The notes beneath the pieces were generated by a model. The model was not told the origin of the DNA, did no database searches, and saw only the letters and a program-made list of their open reading frames with translations. Below are positions 1 through 64,000 of a stretch of DNA of 64,000 nucleotides, piece by piece (positions within the stretch are counted from its first letter, which is position 1; each line of letters begins with the position of its first letter). A program made the translations under genes and the position numbers. The DNA comes from Tubulanus polymorphus (Eukaryota; Animalia; Nemertea), in contig NC_134035.1 of assembly GCF_964204645.1 (NCBI RefSeq), positions 10,510,451-10,574,450 on the forward strand, written 5' to 3'.

Positions 1-2746
1 GGCACTATCGGCCGGGTCATTTTGTAAACTGCAATTAGAATTTGTAATCAGTTCATTTCTATAAGAAACAAAGTATCAATTTCTTTAGCCTAATCTGTAG
101 AACGTGCTGGGTCTATGTATGTTACGTTAGTTAAAGAATTAAGCGAATTAGGGATATACGTTTTGCTATGGAATTTTTACACCTATACGAGTAGGTTTGA
201 TTTGTTCTTTTTAAATTGCAGTTTCTTCAAATAAATGCAATAACTGCTGGACTTCTGGACCTGGTTCTATAGCTTTAGCTGAAATTTATTTTCTAGATTC
301 TTGGAAAAGAGAACTGATTTAAACTCTACTTATACTGGAACTATAGAACTGGGGGTCCGTAACCACTCATCTAACTCTTGCCTTTGTCTAATGGTGTTAT
401 TTTAACGACATGTAAAATGTAAATAGTAATATATCTATATATAGGTATGATTTTAATTTGTATCAGATTATACGCAATAGTACACGTATATGTATTTCCA
501 GAGGCGATTTATGCGAAAATGTACAAAATCCCGCGAAAATAAAATCGTGTGTGAAATAATTTATCCTAAAATGAAGTTTATGAATTTAAGATTTTCTTGT
601 CTCGGTCAAAAAATTCATTTACCACTTTTCAGTAAAACAATGCAATTTTTTTCATTCCCTTCATTTATTATATGACGCACATTTCTTAATTTTCGGAATT
701 ATCTAAGGCTATACATCCTTCGGATATATATGATAATCGAAACAGCCTGTAATGTCTATATGCCTATATTTTGACCAAATCTAAAATTGACATCAATCAA
801 TCTTAATTTAAGAAGCGTAAAGGTCTTAGCTTATTTCATTTAGATAATAGAAAACAATGATACAGTAGGTGTGTGATACTGCTAACCACATATATAGATT
901 CTTATCATAAAGGTAGGGGCACACGAGCGTATTTTTTCGCCCGATCGCGGCGAATTCATAAATCGCCCGAAAAAATAGCTCGTGTGATCACTCACGGCGA
1001 CGAAAGCCGATCGTACGGCGAATCGCCCATATCAAACATGTTTAATCTTTTCGCCCGATTATCTACGCCCGCAAATTCGCTCATCTACCCGATGAACCAA
1101 TAGGATGCATTGTTTATATTATATTCATGTGATTTGTTAACTCTCTCCCACTAAGTGCCAGTCGTTGACCGAATTTCGGTTTGATCACTACGTGTGCCCG
1201 CTCGTATCGGGCGTATAAATTCGTCGGCGAATTCGCTAACAGACGCAAAATATCGTTGATAGAAGATCGTTGGCGGTACATTGTATAACGAATGTGTTCT
1301 CTATGAGTTTGAAAAGGCCTGTTCTAGAATTTCGTTGGCGTTATGGCGTAGGGTGAGAAGTGCTATAACGAGAGCTATAGATACCAATGAACTGTGCACA
1401 AGGATATTCCTGGCGATATTACGGATGGTGGTTTAACGAGCTTTGACTGTATATCTAGTTTATACGTCCATGATAAATCTTAGATTCCAACTCTGAAGAC
1501 CCGCATATGTTATAGATTGACTCATGTAATATAAACATTAGACACTAACTTCCTGGTGTAGTGACACTTCTTTCACTCATCTTGATGTTAGCAAGACTTC
1601 CAAGTAAAAATTATTACGGTAATAATTTTTATATTTTGGTAATACCAAAATATACGAAAATTGAAAAAAATTGAAAAGTTGTATTATCTATTCACAAGCA
1701 GCTGCGTGCGACAAGTCAGTGATGCACTTTGGGGGTTTAATCGTGGGCTTTAAAACGTTAGTTTGACCGCTTAACGACTTGCCGGACTACATAATTATAC
1801 ACTAGCCCTATGAAGCAGCCAAAACCAGTGAGACAGACACAGGTTCGATTGCCACAATCGAACCAATTAAAACACCACAAAGTAACCACTCGAACCATGC
1901 ACGTGGTGGTTATTACGGATGAAAAATCGATCGTATAACGTATATTTTAAAACGTACAAGTGCGAGCATCACCAGGAAGGTATCACGCTCAGCATCATCA
2001 CTACCGGTATATATACCCACAGGCAAGTATTTCATTCATCCATCTCATTTGCATATGGTTAGTTTTTTTGCCAAAAATATACGAATGAAAAACATTGGAA
2101 CATACACAATGGTTTCCAACGGATGAATCTCACAGTTGATTATTGTCGCTTGTCGTCTTGTGCACGAATAATGTAATTCATATCGTCGTGTAAGGACTTT
2201 AAAAATGATATTGATAACGACAAAACAGTCGGGAATATAGCGAGTTTTTTGTCTACTCTCCCCGGTCAAAATCATCGAATATCGCTATACATAAGTTGAT
2301 TTTTTTCATCTTTGAAATTATCAATCTCTGTAGAAAAATTCTATCATCGATCATTTTATTCAATTACAAAATTCACGATAACATGTCAGTTACCCTTAAA
2401 GGGTGGCCACTTACCTGGAAATCACGGAGAAGTCATTTTCTCAAGATTCAGGGAATTTAGACAAATAGCTAACAAGTCCGGGAAAAATTGTTGAGATAGC
2501 TCGCCAGATTGCGAGTAAAGTAAAACAGTTTCTGTCTATGTCTTACATGTATTTGACTGTGTTAATTGATTGGATTCTTGGTAGATCAACACGAGGAAAA
2601 TAACGTGCATGTCAGGGAATAGTCAGGGAAAAGCCGGTCAAATGATTAGTGGCTACCCTGATTATTAGCGAAAGATTTCTTAAGATATTCATCAGATTTG
2701 TTCTTACGATTTTAGCATAGTATATTGGTATTAGATCACGCGAATC

Positions 2747-3838
2747 ATGTTTACCCGTCTCAAGATAATTGGAATAGCCTGTTTCATCGTCACTTCGATG
2801 TTTTTGGTGTTTAGCGAGAATCTGAGGAACAGACTGCATGCAGCAGGGCTGGGGACAACGCAACACGTGATGCAAGTACCTGTTGTTTACAATGAAATTG
2901 TCGCCGATTTATTGGAACAGAATCTGCCCTTTACGGATAAAAACTGCGGTCACGTGCCTAAAAGAATACACCAGACGTGGAAAACTGAAAATATCCCGAC
3001 TTCGTTCAAAAAATATATCACGTCTTGGGTGAAACTTCACCCCGATTGGGAATATTGGTTGTGGACCGATAGCATCGCCGACGAGTTCGTTAAACGCAGA
3101 TTTCCTGCGTATTATCCGATGTACAAAAATTATGGACAGGGAATTCACAGAGCCGACGCGATTCGGTATTTCATACTCTATACGTTCGGTGGACTGTACG
3201 CTGATTTAGATATGGAAGCCTTGCGGCCATTCGATCATTTGCTGAACACCCACACGGCGATGATAACCGAAGATCATCCTGCCCATAGCGTCGTTTATTG
3301 GGGTCGACCGCGACCATCGACTTTAAACGCGTTAATGACGTCAACGCCAAAACATAAATATCTACGGAAAATAATCGAATATCTTCCCACAGCTGATAAA
3401 GCAACAAGTAAAGGTGATGTTGTTGATAAAACTGGTCCATTCATGACTGATGCGGTTTTAGTTGCGTATGAGAAATCCGTGGGCGGTGTGGGCAACAGAA
3501 CCGTGTCGTTATGCGATGCAGTCTATTTTGCGCCATACAGTCGATTTATCCCTGACTTCGACCTCTTCAATGCGAAGCCGATTGTAAACGGATGTAAAAA
3601 CCCCGGACCCCCTTCAACACCTCGAGGTAAAACTTGTGAAATGTTGAAACGCGACAATTTCAAGAATAAGCCACACGGACCGGAAGTGATGTCAAATCAC
3701 GCATTCCATCACACGTATTACGATAAACCCGAATACAAGTTAGTGTTTACTGTTCGCGAAATCGTGAAAAAACCGTTCGACATCAAAACATTTATAGCCA
3801 ATATGAAACCTGATAGAGACTTCGAGAAATTAGTTTGA
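2747..3838 (+). CDS. GT32 DXD glycosyltransferase copy 1 (OCH1/SUR1/A4GALT-like, type II membrane), 363 aa
   Basis: N-terminal TM helix, VPKRIHQTWK, RADAIRYFILYTFGGLYADLD (DXD), KTGP and C-terminal His motif; uninterrupted ORF; acceptor-like TATTAG at 2733-2734 just before the ATG. Confidence 0.92.
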   Translation: MFTRLKIIGIACFIVTSMFLVFSENLRNRLHAAGLGTTQHVMQVPVVYNEIVADLLEQNLPFTDKNCGHVPKRIHQTWKTENIPTSFKKYITSWVKLHPDWEYWLWTDSIADEFVKRRFPAYYPMYKNYGQGIHRADAIRYFILYTFGGLYADLDMEALRPFDHLLNTHTAMITEDHPAHSVVYWGRPRPSTLNALMTSTPKHKYLRKIIEYLPTADKATSKGDVVDKTGPFMTDAVLVAYEKSVGGVGNRTVSLCDAVYFAPYSRFIPDFDLFNAKPIVNGCKNPGPPSTPRGKTCEMLKRDNFKNKPHGPEVMSNHAFHHTYYDKPEYKLVFTVREIVKKPFDIKTFIANMKPDRDFEKLV

Positions 3839-3847
3839 GTATAAACT

Positions 3848-3993
3848 GAGAGAGTTTTGAATTTTCGCGCGAGAAAACCAAAATGTTTTGAATTCTCGCG
3901 CAAGAAAACCAAACTTTTTGAAAATCTTTTTATCGTTGCTCTAGCCGTACAGAAAGTACGGCCCGTTTAGTATGGCCCGAATCAGCCACCATA
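3848..3993 (-). mobile_element. Short TATGG-terminated element; inverted relatives at about 6458-6590 and 15245-15378
   Basis: Reverse complement reads TATGGTGGCTGATT.GG.CCATACTAAA...GGTTTTCTCGCGCGAGAATTCAAAAC; absent from the paralogous flank of copy 2. Confidence 0.6.
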
Positions 3994-5330
3994 GATTTGA
4001 CTACAAAAGCGCCTGTAATTCTGTTGGATTCGAACCGGCGCGGTACTGGTACCGATCCGACGCGTTCGTTGTTCTAAATTCAATGCCGTTGCTGAGGCAA
4101 TTTTCGGACGTGGTTCATTGTGAAAATATTAAACGACTCAATCTCGATGTAAACATCACACATTCAATAAATTCTAGAATCACCCACGGTCATTTTGACT
4201 ATTACTGTCGTTTTTCTCTTTGGACCGTGACGTATTCTTCCGGAACATCCCCCCCACGAAGCGCTAAACCGGACGAGCTCTGACGTCGACTTTTCAGCTA
4301 GTCAAATTCGGTTAAAAAGATATTGTGTAGTATCCACATATACGCGTTTATCAAAGGAACGTCCCCCAGCGCACGTCTTTTTACTTTTTTATGAATTTCG
4401 TGAACTCTCGTGAAAAATATGAACATTGTATGAACATGATATGAATTATTTACTCACTCACCAATTTACTCAATTAACCTGTTCTCCTCTGTATATATAC
4501 CCCTGTTTTTAGTCTATATCTCACACCTGACGATGATATTTAGGGTGAGATCGAAACGTCGTGTCTTCTATATATTTTAGATTGAATGAATAAATTATTG
4601 TTTTTAAATTCTTTTAATCTGTAGATGGTGGGTTTTTATCTTATTATATGAACATTGTATCTAAATTTTTTGACACTGACATTTTAGGGGGTTCGTTCGC
4701 TATCCCCAAACAACCCCCCCCCCCCCACTCAACACGGCCAGTCATGCGACATTCGTAAACATGATTTTTTAAAAGCTGCAAGCACTTCTATGACATTACG
4801 GTTCGTAAACCATATGTAGCAGTAGTAGGTTAATTCATCTTGGAAACGGACGTGGATCCTATATACTTTTCCATCGATTTCTAGCGTTTTTCAAATTTGT
4901 CGTAGCATATGGTAAATATCGACTTTCCATTGTCACCGTTTGAATATCATCATATATTTTATGTTGCCGTGGAGGCGTAACGTCGCGTTGGCCCTCATTC
5001 ACATCCAACCTTTTTCAAAGACCAGACTGATCTAAGAGGGTGATAGGATTATATTCGCTCATCCAAAAAGGTAAGATTTTCAAAGTAGTGAATGAAAGAT
5101 ATACGACACTAAATGTAACGGAATAATTATATATTTCTTCAAGTTTCACCTCATGATATTCTTCTCGATTTCCTTTTCTCAATCACGAAATAATCGACGG
5201 CGGAATTCCATCGGAATTCCAACTGTAGAAGAAACTGACAATATTATCATTAGCCTGCATGCCAAAATTGTTGTTACAAAGGAGAACGTAGTTCACATGA
5301 CAATATCAAAGAATGGAAATATGCTTTATT
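3992..5330 (+). repeat. Segmental duplication of GT32 3' flank (matches about 8268-9300)
   Basis: Colinear high identity downstream of copies 1 and 2. Confidence 0.85.
4523..4564 (+). ncRNA. Second copy of the Penelope-like hammerhead (stem II mutated), element to about 4645
   Basis: ACAC-CUGACGA-U-GAUAUUUAGGGUGAGAUC-GAAACGUC-GUGU followed by the same tail as 24915-24994. Confidence 0.65.
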
Positions 5331-5339
5331 TTTTTGGTT

Positions 5340-6945
5340 TTTCATGGTTTTTCATAGCTAGTGGAATATGCCCACTCAATCACTAATTAAATAGTGTTGC
5401 CGTGGGAGACACGTGGAGCCGCTGCGTAAAGCCCTTGAGTCACATTCAACCTTTTTTCGTGACAGAACCGAAATAAGAGGAGCGGTCCATATATTCACGT
5501 AAACAGATCTATATAGTAAAAGTCAAATGTATTGAATGAAAGATATGCGACACTAAAAGAAATGGAATGATAAACACGTCTTCCTTGAAATTAATTAATG
5601 TTGTTAACAAAATTACGAAGATTTCTTTCGCAGAGTGTATCCAGTCGATGAAACACGTTAAGCTGTTTAACCGGACTCGAAAACAGCTACTGATAATATC
5701 AGCCACATGCAAAAATTTTTACAACGGAGAACGTAGTTCAGATGGCAATCTAAGAAAGGATATTATGCTTTATTTGCAACTTATTGTAATTATATTGTAT
5801 CGGTGGCAGCGCGATAGTTGGGCAGTACAGTCGAAATTTTTCTCTTCGCTATTTATTTAAACAAGACCGTTAGGAACAAAGCATATTGATAATACGGTGG
5901 AATTAACAGTCTCGACAGACTTATAACGATAGGGATAACAAATCAAGCAATATTAAATATATACAGTGTACAACAAAATGGAAAGTGTAAACGCATAAAC
6001 TTTGATAAAATGAAACCATGGAACTATTTCATTGTCACGCCATTTCATATTATAGATATTTAATCAGCTTATTTTCAGTAATTTAGTCGTAGCTAACAAA
6101 AAAACCAATTTAATGCATAAACGTTCACCATTCACATATATACATGTATACATACAGTCTAAGCCTGGCTGATCGGAATATCATGTATATGTTTTATTTG
6201 GCCCTCGACGCATATCTTCAATCAACCACCGTTCTGATCCGGGTCAAGTCCTCTTATAATCATCAAAATTTAAAAGGAATAAAGCCCTAGATATTTCATT
6301 CAAATCTCGATGTCCAGGTTACTGGATATGTTTACCCTCGGGGAATAGTCGACAATCATGTGCTGAGCCCGTAAAGCTTGCGCTCCCCGGCAGGGATTCG
6401 ATCCTCCGCATAAAATTAGTATTTTCGTTGAACCTGATTCCATCGAGGCTCGTCACCTATGGTGGCTGATTTGGCCCATACTAAAAAATGTTTCAAAAGA
6501 GCAACGATGAAAAAAAAAATTTTCACATTGGCCCGTTTTTTGGTTTTCTCGCGCGAGAATTCAAAACTTTTGGTTTTCAGTCACCGAGTACAGTCGCAAT
6601 TGTTTACTAGAACTTTAATGAACATACTTTTTACAGCCTCTCCTTTTATTTACAGCCTCTCCTTTTATTTACAGCCTCTCCTTTTATTTACAGCCTCTCC
6701 TTTTATTTACAGCCTCTCCTTTTTACAGCCTCTCCATTTTATAGCCTCTCCTTTTTACAGCCTGTCCTTTTATTTACAGCCTCTCCTTTTACTACCTCTC
6801 CTTTTTACAGCCTCTCCTTTTTACTGCCTCTCCTTTTTACAGCCTCTCCTTTTATTTACAGCCTCTCCTTTTACTACCTCTCCTTTTTTACTGCCTCTCA
6901 ACGAAACATTTGTGATAATAATCAGATTTTTTTGAATCCTTTAGC
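5340..6945 (+). repeat. Segmental duplication of GT32 5' flank (matches about 13505-18095)
   Basis: Colinear high identity; second copy has a MITE insertion and the expanded minisatellite. Confidence 0.85.
6628..6899 (+). repeat. Minisatellite, 17-21-bp unit TTT(ATTT)ACAGCCTCTCCT, about 15 units
   Basis: Directly visible tandem repeat ending about 45 bp before the copy 2 ATG. Confidence 0.95.
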
Positions 6946-8169
6946 ATGGTACGCATTAGACACATTTTGCTTGAACCAAATCGTCTCAAGATAATCGGAT
7001 TGGTCAGCTTAATCCTAACTTCGTTGTTTTTGGTGTTCAACGCGCTGAGCGGCCTGAAAGCGGCAGTGTGTGGTTCAACGCAATCCTACATGATCGCATA
7101 CGATGACGCCGTTGCCAATTTATTAGAACAGAACACGAGGAGCAGCCTGCAGGTGTTAGTGCATCGTGACGGTACCGTGAATGCTTCTACATCACAACAC
7201 AGTATAAAGGTTCCCGTTATGTACAATGATATCGTTGCCATTTTACTGGAACAGTTTCACTTTACGGATAGTAAATGCGGTCACGTGCCTAAAAGAATAC
7301 ACCAGACCTGGAAAACTGAAAATATCCCGATTTCGTTTAAAAAGTATATCACGTCTTGGGTGAAACTTCACCCCGATTGGGAATATTGGTTGTGGACCGA
7401 TAGCATGGCCGACGAGTTCGTTAAACGCAGATTTCCTGCGTATTACCCGATGTACAAAAATTATGAAGAGGGAATTCACAGAGCCGACGCGATTCGGTAT
7501 TTCATACTCTATACGTTCGGTGGACTGTACGCTGATTTAGATATGGAAGCCTTCCGACCATTCGATCATTTGCTGAACACCCACACGGCGATGATACCCG
7601 AAGATCATCCGGCCCATAGCGTCGTTAATTGGAATCTGTCGCGACCTTCGACTTTAAACGCGTTAATGGCGTCAACGCCAAAACATAAATATCTACGGAA
7701 AATAATCGAATTTCTTCCGAGAGTGGATAAAGCAACAAGTAAAAGTGATGTTGTTTGCAAAACTGGTCCATTCCTGACTGATGCGGTTTTAGTTGCCTAT
7801 GTGAAATCCGTGGGTTTTGAGGGCAACAGAACCGTGTCGTTATGCGATGCAGTCTATTTCGCGCCATACAGTCGATTCATTCCTGACTTTGACACGAATG
7901 CTTTACAGAGCATGAAAAACGGATGTAATAACCCCGGACCCCCTTCAACACCTCGAGGTAAAACTTGTGAAATGTTGAAACGCGACAATTTCAAGAATAA
8001 GCCACACGGACCGGAAGTGATGTCGAATCACGCATTTCACCACACGTATTACGATAAACCCGAATACAAGTTAGTGTTTTCCGTTCGCGAAATCGTGAAA
8101 AAACCGTTCGACATCAAAACATTGATAGCAAATATGAATCCCGATAGAGACTTCGAGAAATTAGTTTGA
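6946..8169 (+). CDS. GT32 glycosyltransferase copy 2, 407 aa (long stem)
   Basis: Same motifs as copy 1; ATG directly follows TTTAG|C. Confidence 0.92.
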   Translation: MVRIRHILLEPNRLKIIGLVSLILTSLFLVFNALSGLKAAVCGSTQSYMIAYDDAVANLLEQNTRSSLQVLVHRDGTVNASTSQHSIKVPVMYNDIVAILLEQFHFTDSKCGHVPKRIHQTWKTENIPISFKKYITSWVKLHPDWEYWLWTDSMADEFVKRRFPAYYPMYKNYEEGIHRADAIRYFILYTFGGLYADLDMEAFRPFDHLLNTHTAMIPEDHPAHSVVNWNLSRPSTLNALMASTPKHKYLRKIIEFLPRVDKATSKSDVVCKTGPFLTDAVLVAYVKSVGFEGNRTVSLCDAVYFAPYSRFIPDFDTNALQSMKNGCNNPGPPSTPRGKTCEMLKRDNFKNKPHGPEVMSNHAFHHTYYDKPEYKLVFSVREIVKKPFDIKTLIANMNPDRDFEKLV

Positions 8170-11100
8170 GTATAAACTGATTTTAACTATTACCGTTCCG
8201 TGATTCCACTCACCATTATACCCAGTTTTAAATACAATTTTAAAAAAAAACTGTGCTGTGGCGCAGATTTGACTACATAAAGCGCCGGTAATTCTGTGGG
8301 ATTCCAACCGGCGCGGTACTGGTACCGATCCGACGCGTTCGTTATTCTAAATTCGATGCCGTTGCTAAGGCAATTTTCGGACGTGCTTCATGGTGAAATT
8401 AAGATGTAAACATCACACATTCAATAAATTCTAGAATCACCCGCCCAGTCAAAGCGGTCAATTTGACTAATACTGCCGTTTTTCTCTTTGGACCGTGACG
8501 TAATTCTTCCGGAACATCCCCACGAAGCGCTAAACCGGACGAGCTCTGACGTCATTTTTTCAGACTTTTCAGCTAGTCAAATTCAGTTAAAAAGATATTT
8601 TGTAGTATCCACATACACGCGTTTATCAAAGGAACGTCCCCCGGCATCCGGCAAATTTTTTGACGCTGAAATTTTAGGGGGTTCTTTCGCTATCCCCGAA
8701 CCCCAACTCAACACGGCCGGTCATGCGACATTCGTAAACATGATTCTTAAGAGTTGCATGCACTTCTATGAAACTATTTCTAGTAAACCATATGTAGCAG
8801 TAGTAGGTTTACTCGTTGTTGTAGCAATAATGGAAAATATCCACTTTCCATTGTCATCGTTTGAATATCATCATATATTTTATGTTGCCGTGGAGGCGTA
8901 ACGTCGCGTTGGCCCTTATTCACATCCAACCTTTTTCAAAGACCAGACTGATCTAAGAGGGTGATAGGATTATATTCGCTAATCCAAAAAGGTAAGATTC
9001 TATTAGTGGTGAAAGATATACGACACTAAATGTAACGGAATAATTATATATTTCTTCAAGTTTCACCTCATGATATTCTTCTCAATTAATTTCCTTTTTC
9101 TCAATCATGAAATAATCGACGGAATTCCATCGGAGTGTTTTTTTTCAAATCGATGAATAATGTTGAGCGTTTTTCAAAACAGTACAACTGTAGAAGAAAC
9201 TGATAATATTATCATTAGCCTGCATGCCAAAATTGTTGTTACAAAGGAGGACGTAGTTCACATGACAATATCAAAAGAATGGAAATATGCTTTATTTGCA
9301 ACTTGTAGTTATCCGCATGGTAGCCATGTCTGGGCATCCGATTCGGCCGAATATTGTATAGAATTTATCTCTATTCGAATACAGAAAAGTTACATTCTAC
9401 AGAGAATCAAAATCAATTTTTGAAAAAGAAACATATTTAAGACTGATTAATACGGTACATGTTGATTAGGCCTAGCTGATCGGAACATAATAGCAACGTG
9501 TGCAAGATTATTCAGCATCGAGTACCGACGACACATATTTTCACATCGACCACCGTTCCGATCCGGGTCAAGTCCAAAATTCATAATGAAGCCCTATATA
9601 TTCAATCATTGAGGTCCATGTTAACAGTTATAATATACCTTCCAACCAACCAGCGAAACAATTTGGTTCAAGTCCTCTTATTATCAAAATTTGAACAAGA
9701 AAAAAATAAAGCCCAATACTTTTAATTTATGTAATACTTGATGACTAGGTTTCCCGGTATCAGATTTCCCACGAAAGAGTAAACGAACAATAAATAGGTA
9801 GCCGAGCCCAAAGGTTTGCTGCGTTCTATTCCAAGCCAAGGAGATGGTCACTTCCACTAAGTTATAAGCTTGTTTAAAGAATTGGAGTTGAAATGAGACT
9901 CGATTAATTACTGCAGTGAATACGTCGAAATTCTTAACTGAATTAAAAACAAGGTTAGTGCCATATTGCTACACCTTCTATATTTCGTTTTTCCTTGAGA
10001 AATTCATATTTTTCCGCTAGCAAGGAAATTTTGTTATTCCGCATCGAATTGGCTTTTCCCTAGATGCAGAAAAAATACACGAAATAGTATTTCTTAATTC
10101 ATAAATCAGAAAAAACTTTTTTTTTTCTCATGTCCCCAGGACGCTTCCGTAGTTCTGTTCTTCCGATATAGATAAGGTTTTTCGCTAGAGAGAATACAAA
10201 TTTCGTTGTTCCGTAGCCTATCGAGGCTAATGAAGGATCGTCCTGGGGACATGCGATCGGAAAACAAAATTTTGGAATCAACTCTGATATTCTGATATAA
10301 TAACTCCATGTAAAATCGCTAAGCTTACGATTGAATCGAAATTATTTTCCTCTGAAATGTCGGAAATAATTACAATTTGTTTTTAATCAGTTGAAATTGC
10401 CATAACTGTTGTCCCAGGGATATTTCCATTATGTGAACAAAAGTCTTTCGAATTCACTTTGAAAGAAAATCGTGGAACCAAATATTTAATGTAGATTGAA
10501 TATTTAATGTAAAATATTTCATTCCGAGATATTTTCAGCTGAAAAAATTCGCCTCGTGTGTCACAAAATTGATTACTTACTGCTATTCGTCCTATATGAA
10601 ATAGAAATGCCGTGAAAATGATAATTTCATGATTTTATGATTTTAGAAAATAATATCGATAATAATAGTATTTTTACGGATCCACCTGCAAGAATTTTGC
10701 AAAAACCAAAACATTTTTTCCAACAGTCCTTCCGAGATTTTATGTAGAAAAAAATACTTGAATAAAAACAAAAATCTATTTTCATTTCTTTCCTGTTCCC
10801 TTCCATTTTTATACGCCTATTATGAAAAAATTCTAAGAAGTATTTTTTATTTCTATTTTTTGCCCTTTGCCCTCCCATTATGTTTGTCTTGAAGTGATTC
10901 TTTTCTCAAGAAATAAAATCAAGACCTTACATCTGATTGATACAGCACAAAGCTGTATGCCACTGATCAAGTGTTATAGGTGTCCGTAGTTAGCCAGATT
11001 TGCGAGACCCGTGGGAGGGCACATAATTACCGAAGTATCCGGTGGCACCGCTTCTTCGAAGCATCCCCCGTGGCAGGGATTCCAACCCGATAGCATCGCG

Positions 11101-11421
11101 AGACTCTGCCACGGCACGAAACCGGGCCCATAGTCAAGGGTTAGGCTTAAGACCAAAACTATTTAAGTTATATAGCCTATCTAACAACTTAAGACCAGTA
11201 TCATGATTTAAGACCGAGTTTCGATTATGGAACAGGAGACCCTGCAGTTCCGTATGGGCAGGTACCAGTCCTGTGCAGCCCACTGCACAAAAATCAATCG
11301 GCAGCGCCAAACAAATAGCCTGTCGTAAGCTATAATCGATTATTCAAATCCACAGAAAACACACGAATATAATATAATAACCAGGGTTGAAATGGAATGT
11401 GATTTCTGTTTCGCTGTATTT

Positions 11422-11636
11422 TATGGAACGCCATCCTAGCAAAAACTCTACATCGAATTTAAACAACGTATACTCACAAACTTACAACCAACTCACAAAC
11501 GCTAACTATAACTGTTGAAAAATGCATCTTGGTTATAGAATTATAAACAAATTTTGTAAGATTGTGAGTTGGTTGCAAGATTGCGAGTACGTTGTTTAAA
11601 TGCGATATAGAGTTTTTGCTAGGATGGCGTTCCATA
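11422..11636. mobile_element. Palindromic MITE with TATGG...CCATA ends and 6-bp TSD GTATTT (IS3EU-like)
   Basis: Long terminal inverted repeats; TSD at 11416-11421 and 11637-11642. Confidence 0.85.
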
Positions 11637-11943
11637 GTATTTACAATCTGCGCACTCGGACAGGCAGGGTTTCGTGCTGAATCGATCGATGCACTAAGGT
11701 TCGAATCTCTGTTGAGGGAGGATACTTCTTAAGACGGGATACCGGGATTTTATACGTTGGTATAAATGGCAAACGACTGTTTAAAACGATTAATCCATTA
11801 AATCAAAATCTTTTCGGAGTTGCCATTTATAAAAAACCGATATAGAAAAAGCTGTTAACCAGAACTTTCATAAATTGTTTTGACAAGTCTCCCTCAACGT
11901 GAAACATTTTTGATATTTATAAGATTTTCTTTTCGATCCTAGC

Positions 11944-13089
11944 ATGGTGCATATCGGATGGATTTTGCTTAAGCCAACTCATCTCAAGATAATTGGATTA
12001 GCCGGCTTTATCCTCACTTCGTTGTTTTTGTTGTTAAGCGAGAATATTATGAGGAACAGCCTGAAAGCATCATTGCATCGTCACGGTATCGTGAATGCTT
12101 CAATATCACCACATAGCATGAAGGTTCCCGTTGTATACAATGATATCGTGGCCGACATATTGGAACAGTTGCAGGTTAATGTAAGTAAATGCGGTCCCGT
12201 GCCTAAAAGAATACACCAGACGTGGAAAACTGAAAATATCCCGACTTCGTTCAAGAGACATATCACGTCTTGGGTGAAACTTCACCCCGATTGGGAATAT
12301 TGGTTGTGGACCGATAGCATCGCCGACGAGTTCATTAAACGCAGATTTCCTGCGTATTACCCGATGTACAAAAATTATGGACAGGGAATTCACAGAGCCG
12401 ACGCGATTCGGTATTTTATACTCTATACGTTCGGTGGACTGTACGCTGATTTAGATATGGAAGCCTTCCGACCATTCGATCATTTGCTGAACACCCACAC
12501 GGCGATGATACCCGAAGATCATCCGGCCCATAGCGTCGTTTATTGGGGTCGACCACGACCATCGACTTTAAACGCGTTAATGACGTCAACGCCAAAACAT
12601 AAATATCTACGGAAAATAATCGAACATCTTCCCAGAGCGAATAAAGCAACAAGCAAAAGTGATGTTCTTCGTAAAACCGGTCCATTCATGACTGATGCGG
12701 TTTTAGTTGCGTATGAGAAATCTGTGGGCAGTGAGAGTAACAGAACCGTGTCGTTATGCGATGCAGTCTATTTTGCGTCCTACAGTCGATTTATCCCTGA
12801 CATTGACCTCTCCAATGCGAGGCCGATTGTAAACGGATGTAAAAACCCCGGACCCCCTTCAACACCTCGAGGTAAAACTTGTGAAATGTTGAAACGCGAC
12901 AATTTCAAGAATAAGCCACACGGACCGGAAGTGATGTCAAATCACGCATTCCATCACACGTATTACGATAAACCCGAATACAAGTTAGTGTTTTCCGTTC
13001 GCGAAATCGTGAAAAAACCGTTCGACATCAAAACATTTATAGCCAATATGAAGCCCGATAGAGACTTCGAGAAATTAGTTCGAGTATAA
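11944..13089 (+). CDS. GT32 glycosyltransferase copy 3, 381 aa
   Basis: Same motifs; the stop used by copies 1/2/4/7 reads CGA here, giving a 2-aa extension. Confidence 0.92.
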   Translation: MVHIGWILLKPTHLKIIGLAGFILTSLFLLLSENIMRNSLKASLHRHGIVNASISPHSMKVPVVYNDIVADILEQLQVNVSKCGPVPKRIHQTWKTENIPTSFKRHITSWVKLHPDWEYWLWTDSIADEFIKRRFPAYYPMYKNYGQGIHRADAIRYFILYTFGGLYADLDMEAFRPFDHLLNTHTAMIPEDHPAHSVVYWGRPRPSTLNALMTSTPKHKYLRKIIEHLPRANKATSKSDVLRKTGPFMTDAVLVAYEKSVGSESNRTVSLCDAVYFASYSRFIPDIDLSNARPIVNGCKNPGPPSTPRGKTCEMLKRDNFKNKPHGPEVMSNHAFHHTYYDKPEYKLVFSVREIVKKPFDIKTFIANMKPDRDFEKLVRV

Positions 13090-14106
13090 ACTGATTCTAA
13101 GTTGTACCGTTTCTAAACCCAGTGATCGAACCCCTTCTTATTAAAATGCAAGAAACATAAGTCAACTGGATATTCAACTTGTATTCATACCCTCATAGGC
13201 AGAGGTAAATATCTGCGGAACCGCGCCCGTATATACAAAGACTCAACCATAATCTTCCATACCTGATAAAAAAAGATTATTTAGCTGTGTTTCGCTTTGT
13301 AGATTTGCGGCAACTCTGTTTATTTATCAAACTTGATAACTTTAATTCATTCATGACTGATGATCAACTAAATTTTTGAGCTACTATGAACGACGCCGCC
13401 TGCACGAGACTGTAAACCGTATTTAGCGGTACGTTTTATACATACTGTAAGGAGAGTGATTAGAAAGTGACAGAGCTGAGGATTCAAGGGTCGAAATAGA
13501 TTCATTTTCATGGTTTTTAAAAGCTATTGAAAAATGCGCACTCAATCACTAATTAAATAGTGTTGCCGTGGAGACACGTGGAGCCGCTGCGTAAAGCCCT
13601 TGAGTCACATTAGTAAAATTTAAATGTATTGAATGAAAGATATGTGACACTAAAAGTAACAGAATGATAAATTCCTTGAAGTTAATATCAATGATGTAAT
13701 ATCAATTTCGGATTCGAAAACAGCTACTGATAATATCAGCCACATGCCAAAAGTTTTACAAAGGAGAACGTAGTTCAGATGGCAATCTAAGAAAGGATAT
13801 TATGCTTTATTTGCAACTTATTGTAATTATATTGTATTTATTTTAACAAGACCGTTAGGTACGAAACATATTGATAATATGGTGGAATTAACAGTCTCGA
13901 CAGACTTATAACGATAGGGATAACAAATCAAGCAATATTAAATATATACAGTGTACAACAAAATGGAAAGTGTAAACGCATAAACTTTGATAAAATGAAA
14001 CCATGGAACTATTTCATTGTCACGCGATTTCATATTATAGATATTTAATCAGCTTAGTTTCAGTAATTTAGTCGTAGCTAACAAAAAAAACTATTTAGTG
14101 CATAAA

Positions 14107-14890
14107 TATGGAATCCCTCAAGGGCCATACGACTTACGAGTTTCGTTTTACGAGTTACGATTTACGTTTTACGAGTTACTAATACATTTCCTACAATACG
14201 TTACGACTTACGATTTACGACTTACGTTTTACGAATTACACGTTTTTCACTAATTGGCTTCGGATATCCGAAGCGCGTAATTCAAAGAACGGGTTTCAAA
14301 ATGAAGTCGAATTGTCATTTCAAACAGCATAATAAGAGTAATTTATTGTACATAGTGAATCAATCTCGACTGCAGTGGTCTATTACAGGGCAGAAAATCT
14401 GCGCGTTGGCCATCTGCTGTGCGAACCTTCTCAAAATCTATTAAATGCTGACAATACATTTCACACTGACTGATGACTGCCCCGTTACGTGCACGATGAT
14501 TTTAATAGACGATATTTAAATAAATCTTAGCTGGAAATGATTTTGATAATTAGAACAAGATTCATCAATTTAGAAAAAATGTATTTATTTTTTGAAAACA
14601 CTGGGCTGCATGCAGCCATCCATCATCGTTACAGTTATTCGTCTAATAATTAGTGAAATGCCTACCACACAGTGAAATGCCTACCACGTGGCCACTGTCC
14701 TTGAACTCTAGCGAACCGAAATTCCAACACTTAACTCGTAAATAGTAACTCGTAATTCGTAAAACGTATTTACGTTGTAATTCGTAACTCATAAAACGGA
14801 AGTCGTAACGAATATTCAAGGAAATGTATAAGTAACTCGTAAAACGTAAATCGTAACTCGTAAGTCGTATGGCCCTTGAGGTATTCCATA
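14107..14890. mobile_element. Non-autonomous DNA transposon with TATGG...CCATA TIRs and 6-bp TSD CATAAA (IS3EU-like)
   Basis: TIR TATGGAAT.CCTCAAGGGCCATACGACTTACGAG, subterminal TTACGA repeats; empty site (single CATAAA) in the paralog at about 6116. Confidence 0.9.
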
Positions 14891-15414
14891 CATAAACGTT
14901 CACCATTCACATATATACATGTATACATACAGTCTAAGCCTGGCTGATCGGAATATCATGGCGACATGTATATGTTTATTTGGCCCTCGACGCATATCTT
15001 CATATTAACCACCGTTCTGATCCGGGTCAAGTCCTCTTATAATCATCAAAATTTAAAAGGAATAAAGCCCTAGATATTTCATTCAAATCTTGATGGCCAG
15101 GTTACTGGATATGTTTACCCTCGGGGAATAGTCGACAATCATGTGCTGAGCCCGTAAAGCTTGCGCCCCGGCCCCGGCAGGGATTCGATCCTCCGCACAA
15201 AATTAGTATTTTCGTTGAACCTGATTCCATCGAGGCTCGTCACCTATGGTGGCTGATTCGGCCCATACTAAAAAATGTTTCAAAAGAGCAACGATGAAAA
15301 AAAAAAATTTCACATTGGCCCGTTTTTTGGTTTTCTCGCGCGAGAATTCAAAACTTTTGGTTTTCAGTCACCGAGTACAGTCGCAATTGTTTACTAGAAC
15401 TTTAATGAACATAC

Positions 15415-18048
15415 TTTTTACAGCCTCTCCTTTTATTTACAGCCTCTCCTTTTATTTACAGCCTCTCCTTTTATTTACAGCCTCTCCTTTTATTTACAGC
15501 CTCTCCATTTTATAGCCTCTCCTTTTTACAGCCTGTCCTTTTATTTACAGCCTGTCCTTTTATTTACAGCCTCTCCTTTTACTACCTCTCCTTTTTACAG
15601 CCTCTCCTTTTTACTGCCTCTCCTTTTTACAGCCTCTCCTTTTATTTACAGCCTCTCCTTTTACTACCTCTCCTTTTTACAGCCTCTCCTTTTTACTGCC
15701 TCTTCTTTTATTTACAGCCTCTCCTTTTCACAGCCTCTCCATTTTACAGCCTCTCCTTTTACTACCTCTCCTTTTTACTGCCTCTTCTTTTTACAGCCTC
15801 TCCATTTTACTGCCTCTCCTTTTTACAGCCTCTCCTTTTATTTACAGCCTCTCCTTTTCACAGCCTCTCCATTTTACAGCCTCTCCTTTTACTACCTCTT
15901 CTTTTTACAGCCTCTCCTTTTATTTACAGCCTCTCCTGTTTACAGCCTCTTCTTTTTACAGCCTCTCCATTTTACTGCCTCTCCTTTTTACAGCCTCTCC
16001 TTTTATTTACAGCCTCTCCTTTTCACAGCCTCTCCATTTTACAGCCTCTCCTTTTACTACCTCTTCTTTTTACAGCCTCTCCTTTTATTTACAGCCTCTC
16101 CTTTTATTTACAGCCTCTTCTTTTATTTACAGCCTCTCCTTTTCACAGCCTCTCCATTTTACAGCCTCTCCTTTTACTACCTCTCCTTTTTACTGCCTCT
16201 TCTTTTTACAGCCTCTCCATTTTACTGCCTCTCCTTTTTACAGCCTCTCCTTTTATTTACAGCCTCTCCTTTTCACAGCCTCTCCATTTTACAGCCTCTC
16301 CTTTTACTACCTCTTCTTTTTACAGCCTCTCCTTTTATTTACAGCCTCTCCTGTTTACAGCCTCTTCTTTTTACAGCCTCTCCATTTTACTGCCTCTCCT
16401 TTTTACAGCCTCTCCTTTTATTTACAGCCTCTCCTTTTCACAGCCTCTCCATTTTACAGCCTCTCCTTTTACTACCTCTTCTTTTTACAGCCTCTCCTTT
16501 TATTTACAGCCTCTCCTGTTTACAGCCTCTCCTGTTTACAGCCTCTCCTTTTTACAGCCTCTTCTTTTTTTTACTGCCTCTCCTTTTATTTACAGCCTCT
16601 CCTTTTATTTACAGCCTCTCCATTTTACTGCCTCTCCTTTTTACAGCCTCTCCTTTTATTTACAGCCTCTCCTTTTCACAGCCTCTCCATTTTACAGCCT
16701 CTCCTTTTACTACCTCTTCTTTTTACAGCCTCTCCTTTTATTTACAGCCTCTCCTGTTTACTGCCTCTCCTTTTTACAGCCTCTCCTTTTATTTACAGCC
16801 TCTCCTTTTATTTACAGCCTCTCCTGTTTACAGCCTCTCCTGTTTACAGCCTCTCCTTTTTACAGCCTCTCCTTTTTACAGCCTCTCCTTTTTAACTGCC
16901 TCTTCTTTTTACAGCCTCTCCATTTTACAGCCTCTCCTTTTATTTACAGCCTCTCCTTTTTACAGCCTCTCCTTTTATTTACAGCCTCTCCTTTTCACAG
17001 CCTCTCCATTTTACAGCCTCTCCTTTTACTACCTCTTCTTTTTACAGCCTCTCCTTTTTACAGCCTCTTCTTTTTTATTGTCTCTCCTTTTATTAACAGC
17101 CTCTCCTTTTACTACCTCTCCTTTTTAAAGCCTCTCCTTTTTACTGCCTCTCCTTTTTACAGCCTCTCCTTTTTACAGCCTCTCCTTTTTACTGCCTCTT
17201 CTTTTTACAGCCTCTCCATTTTACAGCCTCTCCTTTTATTTACAGCCTCTCCATTTTACAGCCTCTCCTTTTACTACCTCTTCTTTTTACAGCCTCTCCT
17301 TTTTACAGCCTCTCCTTTTATTTACAGCCTCTCCTAATTACAGCCTCTCCTGTTTACAGCCTCTCCTTTTTACAGCCTCTCCATTTTACAGCCTCTCCTT
17401 TTACTACTTCTCCTTTTTACAGCCTCTCCTTTTTACAGCCTCTCCTTTTATTTACAGCCTCTCCTAATTACAGCCTCTCCTGTTTACAGCCTCTCCTTTT
17501 TACAGCCTCTTCTTTTTTATTGCCTCTCCTTTTATTTACAGCCTCTCCTTTTACTACCTCTCCTTTTTAAAGCCTCTCCTTTTTACTGCCTCTTCTTTTA
17601 TTTACTACCTCTCCTTTTCACAGCCTCTCCATTTTACAGCCTCTCCTTTTACTACCTCTTCTTTTTACAGCCTCTCCACTTTACAGCCTCTCCTTTTCAC
17701 AGCCTCTCCATTTTACAGCCTCTCCCTTTACTACCTCTTCTTTTTACAGCCTCTCCTTTTTACAGCCTCTCCTTTTTACTGCCTCTTCTTTTTACAGCCT
17801 CTCCTTTTATTTACAGCCTCTCCTAATTACAGCCTCTCCTGTTTACAGCCTCTCCTTTTTACAGCCTCTCCATTTTACAGCCTCTCCTTTTACTACTTCT
17901 CCTTTTTACAGCCTCTCCTTTTTACTGCCTCTCCTTTTTACAGCCTCTCCTTTTATTTACAGCCTCTCCTTTTACTACCTCTCCTTTTTACTGCCTCTCC
18001 TTTTTACAGCCTCTCCTTTTTACTGCCTCTCCTTTTTTACTGCCTCTC
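15415..18048 (+). repeat. Same minisatellite expanded to about 2.6 kb (roughly 140 units, with higher-order blocks)
   Basis: Directly visible; paralogous position upstream of copy 4. Confidence 0.97.
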
Positions 18049-18095
18049 AATCAAACATTTGTGATAATAATCAGAGTTTTTTTAAATCCTTTAGC

Positions 18096-19319
18096 ATGGT
18101 ACGCATTAGACACATTTTGCTTGAACCAAATCGTCTCAAGATAATCGGATTGGTCAGCTTAATCCTAACTTCGTGGTTTTTGGTGTTCAACGTGCTGAGC
18201 GGCCTGAAAGCGGCAGTGTGTGGTTCAACGCAATCCTACATGATCGCATACGATGACGCCGTTGCCAATTTATTGGAACAGAACACGAGGAGCAGCCTGC
18301 AGGTGTTAGTGCATCGTGACGGTACCGTGAATGCTTCTACATCACAACACAGTATAAAGGTTCCCGTTGTATACAATGATATCGTTGCCATTTTACTGGA
18401 ACAGTTTCACTTTACGGATAGTAAATGCGGTCACGTGCCGAAAAGAATACACCAGACGTGGAAAACTGAAAATATCCCGATTTCGTTTAAAAAGTATATC
18501 ACGTCTTGGGTGAAACTTCACCCCGATTGGGAATATTGGTTGTGGACCGATAGCATGGCCGACGAGTTCGTTAAACGCAGATTTCCTGCGTATTATCCGA
18601 TGTACAAAAATTATAAATATGGAATTCACAGAGCCGATGCGATTCGGTATTTCATACTCTATACGTTCGGTGGACTGTACGCTGATTTAGATATGGAAGC
18701 CTTCCGACCATTCGATCATTTGCTGAACACCCACACGGCGATGATACCCGAAGATCATCCCGCCCATAGCATCGTTTATTGGGGTCGACCGCGACCATCG
18801 ACTTTAAACGCGTTAATGACGTCAACGCCAAAACATAAATATCTACGGAAAATAATCGAATTTCTTCCTACAGCGAATAAATCAACAAGTAAAAGTCATG
18901 TTGTTGGTAAAACCGGTCCATTCATGACTGATGCGGTTTTAGTTGCGTATGTGAAATCCGTGGGTGTTGAGGGCAACAGAACCGTGTCGTTATGCGATGC
19001 AGTCTATTTTGCGCCATACAGTCGATTTATCCCTGACATCGACCTCTCCAATGCGAGGGCGATTGTAAACGGATGTGAAAACCCCGGACCCCCTTCAACA
19101 CCTCGAGGTAAAACTTGTGAAATGTTGAAACGCGACAATTTCAAGAATAAGCCACACGGACCGGTAGTGATGTCGAATCACGCATTCCATCACACGTTAT
19201 TCGATAAACCCGAATACAAGTTATTGTTTACTGTCCGCGAAATCGTGAAAAAACCGTTCGATATCAAAACATTAATAGCAAATATGAAGCCTGATAGAGA
19301 CTTCGAGAAATTAGTTTGA
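18096..19319 (+). CDS. GT32 glycosyltransferase copy 4, 407 aa
   Basis: Same motifs; N-terminus and 5' flank nearly identical to copy 2. Confidence 0.92.
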   Translation: MVRIRHILLEPNRLKIIGLVSLILTSWFLVFNVLSGLKAAVCGSTQSYMIAYDDAVANLLEQNTRSSLQVLVHRDGTVNASTSQHSIKVPVVYNDIVAILLEQFHFTDSKCGHVPKRIHQTWKTENIPISFKKYITSWVKLHPDWEYWLWTDSMADEFVKRRFPAYYPMYKNYKYGIHRADAIRYFILYTFGGLYADLDMEAFRPFDHLLNTHTAMIPEDHPAHSIVYWGRPRPSTLNALMTSTPKHKYLRKIIEFLPTANKSTSKSHVVGKTGPFMTDAVLVAYVKSVGVEGNRTVSLCDAVYFAPYSRFIPDIDLSNARAIVNGCENPGPPSTPRGKTCEMLKRDNFKNKPHGPVVMSNHAFHHTLFDKPEYKLLFTVREIVKKPFDIKTLIANMKPDRDFEKLV

Positions 19320-19504
19320 GTATTGTTACGGCACAGACATAATGTGCCATTAGAACTGTGCACAATTTCCGTCAAATCAACGAAACAAAACTTATGAAAT
19401 ATAAAATGGTATTTTATTCACAACAGCAGGAATCTTAGCGATATAATCCCACACGAAAAAGTCCGAAATCTACTAATCTGCTAATCTGCCATGGTCAACG
19501 GTTG

Positions 19505-21222
19505 TAGGTAAAAATCCCCTGGGTACAACTCCCCTAGGTAAAAATCCCCTAGGTAAATATCCGCCGGGTAAAAGTTCCCTGGGTAAAAATCCCCAATTAT
19601 TCAAAGTAGGTAAAAGTCCCCACTTGGTGATTTTCAAGAACATTTCAAAGCAAGATGTTTCTCCAATCATATTCATTTGCAATGAGACTGAAATATGTTT
19701 GAACTGCGCAAAAATTAAATCTTTCGTTGGGATGAATTCTTAAGTAAATTCTGAGAATAAAATATATTGTTAGAATTAATAAGAATAATGAATTTTTCAT
19801 TTGTAATATCTTAAAATTCGAACTGGAATAATTTTGAACTGTGACCTCTTGTTAATTTGTGGTATGTTTGAGCTGTGCGATGCCATAATAATGCAATAAT
19901 GAACTTTTAATTTGAAATATTTTCGATTCAAGTTAGTATGTGCGATGAACCCTTTCATTAACTGTGAGAACTTTAAGTACGGTACTAATTTAGTATGAAT
20001 GAACTTTTCATTTGTGTAGTATGTTTTAATTCAAATAGTATATACTATAGTTTGTATGCTCATGATATCCTTATGGTGTTCCACAGTAAAATATGAGTAA
20101 TGGGGAATGTGTTGTTTCATACCAGAGGTCGAGAGGTTGAGCTCATTTTCACTCACTCGCCCTCTCAACCCTCTGATATGAAACAACACTTTCCCAATTA
20201 CTTCTAATAATTTCATATAAATGAACATTATTTATATGAATATCATAGATTTCGAATAAAAGTGTGAGTAAAGTGCGAGAAATAATTCACATTTTTACAG
20301 ATTTCGAATAAAAAAATAGGTAAAATAAATGGAGAATTAAAAACTAACGAGTAATTAACGAGTTGAAGAAAATATCAATTTTAACAAAAAAATTACTAAT
20401 AAATGAATGAACAGATACTACAATTCAAAGATATCGATTTACATTAAAAAAAAAACATAAAGAGGAAATTCATATAAATAATGTTCATTTATATGAAATT
20501 ATTAGGAGTAATGGGCAAAGAGTTGTTTCAGATCAAAGGTTGAAAGGGAGAGTGAGCTCGATCTTTCGACCTCTGGTATGAAATTCTTATATGAATTTCA
20601 TAGATTTCGAATAGAAGTGTGAGTGGTGAGTGAGATAAAATAAAAAGTAACGAGTAATTAACGAGTTAAAGAAAATATGAATTTTAAACATAAAAAGAGG
20701 TCGAGATCTCCTTAGTCGTTTTAGTACATAAAGAATAAAACTTTATTTTAGGCAAAAAAAAATTGATACCTTGTTTCTCCGCTCTGCTGAGCTTAAATGT
20801 TGACCCGGCCGGCCGCCTATCTACCCTATACATTACTTTTTTTTAAATCGTGATCAATTTCACCATAACAGACCCGGCCGCTATAGAAATGAACTGTTTA
20901 TAAATTTTATCATATTTTACAAAAATGACCCGGCCGCTGCGGAGAAACAAGGTATCATTTTTGTTTAGCCTTATTCTTACTGATTTAAATTATTTTTAAA
21001 ACTACTAAACTACTAAGGAGATAAAGACATAGAGGGGTAGTATATTCAGACACATATTAATATTCATATTCATATTTATTTTTATATCAAATAAAAGAAT
21101 ATGAATGAATTGGATACATGTATCAATAATATGAATTAATTGACCTTAAGACTGTATCTACTTGCATTACATTCAGAAGTTGGGGGATTTTTACCTACTT
21201 TGAAGAATTGGGGATTTTTACT
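19505..21222. mobile_element. About 1.7-kb non-autonomous element with inverted ends and GGTAAAAATCCCC subterminal repeats
   Basis: 19580-19625 is the reverse complement of 21177-21222; internal direct and inverted duplications. Confidence 0.6.
20751..20970. mobile_element. Harbinger/Tourist-like MITE (GGC...GCC, TTA TSD), nested; relatives at about 1-92 and 28900-29066
   Basis: TIR GGC...GATACCTTGTTTCTCCGC / GCGGAGAAACAAGGTATC...GCC flanked by TTA. Confidence 0.8.
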
Positions 21223-21339
21223 GAGGGCTATATATTTGCATGAGAACCACTTGGAATTAGTGTCAATAGACCTTGATTATTTCCTCTATACAGCAATAGG
21301 GCGACCTGGAAATCGGTATCAGGCCTCAGTATCAATTGA

Positions 21340-21800
21340 CTACAGAACAGCTCTCATTATGGAGTTCTACTTTTCATCACGAAGATGGCGCATGGTGTGA
21401 AAGGATTACGATCCAAGATCCAGTAGATGTCAATGGTTTAAATAATTATATGAAATTATTCCTTAAAGATCGATATAATCAAGAGTGGCGGAATAAAATG
21501 GCTAACGAAGATACCGTTTGTAATTATAGACTGATTAAAAAGAACTTTGAGTTTGAGAAATATCTTATTCAGTTACCGCCAAATTTCTGTCACTAATGAA
21601 TTTACTACGATACCGTGCCAATAATCATTGTTTACCGATTAAGAAGGAAAGATATAAGAAAAAGAAAGACGAAATTCAGGTGAAATTGATGATGAATACC
21701 ATTATTTAATGATAATGTCATTCTCACACCAAGCTGAGAAAAGATCCCTAACAAGTTATTATTACGAAAATCCAACCGAGCTAAAGTATTACGAGTTACT
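21340..21800 (+). mobile_element. Degenerate non-LTR retrotransposon ORF2 C-terminal remnant
   Basis: KDRYNQEW..NYRLIKKNFEFEKYL..LLRYRANNHCLPIKKER resembles the post-RT region of CR1/L2-group LINEs; stops and frameshifts. Confidence 0.65.
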
Positions 21801-22843
21801 GAATCCAAAGGACACGGAATTATTAATCGTATGTTAAAATGTTCTGTAAATATTTTTATTTGTTTTTTACATACTGTATTAATGTGCATGTTTTTCTGTA
21901 TCCTCATAAAATTGACATTGTCAGGATAAATAAAGATCACTACTACCGTTCAACAAAGACAGAAATAAATTTTCTTTTTGACGTTTCTGGTTTAATTTCC
22001 ATGTCGACGATGAATTATTGAGAGTTAAGACACTCGCATTATATTAATGATTCGCTTTAGCACAATTGATTCCCAACTGCGGTTGGCCAATAACGATGTT
22101 CAATAACAGAATATCCTAGTAAGGTCCCGATTTAGACGACTTAAATTCCGTACGCATTCTTTTTACTTAATTACGTGAAGCGTTAATAGTAATAATATAT
22201 CCCTTAAGTACCCGTCATAGAACACTAACTACATTAGACTCTATATCATAATCAGACCCTATTGCCGAAACATAACGTGTCATTAAGTCGTAACATGCAC
22301 TTCGAGTCTTAATTAGACGAAACACTCACACGAAGACAGCCATACAAGTAAGTTTTTATCCTTATTTTCATAACATCTGGAATGTTGAACCGGGAATCAC
22401 TACTTCAGCTAGTTAGCGACGATGCTAAAAACGTCATGGTGTTTGCGATTAGTCACGTGTTGTACAGATACGTGAACTTAATACGTGACAAACGAGAGGA
22501 ATCCCGCAATTGATTCAGCCTAAAATGAATAGTTCTACAGTAAAATTTCGAGCAAAGTTTCGTTAAATACTATAAGCAATAATCAAGCGTACCGGGAACA
22601 CTAGAATGGAATTAACAGAAAGTTTATACAAGAATCAGAAGTGACAAGCTAAACGCTGTTAAAAGCCAATCTAATTGTTATGTTGAAACGCCAATATTGA
22701 TGACGTAGTGCACAATGAATCACACATTTCACTTAAACTAACGCAAATATACAGAAGTTATCAATGCATTAAAAAATTCTTACGATTTGTGTGGCGTCAA
22801 AAAATATCTACGTGGAAAATTTGTTTACGAATGAACTTTAGGA

Positions 22844-25800
22844 ATGGGAAGCGGCGCGTCTGTCAACAACCAGAGGAAACGAACACCCACGTCTAAACAA
22901 TTGCGCCAATTAAGCGTCGTACAGGAAGCAATCGACTACATTAAAGATGAAGCCATATTCAAGAAATTTATCGGTCGAAAATATGACATCGAGAATCTAG
23001 TGTTCGAAGGCGGCGGCGCTAAAGGGATGGCGCATTGTGGTGCCGTACTGGTAAGAGAGTAAACAGAAATTCATAGAAATATTCAGAAATTTCGTAAAAA
23101 AAACATGTTTGCGTACAATGACGATGATGCCACTCAAAGTTGTTTCCTGGTTTGTCATCAATTCTGAAAACCGTACGCGTCACTCAAACTCTATCTAACG
23201 AAAATGAAAAAATAAAATGTGCTCTCCCGCGCGCTCGAGAAATGGCAGCTCGTCTCTTTTTTCTTGTAAAAATAAAAATCCGCCCGCCGACATCACGCGC
23301 CAACGTTTTGCAGTCGTCTCTTTAATTATCTTGCTGGACTTACGTCGTTTAGTGTTATCGGTGACGGATTTCAAAGTCGTAGAGCCTCTCCGTGAATTGC
23401 CATAATGGATGATTCCGTCGAAATTAAGTCCGAGTCAAATGATATTTTCTTTCGAAACTGTTCGGTCGTCACTTAAGAAGACGACAGTACTGTGAAGGAG
23501 GCATTTTTACTTAAAAATACAAGTAAATCGCCTCCCTCGTCTCCTGCAAAAAGCAAGGAAATTGTTTTTATGTCAGTTGATTTGAATTGAATTCGCCCGC
23601 ACTCGTCATATTTTGACAAATCTTAGAATGAGAAACTAGGAATCAACTTTGAGTGACGTAGTCTCAAATTAAATCAATACCACACTTTTCTCATCAGTTG
23701 CTTTGGCAATTATTGAAACCCCTGCTTACGAAAGCAGTATAATATAGGCCATACAATGTCTCTGGTCGTAAATTCAAATATATCGAAAAAAAACAACAAT
23801 TAGGCCAATTTCTTAATGACAATTAATTTCAGGCATTGAGAGATATGGGAGTGCTGCAGAATGTAAAACGTTTCGCAGGAGCTAGTATCGGAGCAGTAGT
23901 ATCTATGATGTGTTCTATTGGTATGACGCCTGAGGAGATAATTGAACAGTTTTTGTTCAATACAGATTACATGCAAGGTAATTGCAGAGAACGAGAGGAC
24001 GAACTAAAGAGTTTATCAACACCTCGATAAATAACATATATAAGACAATGAATGATATAATATAAGTACCACAAACATTTAGTATATAGATGATAGATAA
24101 AGTTATTTTGAATTTGAATTCATCAATATCCAAGTCGAGCCCCAAAAATGACTCAAAGAAATAATCAAAAGACATGAAAATCCATCAAATTGAAAATCAA
24201 ATTGATTTATTTACAAAACGAACGTCAATAAGTGTTATTGTTATTTTGAAATGCCAATAGTGATGACGTAGTACACATTGACTCACACGTTCCTCTTAGA
24301 TAACGCATAGTAGGCGTAGTTGTCGATGTATGAACACATTTTCGTGACGGTTCAAAAATACGTCTGCCGCCAGTTTCAACAAGTGCACATTTAACTGTAG
24401 TCACCTTCTGTTCAAAGTGGGTTTAAATCAATTATGATAAGCTTTGTGAAACGGGCGTGTGAATCTCAGTATCAACCTTTCATTATTATCACATACAAAC
24501 TCTGATTTTGATGAGTTTGTTCGTATCACTTTTCAGATGCTCCTAAGGTGGCGATGGTCGTGAACATACTACACAATTGGGGCTGGTTTCACGGTGAACG
24601 AGGTGTCGAGATTATGGAAAAGCTTGTCGAACAGAAAACAGGAGATCGAAAAACTACTTTCCAACAGGTAGAAAAAAATAAAGGAATCGTCTGAGAATGT
24701 TTTCTCTCAGAGTGCATTCAATCAAATAGAACGATGACCACACTCAAACGTGGTGAACGGATAATAAGATAAAATCCCACTATTTACAGATTAAAAGAAT
24801 TTAAAAACCAGAATTTATTTATTAAATCTAAAATAATTAAAAGACAGTACGACGTTTCGATCTCACCCTAGACACCTGACGATGATCTCTAGGGTGAGAT
24901 CGAAACGTCGTGTCTTTTAAATATTTTAGATTTAATAAATAAATTCTGGTTTTTAAATTCTTTTAATCTGTAAATAGTGGGATTTTATCTTATTGCATTC
25001 TATCAAAATATAAGGCATCTTCAATTTTGAAGCGGTCTATGGGCCTCGGCTTGCCCGTAGCGTGGTGTGGGCGGAATTAAGGGGGTCGCGACAAACCGCC
25101 CAAAATAGAATTGAAAGATTAATTTCCAGAAAACGAATACAATTTTGGTTTTTTTTTAAATGTACCCTCGGTCCAATAGACCTACAGGTACTTAGGACGG
25201 GCATTAGACTACATTGGAAGCCTTGGCATGCGAGCGTATTTCCTGTCAAAACGCGATAATCTTTTATATATTAAAACGTCGTTTCAGAAAGGTCCACTTA
25301 AACTCCGCATTTTAAGGAATACGAATAATCTCGTAAAATCAGTCAAGTCAATCAAATACAAAATCGATTCTACCTGAGAAAATCAATCTTCAACAGGAGC
25401 GGGCTAAATAACTAAAAAAATATTTCATTTCAGTTGTATAAAAAGTTTGGTGTGGAGTTGTGCATATTAGTAACCAATGTCACCCATGGAACACCCGAAT
25501 ACTTCCACGTAAAGACAACTCCTCATGTATCCATAGCGTACGCCTCGATTGTATCCTGTTCGCTACCACGTAAGTTGTCGCATAAAGCCTTTTTATACGC
25601 ATCAATATATTTCTACACGGTTTACAGATTTTTTGCGATCGATCTGCTTTTTTGCGATCACGTTAATTGCCGAACGAATTGACGATTCGATTCCCAAGAT
25701 GGCGGCATGTAATTATTCAGCATATTGTCATTTGCAGCTCTTTGTAAACCGTCTTTTTACCGAGGCGCTTACTACGTCGATGGTGGCATGCTCAATAATT

Positions 25801-28800
25801 TTCCGATCAACGCATTCGATGGTGAGTACGTGATCATAGCATTTTGAATCGTAAGATAATAATGAAACATTCAAAAGATATGGTACAGCAAACTTCGGAC
25901 ACGGTCAACCTCAGACTGCGATTAACTCGAACAAAAACGAAATTACTTTATCGGATTCCTAACGTTCCTAACTCGCACTTTGCTTATTTCGGATCGATAT
26001 TTTGCCGGCCCAAATCAGTCCGAATTAGAAGAGGTTTTCTATTGTATTACGGAATCGACTAATTAAGACGACTGAGACAATTAAGTCATTACTACTTTCT
26101 CCAGGCTGGTATCTAAGTTTGGATCCGGACAAAGATTACTTCAAAATGTTCGACAAGAATATAGAACCATTTGGCACGATCAATAAGAAAACTTTTGGAC
26201 TTCTTCTGGTAATTCTATTTTTGAATATTATCATTTTGTTCGTTGTATGGATGGGTAATATAGTATATTTGATTCAATGATCCATTCTAGTTTGACATCG
26301 ACGAGGAAGAAGACGGAAAAGAAGAGTTCTTTGATAAATGGAAATACGAATGGCCAAAGCTTCCTGATACTAAACTTGCACGGTGAGACCAATGTACTGT
26401 TTAAATGTTAAATTCTATGTCAAAAATGAATCAAATGTCAACAGAGATCTGGATCGTAATTCAGTGGACGCTGACTTGCAACGTAGATCCGAGTGCCTTA
26501 GATTATCGCGAGTCCCGGACAAAATCATAGACATGTTCCTTTCCTTTTCGATGTAATGGTGCTTCGCCCATCCATTGGTCCCGCGAGATCTAAGGCAAAA
26601 GGAATCCGCCGCATATTCGATTGTACGAAGGAACTCACGTTAGCCAATGATTATGCCTTACTTTTGTGTCTTATTTGCTGCCAGAAAACGTACTGAAGAG
26701 ACCACATTGAAAAGAGAGCATCATGTAAAGAATGCGAAACTAGCCGGTGCAGTGAGACGTATGGTCAAAAGTCTATGCGCATCTGATGCTAATGACGACG
26801 GGTTTATAGATGCAGATGAACTGGAAACGTTCTTCAAAACGGTAAAATGCTTGTTGCATGTATACATCTCTAAAGGCTTTGAAAACCTAAACTCTGATAA
26901 TTAACATGAGACTGCTGTTACTCTTCTTATTGTCATATTAATTGTAAAATGTTTATGTCTTGTAAATACTACTTGTAAATACCACTCTGTACATCTCGAC
27001 CCGAAAGGGTGTAACCAGTATAATAAAGAGTTTATTGAATTGAATATTGAATTGTATATAGGTGCACGTCACCTCCATTCAGTGTCAGCGTGATCATGAC
27101 TAGCTCACGGAGAGGGCCAAAGTGATTATTCTTATTCAACACTTTCAGGATGCGTCGCTGTCAGATGACGACTTTCACTTGTTGTTCGGCGTGAATCGAA
27201 ATCAAACTGACACCATCATGGGAGCATTTGATCGAAATCACGACAACCTGGTACGTCAAAAATTGAAATATCTGTTTTCAAATCGACATTTTGACTTATA
27301 TTTTAGTACTTATGCACCTAGGGCCAAGTTTGGTTTTCGTATCTCGTCGACTAGTGGTCGGAACTAACAACCGAATGCGCTAAATCTACGAACTATTTCC
27401 GGAATATAGTTACGACTAACTGACATTCGGCTTCACTTAGTTCGACTATAGTCGACTAACTCTGATAACCGAAGTTGGCCTAATGTGTCTGTATACCCCC
27501 GCCATAGCCTCCTTGTTAATGGCTATGGACATCGAAAGCCATAGATTTAACCGATTCCACATCGGCAAATTCGGGAATGACCTTTTAATCTTTGCAACTG
27601 TAATGGCATTGATGATTTTTAATCCCGTCTTAAAATATTAAGAGCATTTTTATTAGCAATTTCAATGTGTTTTTGTAGCCTTTTATTTTAATTTTATTGT
27701 AAACCGTACTGAGAAGCAGTGTAGGGCAGTCTATAACAATTCGTTTTACGGTGAGGGTTTGCTACCTGCCAATATGTCATCCGGTATAATTAGTTAAACT
27801 GCCACCAGGGGACTATATATAGTGAAAGAATCGTATATTGGATGAATTTCTCCGTGATCCTCAAAGCTATATTGAGTAAATGTTGTACATCAGTACTTTG
27901 TACCAAGTATAGTCATCTACATATCCAACACATATTTTGGCGCTCTTACAAAATAGCCGTATGTCATGAACTGATAAGACTGACTTCGACGATATCTTTG
28001 CACGCTTTAAAGTGTGAAATTTAAACTAGCAAGGCAGAAAACCCGTTATCGCTGCTTTGCAGCTATATTAATCAATCATATTTTTGATTTTAGATCTCGC
28101 ATCAAGAAATAATGGCGTTCATCGGTAGTTACGGTTTCACTATGAACAATTTCATCATGGGAGGGGCTTTCGATGCTGTAAATCCATCGTCTTTCACCGA
28201 ATATCTTTCTAGCCTTTTGGACGCGTTGTGTGGTCGCATAAAAACGCTTGCGAAAAAGGTCAGTGATCAAAGTAACGTCGTAAGTCACCGGGATGCTCAA
28301 TTCAAAATCCTGCCTATCGAAGAAATTGCTAAAATCTCGCTTATTGAAAGTTTATCTTTAAAGTATATAATTCATTCTGGTTTCAGCCCGAGGACAAGAA
28401 AAGATCGGCGTGTCTCTACACGAGCTACATAAAAACCGCTGATATGCATCTCGATATGGAGGACAAAATATTCTGCATGAAGGTAATATTCAAAACGGAT
28501 TTTTTGTTGCGACAGCATCACGGCGCTTGAGCATATCGAGGAAAAGACTCCTGGGCTTGACCAACAACTGGTTGGTTTACTTCTCGAATCATCTATACTT
28601 AAGCTCTCGATCAAAAAATATAGGATGAATCTGAATCTTGTATTTGACAAATTGTTCGAAAGCCAATGGTTTTCTTCGAGAAATCGCCCTTATCCCCTTG
28701 TGTCTACACATGGTATACATTTGGGTTCGAATCCTGGGAAAATTAATTCAAATGATTTGTTACATTGCGAATTTGGCTGATTTCCTGTATCTAACACCTA

Positions 28801-28874
28801 TGATTTTATATGTTTTTTTATTTTAGCTTGGTTGGATGAGCATTTTACATCATTTCGACACGGATTCATTTTGA
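22844..28874 (+). CDS. Patatin-like phospholipase (ExoU/VipD-like type) with two EF-hand loops, about 488 aa, 12 coding exons: 22844-23050, 23833-23977, 24537-24667, 25434-25569, 25738-25821, 26105-26208, 26291-26382, 26685-26841, 27149-27250, 28094-28258, 28387-28482, 28827-28874
   Basis: EGGGAKG oxyanion motif, GASIG nucleophile elbow, DGG catalytic Asp; EF loops DANDDGFIDADE and DRNHDNLISHQE; all introns GT-AG with matching phases; MGSGAS N-terminus; probable 5' UTR intron 22348-22841. Confidence 0.88.
24871..24914 (+). ncRNA. Minimal type I hammerhead ribozyme (Penelope-like) inside an inverted repeat 24763-24994
   Basis: GACAC-CUGACGA-U-GAUCUC(UAGGGU)GAGAUC-GAAAC-GUC-GUGUC: stem I, conserved core, perfect stem II, palindromic minimal stem III. 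Confidence 0.8.
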
Positions 28875-29616
28875 CGCATCGATTATTCTCTGTTTTAAAG
28901 CAAAAAATGATACCTTGTTTTTTCTCCTAATCGGCCGGGTCATTTTCTAAACTGCAATAACATTTGTAATCAGTTCATTTCTATGGCTGCCGGGTCTGTT
29001 ATTGTTTGCTTGATCATGATTCAAAAAAGTAACATACGGGTAACAAGGTATCAATCTTGTAGCCTAGATATTTTATTGTTCTATTTCATATACCCTATGT
29101 GTGTTGACAAAATGTCCTGTACAGAACTGAGCTTATAATATATGTATTTTAGCAAAAATAAAACGTGCAAATGAAATTTGTTATGATAGTTTTTATATTA
29201 GGCCAAAGTTAAAATTGAGAGCCTATCCATTTTTTCGACGATTGACATCGTTCTTGTATGTGTAAAAGGTAACAACAATATGTATACTTATGTGCATTTT
29301 GTAACGGCACTTTTCAAGATGCACTGGCCTGGGGGGTACCAAATATTTTCAAGCTAGTGTGAAGGGATTGTTTTGGTTACCGTAGTTACAGCGGATAAGA
29401 ACTCCAACGCATGGATTTCTGTGGATGTTTTGTTATATGATTAAGGCAGTATTTTAGATATATGCGTTAAGACTGCATGATGTTGAGGTATGAATATTAC
29501 ACATAAGACGATGATATGTTTTGAGTAGTTCACACCAAAGACGACCAAAAAGATAAAAAGACGATTTCGGATTTTAACAGAACATCGAAGAATACACGCA
29601 AGTGAAACTGTAAACA

Positions 29617-32265
29617 ATGGGAATCTGTCTAGCGCGTTATCTCGCGAGAGACGATTTGCTTAAGAATATTGACTGGGAAAATATACGTTGGGAAAATGCG
29701 TTTCGTTACCGCCGTACGACGTCACCGGAGCGTATCGCTCGGAAGAGGGAGGCTAGGAAAGCAGCCGCTTCGAGAAATGGGCCCACACCGATGCTCCACG
29801 TCGAGCCGGGGGATTACCAAACGAACAAACACGAACTCCGTCACTTGACCGCGTCAAAAACGGTCGCTCATTCGGTGAAAGTGTTGGACGAGCGAACAAA
29901 ACACCCGATGCACAAACGGCCATCGGATAGTATAGATAGTAGTAATGAACGTTCGTCTTATCGAAAGCAGAACGAATCGCCTCGTGACAAACAAGCGAAT
30001 TCACGAGGGTCTAACGAGGCCGCAAAGTTGAATGTTTCTCTTCGTGAAAAATGCGATGACCGACAACTACAGAAGCATCCCAGTCAAACATCTTCGTCTA
30101 ACAAGTTGGAGAATAGAAAACACAATGAAGATCAACAAATACGTGGATATTGTAGCGAGCCTTTGGTGCACAACGAAACAATGGGCAGAAAACATGTAAG
30201 GCTTAAAGACGTAAGAAGTATACAATCGTAAGAAGAACGAACTCATTTTTCCTATAGGGCAGAATACTTCTAACCATCTTACGAGATAATTAACTTGAAT
30301 GCTGAAGATAGGGCAGAAGTATATATTCTGGCAGAAATGTTAGGAACTATGAGTTTGTTCTTATGAATGTATAGGTTTTACTTCAACACCAACTAAATAC
30401 CACTATTATTAGTCGAATATACAAAATAACGTCGTCACATCTTCGTTCATTGGTTTGACATTTTGATAGAATTCCGATTACTTTTCCAGGGTGAGGTTGA
30501 AAAGCAGATTGCTAGTGATCTAGTTCTGATCGCCGACGTGCACAGAGAACCTTCGAATATCGCTGTTGACCACGAAGTTAAAAGCGAAACTAAAGACGAT
30601 GGTGTATTTTCGGATGACACCGACATTGCTACCCTACAGCGACAGTACCACAATATAATAGCTACCAATGAGGTCCTTAAGTCTGGTTCATACACGGCTT
30701 CACCCGGCGGCAGAATATGTGACCCCGACAGACCACAAACCGACCAATTTGCGAATTTGTTGACCTCAGAAGCTATGAATAAGAAGGAGTTGGTCGATCG
30801 GTTTTTAGCAGCCCCGGTAGAGTTTGATGATGTCGTCGATCATGAACCGACTCGGCAACACGGCGATGTTGTTAATGACTCATGCGCTAGTTCATCTGCC
30901 GGTTCCTTTCGTACGAATCAACACCGATACGGAGGACGAGATTCGCTTCACGACCAGCGTCAGCGACACGATTACAACGCGTTATCCTCATCGGACGAAG
31001 GTTACTCGAGCGTGTACAGCAGCAATACAACGACCGAGTACCAATCCAGACCGCTACGATCTTATACGTCACAGTTCGGTAAGACGGATATCGGTCACCG
31101 CGGCGGTACTGGACGCAACCGATCCAGACCACGCGTCGGAACGCCTATACCTTCGATTAGTGACGGCAGATACAGAATAGCCCGCGCTAACGATAGCTTC
31201 ATTCCCTGGAGAGAAGTTTCGCAGATGAGTTTGGAGACTAGCACTACTCGGCGGGTTGGCAGCACGCAAGCGGCAGTTACCGATGTTCGACGGAGTTCCG
31301 ATTTCCGGACTGGACCGACCATGTATTTTCGCGTGCCATCGTCCGTGCAGGAAATGGTGTTCATCAACAAACACGATACGCGTAAGGTTTCGTTTCGGGA
31401 TTCACTGATTCCGCAACGCAGGACACCGCGAAAGAAAATCGTATACTCCGAGTCGGACGACGAAGACACTGACCGTGAAAGGAGTATCGATAATGTAACT
31501 GTTCAGATCGATGGTGAACAACTTTCGGTAATGAAATCTGAGAGGAGCCATCCAGAGAACGCGAAGGCAAATACGCAAAAAGATGCGCCGTTTAGCGAAA
31601 AGAACAAGGATAAAACTGCATCGAATAGGAAACAGCTGCGGAAAAAGCAAAGTTGTCGTTTAAAGCGATTCTCAGAGTTATCAGTGAATACACTTCTGCC
31701 CGCTGTTCCAGACGGATATGATGTTGCTAATGGTAAATTTAAAGATATGAACGTAACGGATGATGAATTAGTTGGAGGTATTACCCGCGACGAGTGCACA
31801 ACGTCACTGTCGAAAGAACTCCGTGACGTCGCCGATACCTCATTTCAACGGCGGTCGCGCAAATACCTCGTCGACGATGATCGCGATTTAAAACCGAAGC
31901 GGAAAAATGAGCGCGTTGACCACCACCGCGGTATTGTTAATGACACAACAACGAGGAAACAACGATTGAACCAGGATGCATCGACTTACCGCGCGACAAA
32001 ACAAAACCAGAAATTTAAATCGTATTACCAGAATTTTACTACTACCACCGGGCTGAACGTAAACGTGAATGACGTCAGAGACCGCGTGCGGCAACGTTAC
32101 GGCGTTGCTGTCGTTGCGAAGTTGCCGGATTTCGTTAAGCAACGTCGGATACGGAAGCTGCCGATTTTGGCTCCAATTTGTTACGACGTGATCGCCGAAA
32201 GAGCTAAAGAACCACAGTTCGATACGCGAATTGCTGGCAATCAGTTCAAAGCAACTAGGCATTAA
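29617..32265 (+). CDS. Uncharacterised hydrophilic, likely disordered protein; probable 2 exons (29617-30195 or 30210; 30490-32265), about 785-790 aa
   Basis: 204-aa and 600-aa ORFs join in phase 0 (CAT|GTAAGG or GAC|GTAAGA donor; CTTTTCCAG| acceptor at 30489); higher GC than flanks; no domain recognised. Confidence 0.65.
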
Positions 32266-34760
32266 AAGGACAAATCGTATGATATTTCCGGGCTAACGTA
32301 GTGAACTGGTACAGAGTAGGGGCGGATCTAGGGGTACGCACCCTTTTTTCGGCCGAGTGACCTTTTGAATATCCTCCCAAAAAATCATAGGGTTGCAACC
32401 CGTCGCGCCATCCAGGTACATTGCGTACAATCAGTTCTCACAATGCACCCACATGCATCTAATTGTTCTGGTAGAAGACCCCCGGCGGACCCATCCCCTC
32501 GCTGATGACGACTTATTGTACAAAGGAGATACGTTACAGCGAGAAATAGAGGAAATATCACAATATGGTCCAATTCAACAAAATCTAATCAGGATCGGCT
32601 GATTTCCGATAGCCCGATATCTTAGCACTAACCAAGATCAAACTGCGAAGAGACGAGAGCAAATATACGGACCCATTCCAGTTTATTTAAAGCTTTGTGA
32701 TGTGAAGAGAGGAAATGAGGTTAAATGTCTTGCCCGGGACAACCGGGCTTCCCAGAGTCGGACGATCTATACACTCACCCACACCGCTCGCTCAACATAC
32801 ATATTTTTGATACATTATACGATGAATGAATTTCGGTTTATTGTCTTGCAGTGTGTAGCACGAAGAAGACTGACCCTGCTACGTATAGAACTATAATAGT
32901 GTTTTTGTCAATGTTTTGACGAATAAAATACAAATCATTTCATTAATAAATTAATAAATATGGAAAGAAAACTTTAGACCAGTCCTTTAGACACCATTAT
33001 TACAGCCAGCACCGTGCGCAAAAATCTAGATATGTTTCTAACATACATGTTATTTGTTTACATCCAATTAATTCGTGAATTTCTTGGTGGAAGGGTGCAC
33101 GAAATAACCATCTCGGGATATATCGAGATCTGGGTGTAGCACATGTTGGGCAGACTAGTAAAACATGCATTGCATGATATAATATTTCTTAAAAGTTTAA
33201 ATAGATTGATTGTCGCTAATAATGATCATGAAATATTGTGAAGTCTTGGAGTTGGTCCACGGTCGACTAGCTGATCTGGCAAATGTTAAAAACACATGTC
33301 ATCTGTTTGACCAACTCGATGTAAACCCCCGGTATACCGGCTACGGGTGATTAGGATCTTTGCGGTATAGAAAGTAAGGAGGTTTAACGGAGATTATTAA
33401 TGTTGGCTATCACCGTGATAAAACAGAGTTAGGCGGAGTGGCGATTTATCGGGAGGCGATATATTGTACTATTGATTAGTTGAACTATACCGCAATTCGT
33501 CGCAGGGCAAATCCCTGAGTAAAATCCCCAGGCTCAGAGAATAGTTAATCCAACCAGCGCACAGTGTAGTTAACATCAACTGAAACTAATTTCTCGAAGT
33601 CTCTATCGGGCTTCATATTTGCTATCAATGTTTTTATGTCAAACGGTTTTTTCACGATTTCTCGCACGGAAAACAATATCTTGTATTCGGGTTTATCGTA
33701 AACCGTGTGATGAAATGCGTGACTCGACATCACTTCCGGTCCGTGTGGCTTATTTGTGTAATTATCGCGTATCAACATTTCACAAATTTTACCTCCAGGT
33801 GTTCCAGGGGGTTCCTGATTTTCGCACTCGTATTTGAAGTATTTTACACCACTTAGGTCGATGTCAGGTATGAATCGACTGTACGATGCAAAATAGACTG
33901 AATCGCATAACGACACGGTTCTGTTGTCCTCGTCGCCCGCGGATTTCTCATACGTTACTAAAACCGCATCAGTCATAAATGGACCAGTTTTATAAAGAAC
34001 ATCCGTTCTATTTGTCGCCTCATTCGCTGTCGGTAGAAATTCGATAATTCTTCGTTGATATTTATGTTTTGGCGTTGACGTCATTAACGCGTTTAAAGTC
34101 GATGGTCGCGACAGATTCCAATTAACGATGCTATGAACGAGATGATCTTCGGGTATCATCGCCGAGTGGGTGTTCAGCAAATGATCGAATGGTCGGAAGG
34201 CTTCCATATCTAAATCAGCGTACAGTCCACCAAACGTGTATAGTATGAAATACCGAATCGCGTCGGCTCTCTGAATTCCCTCTTCATAATTTTTGTACAT
34301 CGGATAATACGCAGGAAATCTGCGTTTAACGAACTCGTCGGCGATGCTATCGGTCCACAACCAATATTCCCAATCGGGGTGAAGTTTAACCCAAGATGTG
34401 ATATATTTTTTAAACGAAATCGGGATATTTTCGGTTTTCCACGTTTGGTGTATTCTTTTAGGTACGCGACCGCATTTACTATCACTTAGGTCCAACTGTT
34501 CCAATACATTGGCAACGATATCATTGTATACAACAGGTACCTTCATGTTGTGTTGTGATATTGAACAGTAACGATGAAATGATGCTTTCAGGCCGCTCAG
34601 CGCGTTCTCGCTGAACACCAAAAACAAAATAGCGAGGATAAAGCTGGCCAATCCGAAAATCTTGAGATGAGCATGCTTAAGCCGTCCAAGCGCCATCCTA
34701 GGACAAAAAAAAATATGATTAATAACACAAATGTTTCATTGAAAGGGGGTCGAGAAGATA
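31840..34760. repeat. Tandem segmental duplication unit (matches about 36266-39790): orphan-gene tail, SINE and a GT32 gene
   Basis: Colinear similarity through both units. Confidence 0.85.
33545..34696 (-). CDS. GT32 glycosyltransferase copy 5, 383 aa
   Basis: Same motifs; ATG follows acceptor-like TTTTGTCCTAG|G. Confidence 0.92.
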   Translation of the reverse strand: MALGRLKHAHLKIFGLASFILAILFLVFSENALSGLKASFHRYCSISQHNMKVPVVYNDIVANVLEQLDLSDSKCGRVPKRIHQTWKTENIPISFKKYITSWVKLHPDWEYWLWTDSIADEFVKRRFPAYYPMYKNYEEGIQRADAIRYFILYTFGGLYADLDMEAFRPFDHLLNTHSAMIPEDHLVHSIVNWNLSRPSTLNALMTSTPKHKYQRRIIEFLPTANEATNRTDVLYKTGPFMTDAVLVTYEKSAGDEDNRTVSLCDSVYFASYSRFIPDIDLSGVKYFKYECENQEPPGTPGGKICEMLIRDNYTNKPHGPEVMSSHAFHHTVYDKPEYKILFSVREIVKKPFDIKTLIANMKPDRDFEKLVSVDVNYTVRWLD

Positions 34761-34849
34761 AATGCATTCCAGTTTATGCTACAGCTTTACTCTTTTCAGT
34801 TTTAAGTTTATACCACCCGACATTGATTAAATAGGAAAGTCATGGAACG

Positions 34850-35700
34850 CTATCCGGTGATCTGCAGTTCGAGATCTTTTTTGAAAACCTATCTGGTTCA
34901 CCGAAAGGATACTATTATCATTTTCATAGGTCGCCAGACGATCATTCAAAATCATACAAAAAAGTTTACTGACAGAGGTTACTTGTTATAGTTATACCTC
35001 TATAACAAGACACATTGTCCTTTTTAAATAACGGGATTATAATCCCTTGCGACCATTCCGGATATTTCCAAATTAAGGTTAATATGGCATTAAAATTCTC
35101 AAAAGTGGCACTATCATGATATCGATACTACATTTTAACAGTTCACTCAAAATAGACGCCAAGCCAGATGCTTTGTTAGGTTTCAATTTTCTAGAAGCTC
35201 GTAAAATTTCATCCTCAGTTATTTTAAAATCCAGATTATCGAATGGTTGTACTTCTAGATGTCTAGGTACGTTTTAGACGAGACACCGTAGATCCAGCGT
35301 TAATGTCAGGAGTACTAAATGGCTTGAAATGATTGTACCACTCATTGTACCACGATTCATGTTGCTGCTTGGAGAACATTTTTTAGCGAGATTCTTAAGA
35401 TTATAACCAATTTCCAGGAGTTTTCACTGTTATTATTGGAGCCGTTTAATTCGCTAATTTCACCTATTATTTTGTCAGTATAACCTTTTTTCTTAGATCT
35501 AAATAAGTTTTTATACGACTTTTTTAAACCATAATCTGCTAATCTACTGTGATCAATATCGCTAATATCTATTCGCTGAAGCTAAGTTGTTTAGATTTTT
35601 TCTTCAAAGGACGTCTGGCAGCCAAGCAAGAATTATCCAAACCACTTCTGTTTACATCTTCTCCTGCTACCTGGTTTCAACGATTTTAGTGTTTTATTAG
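34850..35700 (-). mobile_element. Degenerate LINE reverse-transcriptase remnant
   Basis: Minus strand reads LDFKITEDEILRASRKLKPNKASG, WSQGIIIPLFKK..YRGITITS, ILNDRL, QIGFQKRSRTADH. Confidence 0.8.
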
Positions 35701-36265
35701 CGACTGAGTTGTAAATACTTGTAGACCTCTGAAGACCTCCTTATGTTACAGGGGTCGGTAGATATTACCATATCATTCAAGATAGGGACAGGTTATCTCA
35801 GTGAATAATTTGTTCGTATTCTGATAGAATCTTATCGGGCGCGAATTGGGTCTAAGTAAAAAAAAAAACGCACAACGCAGTAGTACACTCATGTATACAT
35901 GTACCTACTGCCAACGGACTCAGATTTTGAGGGTATAAATTTCTGTGATTTTAGACCTGGGTTTCAAATAAAATCATCTCTACTACCGGTACGGACAGCT
36001 CTTCTCTGTGTAGAACAGATTTCCCGTAAACTAGTAATGAAAAACGACTGTTTTCCCCTTTATTAGTACACACATTCAGCGCTAACTCAGGAGACGTAAA
36101 AAAGCCACATCACGATATCGATCCACTGTAGCTAGAAATATACATATTCTTAGCTACACTGCTGAGTGGATCGATATCGTGATGTGAGTCATATATACAG
36201 AGTGCTGACAAATTAATGTTAAATGGTTTGTACATAGTCATAATTATTTCTACAATGAAGATATC

Positions 36266-36684
36266 TCATTTCAACGGCGGTCGCGCAAATACCTCGTCGA
36301 CGATGATCGCGATTTAAAACCGAAGCGGAAAAATGAGCGCGTTGACCACCACCGCGGTATTGTTAATGACAAAACAACGAGGAAACAACGATTGAACCAG
36401 GATGCATCGACTTACCGCGCGCCAAAACAAAATCAGAAATTTAAATCGTATTACCAGAATTTCTACTACTACCACCGGGCTGAACGTAAACGTGAATGAC
36501 GTCAAAGACCGCGTGCGGCAACGTTACGGCGTTGCTGTCGTTGCCGGATTTCGTTAAGCAACGTCGGATACGGAAGCTGCCGATTTTGGCTCCAATTTGT
36601 TACGACGTGATCGCCGAAAGAGCTAAAGAACCGCAGTTCGATACGCGAATTGCTGGCAATCAGTTCAGCACAACTTGGCGTTAA
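36266..36684 (+). pseudogene. Duplicated 3' fragment of the orphan gene
   Basis: Near-identical to about 31840-32265 but with a 7-bp deletion near 36545 (GTCGTTGCCGG vs GTCGTTGCGAAGTTGCCGG). Confidence 0.85.
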
Positions 36685-37084
36685 CGACAAATCGTATAAT
36701 GTAGTCCTGGGCTAACATAATGAACTGGGTACTGATCAGGGTGGATCCAGGGGTGTATAAGCCCCATTCTTCAGCCGAGTGACCCTTTGAATATTCTTCC
36801 CAAAAATCATGGTTTGCAACCCGTCGCGCCACCCAAAATCAGCGTAGGTCCTCGGAATGCATGCATCTAATTTTTCACAATTTTCTGGTAGATCCCCCAG
36901 GAACCATCCCCTCGACTTACTGTATAAACCTAGCAGCTACGTTATACAGCGAGAAACAGTGGAAATATCGGAAACTGGTGCCAATTAACCATGATTTTTG
37001 AGATGGTAACTGTTGAGTCATTGTGTTAATGATGTTAAAACTTCGGCTGATTTCCGATATTTCCAAAACTAACCAAAATCAACC

Positions 37085-37272
37085 CACGATGAGACGAGAG
37101 CAAATATGCGAACCCATTCCAGTTTATTTCAAGCATTGTGAGGTGAAAAGAGACAATGAGGTTAAATGCCCTGCCTGGGGACAGTACGTACGTACTATAG
37201 TAGTACGAGGTTCGAACCCACGACCTGGCTTCCCAGAGTCGGACGCTCTTACCACTCGCCCCCATGGCTCGC
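37085..37272 (-). mobile_element. tRNA-derived CORE-like SINE (paralog with internal deletion at about 32645-32790)
   Basis: Minus strand: A-box-like TGGGGGCGAGTGG, B-box GGTTCGAACC, then CCCCAGGCAGGGCATTTAACCTCA resembling the CORE box. Confidence 0.7.
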
Positions 37273-37449
37273 CGAACACACATATTTTTAAAACATTATA
37301 CGATGAATCAATTTCGGTTTATTTCTAGCAGTGTGTAGCACGAAAATTACTCTGCTATATAAAATACTTTTTGTAAGTGTTTTGACAAAATAACACACGC
37401 ATTAATTGATTAATACATTCATAAATATGGAAACAACACTTTAGACCAG

Positions 37450-37578
37450 GGGGCCGGTTGCTCAAAAGTTGGTTAAAGATAACCAGCAAATAAATACCAT
37501 AGTAACAATGAACTTTTAATTGTCACTATGTCAACAATCCACTGGTTAACTCTCACCAACTTTTGAGCAACTGGCCCC
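37450..37578. mobile_element. Harbinger-like MITE (GGGGCC TIR, CAG TSD)
   Basis: TIR GGGGCC.GTTGCTCAAAAGTTGG; paralogous empty site TTAGACCAGTCC at about 32975. Confidence 0.85.
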
Positions 37579-37668
37579 CAGTCCGTTAGACAATATCATT
37601 ACAGCCACATCGTGCGCAGGGTTTCCAGAGCCATTTTCAAAAATCTAGAAATGTTTTTAATATAATAA

Positions 37669-38100
37669 CACCAAGAAATTCACGACGAATTTAATGGAAA
37701 ACAAATCATGACTGCAGTGAACTGATGTAAATCTCAGTGTAGAGTTAACGAATAAAATCCACAGTTACTTCTGTCAGAACGGTTTGTTGCCTTGTGGCCC
37801 CTTGGGTGTTGTTCTTGAGCTACACAAGTATGTAATGGTGTAAGAGTTATGACTGCAGTGAACTGATGTAAATCTCAGTGTAGAGTTAACGAATAAAACC
37901 CACAGTTACTTCTGTAAAAACAGTTTATTGTTTTTTTTTGTTCCTCTGAAGATGAGGTTTAGTTTGAACCTCGAAATTGTAAGCCAATAAACTGTTTTTA
38001 CAGAAGTAATTGTGAGTTTTATTTGTTAACTCTACACTGAGATTTACATCAGTTCACTGCAGTCATGTTTTCCATTAAATTCGTCGCGAATTTCTTGGTG
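37669..38100. mobile_element. Penelope-like direct-plus-inverted terminal-repeat insertion with central hammerhead-like core (37946-37982)
   Basis: Long inverted repeat; CUGAAGA-U-GAGGUUU...GAACCUC-GAAA; absent from the paralogous flank at about 33060. Confidence 0.6.
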
Positions 38101-38540
38101 CATGGGTGTACGGATCTTGGCATATATCGAGATCTGGGTGTAGCATATATGTTACGAAGACTAGTAAAACATGCAAATCTCCAATTTGATGATCATTGCA
38201 AACGAGATTGATTGTCGCTAATACCGATTATCAAATTTAATATTGTGTAGTCTTGGAGTTGGTCCACATGTAATCCGTTGACCAACTTGACGGCTACAGT
38301 CAACCCCTGGTATACCGCCTACATTGGTGATTAGGATCTTTGCCGTATAGAAAGTAAGGCGGTTTAATGGAGATCCATTTTGACTAGTTCCATGATAAAT
38401 ACAGAGTTAGGCGGGATGGCGATTTATCGGGAGGTGATATATTGTACTATTGATTACTTGAACTATAACCGCAATGCTGAAGCCCAATTCGTGGCAGGGC
38501 AAATCCATGAGTAAAATCGCCAGGCTCAGAGAATAGTTAG

Positions 38541-39692
38541 TTAATCATGCCAGTGCACACTGAAGTTAACATCAACTGAAACTAATTTCTCGAAGTCTCT
38601 ATCAGGTTTCATATTTGCTATTAATGTTTTGATGTCGAACGGTTTTTTCACGATTTCGCGAACGGAAAACAAAAGCTTGTATTCGGGTTTATCGTAATAC
38701 GTGTGATGGAATGTGTGATTCGACATCACTTCCGGTCCGTGTGGCTTATTCTTGAAATTGTCGCGTTTCAGCATTTCACAAATTTTACCTCCAGGTGTTC
38801 CAGGGGGTTCCTGGTTTTCACATTCGTATTTGAAGGTTTTTACACCATTTGGGTCGAAGTCGGGGATAAATCTACGGTATGACGCAAAATAGACTGCATC
38901 GCATAGCGACACGATCCTGTTGTCATCATCTCTCACGGATTTCTCATACGTAACTAAAACCGCATCAGTCATGAATGGACCAGTCTTATAAACAACATCC
39001 CTTTTATATGTCGCCTTATTCGCTGTCGGTAGAAATTCGATAATTCTTCGTTGATATTTATGTTTTGGCGTTGACGTCATTAACGCGTTTAAAGTCGATG
39101 GTCGCGACAGATTCCAATTAACGACGCTGTGAACGGGATGATCTTCGGGTATCATCGCCGTGTGGGTGTTCAGCAAATGATCGAATGGTCGCAAGGCTTC
39201 CATATCTAAATCAGCGTACAGTCCACCAAACGTGTATAGTATGAAATACCGAATCGCGTCGGCTCTCTGAATTCCATATTCATAATTTTTGTACATCGGA
39301 TAATACGCAGGAAATCTGCGTTTAACGAACTCGTCGGCGATGCTATCGGTCCACAACCAATATTCCCATTCGGGGTGAAGTTTCACCCAAGACGTGATAT
39401 GTCTTCTGAACGAAATCGGGATATTTTCAGTTTTCCACGTCTGGTGTATTCTTTTAGGCACTTGACCGCAGTTACTATCGCTAACGTCCAACTGTTCCAA
39501 TACATTGGCAACGATATCATTGTATACAACGGGAACCTTCATGTTGTGTTGTGATATTGAACAGTAACGACGAAATGATGCTTTCAGGCCGCTCAGCGCG
39601 TTCTCGCTTAACACCAAAAACAAAATAGCGAGGATAAAGCTGGCCAATCCGAAAATCTTGAGTTGAGCATGCTTAAGCTGTCCAAGCACCAT
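38541..39692 (-). CDS. GT32 glycosyltransferase copy 6, 383 aa (start reassigned from 39767 to 39692)
   Basis: Same motifs; MVLGQLKH start aligns with copy 5 MALGRLKH, follows TTTTATCCTAG|G, and gives the same CDS length as copy 5. Confidence 0.9.
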   Translation of the reverse strand: MVLGQLKHAQLKIFGLASFILAILFLVLSENALSGLKASFRRYCSISQHNMKVPVVYNDIVANVLEQLDVSDSNCGQVPKRIHQTWKTENIPISFRRHITSWVKLHPEWEYWLWTDSIADEFVKRRFPAYYPMYKNYEYGIQRADAIRYFILYTFGGLYADLDMEALRPFDHLLNTHTAMIPEDHPVHSVVNWNLSRPSTLNALMTSTPKHKYQRRIIEFLPTANKATYKRDVVYKTGPFMTDAVLVTYEKSVRDDDNRIVSLCDAVYFASYRRFIPDFDPNGVKTFKYECENQEPPGTPGGKICEMLKRDNFKNKPHGPEVMSNHTFHHTYYDKPEYKLLFSVREIVKKPFDIKTLIANMKPDRDFEKLVSVDVNFSVHWHD

Positions 39693-42199
39693 CCTAGGAT
39701 AAAAAAACCCGATTAGTAACACAAATGATTGACTGAAAGGCGTCGAGATCATGCAAAACAAGTTCATAAAAGTTCCGGTTTAGGCTACAGCTTTATCTAT
39801 TCCAGTTCATTGAAATTAGGGAAATCATGTTACGCACTCGGAGGAACGGGCGGCGGTGCGCGGCGCTGAGGGCGCGTCGTGCAGTGCCAGTTTTTATGGT
39901 CTAAATTTTTTGGTCAAAAACACGCGCACGCACGCACGCACATTCGTATGTATGCACTCTGCACATCGATAGGTCGGATGGGTGTTTGAACTCCACCGTC
40001 CGAATCGTCGAAACCTCGATTACTGAAATCATTGACGGGGCATTTTCGCCGCTACAGCGAAATTTCTCAATGCAAAACGCTTTAGGACGTTGGTGAATTC
40101 GTGGTTTAGAATATGCTTTTTCCGTTACCTGTTAGGACTAATATCTTATATCCATAAATGAATATTAAAAGACTGCTTCTTTGATTGACGAAATACATAC
40201 TTTTTAGTAAACAAATATGTTTCCGTTTCGTTCTTTTTTATTTTGTCATACATGTACATGTATTTCATACCCATCAAAACCTAGACGCTGGATTCATGTA
40301 GGCGCTTGTACGGCTTGTTGTGTAGGGTGTGTTCGCACGGATGAAATGATAGCGTTGTGTAACCATACGTATTGTTAATTCTAAAATGTCAAGGCCCATC
40401 ATGGCGCAAAAAGATGCAGTATGTCCAGTCCAGCCTGGAGAATCTTCCCATACCTTAGGGTAATTTAGTCTTCAAAGGACGAATTACCGCTGGCAGCAAA
40501 ACAACACAAATACAGTCAACCCCCGATATATCACTACGTCGTATCTATTTTCTCAGTCGGATCGTCCTTCCATCGCAATGGCAAATCTATCATACTTTGC
40601 ATCGAATTTAATTCAATATTCATTGTATTCGGCGAAGTTCAAACTCCGCAAAAGGGAAAACTTGTTTCTCATTTCATTTTTAGTGAAGAAATAAACTTGT
40701 ATAACAATCATAATACATAGAAAACAATTTCATACCCTAAGAAAATTAGGGAAAAATAATGGCAGAATTGATTATAAAATGATCAAACATCTAGCTTCAA
40801 ACATTTTCTTGATTGATAACCCTAGTTCTATCACCATTTGCGTTTCCATAAAAGCAGACATAGCTGATAGAATGAAAACAATAAATTGTTTTATTTCATT
40901 TCATGGTAAATGCACAAATTTAGAACACATCTTGTCGTCTCTAAAAAACTAATTCTTTAAATACAATTGTGCCTTTATTATTAGATAACAAATATAAATG
41001 GTATGCTTAGATATATATACAAAGTACATTATTATAATGAATACAATCTTATTTAAGTCAGGCATGAAAATATAGTAATTTCATAAAATCTAGGAAACAA
41101 AAGAGTGAAACAAATTTGAATTTTGATAACATGTACATGCGACTAAATGGCATGAAAATTCTAGCAATCATCTCTGCATTAGCACGGTCAACAATGTAAG
41201 CATAATATCATGCAATTCGTTGGTTGAGGGTGTTATTCAAAATGTACTACGGATGGGGGTCTAAAAACAGCCAAATTCACCGCACATACCATTTCAAGCC
41301 CTGAGAACAATATCTAATGAACTAGAGAATGCCTTGTCTCCATTCTACATTGTAGCTCAAAGAGTATCAGCATCGAATTCTGCAGCCACCAGAGCAATTC
41401 GGGAGTCCACTAGACTTGTTAGGCCTACATCTAGCTTCATCTCTACCCTGACTTCGACTGGTCACTGGTAATCAGTGGTGGTTGGTCATCGGCTTACTGG
41501 CGCTTGGGTCCGGTCAGCAGTCGGCCTCACACGTGTCAAGTAGAACCTACCATGCATCTCAGCCTGGGCATAGACGTTGTCCAGGAAGGGGATGGATGGA
41601 AATGAACGTATAGGTGACCGTTCTAGCCCTAACCTAAGAGGATTATCTTTTCATAAATCAATTAATCATCTCCCGCATCTACTCAATAGCGTCTCTGAAA
41701 GCATAGAATAAAAGCCAATTCTCTGTACATAGAAGTCAACCGATATATACGCTGAATAGATGTATAAATATGATCTCATTCAATAAATGATAAAGATTTC
41801 TACGGGAAGTGTTTATCTTACAGCACCTGGGCTTTTATCATTGACTCTATTCTATTTCAGTGCGCTAAACCATCAGATTACAGCTGAAATCGTTTCAGCG
41901 TATGCATCAACGGACCAAAAGAAAAATCTATGGCAAGGGTTGCAAGGCTGGGTTAGGTGGATTACAAAGGGAGTCAGGGTGCCCCTCTTGGATCGTGAAG
42001 GGCTCTTTAAACATCAGCCTAAAGAAATACCAATTACTTTTCCAACTCAAGCATTAATGTTTCTTTCCAAAGGCCTGGAGAATATCTAACCCTTTCTCGA
42101 AATGTCCCTCTATTCATGGATCATAGATCTGCTTTAGAAATTGGCTCACCCAGTATGGGGAGAGTGGCTGGTTCAAAGCGTTATAGGGATAATACTGGC

Positions 42200-42915
42200 A
42201 CCTCTAGTCGCGAACTCGGACCGTAAACAGATGTACTTTCGGAGCGGAGCGCTCTTGGACTCATTTTCTTTAGGGAACATACAACGATTTACGAACTACA
42301 ATGGAGTTACTACAGAACGCAAAAACCTTTTGGTATGATTCGGCGACTGCAGAAGATTTTGAAAAATTTCTTACTGGTACCCAAAATTCGGATCCAACTA
42401 AAAAAACTCGATTTAGCTGCGATGTGTGAAATTCTGACAAATGATGCAACTTCTCGTCAGTGTATCGAGAAGATAATCGATTTTAACTATAATAACATGG
42501 AGTATTCTGCAACGCAGCAGACAAATATAAAATACTGAAGAAACATCAGATATCTTTTCAAGACGCGACCATAAAATTTATGTCACCATTAGAAACTCCG
42601 TCTCCAACGATCGTGCGTGTGGATGGGGTGCCGGTAAACTGCCCCCACGACAAGATCCTGAAGCCATACATAGACATTCTAACAGGGTCCTACCATCCGA
42701 ATGTAGGTACATGTAGGTCCATGTTTAAAGACGGACTGAAACGTGTTGTCGAAATTGCGTAAAACTAAAAGGCCCCAATTCCGAGACATCTGACTTTACC
42801 TTCGAATCGATACGGGATATTGGTGCTCATCAGATCAGAGCCTACTATTCTGGGCAGCCAGACCACTGCTGTACCATTTGCGGTGGCTTTGAACATTCGT
42901 GGGTCGAATGCCTCA
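42200..42915 (+). mobile_element. Degenerate LINE ORF1 (L1/Tx1-type gag-like) remnant
   Basis: IRAYYSGQPDHCCTICGGFEHSWVEC contains a CX2CX4HX4C knuckle (42870-42911) after YxGQP; upstream VRVDGVP; left boundary uncertain. Confidence 0.6.
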
Positions 42916-44058
42916 TATCATGCACGGAAATGTAGGAAAAATGGCCTAGGTATTTGCCTAGGAAAAAATGGCCGAGGAAAAAATGACCACGGAAAAAAGG
43001 ACAGACTCTCGATTTTGTCTGCAATAATTTAGCGTTAAATTTCAGCCTTTTCAGAGTCGGATAAGCGTTAAATAAAGATCAACCAAGCGCGTCTTACCTG
43101 AATTCAATATACTGTAACGTACACGAGCTTTCTGGTTGATGAACAGCTATTCTCTGTACAGTACTTTACTCAGTTCTATTATTATTGAATCCAGCTCGAT
43201 TCAGCTGATTTATCTAGGTCACAAACTGGCATTTATCTAGGTGCCAGCGTACTCTATTATTATCAGAGGGTAGATAGGATACTGTAGAAGGCCTAATACT
43301 CTCAAATTTCATAGCAGAATAAAATTTCAAGATATATCTTTGATTGCAAAAGATAATTACTTTAGATTAAAGGGGTTTAATCGTTTATTCGCGAGAAGGA
43401 TTTCAAAATAAAGAAGAAATTAAGATAAGGAATATTCATCACCCCTTATTTGTAATAGAATCGTCTGGGGATGTCAGAGTTGAGTTGTATCACGCGTACA
43501 GCGCCTGTCGGCTCGGATAAACGCTTCCTCAGATGCTAAACTTTCGGAAAATAGCGCATTCATTATTTCCCATAGATTTACTTATAAATGAACTGGAAAA
43601 AGTGCAGATCCGCACCTCTCCGCGTAAACGGTTCAATCAATTACATTAAATATCAATGTTTCAGATTCAAAATTCAGCAATTCAGTACATTATTGCCATT
43701 GGTTAATTTAAGATATCTTCACAAGAAAGATTTTATCCTGGATTCTGTCATTCAGCAGATTGCGTCAATCACGAGAGGTGCGGATCTGCACTTTGACCAA
43801 TGAATTTTTTTTTAATGCACAGTTGTATAGGTAGTTAGTTACCTAATCGTTGGTGGTAAGCTTTTTATAATCGGATGGGCTTATACTGGGTCAACGTTAG
43901 GCGGGATGACAAGGAACAAAACACAGTTGAAAAAAGTAACGCTTCAAAAATATACTTGCTATTCACTTCAGTCCACAATTAATGGCTTAAATAGAGGGGC
44001 CCGTATTTGAAGTTTGGGGGTGAACTGTAGCTTAGATCATCCAGTATCCCTGGTACTA

Positions 44059-44886
44059 TCTATATATACAAAAAGAAAAGGGTGGAAACTCCTATACAGA
44101 CACTTCGATTTAAAACTGCTGTAACTCCTCAAATTTCCAATGGATTTCGATGAAATCTGTTTTAAATTGTTCAAAACATCCTATATTTTCTAAATTTGAC
44201 TACTTGGAGGCCATTTGATAACGTTTCACCACTCAAAATCGCGATTAAATGCGACGGAAACCCTAAAAAATCCTGCTATACTGCTATGGCAGCAAAAATC
44301 CTCTACCTTTCAACTTCAAGTGAAGAGCTTGTGGTGATTTCAGCGTCTAAATCCAACAAACGATACATCAATCAAAGCACAACATCTTATATTTTGTTCA
44401 TAACAAGAATTTATTCATCAAATGAACGTATTCTGCGTTTGGGAGAGTAAAATTTGCAGAAAAACGGAAAGCTAATCGGCAAGATACAAATAAAATTCAA
44501 ATTCAATTTTATTGCGCATACTTTCTGAGGAATATATCCGCGACGGTTTTGGTAGTTTAAAATACAATCCTTATGATAAGACCCACGTAGAATACGATTT
44601 CAATGATCTAACGGGATTAATTAGTCATTTCGAAGTAGTTTCCTGAAAGTTTGCACAATAAAATCGAATATGAATTTACATTTGTGTTGGCAGCGAGCTC
44701 GGTGGTCTAGTGGTATGATGCTGCGCTAGTAATTCACTGGCCCGGGTTCGAGTCTCGCTCGATCCCGCTCTATTTTTCTCTAACTATTCTCCACACTTTC
44801 TGAATAAAACCAATATCACTGACCAACCCCACTATTCCTGTATAAAAAATAAGATTTTTTACAAGTCCAGATATGGGGTAGTCTAG
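44059..44886 (+). mobile_element. Non-autonomous Helitron-like element carrying a tRNA-like head (44693-44768)
   Basis: A|TCTATATATAC start and CTAG|T end; internal GGTGGTCTAGTGG (A box) and GGTTCGAGTC (B box); no clear 3' hairpin seen. Confidence 0.5.
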
Positions 44887-45629
44887 TAGTATCTAGCCGC
44901 CGTTCTCTGTTAGTTACCTAATCGTTGGTAGTAAGCTTTTATTATCGGATGAGCTCATGTGTTTAGTGAAAATATCCGATCGTGAAACTAAACCACAGAC
45001 AGGTTACTGACTACCGTCCAATTGTGACTACGACTGGTATTCGGACTAGATGTGGGAGAACCCATTGTTGGCGGCGGGTATTCAGACTATAGTCTATAGT
45101 TATTTTCACTTTATCTTGGAAATGGAAAATCCAAATGATATGTCGGGTAATATGCCTGCTAAATCTGAGTCACATTACAGTTCTGTGGGAACTCACAATC
45201 AATGTGCTCACCCAGCAGTCCTCTCGGTCCAAACTGTGGACTCGTCACTGGGGCAATCAGATAATGACCTATATTCAGTAACCTGATTTATCTAACAGGT
45301 GTTTAAAATAGCCTTGTATTTGTTTGCGCATAGACACACACCAAAGTCTAAATGTCGATCTCTGATCTAAATGTCTTGTTATATTTCATTTTGCGCGATT
45401 CTTTCTTACAGCACCGGTATGTCATAGGCCAATTTACTAATCAGTAGGCTGAAATTAGACCTACCTTGATGAAATAGGTTAGATTTTGTAAAGTTATTTA
45501 TTTCTGTTTCAATCGAATGATGAATCTATCTTTTTTTTTCATCTAGAGATTCATGGTGTGAATAAGCCTAGTTTCGCCGGTGTACTAGCTGTTTAAAAAA
45601 GGGCCGGCTGTCGTTGAGGACGCGTATCC

Positions 45630-45779
45630 GTGGTTTCGAGTTGGGTGAATTTACGATTGAAATCATCGGATCAGTTGATGAATAACGTCATTATGGATAT
45701 CGTGTCTGGTACGAATTTGAAATCTCTCATCGAATCATTGACCGGCAGATACATGAAACGTGTTCAAAGCTTTGACGGG
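45630..45779 (+). pseudogene. Isolated calponin-homology (CH)-domain-like exon fragment
   Basis: SWVNLRL..MNNVIMDIVSGTNLKSLIESLTG fits the CH pattern WxNxxL...DLxDGxxLxxLxExLxG; donor GG|GTGGGT; in-frame stops upstream. Confidence 0.45.
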
Positions 45780-46229
45780 TGGGTTTTATACCTGAAACAA
45801 TGTTTGGTTGGTCAAGTATTCACATTAGAATTCACATTTTCACTCGGGCTTGTGACGCCATGTCAGATATGGCGTGACAAGCCCCGGGGCCTGTGACGCC
45901 ATGTTCTGCTGATTCTTAAGATTGACTTCACTCCAAACTGCAGTTAGACCCCGGCAGGTGTGGTGGGTTTGTAAGGGACACTCAATCAAAAAATCAAATG
46001 AAATTTACCAACCAAATAAATAACAGGGACAATCCCTATTTTAAGATCAAAACTAACGATTTAGTTGAAAAACAGCCTGGTTTTTAAGAGAAGAAATTCT
46101 TTGAATATATATACGTAGAATTCTAAAATAAGAAAAAAACCTAACCTCAATCAACATCGACGTTGTAATTCGGGACATTATGACGTATATGTGGTCATTG
46201 TGTCCACTGGTTTGACCGGGAAGACGTGT

Positions 46230-46297
46230 GGGAGGATGGGAGGGAAGGGGTGGGGGAGGGCGGAAGGGATTGGGTGAGGGAGGGTCGGGTAGGGTGG
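46230..46297 (+). other. G-quadruplex-forming tract (12 G3+ runs)
   Basis: GGGAGGATGGGAGGGAAGGGGTGGGGGAGGG...GGGTAGGG in an AT-rich context. Confidence 0.7.
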
Positions 46298-47388
46298 TTA
46301 GGCGAGTTGAAATGATACGATGTTTTCGTTAGACGGACGGATGATATGAGAACAAATCACTGAAGTAATACAAGTGGTATCTGCACACAATGTTAGATAC
46401 ATGTATCTACTGATCAGTCAGTGTAAAATCTACAACAGTTAAATCAAGAGAAATGCTGCACTGTCTGATTGATTGAAAAACAGTAATTTCCCTTTTCGTT
46501 GTTTTCGCGTATTTTGATTGCGAGTGGTTCTGCTGCTATTATTTAGAGTATTGCGCTCATAGGACATCTTTGTCTTACGCCTCTTTCTAAAGTGAAAGGT
46601 TTCGTTAGGTAGCCGTTGCTCTTAATTCTGGATTTTCTCCAAAGCCAAAGCTTTCGATCATACATTCTCTGCAAATAAACCATTTTACAGTTGCTAGCCG
46701 CCATTTTGTTAGAGTACTTATGTCCCGTATTGTTGGGTCATTTTTTTCTCTTTTTTTAAAAAACTATCCGTGATGTGTGTTGTATCATATTTCTTCTGTC
46801 TATGGATGGATTTTGACAGTTTCAGCAACAATCAAACCGCGTGAATCTCTAGTTTTTAGTTATGTAAAAATCATTTTTTAAATTTGCAACAATGCGACAT
46901 GAGAGCGATATAAAAATCTTCTGTTCCAAATTTTGGCTTAAGTGAGGTATAATTACGGAGTTTTGGTTGCAGAGGAACTGACCACGATATAGCATAGTTC
47001 CTATATAAAATTGCTCAAATATCATTCAAAACCTTAATGATTTGATAGGTATTTAGAATAGATAACTGCATGTTCTCATAAAAATATTCCATTTTACATT
47101 CAGTTAGTATTGACTTGACAAATGAACTAGCTTTGCCAATAAAGGCCTGTTCATAATCACAAAGAAACAAATTACATGTATATAAATCCCTCCAAGAGTA
47201 CGTATAAATTGTAAATAGAAAAGTTGTGAATAACGTATGTTCTGTTTTAAGATGCTTTAATTTTTTCTGTTTGAAAAATGGGTACATTGTAGAAGAATAT
47301 AGTCTGAAAATGAATTAAAACTTGAAACCGGGATCAGAAGAATGCAGTTAAACTCGCTCGATGTCCCCATCTTAAATTACATGTGAAC

Positions 47389-48588
47389 TCAAACTAATTT
47401 CTCGAACTCTCTATCGGGCTTCATATTTGCTAACAATGTTTTGATGTCGAACGGTTTTTTCACGATTTCGCGAACAGTAAACAATAACTTGTATTCGGGT
47501 TTATCGTAATACGTGTGATGGAATGCGTGATTTGACATCACTTCCAGTCCCTGTGGCTTATTCTTGAAATTGTCGCGTTTCAACATTTCGCAAGTTTTAC
47601 CTCGAGGTGTTGAAGGGGGTCCGGGGTTTTTACATCCGTTTTTCATGCTCTGTAAAGCATTTGTGTCAAAGTCAGGAATGAATCGACTGTATGGCGCAAA
47701 ATAGACTGCATCGCATAACGACACGGTTCTGTTGCCCTCAACACCCACAGATTTCTCATACGCAACTAAAACCGCATCAGTCATGAATGGACCGGTTTTA
47801 CGAACAACATCACTTTTGCTTGTTGCTTTATTCGCTCTGGGAAGAAATTCGATTATTTTCCGTAGATATTTATGTTTTGGCGTTGACGTCATTAACGCGT
47901 TTAAAGTCGTCATTCGCGGTCGACCCCAATTAACGACGCTATGGGCCGGATGATCTTCGGGTATCATCGCCGTGTGGGTGTTCAGCAAATGATCGAATGG
48001 TCGGAAGGCCTCCATATCTAAATCAGCGTACAGTCCACCGAACGTATAGAGTATAAAATACCGAATCGCGTCGGCTCTGTGAATTCCCTGTCCATAATTT
48101 TTGTACATCGGATAATACGCAGGAAATCTGCGTTTAACGAACTCGTCGGCGATGCTATCGGTCCACAACCAATATTCCCAATCGGGGTGAAGTTTAACCC
48201 AAGATGTGATATATTTTTTAAACGAAATCGGGATATTTTCGGTTTTCCACGTTTGGTGTATTCTTTTAGGTACGCGACCGCATTTACTATCACTTAGGTC
48301 CAACTGTTCCAATGAATTGGCAACGATATCATTGTATACAACAGGTACCTTCATGTTTTGATGAACGGTACTGTAACGATGCGACGATGATTTCGGTCTG
48401 TTCCTCATATCCTGTTTCAATGAATTTGCAACGACATCAGTGAACCCACCAGGCGCATACTCCTTGTCGGGGTCAGTGAATCTATCAGGTACATTCACGT
48501 AATGTGATATTGAAACGTAACGACGCCACAGCAAAAACATCGCGAGGATGACACAGGCCATTCCAATTGTTTTGAGACGGGTACGCAT
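47389..48588 (-). CDS. GT32 glycosyltransferase copy 7, 399 aa
   Basis: Same motifs; 5' flank (TATTGGTATTAG|ATCACG.GAATCATG) homologous to copy 1. Confidence 0.92.
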   Translation of the reverse strand: MRTRLKTIGMACVILAMFLLWRRYVSISHYVNVPDRFTDPDKEYAPGGFTDVVANSLKQDMRNRPKSSSHRYSTVHQNMKVPVVYNDIVANSLEQLDLSDSKCGRVPKRIHQTWKTENIPISFKKYITSWVKLHPDWEYWLWTDSIADEFVKRRFPAYYPMYKNYGQGIHRADAIRYFILYTFGGLYADLDMEAFRPFDHLLNTHTAMIPEDHPAHSVVNWGRPRMTTLNALMTSTPKHKYLRKIIEFLPRANKATSKSDVVRKTGPFMTDAVLVAYEKSVGVEGNRTVSLCDAVYFAPYSRFIPDFDTNALQSMKNGCKNPGPPSTPRGKTCEMLKRDNFKNKPQGLEVMSNHAFHHTYYDKPEYKLLFTVREIVKKPFDIKTLLANMKPDREFEKLV

Positions 48589-49035
48589 GATTCACGTGAT
48601 CTAATACCAATATGATGTGCTATAAGATTTGAAATAAAAATCCGATAAATATCGTAATGATTTCAGCGAAAGATTATTTCACCGTATGCAAATGAGATAG
48701 ATGGATGAAATACTTGCCTTAACCAATATGGATACCGGAAATGATGACGATGATGATGACTGGTCTTAAGCTGTTAGATTAGCTATATAACTCAAATAGT
48801 CTTAGACTAGTCTCAAGTCTAAGCCTTGACTATGGAACCGGCCCCAGATGTTTTAAGTTTTGACATACTTGTCCTCTGCGATATTGTTCTGTTGTTATCG
48901 GCGTGCGCTCTTTTGATTGGTTAAATCATCAACTTGGAGCCTCCTATTATGATAATCAGCGATCTGACGTTTCGCTTTGATGTCCTTTTTTCACACTAGC
49001 TTGATAATTCAAAACCCGTTACAGCGAGAAAGGTC

Positions 49036-49525
49036 GCTGTTTCGACCAGACCTAGTAACAAGCTGCGAAAGGCGTTATTTAGACATTTAGTGCGTTCAGT
49101 TATCAGCTCGGTTCAAGTCCAGTACAGCATGGAATAGTTCCACGCTCAAAGATACATTTTTAGAAAAAACATCACAAATTCGCATGTAATATGGAAAAAA
49201 AATATCATCGCAATCTTCGGCTAGTTTTTTTCTTGCAGATTAAGATTTATCTTAACGTCATTTTGGGTGTATTCATTTTCTGAGAGAGATTTCTAGCAGA
49301 ATATTGAATCGAGCCTGTGAAGGAGGAGGTATTGTCCCGACTAACAGACACTTCAGTTCGTAAATAGTCGACTAACTGATAAGTTAAAAACTATAAAACG
49401 GATGTGGGCGCATCAGATATTGAATAGTTTGGAAATTTATCTTTAGAGCAAATAACCGACGCACTAAAAGTTCGGTCTAAATAACGCCTTTTGCATCTTG
49501 TAACTAGGTCTGGTCTAAACAGCAC
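49036..49525. mobile_element. Inverted-repeat element abutting the truncation point of the GT32 pseudogene
   Basis: GCTGTTT.GACCAGACCTAGT.ACAAG... inverted at both ends. Confidence 0.7.
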
Positions 49526-50324
49526 ATTGGGAATATTGGTTGTGGACCGATAGCATCGCCGACGAGTTCGTTAAACGCAGATTTCCTGCGTATTATCCGA
49601 TGTACAAAAATTATAAATATGGAATTCACAGAGCCGACGCGATTCGGTATTTTATACTCTATACGTTCGGTGGATTGTACGTTGATTTAGATATTGAAGC
49701 CTTCCGACCATTCGATCATTTGCTGAACACCCACACGGCGATGATACCTTAAGATCATCCCGTTCACAGCATCGTTTATTGGGGTCGACCGCGACCATCG
49801 ACTTTAAACGCGTCAATGACGTCTACGCCAAAACATAAATATCTACGGAAAATAATCGAATTTCTTCCCAGAGCGGATAAAGCAACAAGCAAAAGTGATG
49901 TTGTTAGTAAAACTGGTCCATTCATATTGATGAGGTTTCAGTTACATATATATGTGAAATCCGTGGGTTTTGAGGGCAACATAACCGTATCGTTTTGCGA
50001 TGCAGTCTATTTCGCGCCATACAGTCGATTCATTCCTGATTTTGACACTTTTGCTTTATTGAGCTTCAAAAACGGATGTAAAAAACCCCGGACCCCCTTC
50101 AACACCTCGAGGTAAAACTTGTGAAATGTTGAAACGCGACAATTTCAAGAATAAGCCACAGGGACCGGAAGTGATGTCAAATCACGCATTTCACCACACG
50201 TATTACGATAAACCCGAATACAAGTTATTGTTTTCCGTCCGCGAAATCGTGAAAAAAACCGTTCGACATCAAATCATTTATAGCCAATATGAAGTCCGAT
50301 GGAGACTTCGAGAAAATAGTATAA
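49526..50324 (+). pseudogene. 5'-truncated GT32 pseudogene (copy 8)
   Basis: Starts mid-gene at (D)WEYWLW; premature TAA at 49750-49752; frameshifting insertions near 49945, 50080 and 50255; no TM or stem. Confidence 0.9.
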
Positions 50325-50651
50325 GTATAAGGCCAAAAATAATTCCTTATTTCCCGGGCCGGGTACCGATAAATTAACGCAACACCGTAGACATATAATG
50401 CTGCCGGCCGGACCTAGAGTTAATACCATTTTCTTTTTATGATTGAAATATAAACCGACCGGGCGGGTCAAGTAGTAATAAGTAGTATTCATAAAAATTC
50501 TACTTGTTTACCTACTACAACACTCTTAGTCTTTAGTATCTAGCCGTTGTTCTGGAACCCGTAACAATGACTTTATTTTTAGCCTATATCTTTTACCAAA
50601 ATATACGTTTTCCGAGTACACACCAAGAATCGTGGTTGTTCTGATTGCTTT

Positions 50652-51734
50652 TTACAACGCTTTTATCTTACAACTACAGCGACACTTACTTCCAAAATTT
50701 TTAAACAATTTTATCGCATCGTGCCTGAATCTATCGTTGGTCAGGCAATATACGAAATAATTAACGCTTGAATCTAAAGGAGTCAACACGTCAGACCCTA
50801 TACCCGATATACGTGAAATAACATTCCTAACTTCTTTACTCGGGCTCGGCATACCACATAATTTTACTAGCATATCTAAATAACTTTTAAGCGACGTAGC
50901 AAACTCTAAAACTATGAACAATACCACGATAGCGAGCGCCATTCTCGTAGCTTTTTTATCGAGATTGCTGAACTTCGATTGTTGGGTGCCGAGATTCTCT
51001 CTTTGTTTACCAATTTGTTTCAGCAAAATTATGAGAATCACGTTGAGGATTATCAGGAATAAAATCGGTAGCAGATTCGTGAAAATCGATGTTAATACCC
51101 ATTCTACGTAATATAAAAGACGGCCTTCAATTGGATTAAGTATTCTTTTCTTCAATGCAGGAATATAAAGTCCTGTACACACATCCAACCAATAATATGA
51201 ATGCCCTACATACATGAAGTAACTAAGACCGAAACAAGCGAAGAAAATGTATTGCACGCAGACACATAAAAGTAAGCGTTGTTTGGTGACATGAGCCTGC
51301 GCAAACAGCGGGAAACCAAGACTTACTGCCCGTTCAGCTGCTATCAGTACCGTTATCCAATTTCTCGTTAATTTTGCCGACCGATTGAAGAGAAACATAA
51401 CAAAATAGATCATGTAAAATCCCGCATATCTTCCATCGTGATAGATAAACTTTAAGAATCTCTGAAGCGCAACGCCATAAACCGTTACATCCAGCAACGG
51501 ACGCAGGAATTCACGAAAGAATTTGACAATGAGAAATGAAATATCAGCAACGGCTAAAGCTCTTAGGAGAAAAATTGACCTGTGCTGCGACGACTGTCGT
51601 TTTAGAATCACAATACTGAGTGTGTTAAAGAAAATACCAAACGCTATCAATGCGGGCAGAAATGCGACTCGCTGTATGAACTGATCTGTAATCGTTAGTT
51701 TTTCATCGCACTTTGGTGGTTTAGTCGTCGACAT
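50652..51734 (-). CDS. Class A GPCR, FMRFamide-receptor/peptide-receptor-like, uninterrupted CDS, 360 aa
   Basis: Seven hydrophobic segments; LRALAVAD (TM2), IAAERAVSL (DRY equivalent), DSSVNYFVYCLTNDRFR (TM7/helix 8). Confidence 0.85.
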   Translation of the reverse strand: MSTTKPPKCDEKLTITDQFIQRVAFLPALIAFGIFFNTLSIVILKRQSSQHRSIFLLRALAVADISFLIVKFFREFLRPLLDVTVYGVALQRFLKFIYHDGRYAGFYMIYFVMFLFNRSAKLTRNWITVLIAAERAVSLGFPLFAQAHVTKQRLLLCVCVQYIFFACFGLSYFMYVGHSYYWLDVCTGLYIPALKKRILNPIEGRLLYYVEWVLTSIFTNLLPILFLIILNVILIILLKQIGKQRENLGTQQSKFSNLDKKATRMALAIVVLFIVLEFATSLKSYLDMLVKLCGMPSPSKEVRNVISRISGIGSDVLTPLDSSVNYFVYCLTNDRFRHDAIKLFKNFGSKCRCSCKIKAL

Positions 51735-51963
51735 CGCCCCGTTTGCTGCATTAGGAAATATCGATAATCATCACCAATTATGTATGGACGAATCAGCGAT
51801 CCAATGCTCAAATTGCCAAATAGATAGATCATATTTAATAAACGCGCATCTAAAATTCCGACGCAGTATCCTTTTCCCTAATTTAATGGTACAGGAACAG
51901 AAAAGTTCTAATGGACATAAAAACTACATTGCATTATTACATTTGTGGAGTTACTATCGCTTA

Positions 51964-52058
51964 GCAGTTTTATCCCGGTTTTCATGAATACTGGTGCAAC
52001 CGCCATGACATTCTTGACGTTAGGAGTCGGTTTTAGCGGATTTCCGACAGCGGGTAAA
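51964..52058 (+). pseudogene. Inverted stray copy of most of SLC17 exon 55173-55283 with its donor site
   Basis: GCAGTTTTATCC.GGTTTTCATGAATACTGG...GACAGCGG|GTAAAA matches the exon with few substitutions. Confidence 0.85.
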
Positions 52059-52336
52059 AGTATTCAATACAACTGAAAATTTCAATATTCAACGACCTTT
52101 TAGAATTATCTTCCCTGATTGTTTTACTAAAAGCCGGATCCGGCCCGAAACTGGACTTCAGATCCGGGACATGTAGTCGCCCGACTCGGGCTGATATTTT
52201 AAATGCCACTTTGCTTTACTGAATCAACGTATTATTAGTGTTTTGATAGATTAAACTAGCTTGTTTCCTTTCGTCAAATATATCTTAAGATCTTAATAAA
52301 AAAACGCCATATTTTCCGTTATAATTCGTATAAAGA

Positions 52337-52342
52337 TTTATT
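52337..52342 (-). terminator. Candidate polyadenylation signal of the SLC17 gene
   Basis: AATAAA on the minus strand about 1.6 kb after the stop; other AATAAA hexamers exist closer to the stop. Confidence 0.3.
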
Positions 52343-53957
52343 GACTTAATCATAATAATCATAACAACGTAACATAAATAACATAAACCATTACCGGTAT
52401 CACCAATTCGGGACACTTGTTCACGCGCAAATTCCTATTCGATTAATGACATTCAGTTCAGGGATTTCTTTTATTGACCAGTCTTAACTTAAAATTCAAA
52501 TTCTATATGCTTAATTCAATCGCGGTCTTTTCAAGAATGATTTAACGCCAGATTTAACCGGCAACCCGTTGAACTCGGTGTATACACCGACGGGATTACC
52601 GAGAACGAATTCTCGATTATATCACATGTCTTCATTTTAGTATTCGTTATACGTATATGTAATACATTACCACAGAATACTTTTTATCGCTTGATTTTTA
52701 ACCATCGACATTCGACTAATTTGAGTGATTTGATCGCGGTGGCTAAACGTGCAACCACTCGTACATAGTTTATACGAGGCCTACGAATTTTACGAATTGA
52801 CTGAGCGTTATTTCGCCCAACGGAACAAAACTGGGAATCGGTAAAATAATGGAATACATGTGAATTATTGTGAACACATGCAGACTTCAAGTATAGAGGT
52901 CATGCAGAAATGGGTTTTATTTGCTTGACTACGCCATATTTTGTGTCAAACGCAATAAGTGATTTAAAAAGCTTTTAAAAATAACTTTTGAAACTTTTTG
53001 AAATAACCTTTTTTTCTTTGGTCGTTACGACGGTTATGAAGTATGGTGAGTCATGTATTCGCGAAACTGTTACATTACGTATACGACGTTTTTTGATCGG
53101 CAAACACACTCAAAAAGGTCATTCATGACAAGACCCTCGAAGTTTCGATATCTCCCCGACGATTTTTCATTGTTATGTATTTAATATGGCAAGTTTCCAG
53201 CACCGATTGGCAAAAAAACTATCACATAACATGCACGACCTCTTTATTCTACAGACATTTATATGTCGACGACTGCGATTACGCAATTTATCGCAAATTC
53301 GTCTGATAAAATGTTTGAACACCGAGCGTGATTCAAATTCGTCTCGTAACAATGATATCACAGATATGCACTTGATTCCGCTTCTTTTCCCCAAGTGATG
53401 CACATACATATACAAATATATATTTACGTGTTCGACGTATAATACGAACAGTCGTGTCTTTTAGATATGAGTGAAATATATATTATATATCATCCCCAGC
53501 CCTAACTGAAATCGTTAAATCTACTTCTCTTAACAATCTTAAGGTACATTTAATATCCAGTGACCACGCCGTATACTTCCTTTCGTGTTTTCCACATCAA
53601 TGCGAGAATAGTAACAGATCATTTATTCGTTATCTAAAATCAAAACGTGCCGTAGAGTTGAGCCTAGTTACTGTCCTACATAGCGTTCATCTAGGTGGCG
53701 TAGCATTCACAAATGTTTCTCCATTTTATCGTGATCAGAAATCGATAAACTGAAATCGTTTACGGGACAACGAGTGACGTCATCCTGAGATCCATTTTCG
53801 CAAGTATCATTCATACGAACATATTTGAGTTTTCTGCAGTTTTAGATGAAAGCTGACTCAAACTGTTTTTTTATATCGTACAAGAGCATTGTTTGTATTT
53901 GAGGTATTATTGCCATGTATAACGTCCTTATAACGGCAATAGTTTTGGTGCCTATAT

Positions 53958-56900
53958 TTAACTGGTCTTTCCTCCGTTTCGCTTGCGCAGTTTTTCGTCG
54001 ATCGATTCTTCCAGCGCGTTGTCTGTGCTTTCCATAGTACCGTATGTTTTCGCATCGTCCGCGGTTCCGTTTGGCCCGAGTCCCTGGGTCTGCATCGGCA
54101 ACGCTTGGTAGGGTTGTTTGTCCGAATCTGGTTTGACCGGTTTGAGCTGCACTCCGGATATTGGATCGGCCCAAGGTTGCCTGTCAGCTGAAAGCACGAA
54201 CGTAAACATGTGCACAAAACAGAAATTTTAGAAACATCTGCTTGTTAGAAGAAATCAGATCGAACGATAAAGTGCAGCTATATGAATGCGGGGCGAGTAG
54301 TGAGGCTGTCGTCGAGAAATTCAATCGTTTGACATATAAAACCTACCTGTTCCAAATATTGCGTAAAATACAACTCCAAATGCTAGTACTCCACCAGTTA
54401 GAATAAATGACATTTGCCAACTGTGCAGCGACTGAAATTACGAAAACAAATCTTTAGGACTCAGTCTAGTATAGTGGAGAAAATTAAATGCTACTGTTGC
54501 AATCGATGATTCCACTTATGGCAAGTGAGGATCCGCCAGGCTCGCTAGTAGTTACTCGGGTCTTCCGCGTTCAATTTCCTCTACATTTAAAATCGAATGA
54601 ATCGATTATAATGAAATTTATACGAAATATCTGAGTAGTAAATTGAGTTTGATGTATATTTGGTCGGTTCTTCGATAATGAATGGATTCGGGAGTCTGAA
54701 AATCTAGCTGAAAATTGATTGATGGTCGGTTGACTAATGGTGTTGCGTTTCCCTATTGCTTAACTTTCAAAGTGGTCAACTATGCCTATCAAAAACCCAA
54801 GATACGCAGCCATATCAGCGCATCTATCCCCGTTTCGCTTACTTGATCGTGAGTGATAAAGCCGACAATAAGCGGACTAAGAATTCCTCCGACCGTTCCC
54901 ATTGTCGTCGACATACCGACCAGGACACTGGCGTACCTCGGTGCGATATCTAAATGCGAGATCTGCCAACCTAAAAGCAAATACACGGTCACGTTTTTTT
55001 AAACCATGAAACTATTCGAATCAGGAAGTTAATTCCTCATAGGCCGGTTTTATATACTGGTATTACCTTCAACATTGGGGCTAACTCAATTCATTATCAA
55101 TTGAGTTAACCCCAGAGCTAAAGGTAATACCAGTCTATAAAACCGAGCCGAGGTCTTTTTGTTTTGTTTTACCCGCTGTCGCAAATCCGCTAAAACCGAC
55201 TCCTATCGTCAAGAATGTCATGGCGGTTGCGCCAGTATTCATGAAAACCAGGATAAAACTGCAAAGCGATTCCATCCCGAAACCTTCAATAAGAACGTCG
55301 TATTTTTAACAATGTAATTAATCATCACATTAATTTGTTTTTCATTAGAACATTTTTGTTTCCTTACCGACACACGTGAAAATCTTTCTGACTTGAGTTT
55401 TCGTAAATCTCGGATGCCTGATAGCCCAGTCGGCCAAATGACCGCTTATCCCGGATAATATAACCATCAGCACATGCGGCAGTGACGAAAGAATGCCATT
55501 CTGAAATTTGCAATCATTCATGGAAGGTAACTCGATTATTTGAAAATCATTATCAGTTATCAGACGCAATTACACGAATAAATGCGGGAATTTCTGTCGC
55601 GTCACTTCGTTTCTTACATATTTCATATACGTGAGTTTATACGCAGGGATTTGGGAAACACGTGAACACGGAAACATACATGTTTGATCTCGGAATCCAT
55701 TTTTTTCCGAATCCATGTTTTTCGCTTCTCATGTTTTTCGCTTCTCGTAAACGCACACGACGCATGTTTCCGTCTTCTGTTTCCGTATTTCCCTGTTTCG
55801 CGTGCGTTAGGCTTTATATATTCACCTCGGCAATTGTGAAACCGAAACAGTTGAGATAAGCCGGTTCCATCGTGAGCAAGAGGAAGAACATCCAATTTCG
55901 TGAGAAGTGACACACGCATAGTGAAACCACGGCGATCGAACTTAGAATCTTTTTCCACGGAATCGGTTCATCCTGAAAGTGAAAAATTGTCGGATGAAAA
56001 TCGAGTGATTATTATTATGAGAGATGGAATGGGATACCGGCAACGCTACTGAGGGAAGCGAGGATTCAGCGATAATCCACCAGGTTCGCTAGTGGTTACT
56101 CGCTTACCGCGGTTCAATTTCTGTCTTCATTTCAATTGAATTCGACGCGACCTTTCTCACCAGTAACTCGATTTTCAGGGAAATCTATACCATACACTGA
56201 GTGAGAAAGTCAATCTCATATCTATTCGAAGACTTGTTTGATAATTTTCGGAATTGGAAGCCTAAAAAATATCAACTTCCAATCGAAGAAGAACTGATTT
56301 TCACTACGAATAAGCCAGTGTTTCGTTGCTCCATCTGGTGGTGCCGGTATCCCATTAATGAATTATTCGAGCTAGTCGCCGAAATTATGATTCAACGACT
56401 GCAAATTTCGGTAATTTGAAACGTCATTTTCTTCGGTAGTGGTGCACAAGTGCGCCCTCGTGTGATAGAAAATTAAGTCAAAATCAGCGCATGACGATAG
56501 ATGAAGGAAAGCCGGTCGATGTGTGCGTGCACGATGACCAAAGTTAAAAGTTTATTCTCGAAACCGATGAACATTAAAAAAAAAAGATTCCGCGAAACAA
56601 AGACCCTGGAAATTACCCGAATCTAGAATCGATTCGAAAATACCAACTACTTCCAAGCACTCCAAAATCAATCTTTAGTTGTTATTTCGAAAAAGAATGA
56701 TTCCATTAGCTTACCTCTTCCTGGCCATCGGCATTCTAGACATATTATGTATATATGATAGATAGATATTCATTTTACCAAATATAGTTTATTATATATA
56801 CTTATTTGTGCCTAAATCTGATGAGTATAGATTTAACTAAACACCCGGATTAACAAATCGGTCAAATATAGATTAAAGGCCGTTTATACGTTTGGACAAG

Positions 56901-59900
56901 ACTTCATCAGATGACACAAGTCAGAACAAAACTAATGCTTAAACCACGTACTCCTTACATACAACATATATTTCAATTTCATACTTTAGATATCATGGAT
57001 ATTTTGCTAAAGTTTCTCTCTTACCTCATAGGTGAACGCCATGTCACCCTGACTACTTTCGATGTATTTTTTCTCCTCCATGCTGATGTATGGATGATAC
57101 GCTGGTCTTTCGTAGGCCAGAATCAACCATAAAAGAAACCAGACTATTCCCATTCCGGCTGCAATGACAACGTCTTTAATGTCAATAACCGAAGGCTTTT
57201 TCGTAAATTGAAAGCCTAAGTTCCAAAATTGCGACCTAAGTCAAAATCACTTTAAAAAAAATCATTTCAACCGCAATGAAAATGTATTGATTTAACATTG
57301 TACGCGGTTGATTCAAATCCAACGCCGCATTATTTCGGCAGCATGAACGGGTTTTACCCCAGAATTTTTGAAATGGCTTACCGAAGAAATAGAAAACATA
57401 CTGCCAGCCCATGAAGTGCGTGAGCAGACCGGATACAGGAAAGCCAACTATAGCTCCAGCGTAAACACCTGTTTAAATTTTGTACAGAGAAAAATATGAA
57501 AAACGAATAAAAACAACACTCCGGTTTGTATTTGTGTAATTGATTTTAGGCGGCAAAGCAAGTAATAATGTTGAATAAGAGAAAAATCAAATTCACATGT
57601 ATATCAAATCCGGGCTATATGCACATATTGAATATGGCCTGAATTTTTACTAATCAAACGAATACGTTGATGAATATCCCTAATTTCGTTGTGAATTTCA
57701 ATGGGAGGACAACTGCGTGGTTTAGGAATTGACGGCGGGCGCTACTTACCAGTAACAGTTGTGGAAGCGATAACACTACCTTCACCATCGACTGACCAGT
57801 GTCTCAGTAACGTATACAACGAAGGAAACGCAACACCCTAAATTTATATACAGCAAGCATAAAAAAGATTCCAGCACCCTGTTCAACTCGCCCGTGACAG
57901 AGGAAGCGAATTTCATGAAATTGATGAAATTTTCTACTGCGATGCAAATATGCTACCAGTCGAATAAATTCGCGCGAATCGAATGAGCTAGATTTGCCGA
58001 AATATCAATCAGCGATTGCTAATTTTGCCCATACTAAATCATGCGATCTAATTTTGATCGGCGAATCAGGCATTCGCACACCGATTTCGCCTAGACGCGT
58101 TAACCTTGGTCTCCCGAATTCAATCGCTGGTGAATGTTTCGCCGAATAAATTCGCCTGGCACAAGCTTCAAGCCTGTCACAAGCGTCAAGAGTTACATCC
58201 ACCACACTACATCACCACTTTTGATAATAAACGCATGAAATGATAGAATTAAGACACAAATATAGGAATACACGACGGATAGCGCGGTGTAGGAGATTAA
58301 CGTTTTCATAAATTTTTCGGGGAAACTGTAAACGACAAGAAACGTTTTGATGATATCTTATTGTTTAGAGTTTCTCCGAATTTTTAATTTTGATAAATTT
58401 CGAAATCGTCAGAAAATGAATATAAGAAATCATCAGTTGCAGGTTCGTTGGTTATGACAGTATGGTGTGGGTTAATCGCTAGTCATCATATTCAGGAAAT
58501 GGAGAATTTGTACGCGGAATACAGAATGAATACGTCGATTATTCGAAAGAGGTTTTTAGAATTCATTGATCACAAAACAATATCTGCTCTCAATGATATT
58601 TTGGATATTCAAATTATTGGCTACAACGAATAATACGGCATTGAACGGTTGTATTGGGCTGATTAAGTTTCTAAGGCATCAGTGATTTTTCTATTAAAAA
58701 TGGCGCCAATACAATCCGTATATACGCTCGCTGACTATACACGCATATAGTTGATTTAATGTTGATTATCGGAGAATTGAAATCTGACGGCATATGTCGC
58801 CGATTTCTTTATTTAGTCCCGTTCAAATATCGCCGTATGATGGCTTGGATATAGGCCCTACTTGTTTAAAGAACGGTTGAATTTAGTGGTATGCTAACAT
58901 TCGAAGTGTTGTAATGTAGCGAATATATCGGGAATCGAAAATTGTAAAAACGAATCCGACAGATTCGTTACAACGCAGCTGATTAGCGTTGAATCGATAA
59001 GATCGGCTTCAGATTTATTCAACAAATATACAATTAACAAGTATAAATGACGGACAATGTATAAATAAACGAAGTATGAATGACTTAATCCCGAACCTAA
59101 AGAAGCTTATTTTGGTAATATCTGAAGATGGTTAAGTTGACGAAACGCTCTGTTCGTGTCTCCACACTCGAACAGAAAAATTAGTCCGAAAAGGTTTCCT
59201 CAAGTTAATCATTCATTTTTCGACGGGAATTTGTTCAGGAATACTGAATATCGATGATTAATTTATGAGTATAGAACGTCATCTATCGCAATCAGTTCGA
59301 AATTGTTGAATATTAAAAAGAAAAAATGAAATGAACGGATCGCTGTAAAGATAACTTGGTGATAAAGTGACAGCTTGAGTTGTTATGGCGTATGTTAAGT
59401 AACCGGGTGATATTACTGCATATACCAAACTTGTTTGTGTAGCTGTGACCGAATCAGTATTCGGTAAAGGGTTGAAACCAAATCCGTCGTTTGTCGAAAA
59501 CCTTTCAATATTGTGATATGGGATACTTTGCATTGAGCGTACGATTGAAAAGGTGGTCATATGTTATCTAAATGTTTCACTTTAAATGTATTTTGATTGA
59601 AAACCAGCCACCGCCATTTTCTTATATTCTAATGAAATATCCGATGCAAACGAAGGATCCAATAGATTTTTGCTTGATGTAGAAATTTCCAATTGTTGAT
59701 ACTTCGTTTGCATATTATGAACCCTCTATGGACGAAAACCACAACACACAAACACCAACGATTTTACCTGTTAGAACCAAGGCCGCCTGTCGGCTCTGTT
59801 CGGGGGGAATCACCCAATGACGTAATATCGTGTAGCACGCGGGGAATACCAGGCCCTGTTTAAAATCGTATTGTATTACAAGCACTTAAATCAGTTTGAA

Positions 59901-62900
59901 AGATTGAACCGAGGGAGGCAGTTAATTAAGTAATTTCCATTGCAGATAAAAATATCAATACACGATTTTCCCAATACACTTTTTCCTCGACGCTCAATTA
60001 AAACTGTGAACAAAGCATATCGTATTGGAGCTCTTTTATATACAACGTCTAATCAATAATAGTAACACCTGTTTGGGCGATTACGATCGAAATGTTTTCC
60101 CTGATTTCCGTTGATCGATCAAATCACGATATTTGACGGTACACGTGATTAAACAGCTCAACGGGTTCTAGTATTCGCAGTTATGAAAACGGTTCATAGA
60201 CGCGTATATTGAATGTTCGAATTCCGATAATTTCGTGAATAATCGACTAATTTCATAAATAAAACGTTCTTCATTCATCACGATTTCTAAAGGATATCCA
60301 ACTGATCTATTCTTTACAAAGGGAATTGTTTTCCTACAGATGTGTCGAGGTTTTGTTCCATTTTCTCGCATTCTTTGAATTTTCATAAATCTTTAGATTT
60401 TTTATACGACCGGGAACGGCTTGCACCGACACTGGGCTTTGAAAGGAGGTAACTACAAGGCAATGTTCATTAGTAACCTTTTATCTTTGTAAAACCGTGT
60501 AGATATTGCGCAGGGTTCCCATTATCTGGTCTAACTGACATTTCTATATAGATTTTTTGAATTTGAAACGTGCATTTGTTTAACATTTGTTTAATTACTG
60601 GTACTTCACCAATTTCGAGGACTCTAAGGCAGCTTTCGTTTGAATCGATATTCCGGAATATCGATTCTGGATTAGCTCCCTACCGGCCGCTCTATCAATT
60701 TTACATGCTATTTCGTAATTGGCAGAGTGTCGAACTTGCCAGATGAGGAATCGGTAGAGACCCGTCGAAACCTGCCTATAAAGTGCCCCTAATGTTTACC
60801 TCCGATAGGCCTTGTACGAGTCGTATCGCGCACGTAGCCTCGTAGCCTAACTTGTCGATTCCAACCGGAAGCAGTAGATTTAGCACGCAAGACGTTAGTA
60901 TACTTCCACCAAATAACCTGTAAGCAAAGCAGAAATTAGAAACGATTTTCTAAGTTAAGATATTTCAGTCTATACTTGATCCATCAAACATTATTCGAAG
61001 CAAATCATTGATGATGCACTAAGTCCGCTGTTGAAAAGATGAAATAAAATCCCAACAAGAATTGAAAGGATGCGAAAAGCGACACTGAAACATCTTAGAG
61101 TCAGGAATGTCATCTTAGAACTAGAAATGTTTCTTTGAGCTAGTAGTTGGTTTAACGTTTCAGCCATATCCTACGATAGTCATTTTCAGGAATACCGATT
61201 TTTACATATCTGGTGTGGGATTTTATATCATTATGTAATGCAACCTATCTAGGAATGCTGATTTTTTTCTGGTGTAGGTTTTTTTTAATGACTGCACGTA
61301 CCTATGTCCCGGTAACTTCGTGGCCAGAAAACCGCCCGGTATTTGAGTAACTAAAAAACCGACGTAGAATATACTGTGCAGAAAACCGACCATTTTCGAT
61401 GTCCATCTCGCAGTTGGTAGCTACAAAGTGAAACACATCGGAAACCACTTCAGACAACATTAGAACAAACATTATTAGTAAAACCAATAACTATAGCATA
61501 TTTATTTTTTTTTCCAGCTGGAAAGGTGCGAATTGGGGATCGATATCCAATATAGTTAACCCGGAGTATAGTATAGAAACTGGGCCGTATTAAAATCGAT
61601 TTCGTGATTTTGAAATAGGCCGGGCATACAGGCAAGATAAAAAGGTTTTCACACAACATCTAAATGACGAAAGTTCGCGCCGACAATATTACGCAGATTC
61701 GTAATAAATGCGTACTAATAATTAGTTAATACGGAGGAATTTGATAGAGAATGATTTGTAGTAATTCAGCAGGTAAATAAAATGTCATCTGTTTAAACAC
61801 GATAAAAATCGACCCGTTCAAAATCATATATACCACCGATACATTTTATTTGATAGGAATTCGTTACAATAAATATGTGCTCCGACTTAAAGTTGGTCCC
61901 CGACACCGTCACGGGTATGATATAAGTTTTCGTCGGAATTGTGCGTCGGTTTTAACTATGCACAAAAAGTGTAAACATAAAACCTTTCCTAAGGTTTCAT
62001 CGTTCAATCATTAAAAGGTTAACGGCATTTCGGGGTAACTGATCTAACACTTCCATCTCTTTCTAAACAACAAGGACATAGATTTGAGAGAAGAGACGCA
62101 AATGAAAGTTTGATCGTCACGCAAATACTCAATTTCTTAAAGGATTACTTAAAGCACAGGGACCAGTTTTATAGACTGGTAGGCCTATTAACTTTAACCC
62201 GGGGGTTAAATGGATTAAGTTAGCCCCGAGTTCAATTCAAATTCCAGTCTATATAACCAGCGTCTGATGTTTACGTCACTAATTGTATGATTCAAAATCG
62301 ATAAAGACCAATCGAAATATAACCGTCAGAGAAATGTTCGTAAGAAATGCAATTGCTGAAGAAAAGTTACACATATTATACATTGATATAAATTCGGATT
62401 AATAGGCTCGGATTATGATGACTAATCAGCACACGACTTCTGTAAAATAGTATATCCTTTCTATAGTGCAACCCGTATAAATATAAGGCACATGTTGTGC
62501 AGCTGTGAGCGGTATTATTGAGAGCTATATGTATAGAAATATTTGATTAGCGGAATATCTATACGTCGAACAGACCTCGATTTTGTGCTGTTTGATGTCT
62601 TCTTCCACGAACGCTTGTACCGGATTTACCAACTATAGACAAACGATAGAGTAGTAAAGTAGCGAAACCTCTATTTCATACCGTCCGAACAATAATGGAT
62701 CGATATCGAAAAAAGTAATACTGAAATTCCATCGCAATTATTCAGGCATATTATATGGACAGTTTATTCGATATGCATATTCTATTATGACAGTTCGAAT
62801 TTTATTTCGGATTTTAATTCTCAAAATTGTATCAAATATACACGGAATATAATAAACGGATGTTTCCCCAGCACCAGTTCATGTATACGTAATATCTGAT

Positions 62901-63724
62901 TATTTGCTGTATATAGATAGATATATGTTAAAATAATTTCCGATATTTTTTTGCCGATGAAAACAGTCATCGAGTAGAGTGTGAAAGCGTCGGAAAATGT
63001 GAAATACACAGCATCAAAAGATAACTTCATTAAAAAAACGAAATACGCCAGTAGTTGGCGAAGAAGATATACAGGCAATATACACGAATTTGAAAAACTT
63101 TCACCTAAACAGTCATTTTTGAAATAAAACTACTCGGTATTATGCGCATTTGACTTAATATGATGAATGTATAGTTAGCAATTTTGTACATTTTAAGTTA
63201 CGTCTATATCAGAAATTCGCAACGAAATATGATTTCGATTTCATCAACAGAATATCAGTTTCGTCTCGAAGTACAGCAACTGCGTTTGAAATTGAGAAAT
63301 CTGCTTTTTTCAACAAAATTTTGCAACCATTCACTTTATCCATACATACTTAAAACATTAGGCAAAATAGAATTTAATCCCTACAACGCGCCGAAGAGGC
63401 ATTTCATGTACGGAAATCAACGCCATAGAATCATTTAATTTTAATTTGGATAGGTTGCAACGGAGTCTCATGATGAAGTGTCATAGTTGTAAACATTGAA
63501 AGGCACAAATCGACTAAAATATCTTGGAATATTTTCATTGAAATAAAGTAAAATAAAGAGTAATACATATTTGAATATATTGATGATTGAATAGTGTCCA
63601 CTTTAGCCCACTACCTTACTGTCTGACGCATGCTCATTACCTGCATTTCGGACAGCTCTTCAAGGCGCTCGAGGGGGCTGGGTGGTGTGGGTGGGTAAGT
63701 TGGCGCGGGCGAGGACCCGTTGTT
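53958..63724 (-). CDS. SLC17 / vesicular glutamate transporter-like MFS protein (5' exons beyond window). Exons: 63641-63724, 61302-61420, 60800-60917, [59768-59855 or 57750-57837], 57382-57468, 57025-57158, 55826-55972, 55368-55500, 55173-55283, 54843-54970, 54347-54431, 53958-54187
   Basis: [55 protein letters not shown] motifs; GT-AG introns with consistent phases; the 63641-63724 exon is supported by splice sites and phase only. Confidence 0.88.
55043..55150. mobile_element. Palindromic MITE in SLC17 intron (relative at about 62160-62265)
   Basis: GGTTTTATA.ACTGGTATTACCTT ... AAGGTAATACCAGTCTATAAAACC. Confidence 0.7.
57750..57837 (-). other. SLC17 mutually exclusive exon A ([30 protein letters not shown])
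   Basis: 88 nt, TTTAG| ... |GTAAGT, phase 0 to 1, homologous to exon B. Confidence 0.8.
59768..59855 (-). other. SLC17 mutually exclusive exon B ([30 protein letters not shown])
   Basis: 88 nt, AAACAG| ... |GTAAAA, phase 0 to 1; closer to the VGLUT-type [23 protein letters not shown]. Confidence 0.85.
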
Positions 63725-64000
63725 CTATAATCATTCAGTGAAAAAGGTGATTTTTAGATACTACAAATAATTACCTTCGCGATCGTAAAATATTTTCAAA
63801 AATGTCAATATCAAAATTTGAACTGAATAACGAAGCTAATGCGATTCAGGCGAGGTCGAGGTCACAGCGCGTCATATTGGACTGAAGCAAAATGTAACAT
63901 CTGAAAAACTGATGCATGTGAACTATACGCGTGGTATTCGACGAGTGATATCTTCAGAGGATCCAGTTCCGAAGTTGTGCAAAGTCGATATATGGGTAAA

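Follow-up and report, generated by a model that had tools for sequence, protein, structure and literature searches.

In primate opsins, RH, MHC and KIR, gene families shaped by conversion between paralogs, sites that have diverged in function survive within homogenised sequence. The ABO enzymes and their family GT6 have the GT-A fold, alter specificity through a few residues near the active site, and evolve by birth and death with conversion; the four A/B residues of ABO switch donor, not acceptor, specificity, and ABO diversity is allelic with documented balancing selection. Trypanosomatid UGTs form a glycosyltransferase multigene family with recombination among paralogs, in which positive selection was not found (PMC5853035). 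In family GT32, which in animals is almost uncharacterised beyond A4GALT and A4GNT, the best solved relative of the proteins described here is Och1 of Saccharomyces cerevisiae, the initiation-specific alpha-1,6-mannosyltransferase (PDB 9n3s), whose S443, V446 and Q448 were modelled as acceptor contacts by in silico docking (PMC12312940). A literature search returned no earlier description of a nemertean GT32 mosaic family and no genome paper for Tubulanus polymorphus.

We analysed a 64,000-nucleotide stretch of the T. polymorphus genome (the window; contig NC_134035.1, positions 10,510,451 to 10,574,450), which carries an array of seven intact intronless GT32 open reading frames (ORFs) and one pseudogene. 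The copies differ at variable segments, designated HV1 to HV4, and their states are given in the order HV1 / HV2 / HV4.

2747..3838, + strand: c1, intact intronless GT32 gene, 363 aa; GQ / YWGRP / FDLFNAKPIV
6627..6899, no strand: 16-bp minisatellite, stopping ~47 bp short of the c2 start codon
6946..8169, + strand: c2, intact GT32 gene, 407 aa, with a type-II anchor and D197-L-D199 as its DXD
11944..13089, + strand: c3, intact GT32 gene, 381 aa; GQ / YWGRP / IDLSNARPIV; twin of c1
15414..18048, no strand: 16-bp minisatellite of ~159 units, stopping ~47 bp short of the c4 start codon
18096..19319, + strand: c4, intact GT32 gene, 407 aa; KY / YWGRP / IDLSNARAIV
33545..34696, - strand: c5, intact GT32 gene, 383 aa; EE / NWNLS / IDLSGVKYFKYE
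38541..39767, - strand: c6, intact GT32 gene, 408-aa ORF; EY / NWNLS / FDPNGVKTFKYE
47389..48588, - strand: c7, intact GT32 gene, 399 aa; GQ / NWGRP / FDTNALQSMK
~49526..50330, + strand: pseudogene, head-to-head with c7; tblastn pieces in three frames

In c2 the variable segments lie at window positions 7465-7470 (HV1, EE), 7627-7641 (HV2, NWNLS), 7711-7758 (HV3) and 7888-7923 (HV4). The Met conserved among the paralogs sits 25 codons into the c6 ORF. The pseudogene is truncated at its 5' end by about 144 codons, shifts frame twice and contains two in-frame TAA stops; it is a mosaic too, with the HV1 state of c4, YWGRP at HV2 and an HV4 resembling that of c2 and c7. Flank matches link the pairs c1-c2 and c3-c4 (5672-6121 to 13709-14106; 6113-6899 to 14888-15688), and the minisatellite upstream of c2 and of c4 is part of their common duplicated 5' flank, with a GC skew of -0.72 in the tract upstream of c4. 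Similarly, c5 and c6 are twins at the level of the flanks (33063-34801 against 38071-39807, 85% match). For most copy pairs similarity ends at the borders of the CDS, so that promoters differ between copies. Genome-wide, the family has at least 35 intronless members, suggesting that nemerteans, which are noted for copious mucus, have a large and unexplored capacity for building glycans.

Every scanned copy cleared the PF04488 gathering score by a wide margin (69-71 bits for c1, c2 and c5 against a cut-off of 23; E=1.3e-19 for c1), and database homologues of the array proteins also bear this profile. Och1 was the best solved relative both by sequence (E=1.6e-11) and by profile (E=4.5e-23). An AF2 model of c2 (pLDDT 87.7), in which residues 11-43 form an N-terminal helix, had Och1 9n3s as its top Foldseek match (E=5e-10), and VIA-align likewise placed Och1 first, superposing the two with Z 18.1 and rmsd 3.1 over 218 residues. 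D-L-D is found in 7/7 intact copies, and the RADAIRY helix before it is invariant. The array enzymes are CAZy GT32 proteins of GT-A fold that resemble Och1, confirming the family, fold and DXD motif first assigned to them. Retaining alpha-glycosyl transfer is predicted from family membership, and a Golgi location with a type II anchor is the likely topology. Clostridial toxin-type glucosyltransferase domains (GT44; PF12919) have the same GT-A subtype and similar motifs around the DXD, and matched the c2 model with Z 13-15 over model residues ~88-372; the array enzymes differ in being animal, membrane-anchored and without toxin delivery domains. Large clostridial toxin glucosyltransferases were rejected as the family, as PF12919 scored 19.9-22.8 bits, under its gathering cut-off of 23.6, and the toxin architecture is absent from these proteins of 363-408 aa with only an N-terminal membrane anchor. 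The A4GALT/A4GNT branch was rejected as well, since the C-terminal Gb3_synth domain (PF04572) is missing and a Pfam scan at E<=0.01 gave only PF04488, PF05704 and PF12919.

Besides the PF04488 region, the DXD and the retaining-type GT-A fold, Och1 and the array share type II membrane topology (predicted for the array) and donor-side residues that align one to one: D181, R184, D197/D199, N238 and H362 of c2 correspond to D171, R174, D187/D189, Q263 and H463 of Och1. They differ in sequence (~23% identity over the 218 structurally aligned residues), in the large insertions of Och1, which the worm proteins lack, and in a ~30-residue Cys-bounded insertion after the acceptor loop that is the worms' own; moreover, Och1 is single-copy and conserved, whereas the worm genes form a mosaic array. 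In the alignment to Och1 the donor- and metal-side motifs are invariant across the array copies, and variable segments adjoin every catalytic motif. HV2 lies 3-7 residues ahead of the Ser aligned with Och1 Q260 and 6-10 residues ahead of the Asn aligned with Q263. Residues I312, P313, D314, F315, D316 and T317 of c2 pair with S443, P444, D445, V446, G447 and Q448; I312-D314 are invariant in the array and F315-T317 open HV4. This pairing of HV4 with the Och1 acceptor loop is a weak local profile match (-2.1 bits), otherwise supported only by collinear anchors and the invariant Pro. It is therefore plausible, by homology, that HV2 and HV4 lie on segments corresponding to those with Och1's modelled acceptor contacts. 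The ABO system, to which acceptor switching had been likened, proved an imperfect analogy, as the A/B residues change the donor and the donor-side motifs of the array are invariant; ABO also belongs to another CAZy family, and its diversity is allelic while that of the array lies between paralogs.

The original prediction described the paralogs as almost invariant outside the cassettes, even at synonymous sites. This was overstated, as 216/960 core nucleotide sites vary, with pairwise core nucleotide identity of 86-94%, dS of 0.12-0.37 and dN/dS of 0.23-0.47. Near-identity (95-99%) throughout the nine close copies is confined to core codons ~55-133: segment 151-400 shows 95-99% identity among all nine, segment 1-150 only 81-89%. 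Synonymous polymorphism is unequal between segments (chi-square p=0.0027), and the longest codon run without synonymous change, 17 codons, was not significant (p=0.14). The GC3 peak in the homogenised core (0.54) does not demonstrate biased gene conversion, because distant paralogs have ~0.50 there too. The scaffold is under purifying selection (pN/pS 0.18), and seven of the eight copies have stayed intact. In the variable segments pN/pS is ~0.64 (0.53-0.73 per segment) and a dN/dS above 1 was not reached, so positive selection on the loops is not demonstrated.

On re-reading the copies, each HV1, HV2 and HV4 state first reported was exact, and each of the nine close copies has a unique combination of loop states. 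The independent assortment claimed for them failed, since HV1 and HV2 are fully associated: an HV1 beginning with Glu is accompanied by NWNLS in every case, and each GQ or KY by xWGRP. This pattern is broken by HV4 and by the N-terminal segment. EY of c6 is one nucleotide from KY and NWGRP of c7 one nucleotide from YWGRP, and these 'hybrid' states therefore need no recombination. Between classes, HV4 haplotypes share only 66-79% identity, while identity rises to 98-100% over the neighbouring 80 nt in c1-c4, c7 and the pseudogene. The twinship of c2 and c4 in N-terminus and 5' flank, with every cassette different, held on inspection: they are 93% identical over 1557 nt including the upstream region, and differ at 9/357 nt in the first third of the core (1-360) versus 27/160 nt across HV4.

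The array is mosaic, beyond chance. The PHI statistic came to 0.263; permuted data averaged 0.426 (SD 0.012), and none of 5000 permutations was as low (p<0.0002). Runs of identical polymorphic sites were significant (p<0.0002) for c5-c7, c1-L005, c3-L003 and c1-c3: c1 and c3 agree at 49 polymorphic sites in a run (core 702-868), and c1 core 427-528 (window 3302-3403) equals the distant copy L005 at 28 consecutive ones. Two further copies, ~345-360 kb off, join in the exchanges. Between c5 (34285-34504) and c7 (48093-48312) there are 0/220 mismatches, and beyond this tract c5 turns to c6-like sequence with dense mismatches to c7. Copy c7 has its 5' core in common with c5 and its HV4 block in common with c2, from which it differs at 5/160 nt over core 601-760. 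By core position, c2 follows c4 (1-360), c6 (361-480), the pseudogene (481-560) and c7 (601-760). In trees built with IQ-TREE (ultrafast bootstrap and AU tests), the AU tests rejected c2+c7 in segment 1-260 (3.5e-5), c5+c7 in segment 400-640 (0.001), and both c2+c4 (8e-56) and c5+c7 (3e-4) in segment 641-740, so that a common topology across segments is rejected. With the PHI test, the site runs and the tract mismatches, this upholds the predicted gene conversion or recombination among paralogs, including those on opposite strands ~40 kb apart. Pairwise tract tests on the short cassettes alone (c2-c7 at HV4, p=0.02; c2-c5 at HV2, p=0.2, uncorrected) were not significant after Bonferroni correction.

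We consider it reasonably probable that this is a lineage-specific GT32 array in which duplication and conversion between paralogs gave rise to probable acceptor-side isoenzymes, with no dedicated diversification mechanism. Intronless genes for Golgi-type retaining GT-A enzymes would have been duplicated in tandem and in inverted orientation within the lineage, the two-gene unit c1-c2 yielding c3-c4, and c5-c7 with the pseudogene forming an inverted block. Non-allelic conversion in the germline, in tracts of ~50-250 bp, has since reshaped the array on this reading. It preserves near-identity among the nine close copies at core codons ~55-133 and shifts loop-bearing blocks between copies, so that each gene is a different mosaic. 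No copy departs from the others in its donor and metal machinery, so a single nucleotide sugar probably serves them all; since the variable loops include segments that would contact the acceptor by homology to Och1, the copies are probably a panel of isoenzymes differing in acceptor preference. Tandem copies, PHI signal with topology conflict, short identical tracts, and divergent islands adjoining homogenised stretches are all features of the opsin, RH, MHC, KIR and trypanosomatid UGT families; the array differs from these in being GT32 in a nemertean and in that selection on its islands is not evidenced. The array has the look of ordinary gene-family evolution and not of a system dedicated to generating diversity; it is a clean textbook case of mosaic paralogs with no new principle. 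The array also provides natural chimeras, and pairs such as c2 and c4, near-identical in the first third and different at each loop, could serve to map the loops that set the acceptor in an Och1-like fold.

Alternatively, the loops are neutral, tolerant surface segments, the copies are kept for dosage or expression domains, and the mosaic is a by-product of conversion that leaves specificity unchanged. We judge this unlikely, though it deserves serious weight. Variation in the array falls where the wider family is least conserved (Spearman 0.44, p=3e-16), and the variable positions could therefore be merely tolerant loops; the pN/pS below 1 and the end of most copies' similarity at the CDS borders also agree with this. 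However, the variable segments adjoin catalytic motifs and align with the acceptor-contact segments of Och1, loops like these commonly determine substrate choice in GT-A enzymes, and deep HV4 haplotypes persist within homogenised flanks.

The original prediction went beyond isoenzymes to propose that selection favours and maintains combinatorial reshuffling of specificity cassettes, which would make the array a system for diversifying glycans in the manner of immune or antigenic-variation families, whether for self-signature, for mucus glycans or for evading pathogens. The unique loop-state combination of each close copy, loops adjoining catalytic and acceptor motifs, and the two varying HV1 codons with 5 nonsynonymous and 0 synonymous changes fit this proposal, and selection opposing homogenisation would yield divergent HV4 haplotypes beside near-identical flanks. 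However, we consider it improbable: the HV1 excess (5/5) is not significant alone (chance ~0.24), the pN/pS of the variable segments (0.53-0.73) does not exceed 1, HV1 and HV2 are in complete linkage, neutral conversion also yields mosaic combinations, and the other members of the family are 40-65% identical in protein, save a few recent pairs (82-90%). With pN/pS below 1 and no silent donor-cassette bank or associated recombination machinery, there is no sign of a selected, immune-like system. Programmed or somatic diversification of the VSG, VLR or chicken-Ig type was set aside because such a bank is lacking, the array having one truncated pseudogene and otherwise full-length ORFs. A narrower version, which we regard as decidedly improbable, holds that selection against homogenisation maintains the differences between the deeply divergent acceptor-side loops, HV4 most of all, that conversion redistributes these loops, and that repertoires of GT32 specificities would differ between individuals or populations; heteroduplex rejection alone could also let the divergent HV4 block escape homogenisation. 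Selected loop repertoires, if true, would give an animal a germline locus for combinatorial glycan diversity, of relevance to how mucus or surface glycans interact with microbes.

We give very little credence to the idea that assembly produced the mosaics as chimeras of near-identical paralogs. We checked reads as Logan unitigs from four runs of one study (5998 letters); these are short unitigs that break where paralogs share words, and no tract border is bridged, which leaves some room for chimeras. However, core differences of 6-14% separate the copies, which have unique flanks and lie on a 13.98-Mb contig, and the tract borders fall within single genes at a 100-bp scale, far under long-read length. 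Short-read unitigs of run X1 equalled the sampled stretches of c5 and c6 with zero differences, and a unitig at 34367-34519, almost all of it within the c5/c7-identical tract, had a depth of 67 versus a single-copy depth of ~35, as expected if this tract is truly present twice. Contigs of run X2 lay mainly over a repeat and over genic stretches and give no more than a hint, the library types of the runs not being on record.

Point mutation that recurred or converged at hotspots, with no exchange between copies, would accommodate EY and NWGRP and the pairwise compatibility of the cassette states as multistate characters, but it merits next to no credence, as the common blocks span 25-220 nt (0/220 mismatches in c5-c7; c2-c7 far closer than c2-c4 across HV4) and carry linked synonymous sites in flanking conserved codons, and compatible sites are spatially clustered by PHI.

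We found that the array in the window (G000:C11:10510451-10574450 of a 268-Mb, 77-contig assembly) contains seven long ORFs, c1 to c7, with products of 363-408 aa; the forward strand carries c1-c4 and the reverse strand c5-c7. The eighth copy is a pseudogene in which the first ~144 codons are absent, the matches are spread over three reading frames and two in-frame TAA stops are present. Two more copies, L005 and L003, were located on the same chromosome, ~345 kb and ~358 kb past the window start.

~49526-50330, forward strand: pseudogene (eighth copy), head-to-head with c7
G000:C11:10868723-10869904: L003, intact copy of the same subfamily outside the window
G000:C11:10855539-10856696: L005, intact copy of the same subfamily outside the window

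Verbatim entries in NCBI and UniRef exist for four of the seven array proteins, and the exact sequences of the other three are absent from both databases; the same clusters also hold another two members, of 359 and 333 aa. The closest database entries to the array proteins carry the name of uncharacterised Tubulanus polymorphus (Nemertea) proteins. Therefore, the array genes are already known, as uncharacterised predictions.

A Pfam scan of c1, c2 and c5 returned PF04488 at 69-71 bits (cut-off 23), while PF12919 (TcdA/TcdB) and PF05704 scored under their cut-offs and no Gb3_synth domain was found in these three copies. The best solved relative was the yeast GT32 mannosyltransferase Och1 (PDB 9n3s; E=1.6e-11 by sequence, E=4.5e-23 by profile). 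We then predicted the c2 structure with AlphaFold2 from a 38-sequence alignment. In the model (pLDDT 87.7, pTM 0.82) residues 11-43 form a long N-terminal helix and a compact domain begins at ~88, and Och1 was its top structural match in both Foldseek (E=5e-10) and VIA-align (Z 18.1; model 109-363 on Och1 91-464, rmsd 3.1 Å over 218 residues), followed by GT-A glycosylating toxin domains (Z 13-17). On the strength of these matches and the model, the array proteins are predicted type-II-anchored GT32 enzymes with a GT-A fold and a DXD motif. At least 35 GT32 genes occur in the genome beyond the array subfamily; identity to the nearest relative is 40-65% for most of them and 82-90% for a few recent pairs. 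Outside the species, a database search ranked gastropod proteins closest (~33% identity) and bacterial GT32 enzymes next. The stem between membrane anchor and catalytic domain differs in length among copies; in c2 (6946-7210), c4 (18096-18360) and c7 (48345-48588) it holds a second, diverged 'D-x-VAN-LLEQ'-type module, an internal duplication of the first, which sits before the catalytic domain.

The original prediction that the copies were assembled as mosaics by exchange between one another was borne out by three approaches on the 960-nt aligned core. First, PHI was 0.263 compared with 0.426 ± 0.012 under permutation, and none of 5000 permutations was as low. Second, a GENECONV-style permutation of polymorphic sites identified identical tracts at p<0.0002 in c5-c7 (core 37-259), c1-L005 (427-528), c3-L003 (550-643) and c1-c3 (702-868). 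Direct comparison of c5 (34285-34504) with c7 (48093-48312) gave 0/220 mismatches; over the adjoining 280 nt c5 tracks c6 instead and differs from c7 at ~38 positions. Along the core, the copy nearest to c2 changed from c4 (1-360; 9/357 nt differ) to c6 (361-480), the pseudogene (481-560) and c7 (601-760), where c2 differs from c7 at 5/160 nt and from c4 at 27/160. Third, segment trees disagreed, and groupings from other segments were rejected by AU tests: c2+c7 in segment 1-260 (p=3.5e-5), c5+c7 in 400-640 (p=0.001), and both c2+c4 (p=8e-56) and c5+c7 (p=3e-4) in 641-740. The mosaicism is thus real, and since L003 shares an identical tract with c3 and L005 with c1, the conversion network extends beyond the window.

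Flanking sequences showed an older layer of duplication. Window 5672-6121 matched 13709-14106 at 85%, and 6113-6899 matched 14888-15688 at 96%; these similarities point to duplication of a two-gene unit, [c1-c2] to [c3-c4]. The pairs c1/c3 and c2/c4 are mutual closest copies, with dS of 0.13-0.15, similar to the divergence of their non-coding sequence, and the flanks of c5/c6 are alike at 85%. In most other pairs similarity ends at the CDS borders, so the 98-100% tracts are later conversion events overlaid on older duplicates. Both c2 (6627-6899, ~16 units) and c4 (15414-18048, ~159 units, 2.6 kb) are preceded by a pyrimidine-rich minisatellite with a 16-bp unit, which stops ~47 bp short of the start codon; it accounts for the extreme skew of both GC and AT at 16-18 kb and for a spurious 158-aa repetitive ORF at 6459-6935.

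We re-read the hypervariable cassettes HV1-HV4 from the copies. Every state previously listed for HV1, HV2 and HV4 was correct, and the twin relation of c2 and c4 was confirmed, as was their carrying different states at each cassette. Independent assortment of HV1 and HV2 was contradicted by their complete association. The proposed hybrid states, EY and NWGRP, do exist, but each is one nucleotide away from KY and YWGRP, respectively, and in the pairwise tract test the short cassettes by themselves were not significant after correction. Near-invariance at synonymous sites held locally, at core nt 151-400 (95-99% identity among all nine close copies, including L003 and L005), but not gene-wide: 216 of the 960 core sites vary, pairwise nucleotide identity is 86-94%, and Nei-Gojobori estimates across copies gave dS of 0.12-0.37 and dN/dS of 0.23-0.47. 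Core nt 1-150 reached only 81-89% identity, twin pairs aside. Counted over amino-acid-invariant degenerate codons, the share with synonymous polymorphism was 0.50 in codons 1-54 and 0.54 in the HV4-bearing block (codons 223-252), against 0.10-0.16 in codons 55-133 (chi-square p=0.0027).

To compare selection between regions, we defined six variable segments (95/320 codons) and took the remainder as the rest of the core.

Polymorphism in the variable segments and the rest of the core
Variable segments: pS 0.272, pN 0.174, pN/pS 0.64
Rest of core: pS 0.156, pN 0.029, pN/pS 0.18

The scaffold is under purifying selection, and the variable segments are relaxed or a mixture of constraints. With a variable-segment pN/pS of 0.64 and no convincing ratio above 1 in any of the six segments, the idea of a selected combinatorial system was not borne out. 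All HV1 changes are nonsynonymous, but only two codons vary. Synonymous sites in HV4 are divergent as well, and flanking conserved codons carry linked synonymous differences per haplotype; the HV4 states look like old haplotypes retained or moved as blocks, not fast recent change. That these haplotypes persist beside 98-100% identical sequence is compatible both with selection opposing homogenisation and with rejection of heteroduplexes between very divergent DNA. Conservation in the wider family is also lowest at the positions that vary in the array (Spearman 0.44, p=3e-16).

We further mapped the cassettes onto Och1, whose donor-side residues are T103, D139, D171, R174, D187-x-D189, Q263 and H463, and whose acceptor residues, from docking, are E243, Q260, S443, V446, Q448 and M464 (PMC12312940). 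Native numbering was obtained by adding 49 to the PDB chain numbering, checked on the DXD motif. D181 and R184 of c2 align with D171 and R174, D197/D199 with the DXD, and H362-A363 with H463-M464 (from the VIA end point, model 363 on Och1 464); N238 and S235 correspond to Q263 and Q260 by gap-free extension of a weak second profile block, not by direct alignment. None of these residues varies among the seven intact copies. HV1 lies 6-7 residues ahead of D181, HV2 (residues 228-232) directly upstream of S235 and N238, and HV3 ends one residue before a near-invariant T-G-P motif. Invariant I312, P313 and D314 align with S443, P444 and D445. HV4 opens with F315, D316 and T317, which align with V446, G447 and Q448; the local score of the HV4 match is low (-2.1 bits), strong anchors on either side are collinear with it, and an invariant Pro is common to both proteins. 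The mapping supports, by alignment to docking-derived contacts, acceptor-side positions for HV2 and HV4, and one common donor for all copies. The NWNLS state of HV2 (c2 7627-7641, c5 34109-34123, c6 39105-39119) creates an N-L-S glycosylation sequon that YWGRP and NWGRP lack, and sequons also occur inside the HV4 equivalents of the distant paralogs L010 and L011, suggesting that loop states may differ not only in side chains but also in glycan occupancy.

Gene families are well known to evolve through gene conversion that makes mosaics of their paralogs. In trypanosomatids, glycosyltransferase paralogs recombine without detectable positive selection (PMC5853035). We therefore place the array, a real and clean mosaic GT32 array for which acceptor-side diversification is plausible, within this known mode.

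Assembly chimeras at the 100-bp scale are an unlikely source of the mosaics, because the copies are 6-14% apart and each sits in unique flanks; in Logan unitigs from one study, which end where paralogs share words and span none of the junctions, c5 and c6 matched with zero differences over the stretches sampled, and a unitig at 34367-34519, almost wholly within the c5/c7-identical tract, had about twofold depth (67 vs ~35).

Two adjacent long forward-strand ORFs, 29617-30231 (204 aa) and 30463-32265 (600 aa), occupy the spacer between the gene blocks, and no Pfam match was found for either. A stretch of the 600-aa ORF recurs at 77% identity between c5 and c6 (36260-37449). A high-copy repeat, probably a transposable element, lies at ~37170-38170; it has many loose unitig ends, and summed unitig depth in sequencing run X1 reaches ~12,900 there (single-copy sequence, ~35). 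Directly beside the pseudogene lies an intronless rhodopsin-type GPCR gene, Srw-like (50652-51734, reverse strand; PF10324, E=1.9e-13). Immediately past the stop codon of c6, a contig from run X2, whose sample differs from that of X1, showed six substitutions and an 8-bp insertion relative to 38093-38593; individuals thus carry different alleles close to the array.
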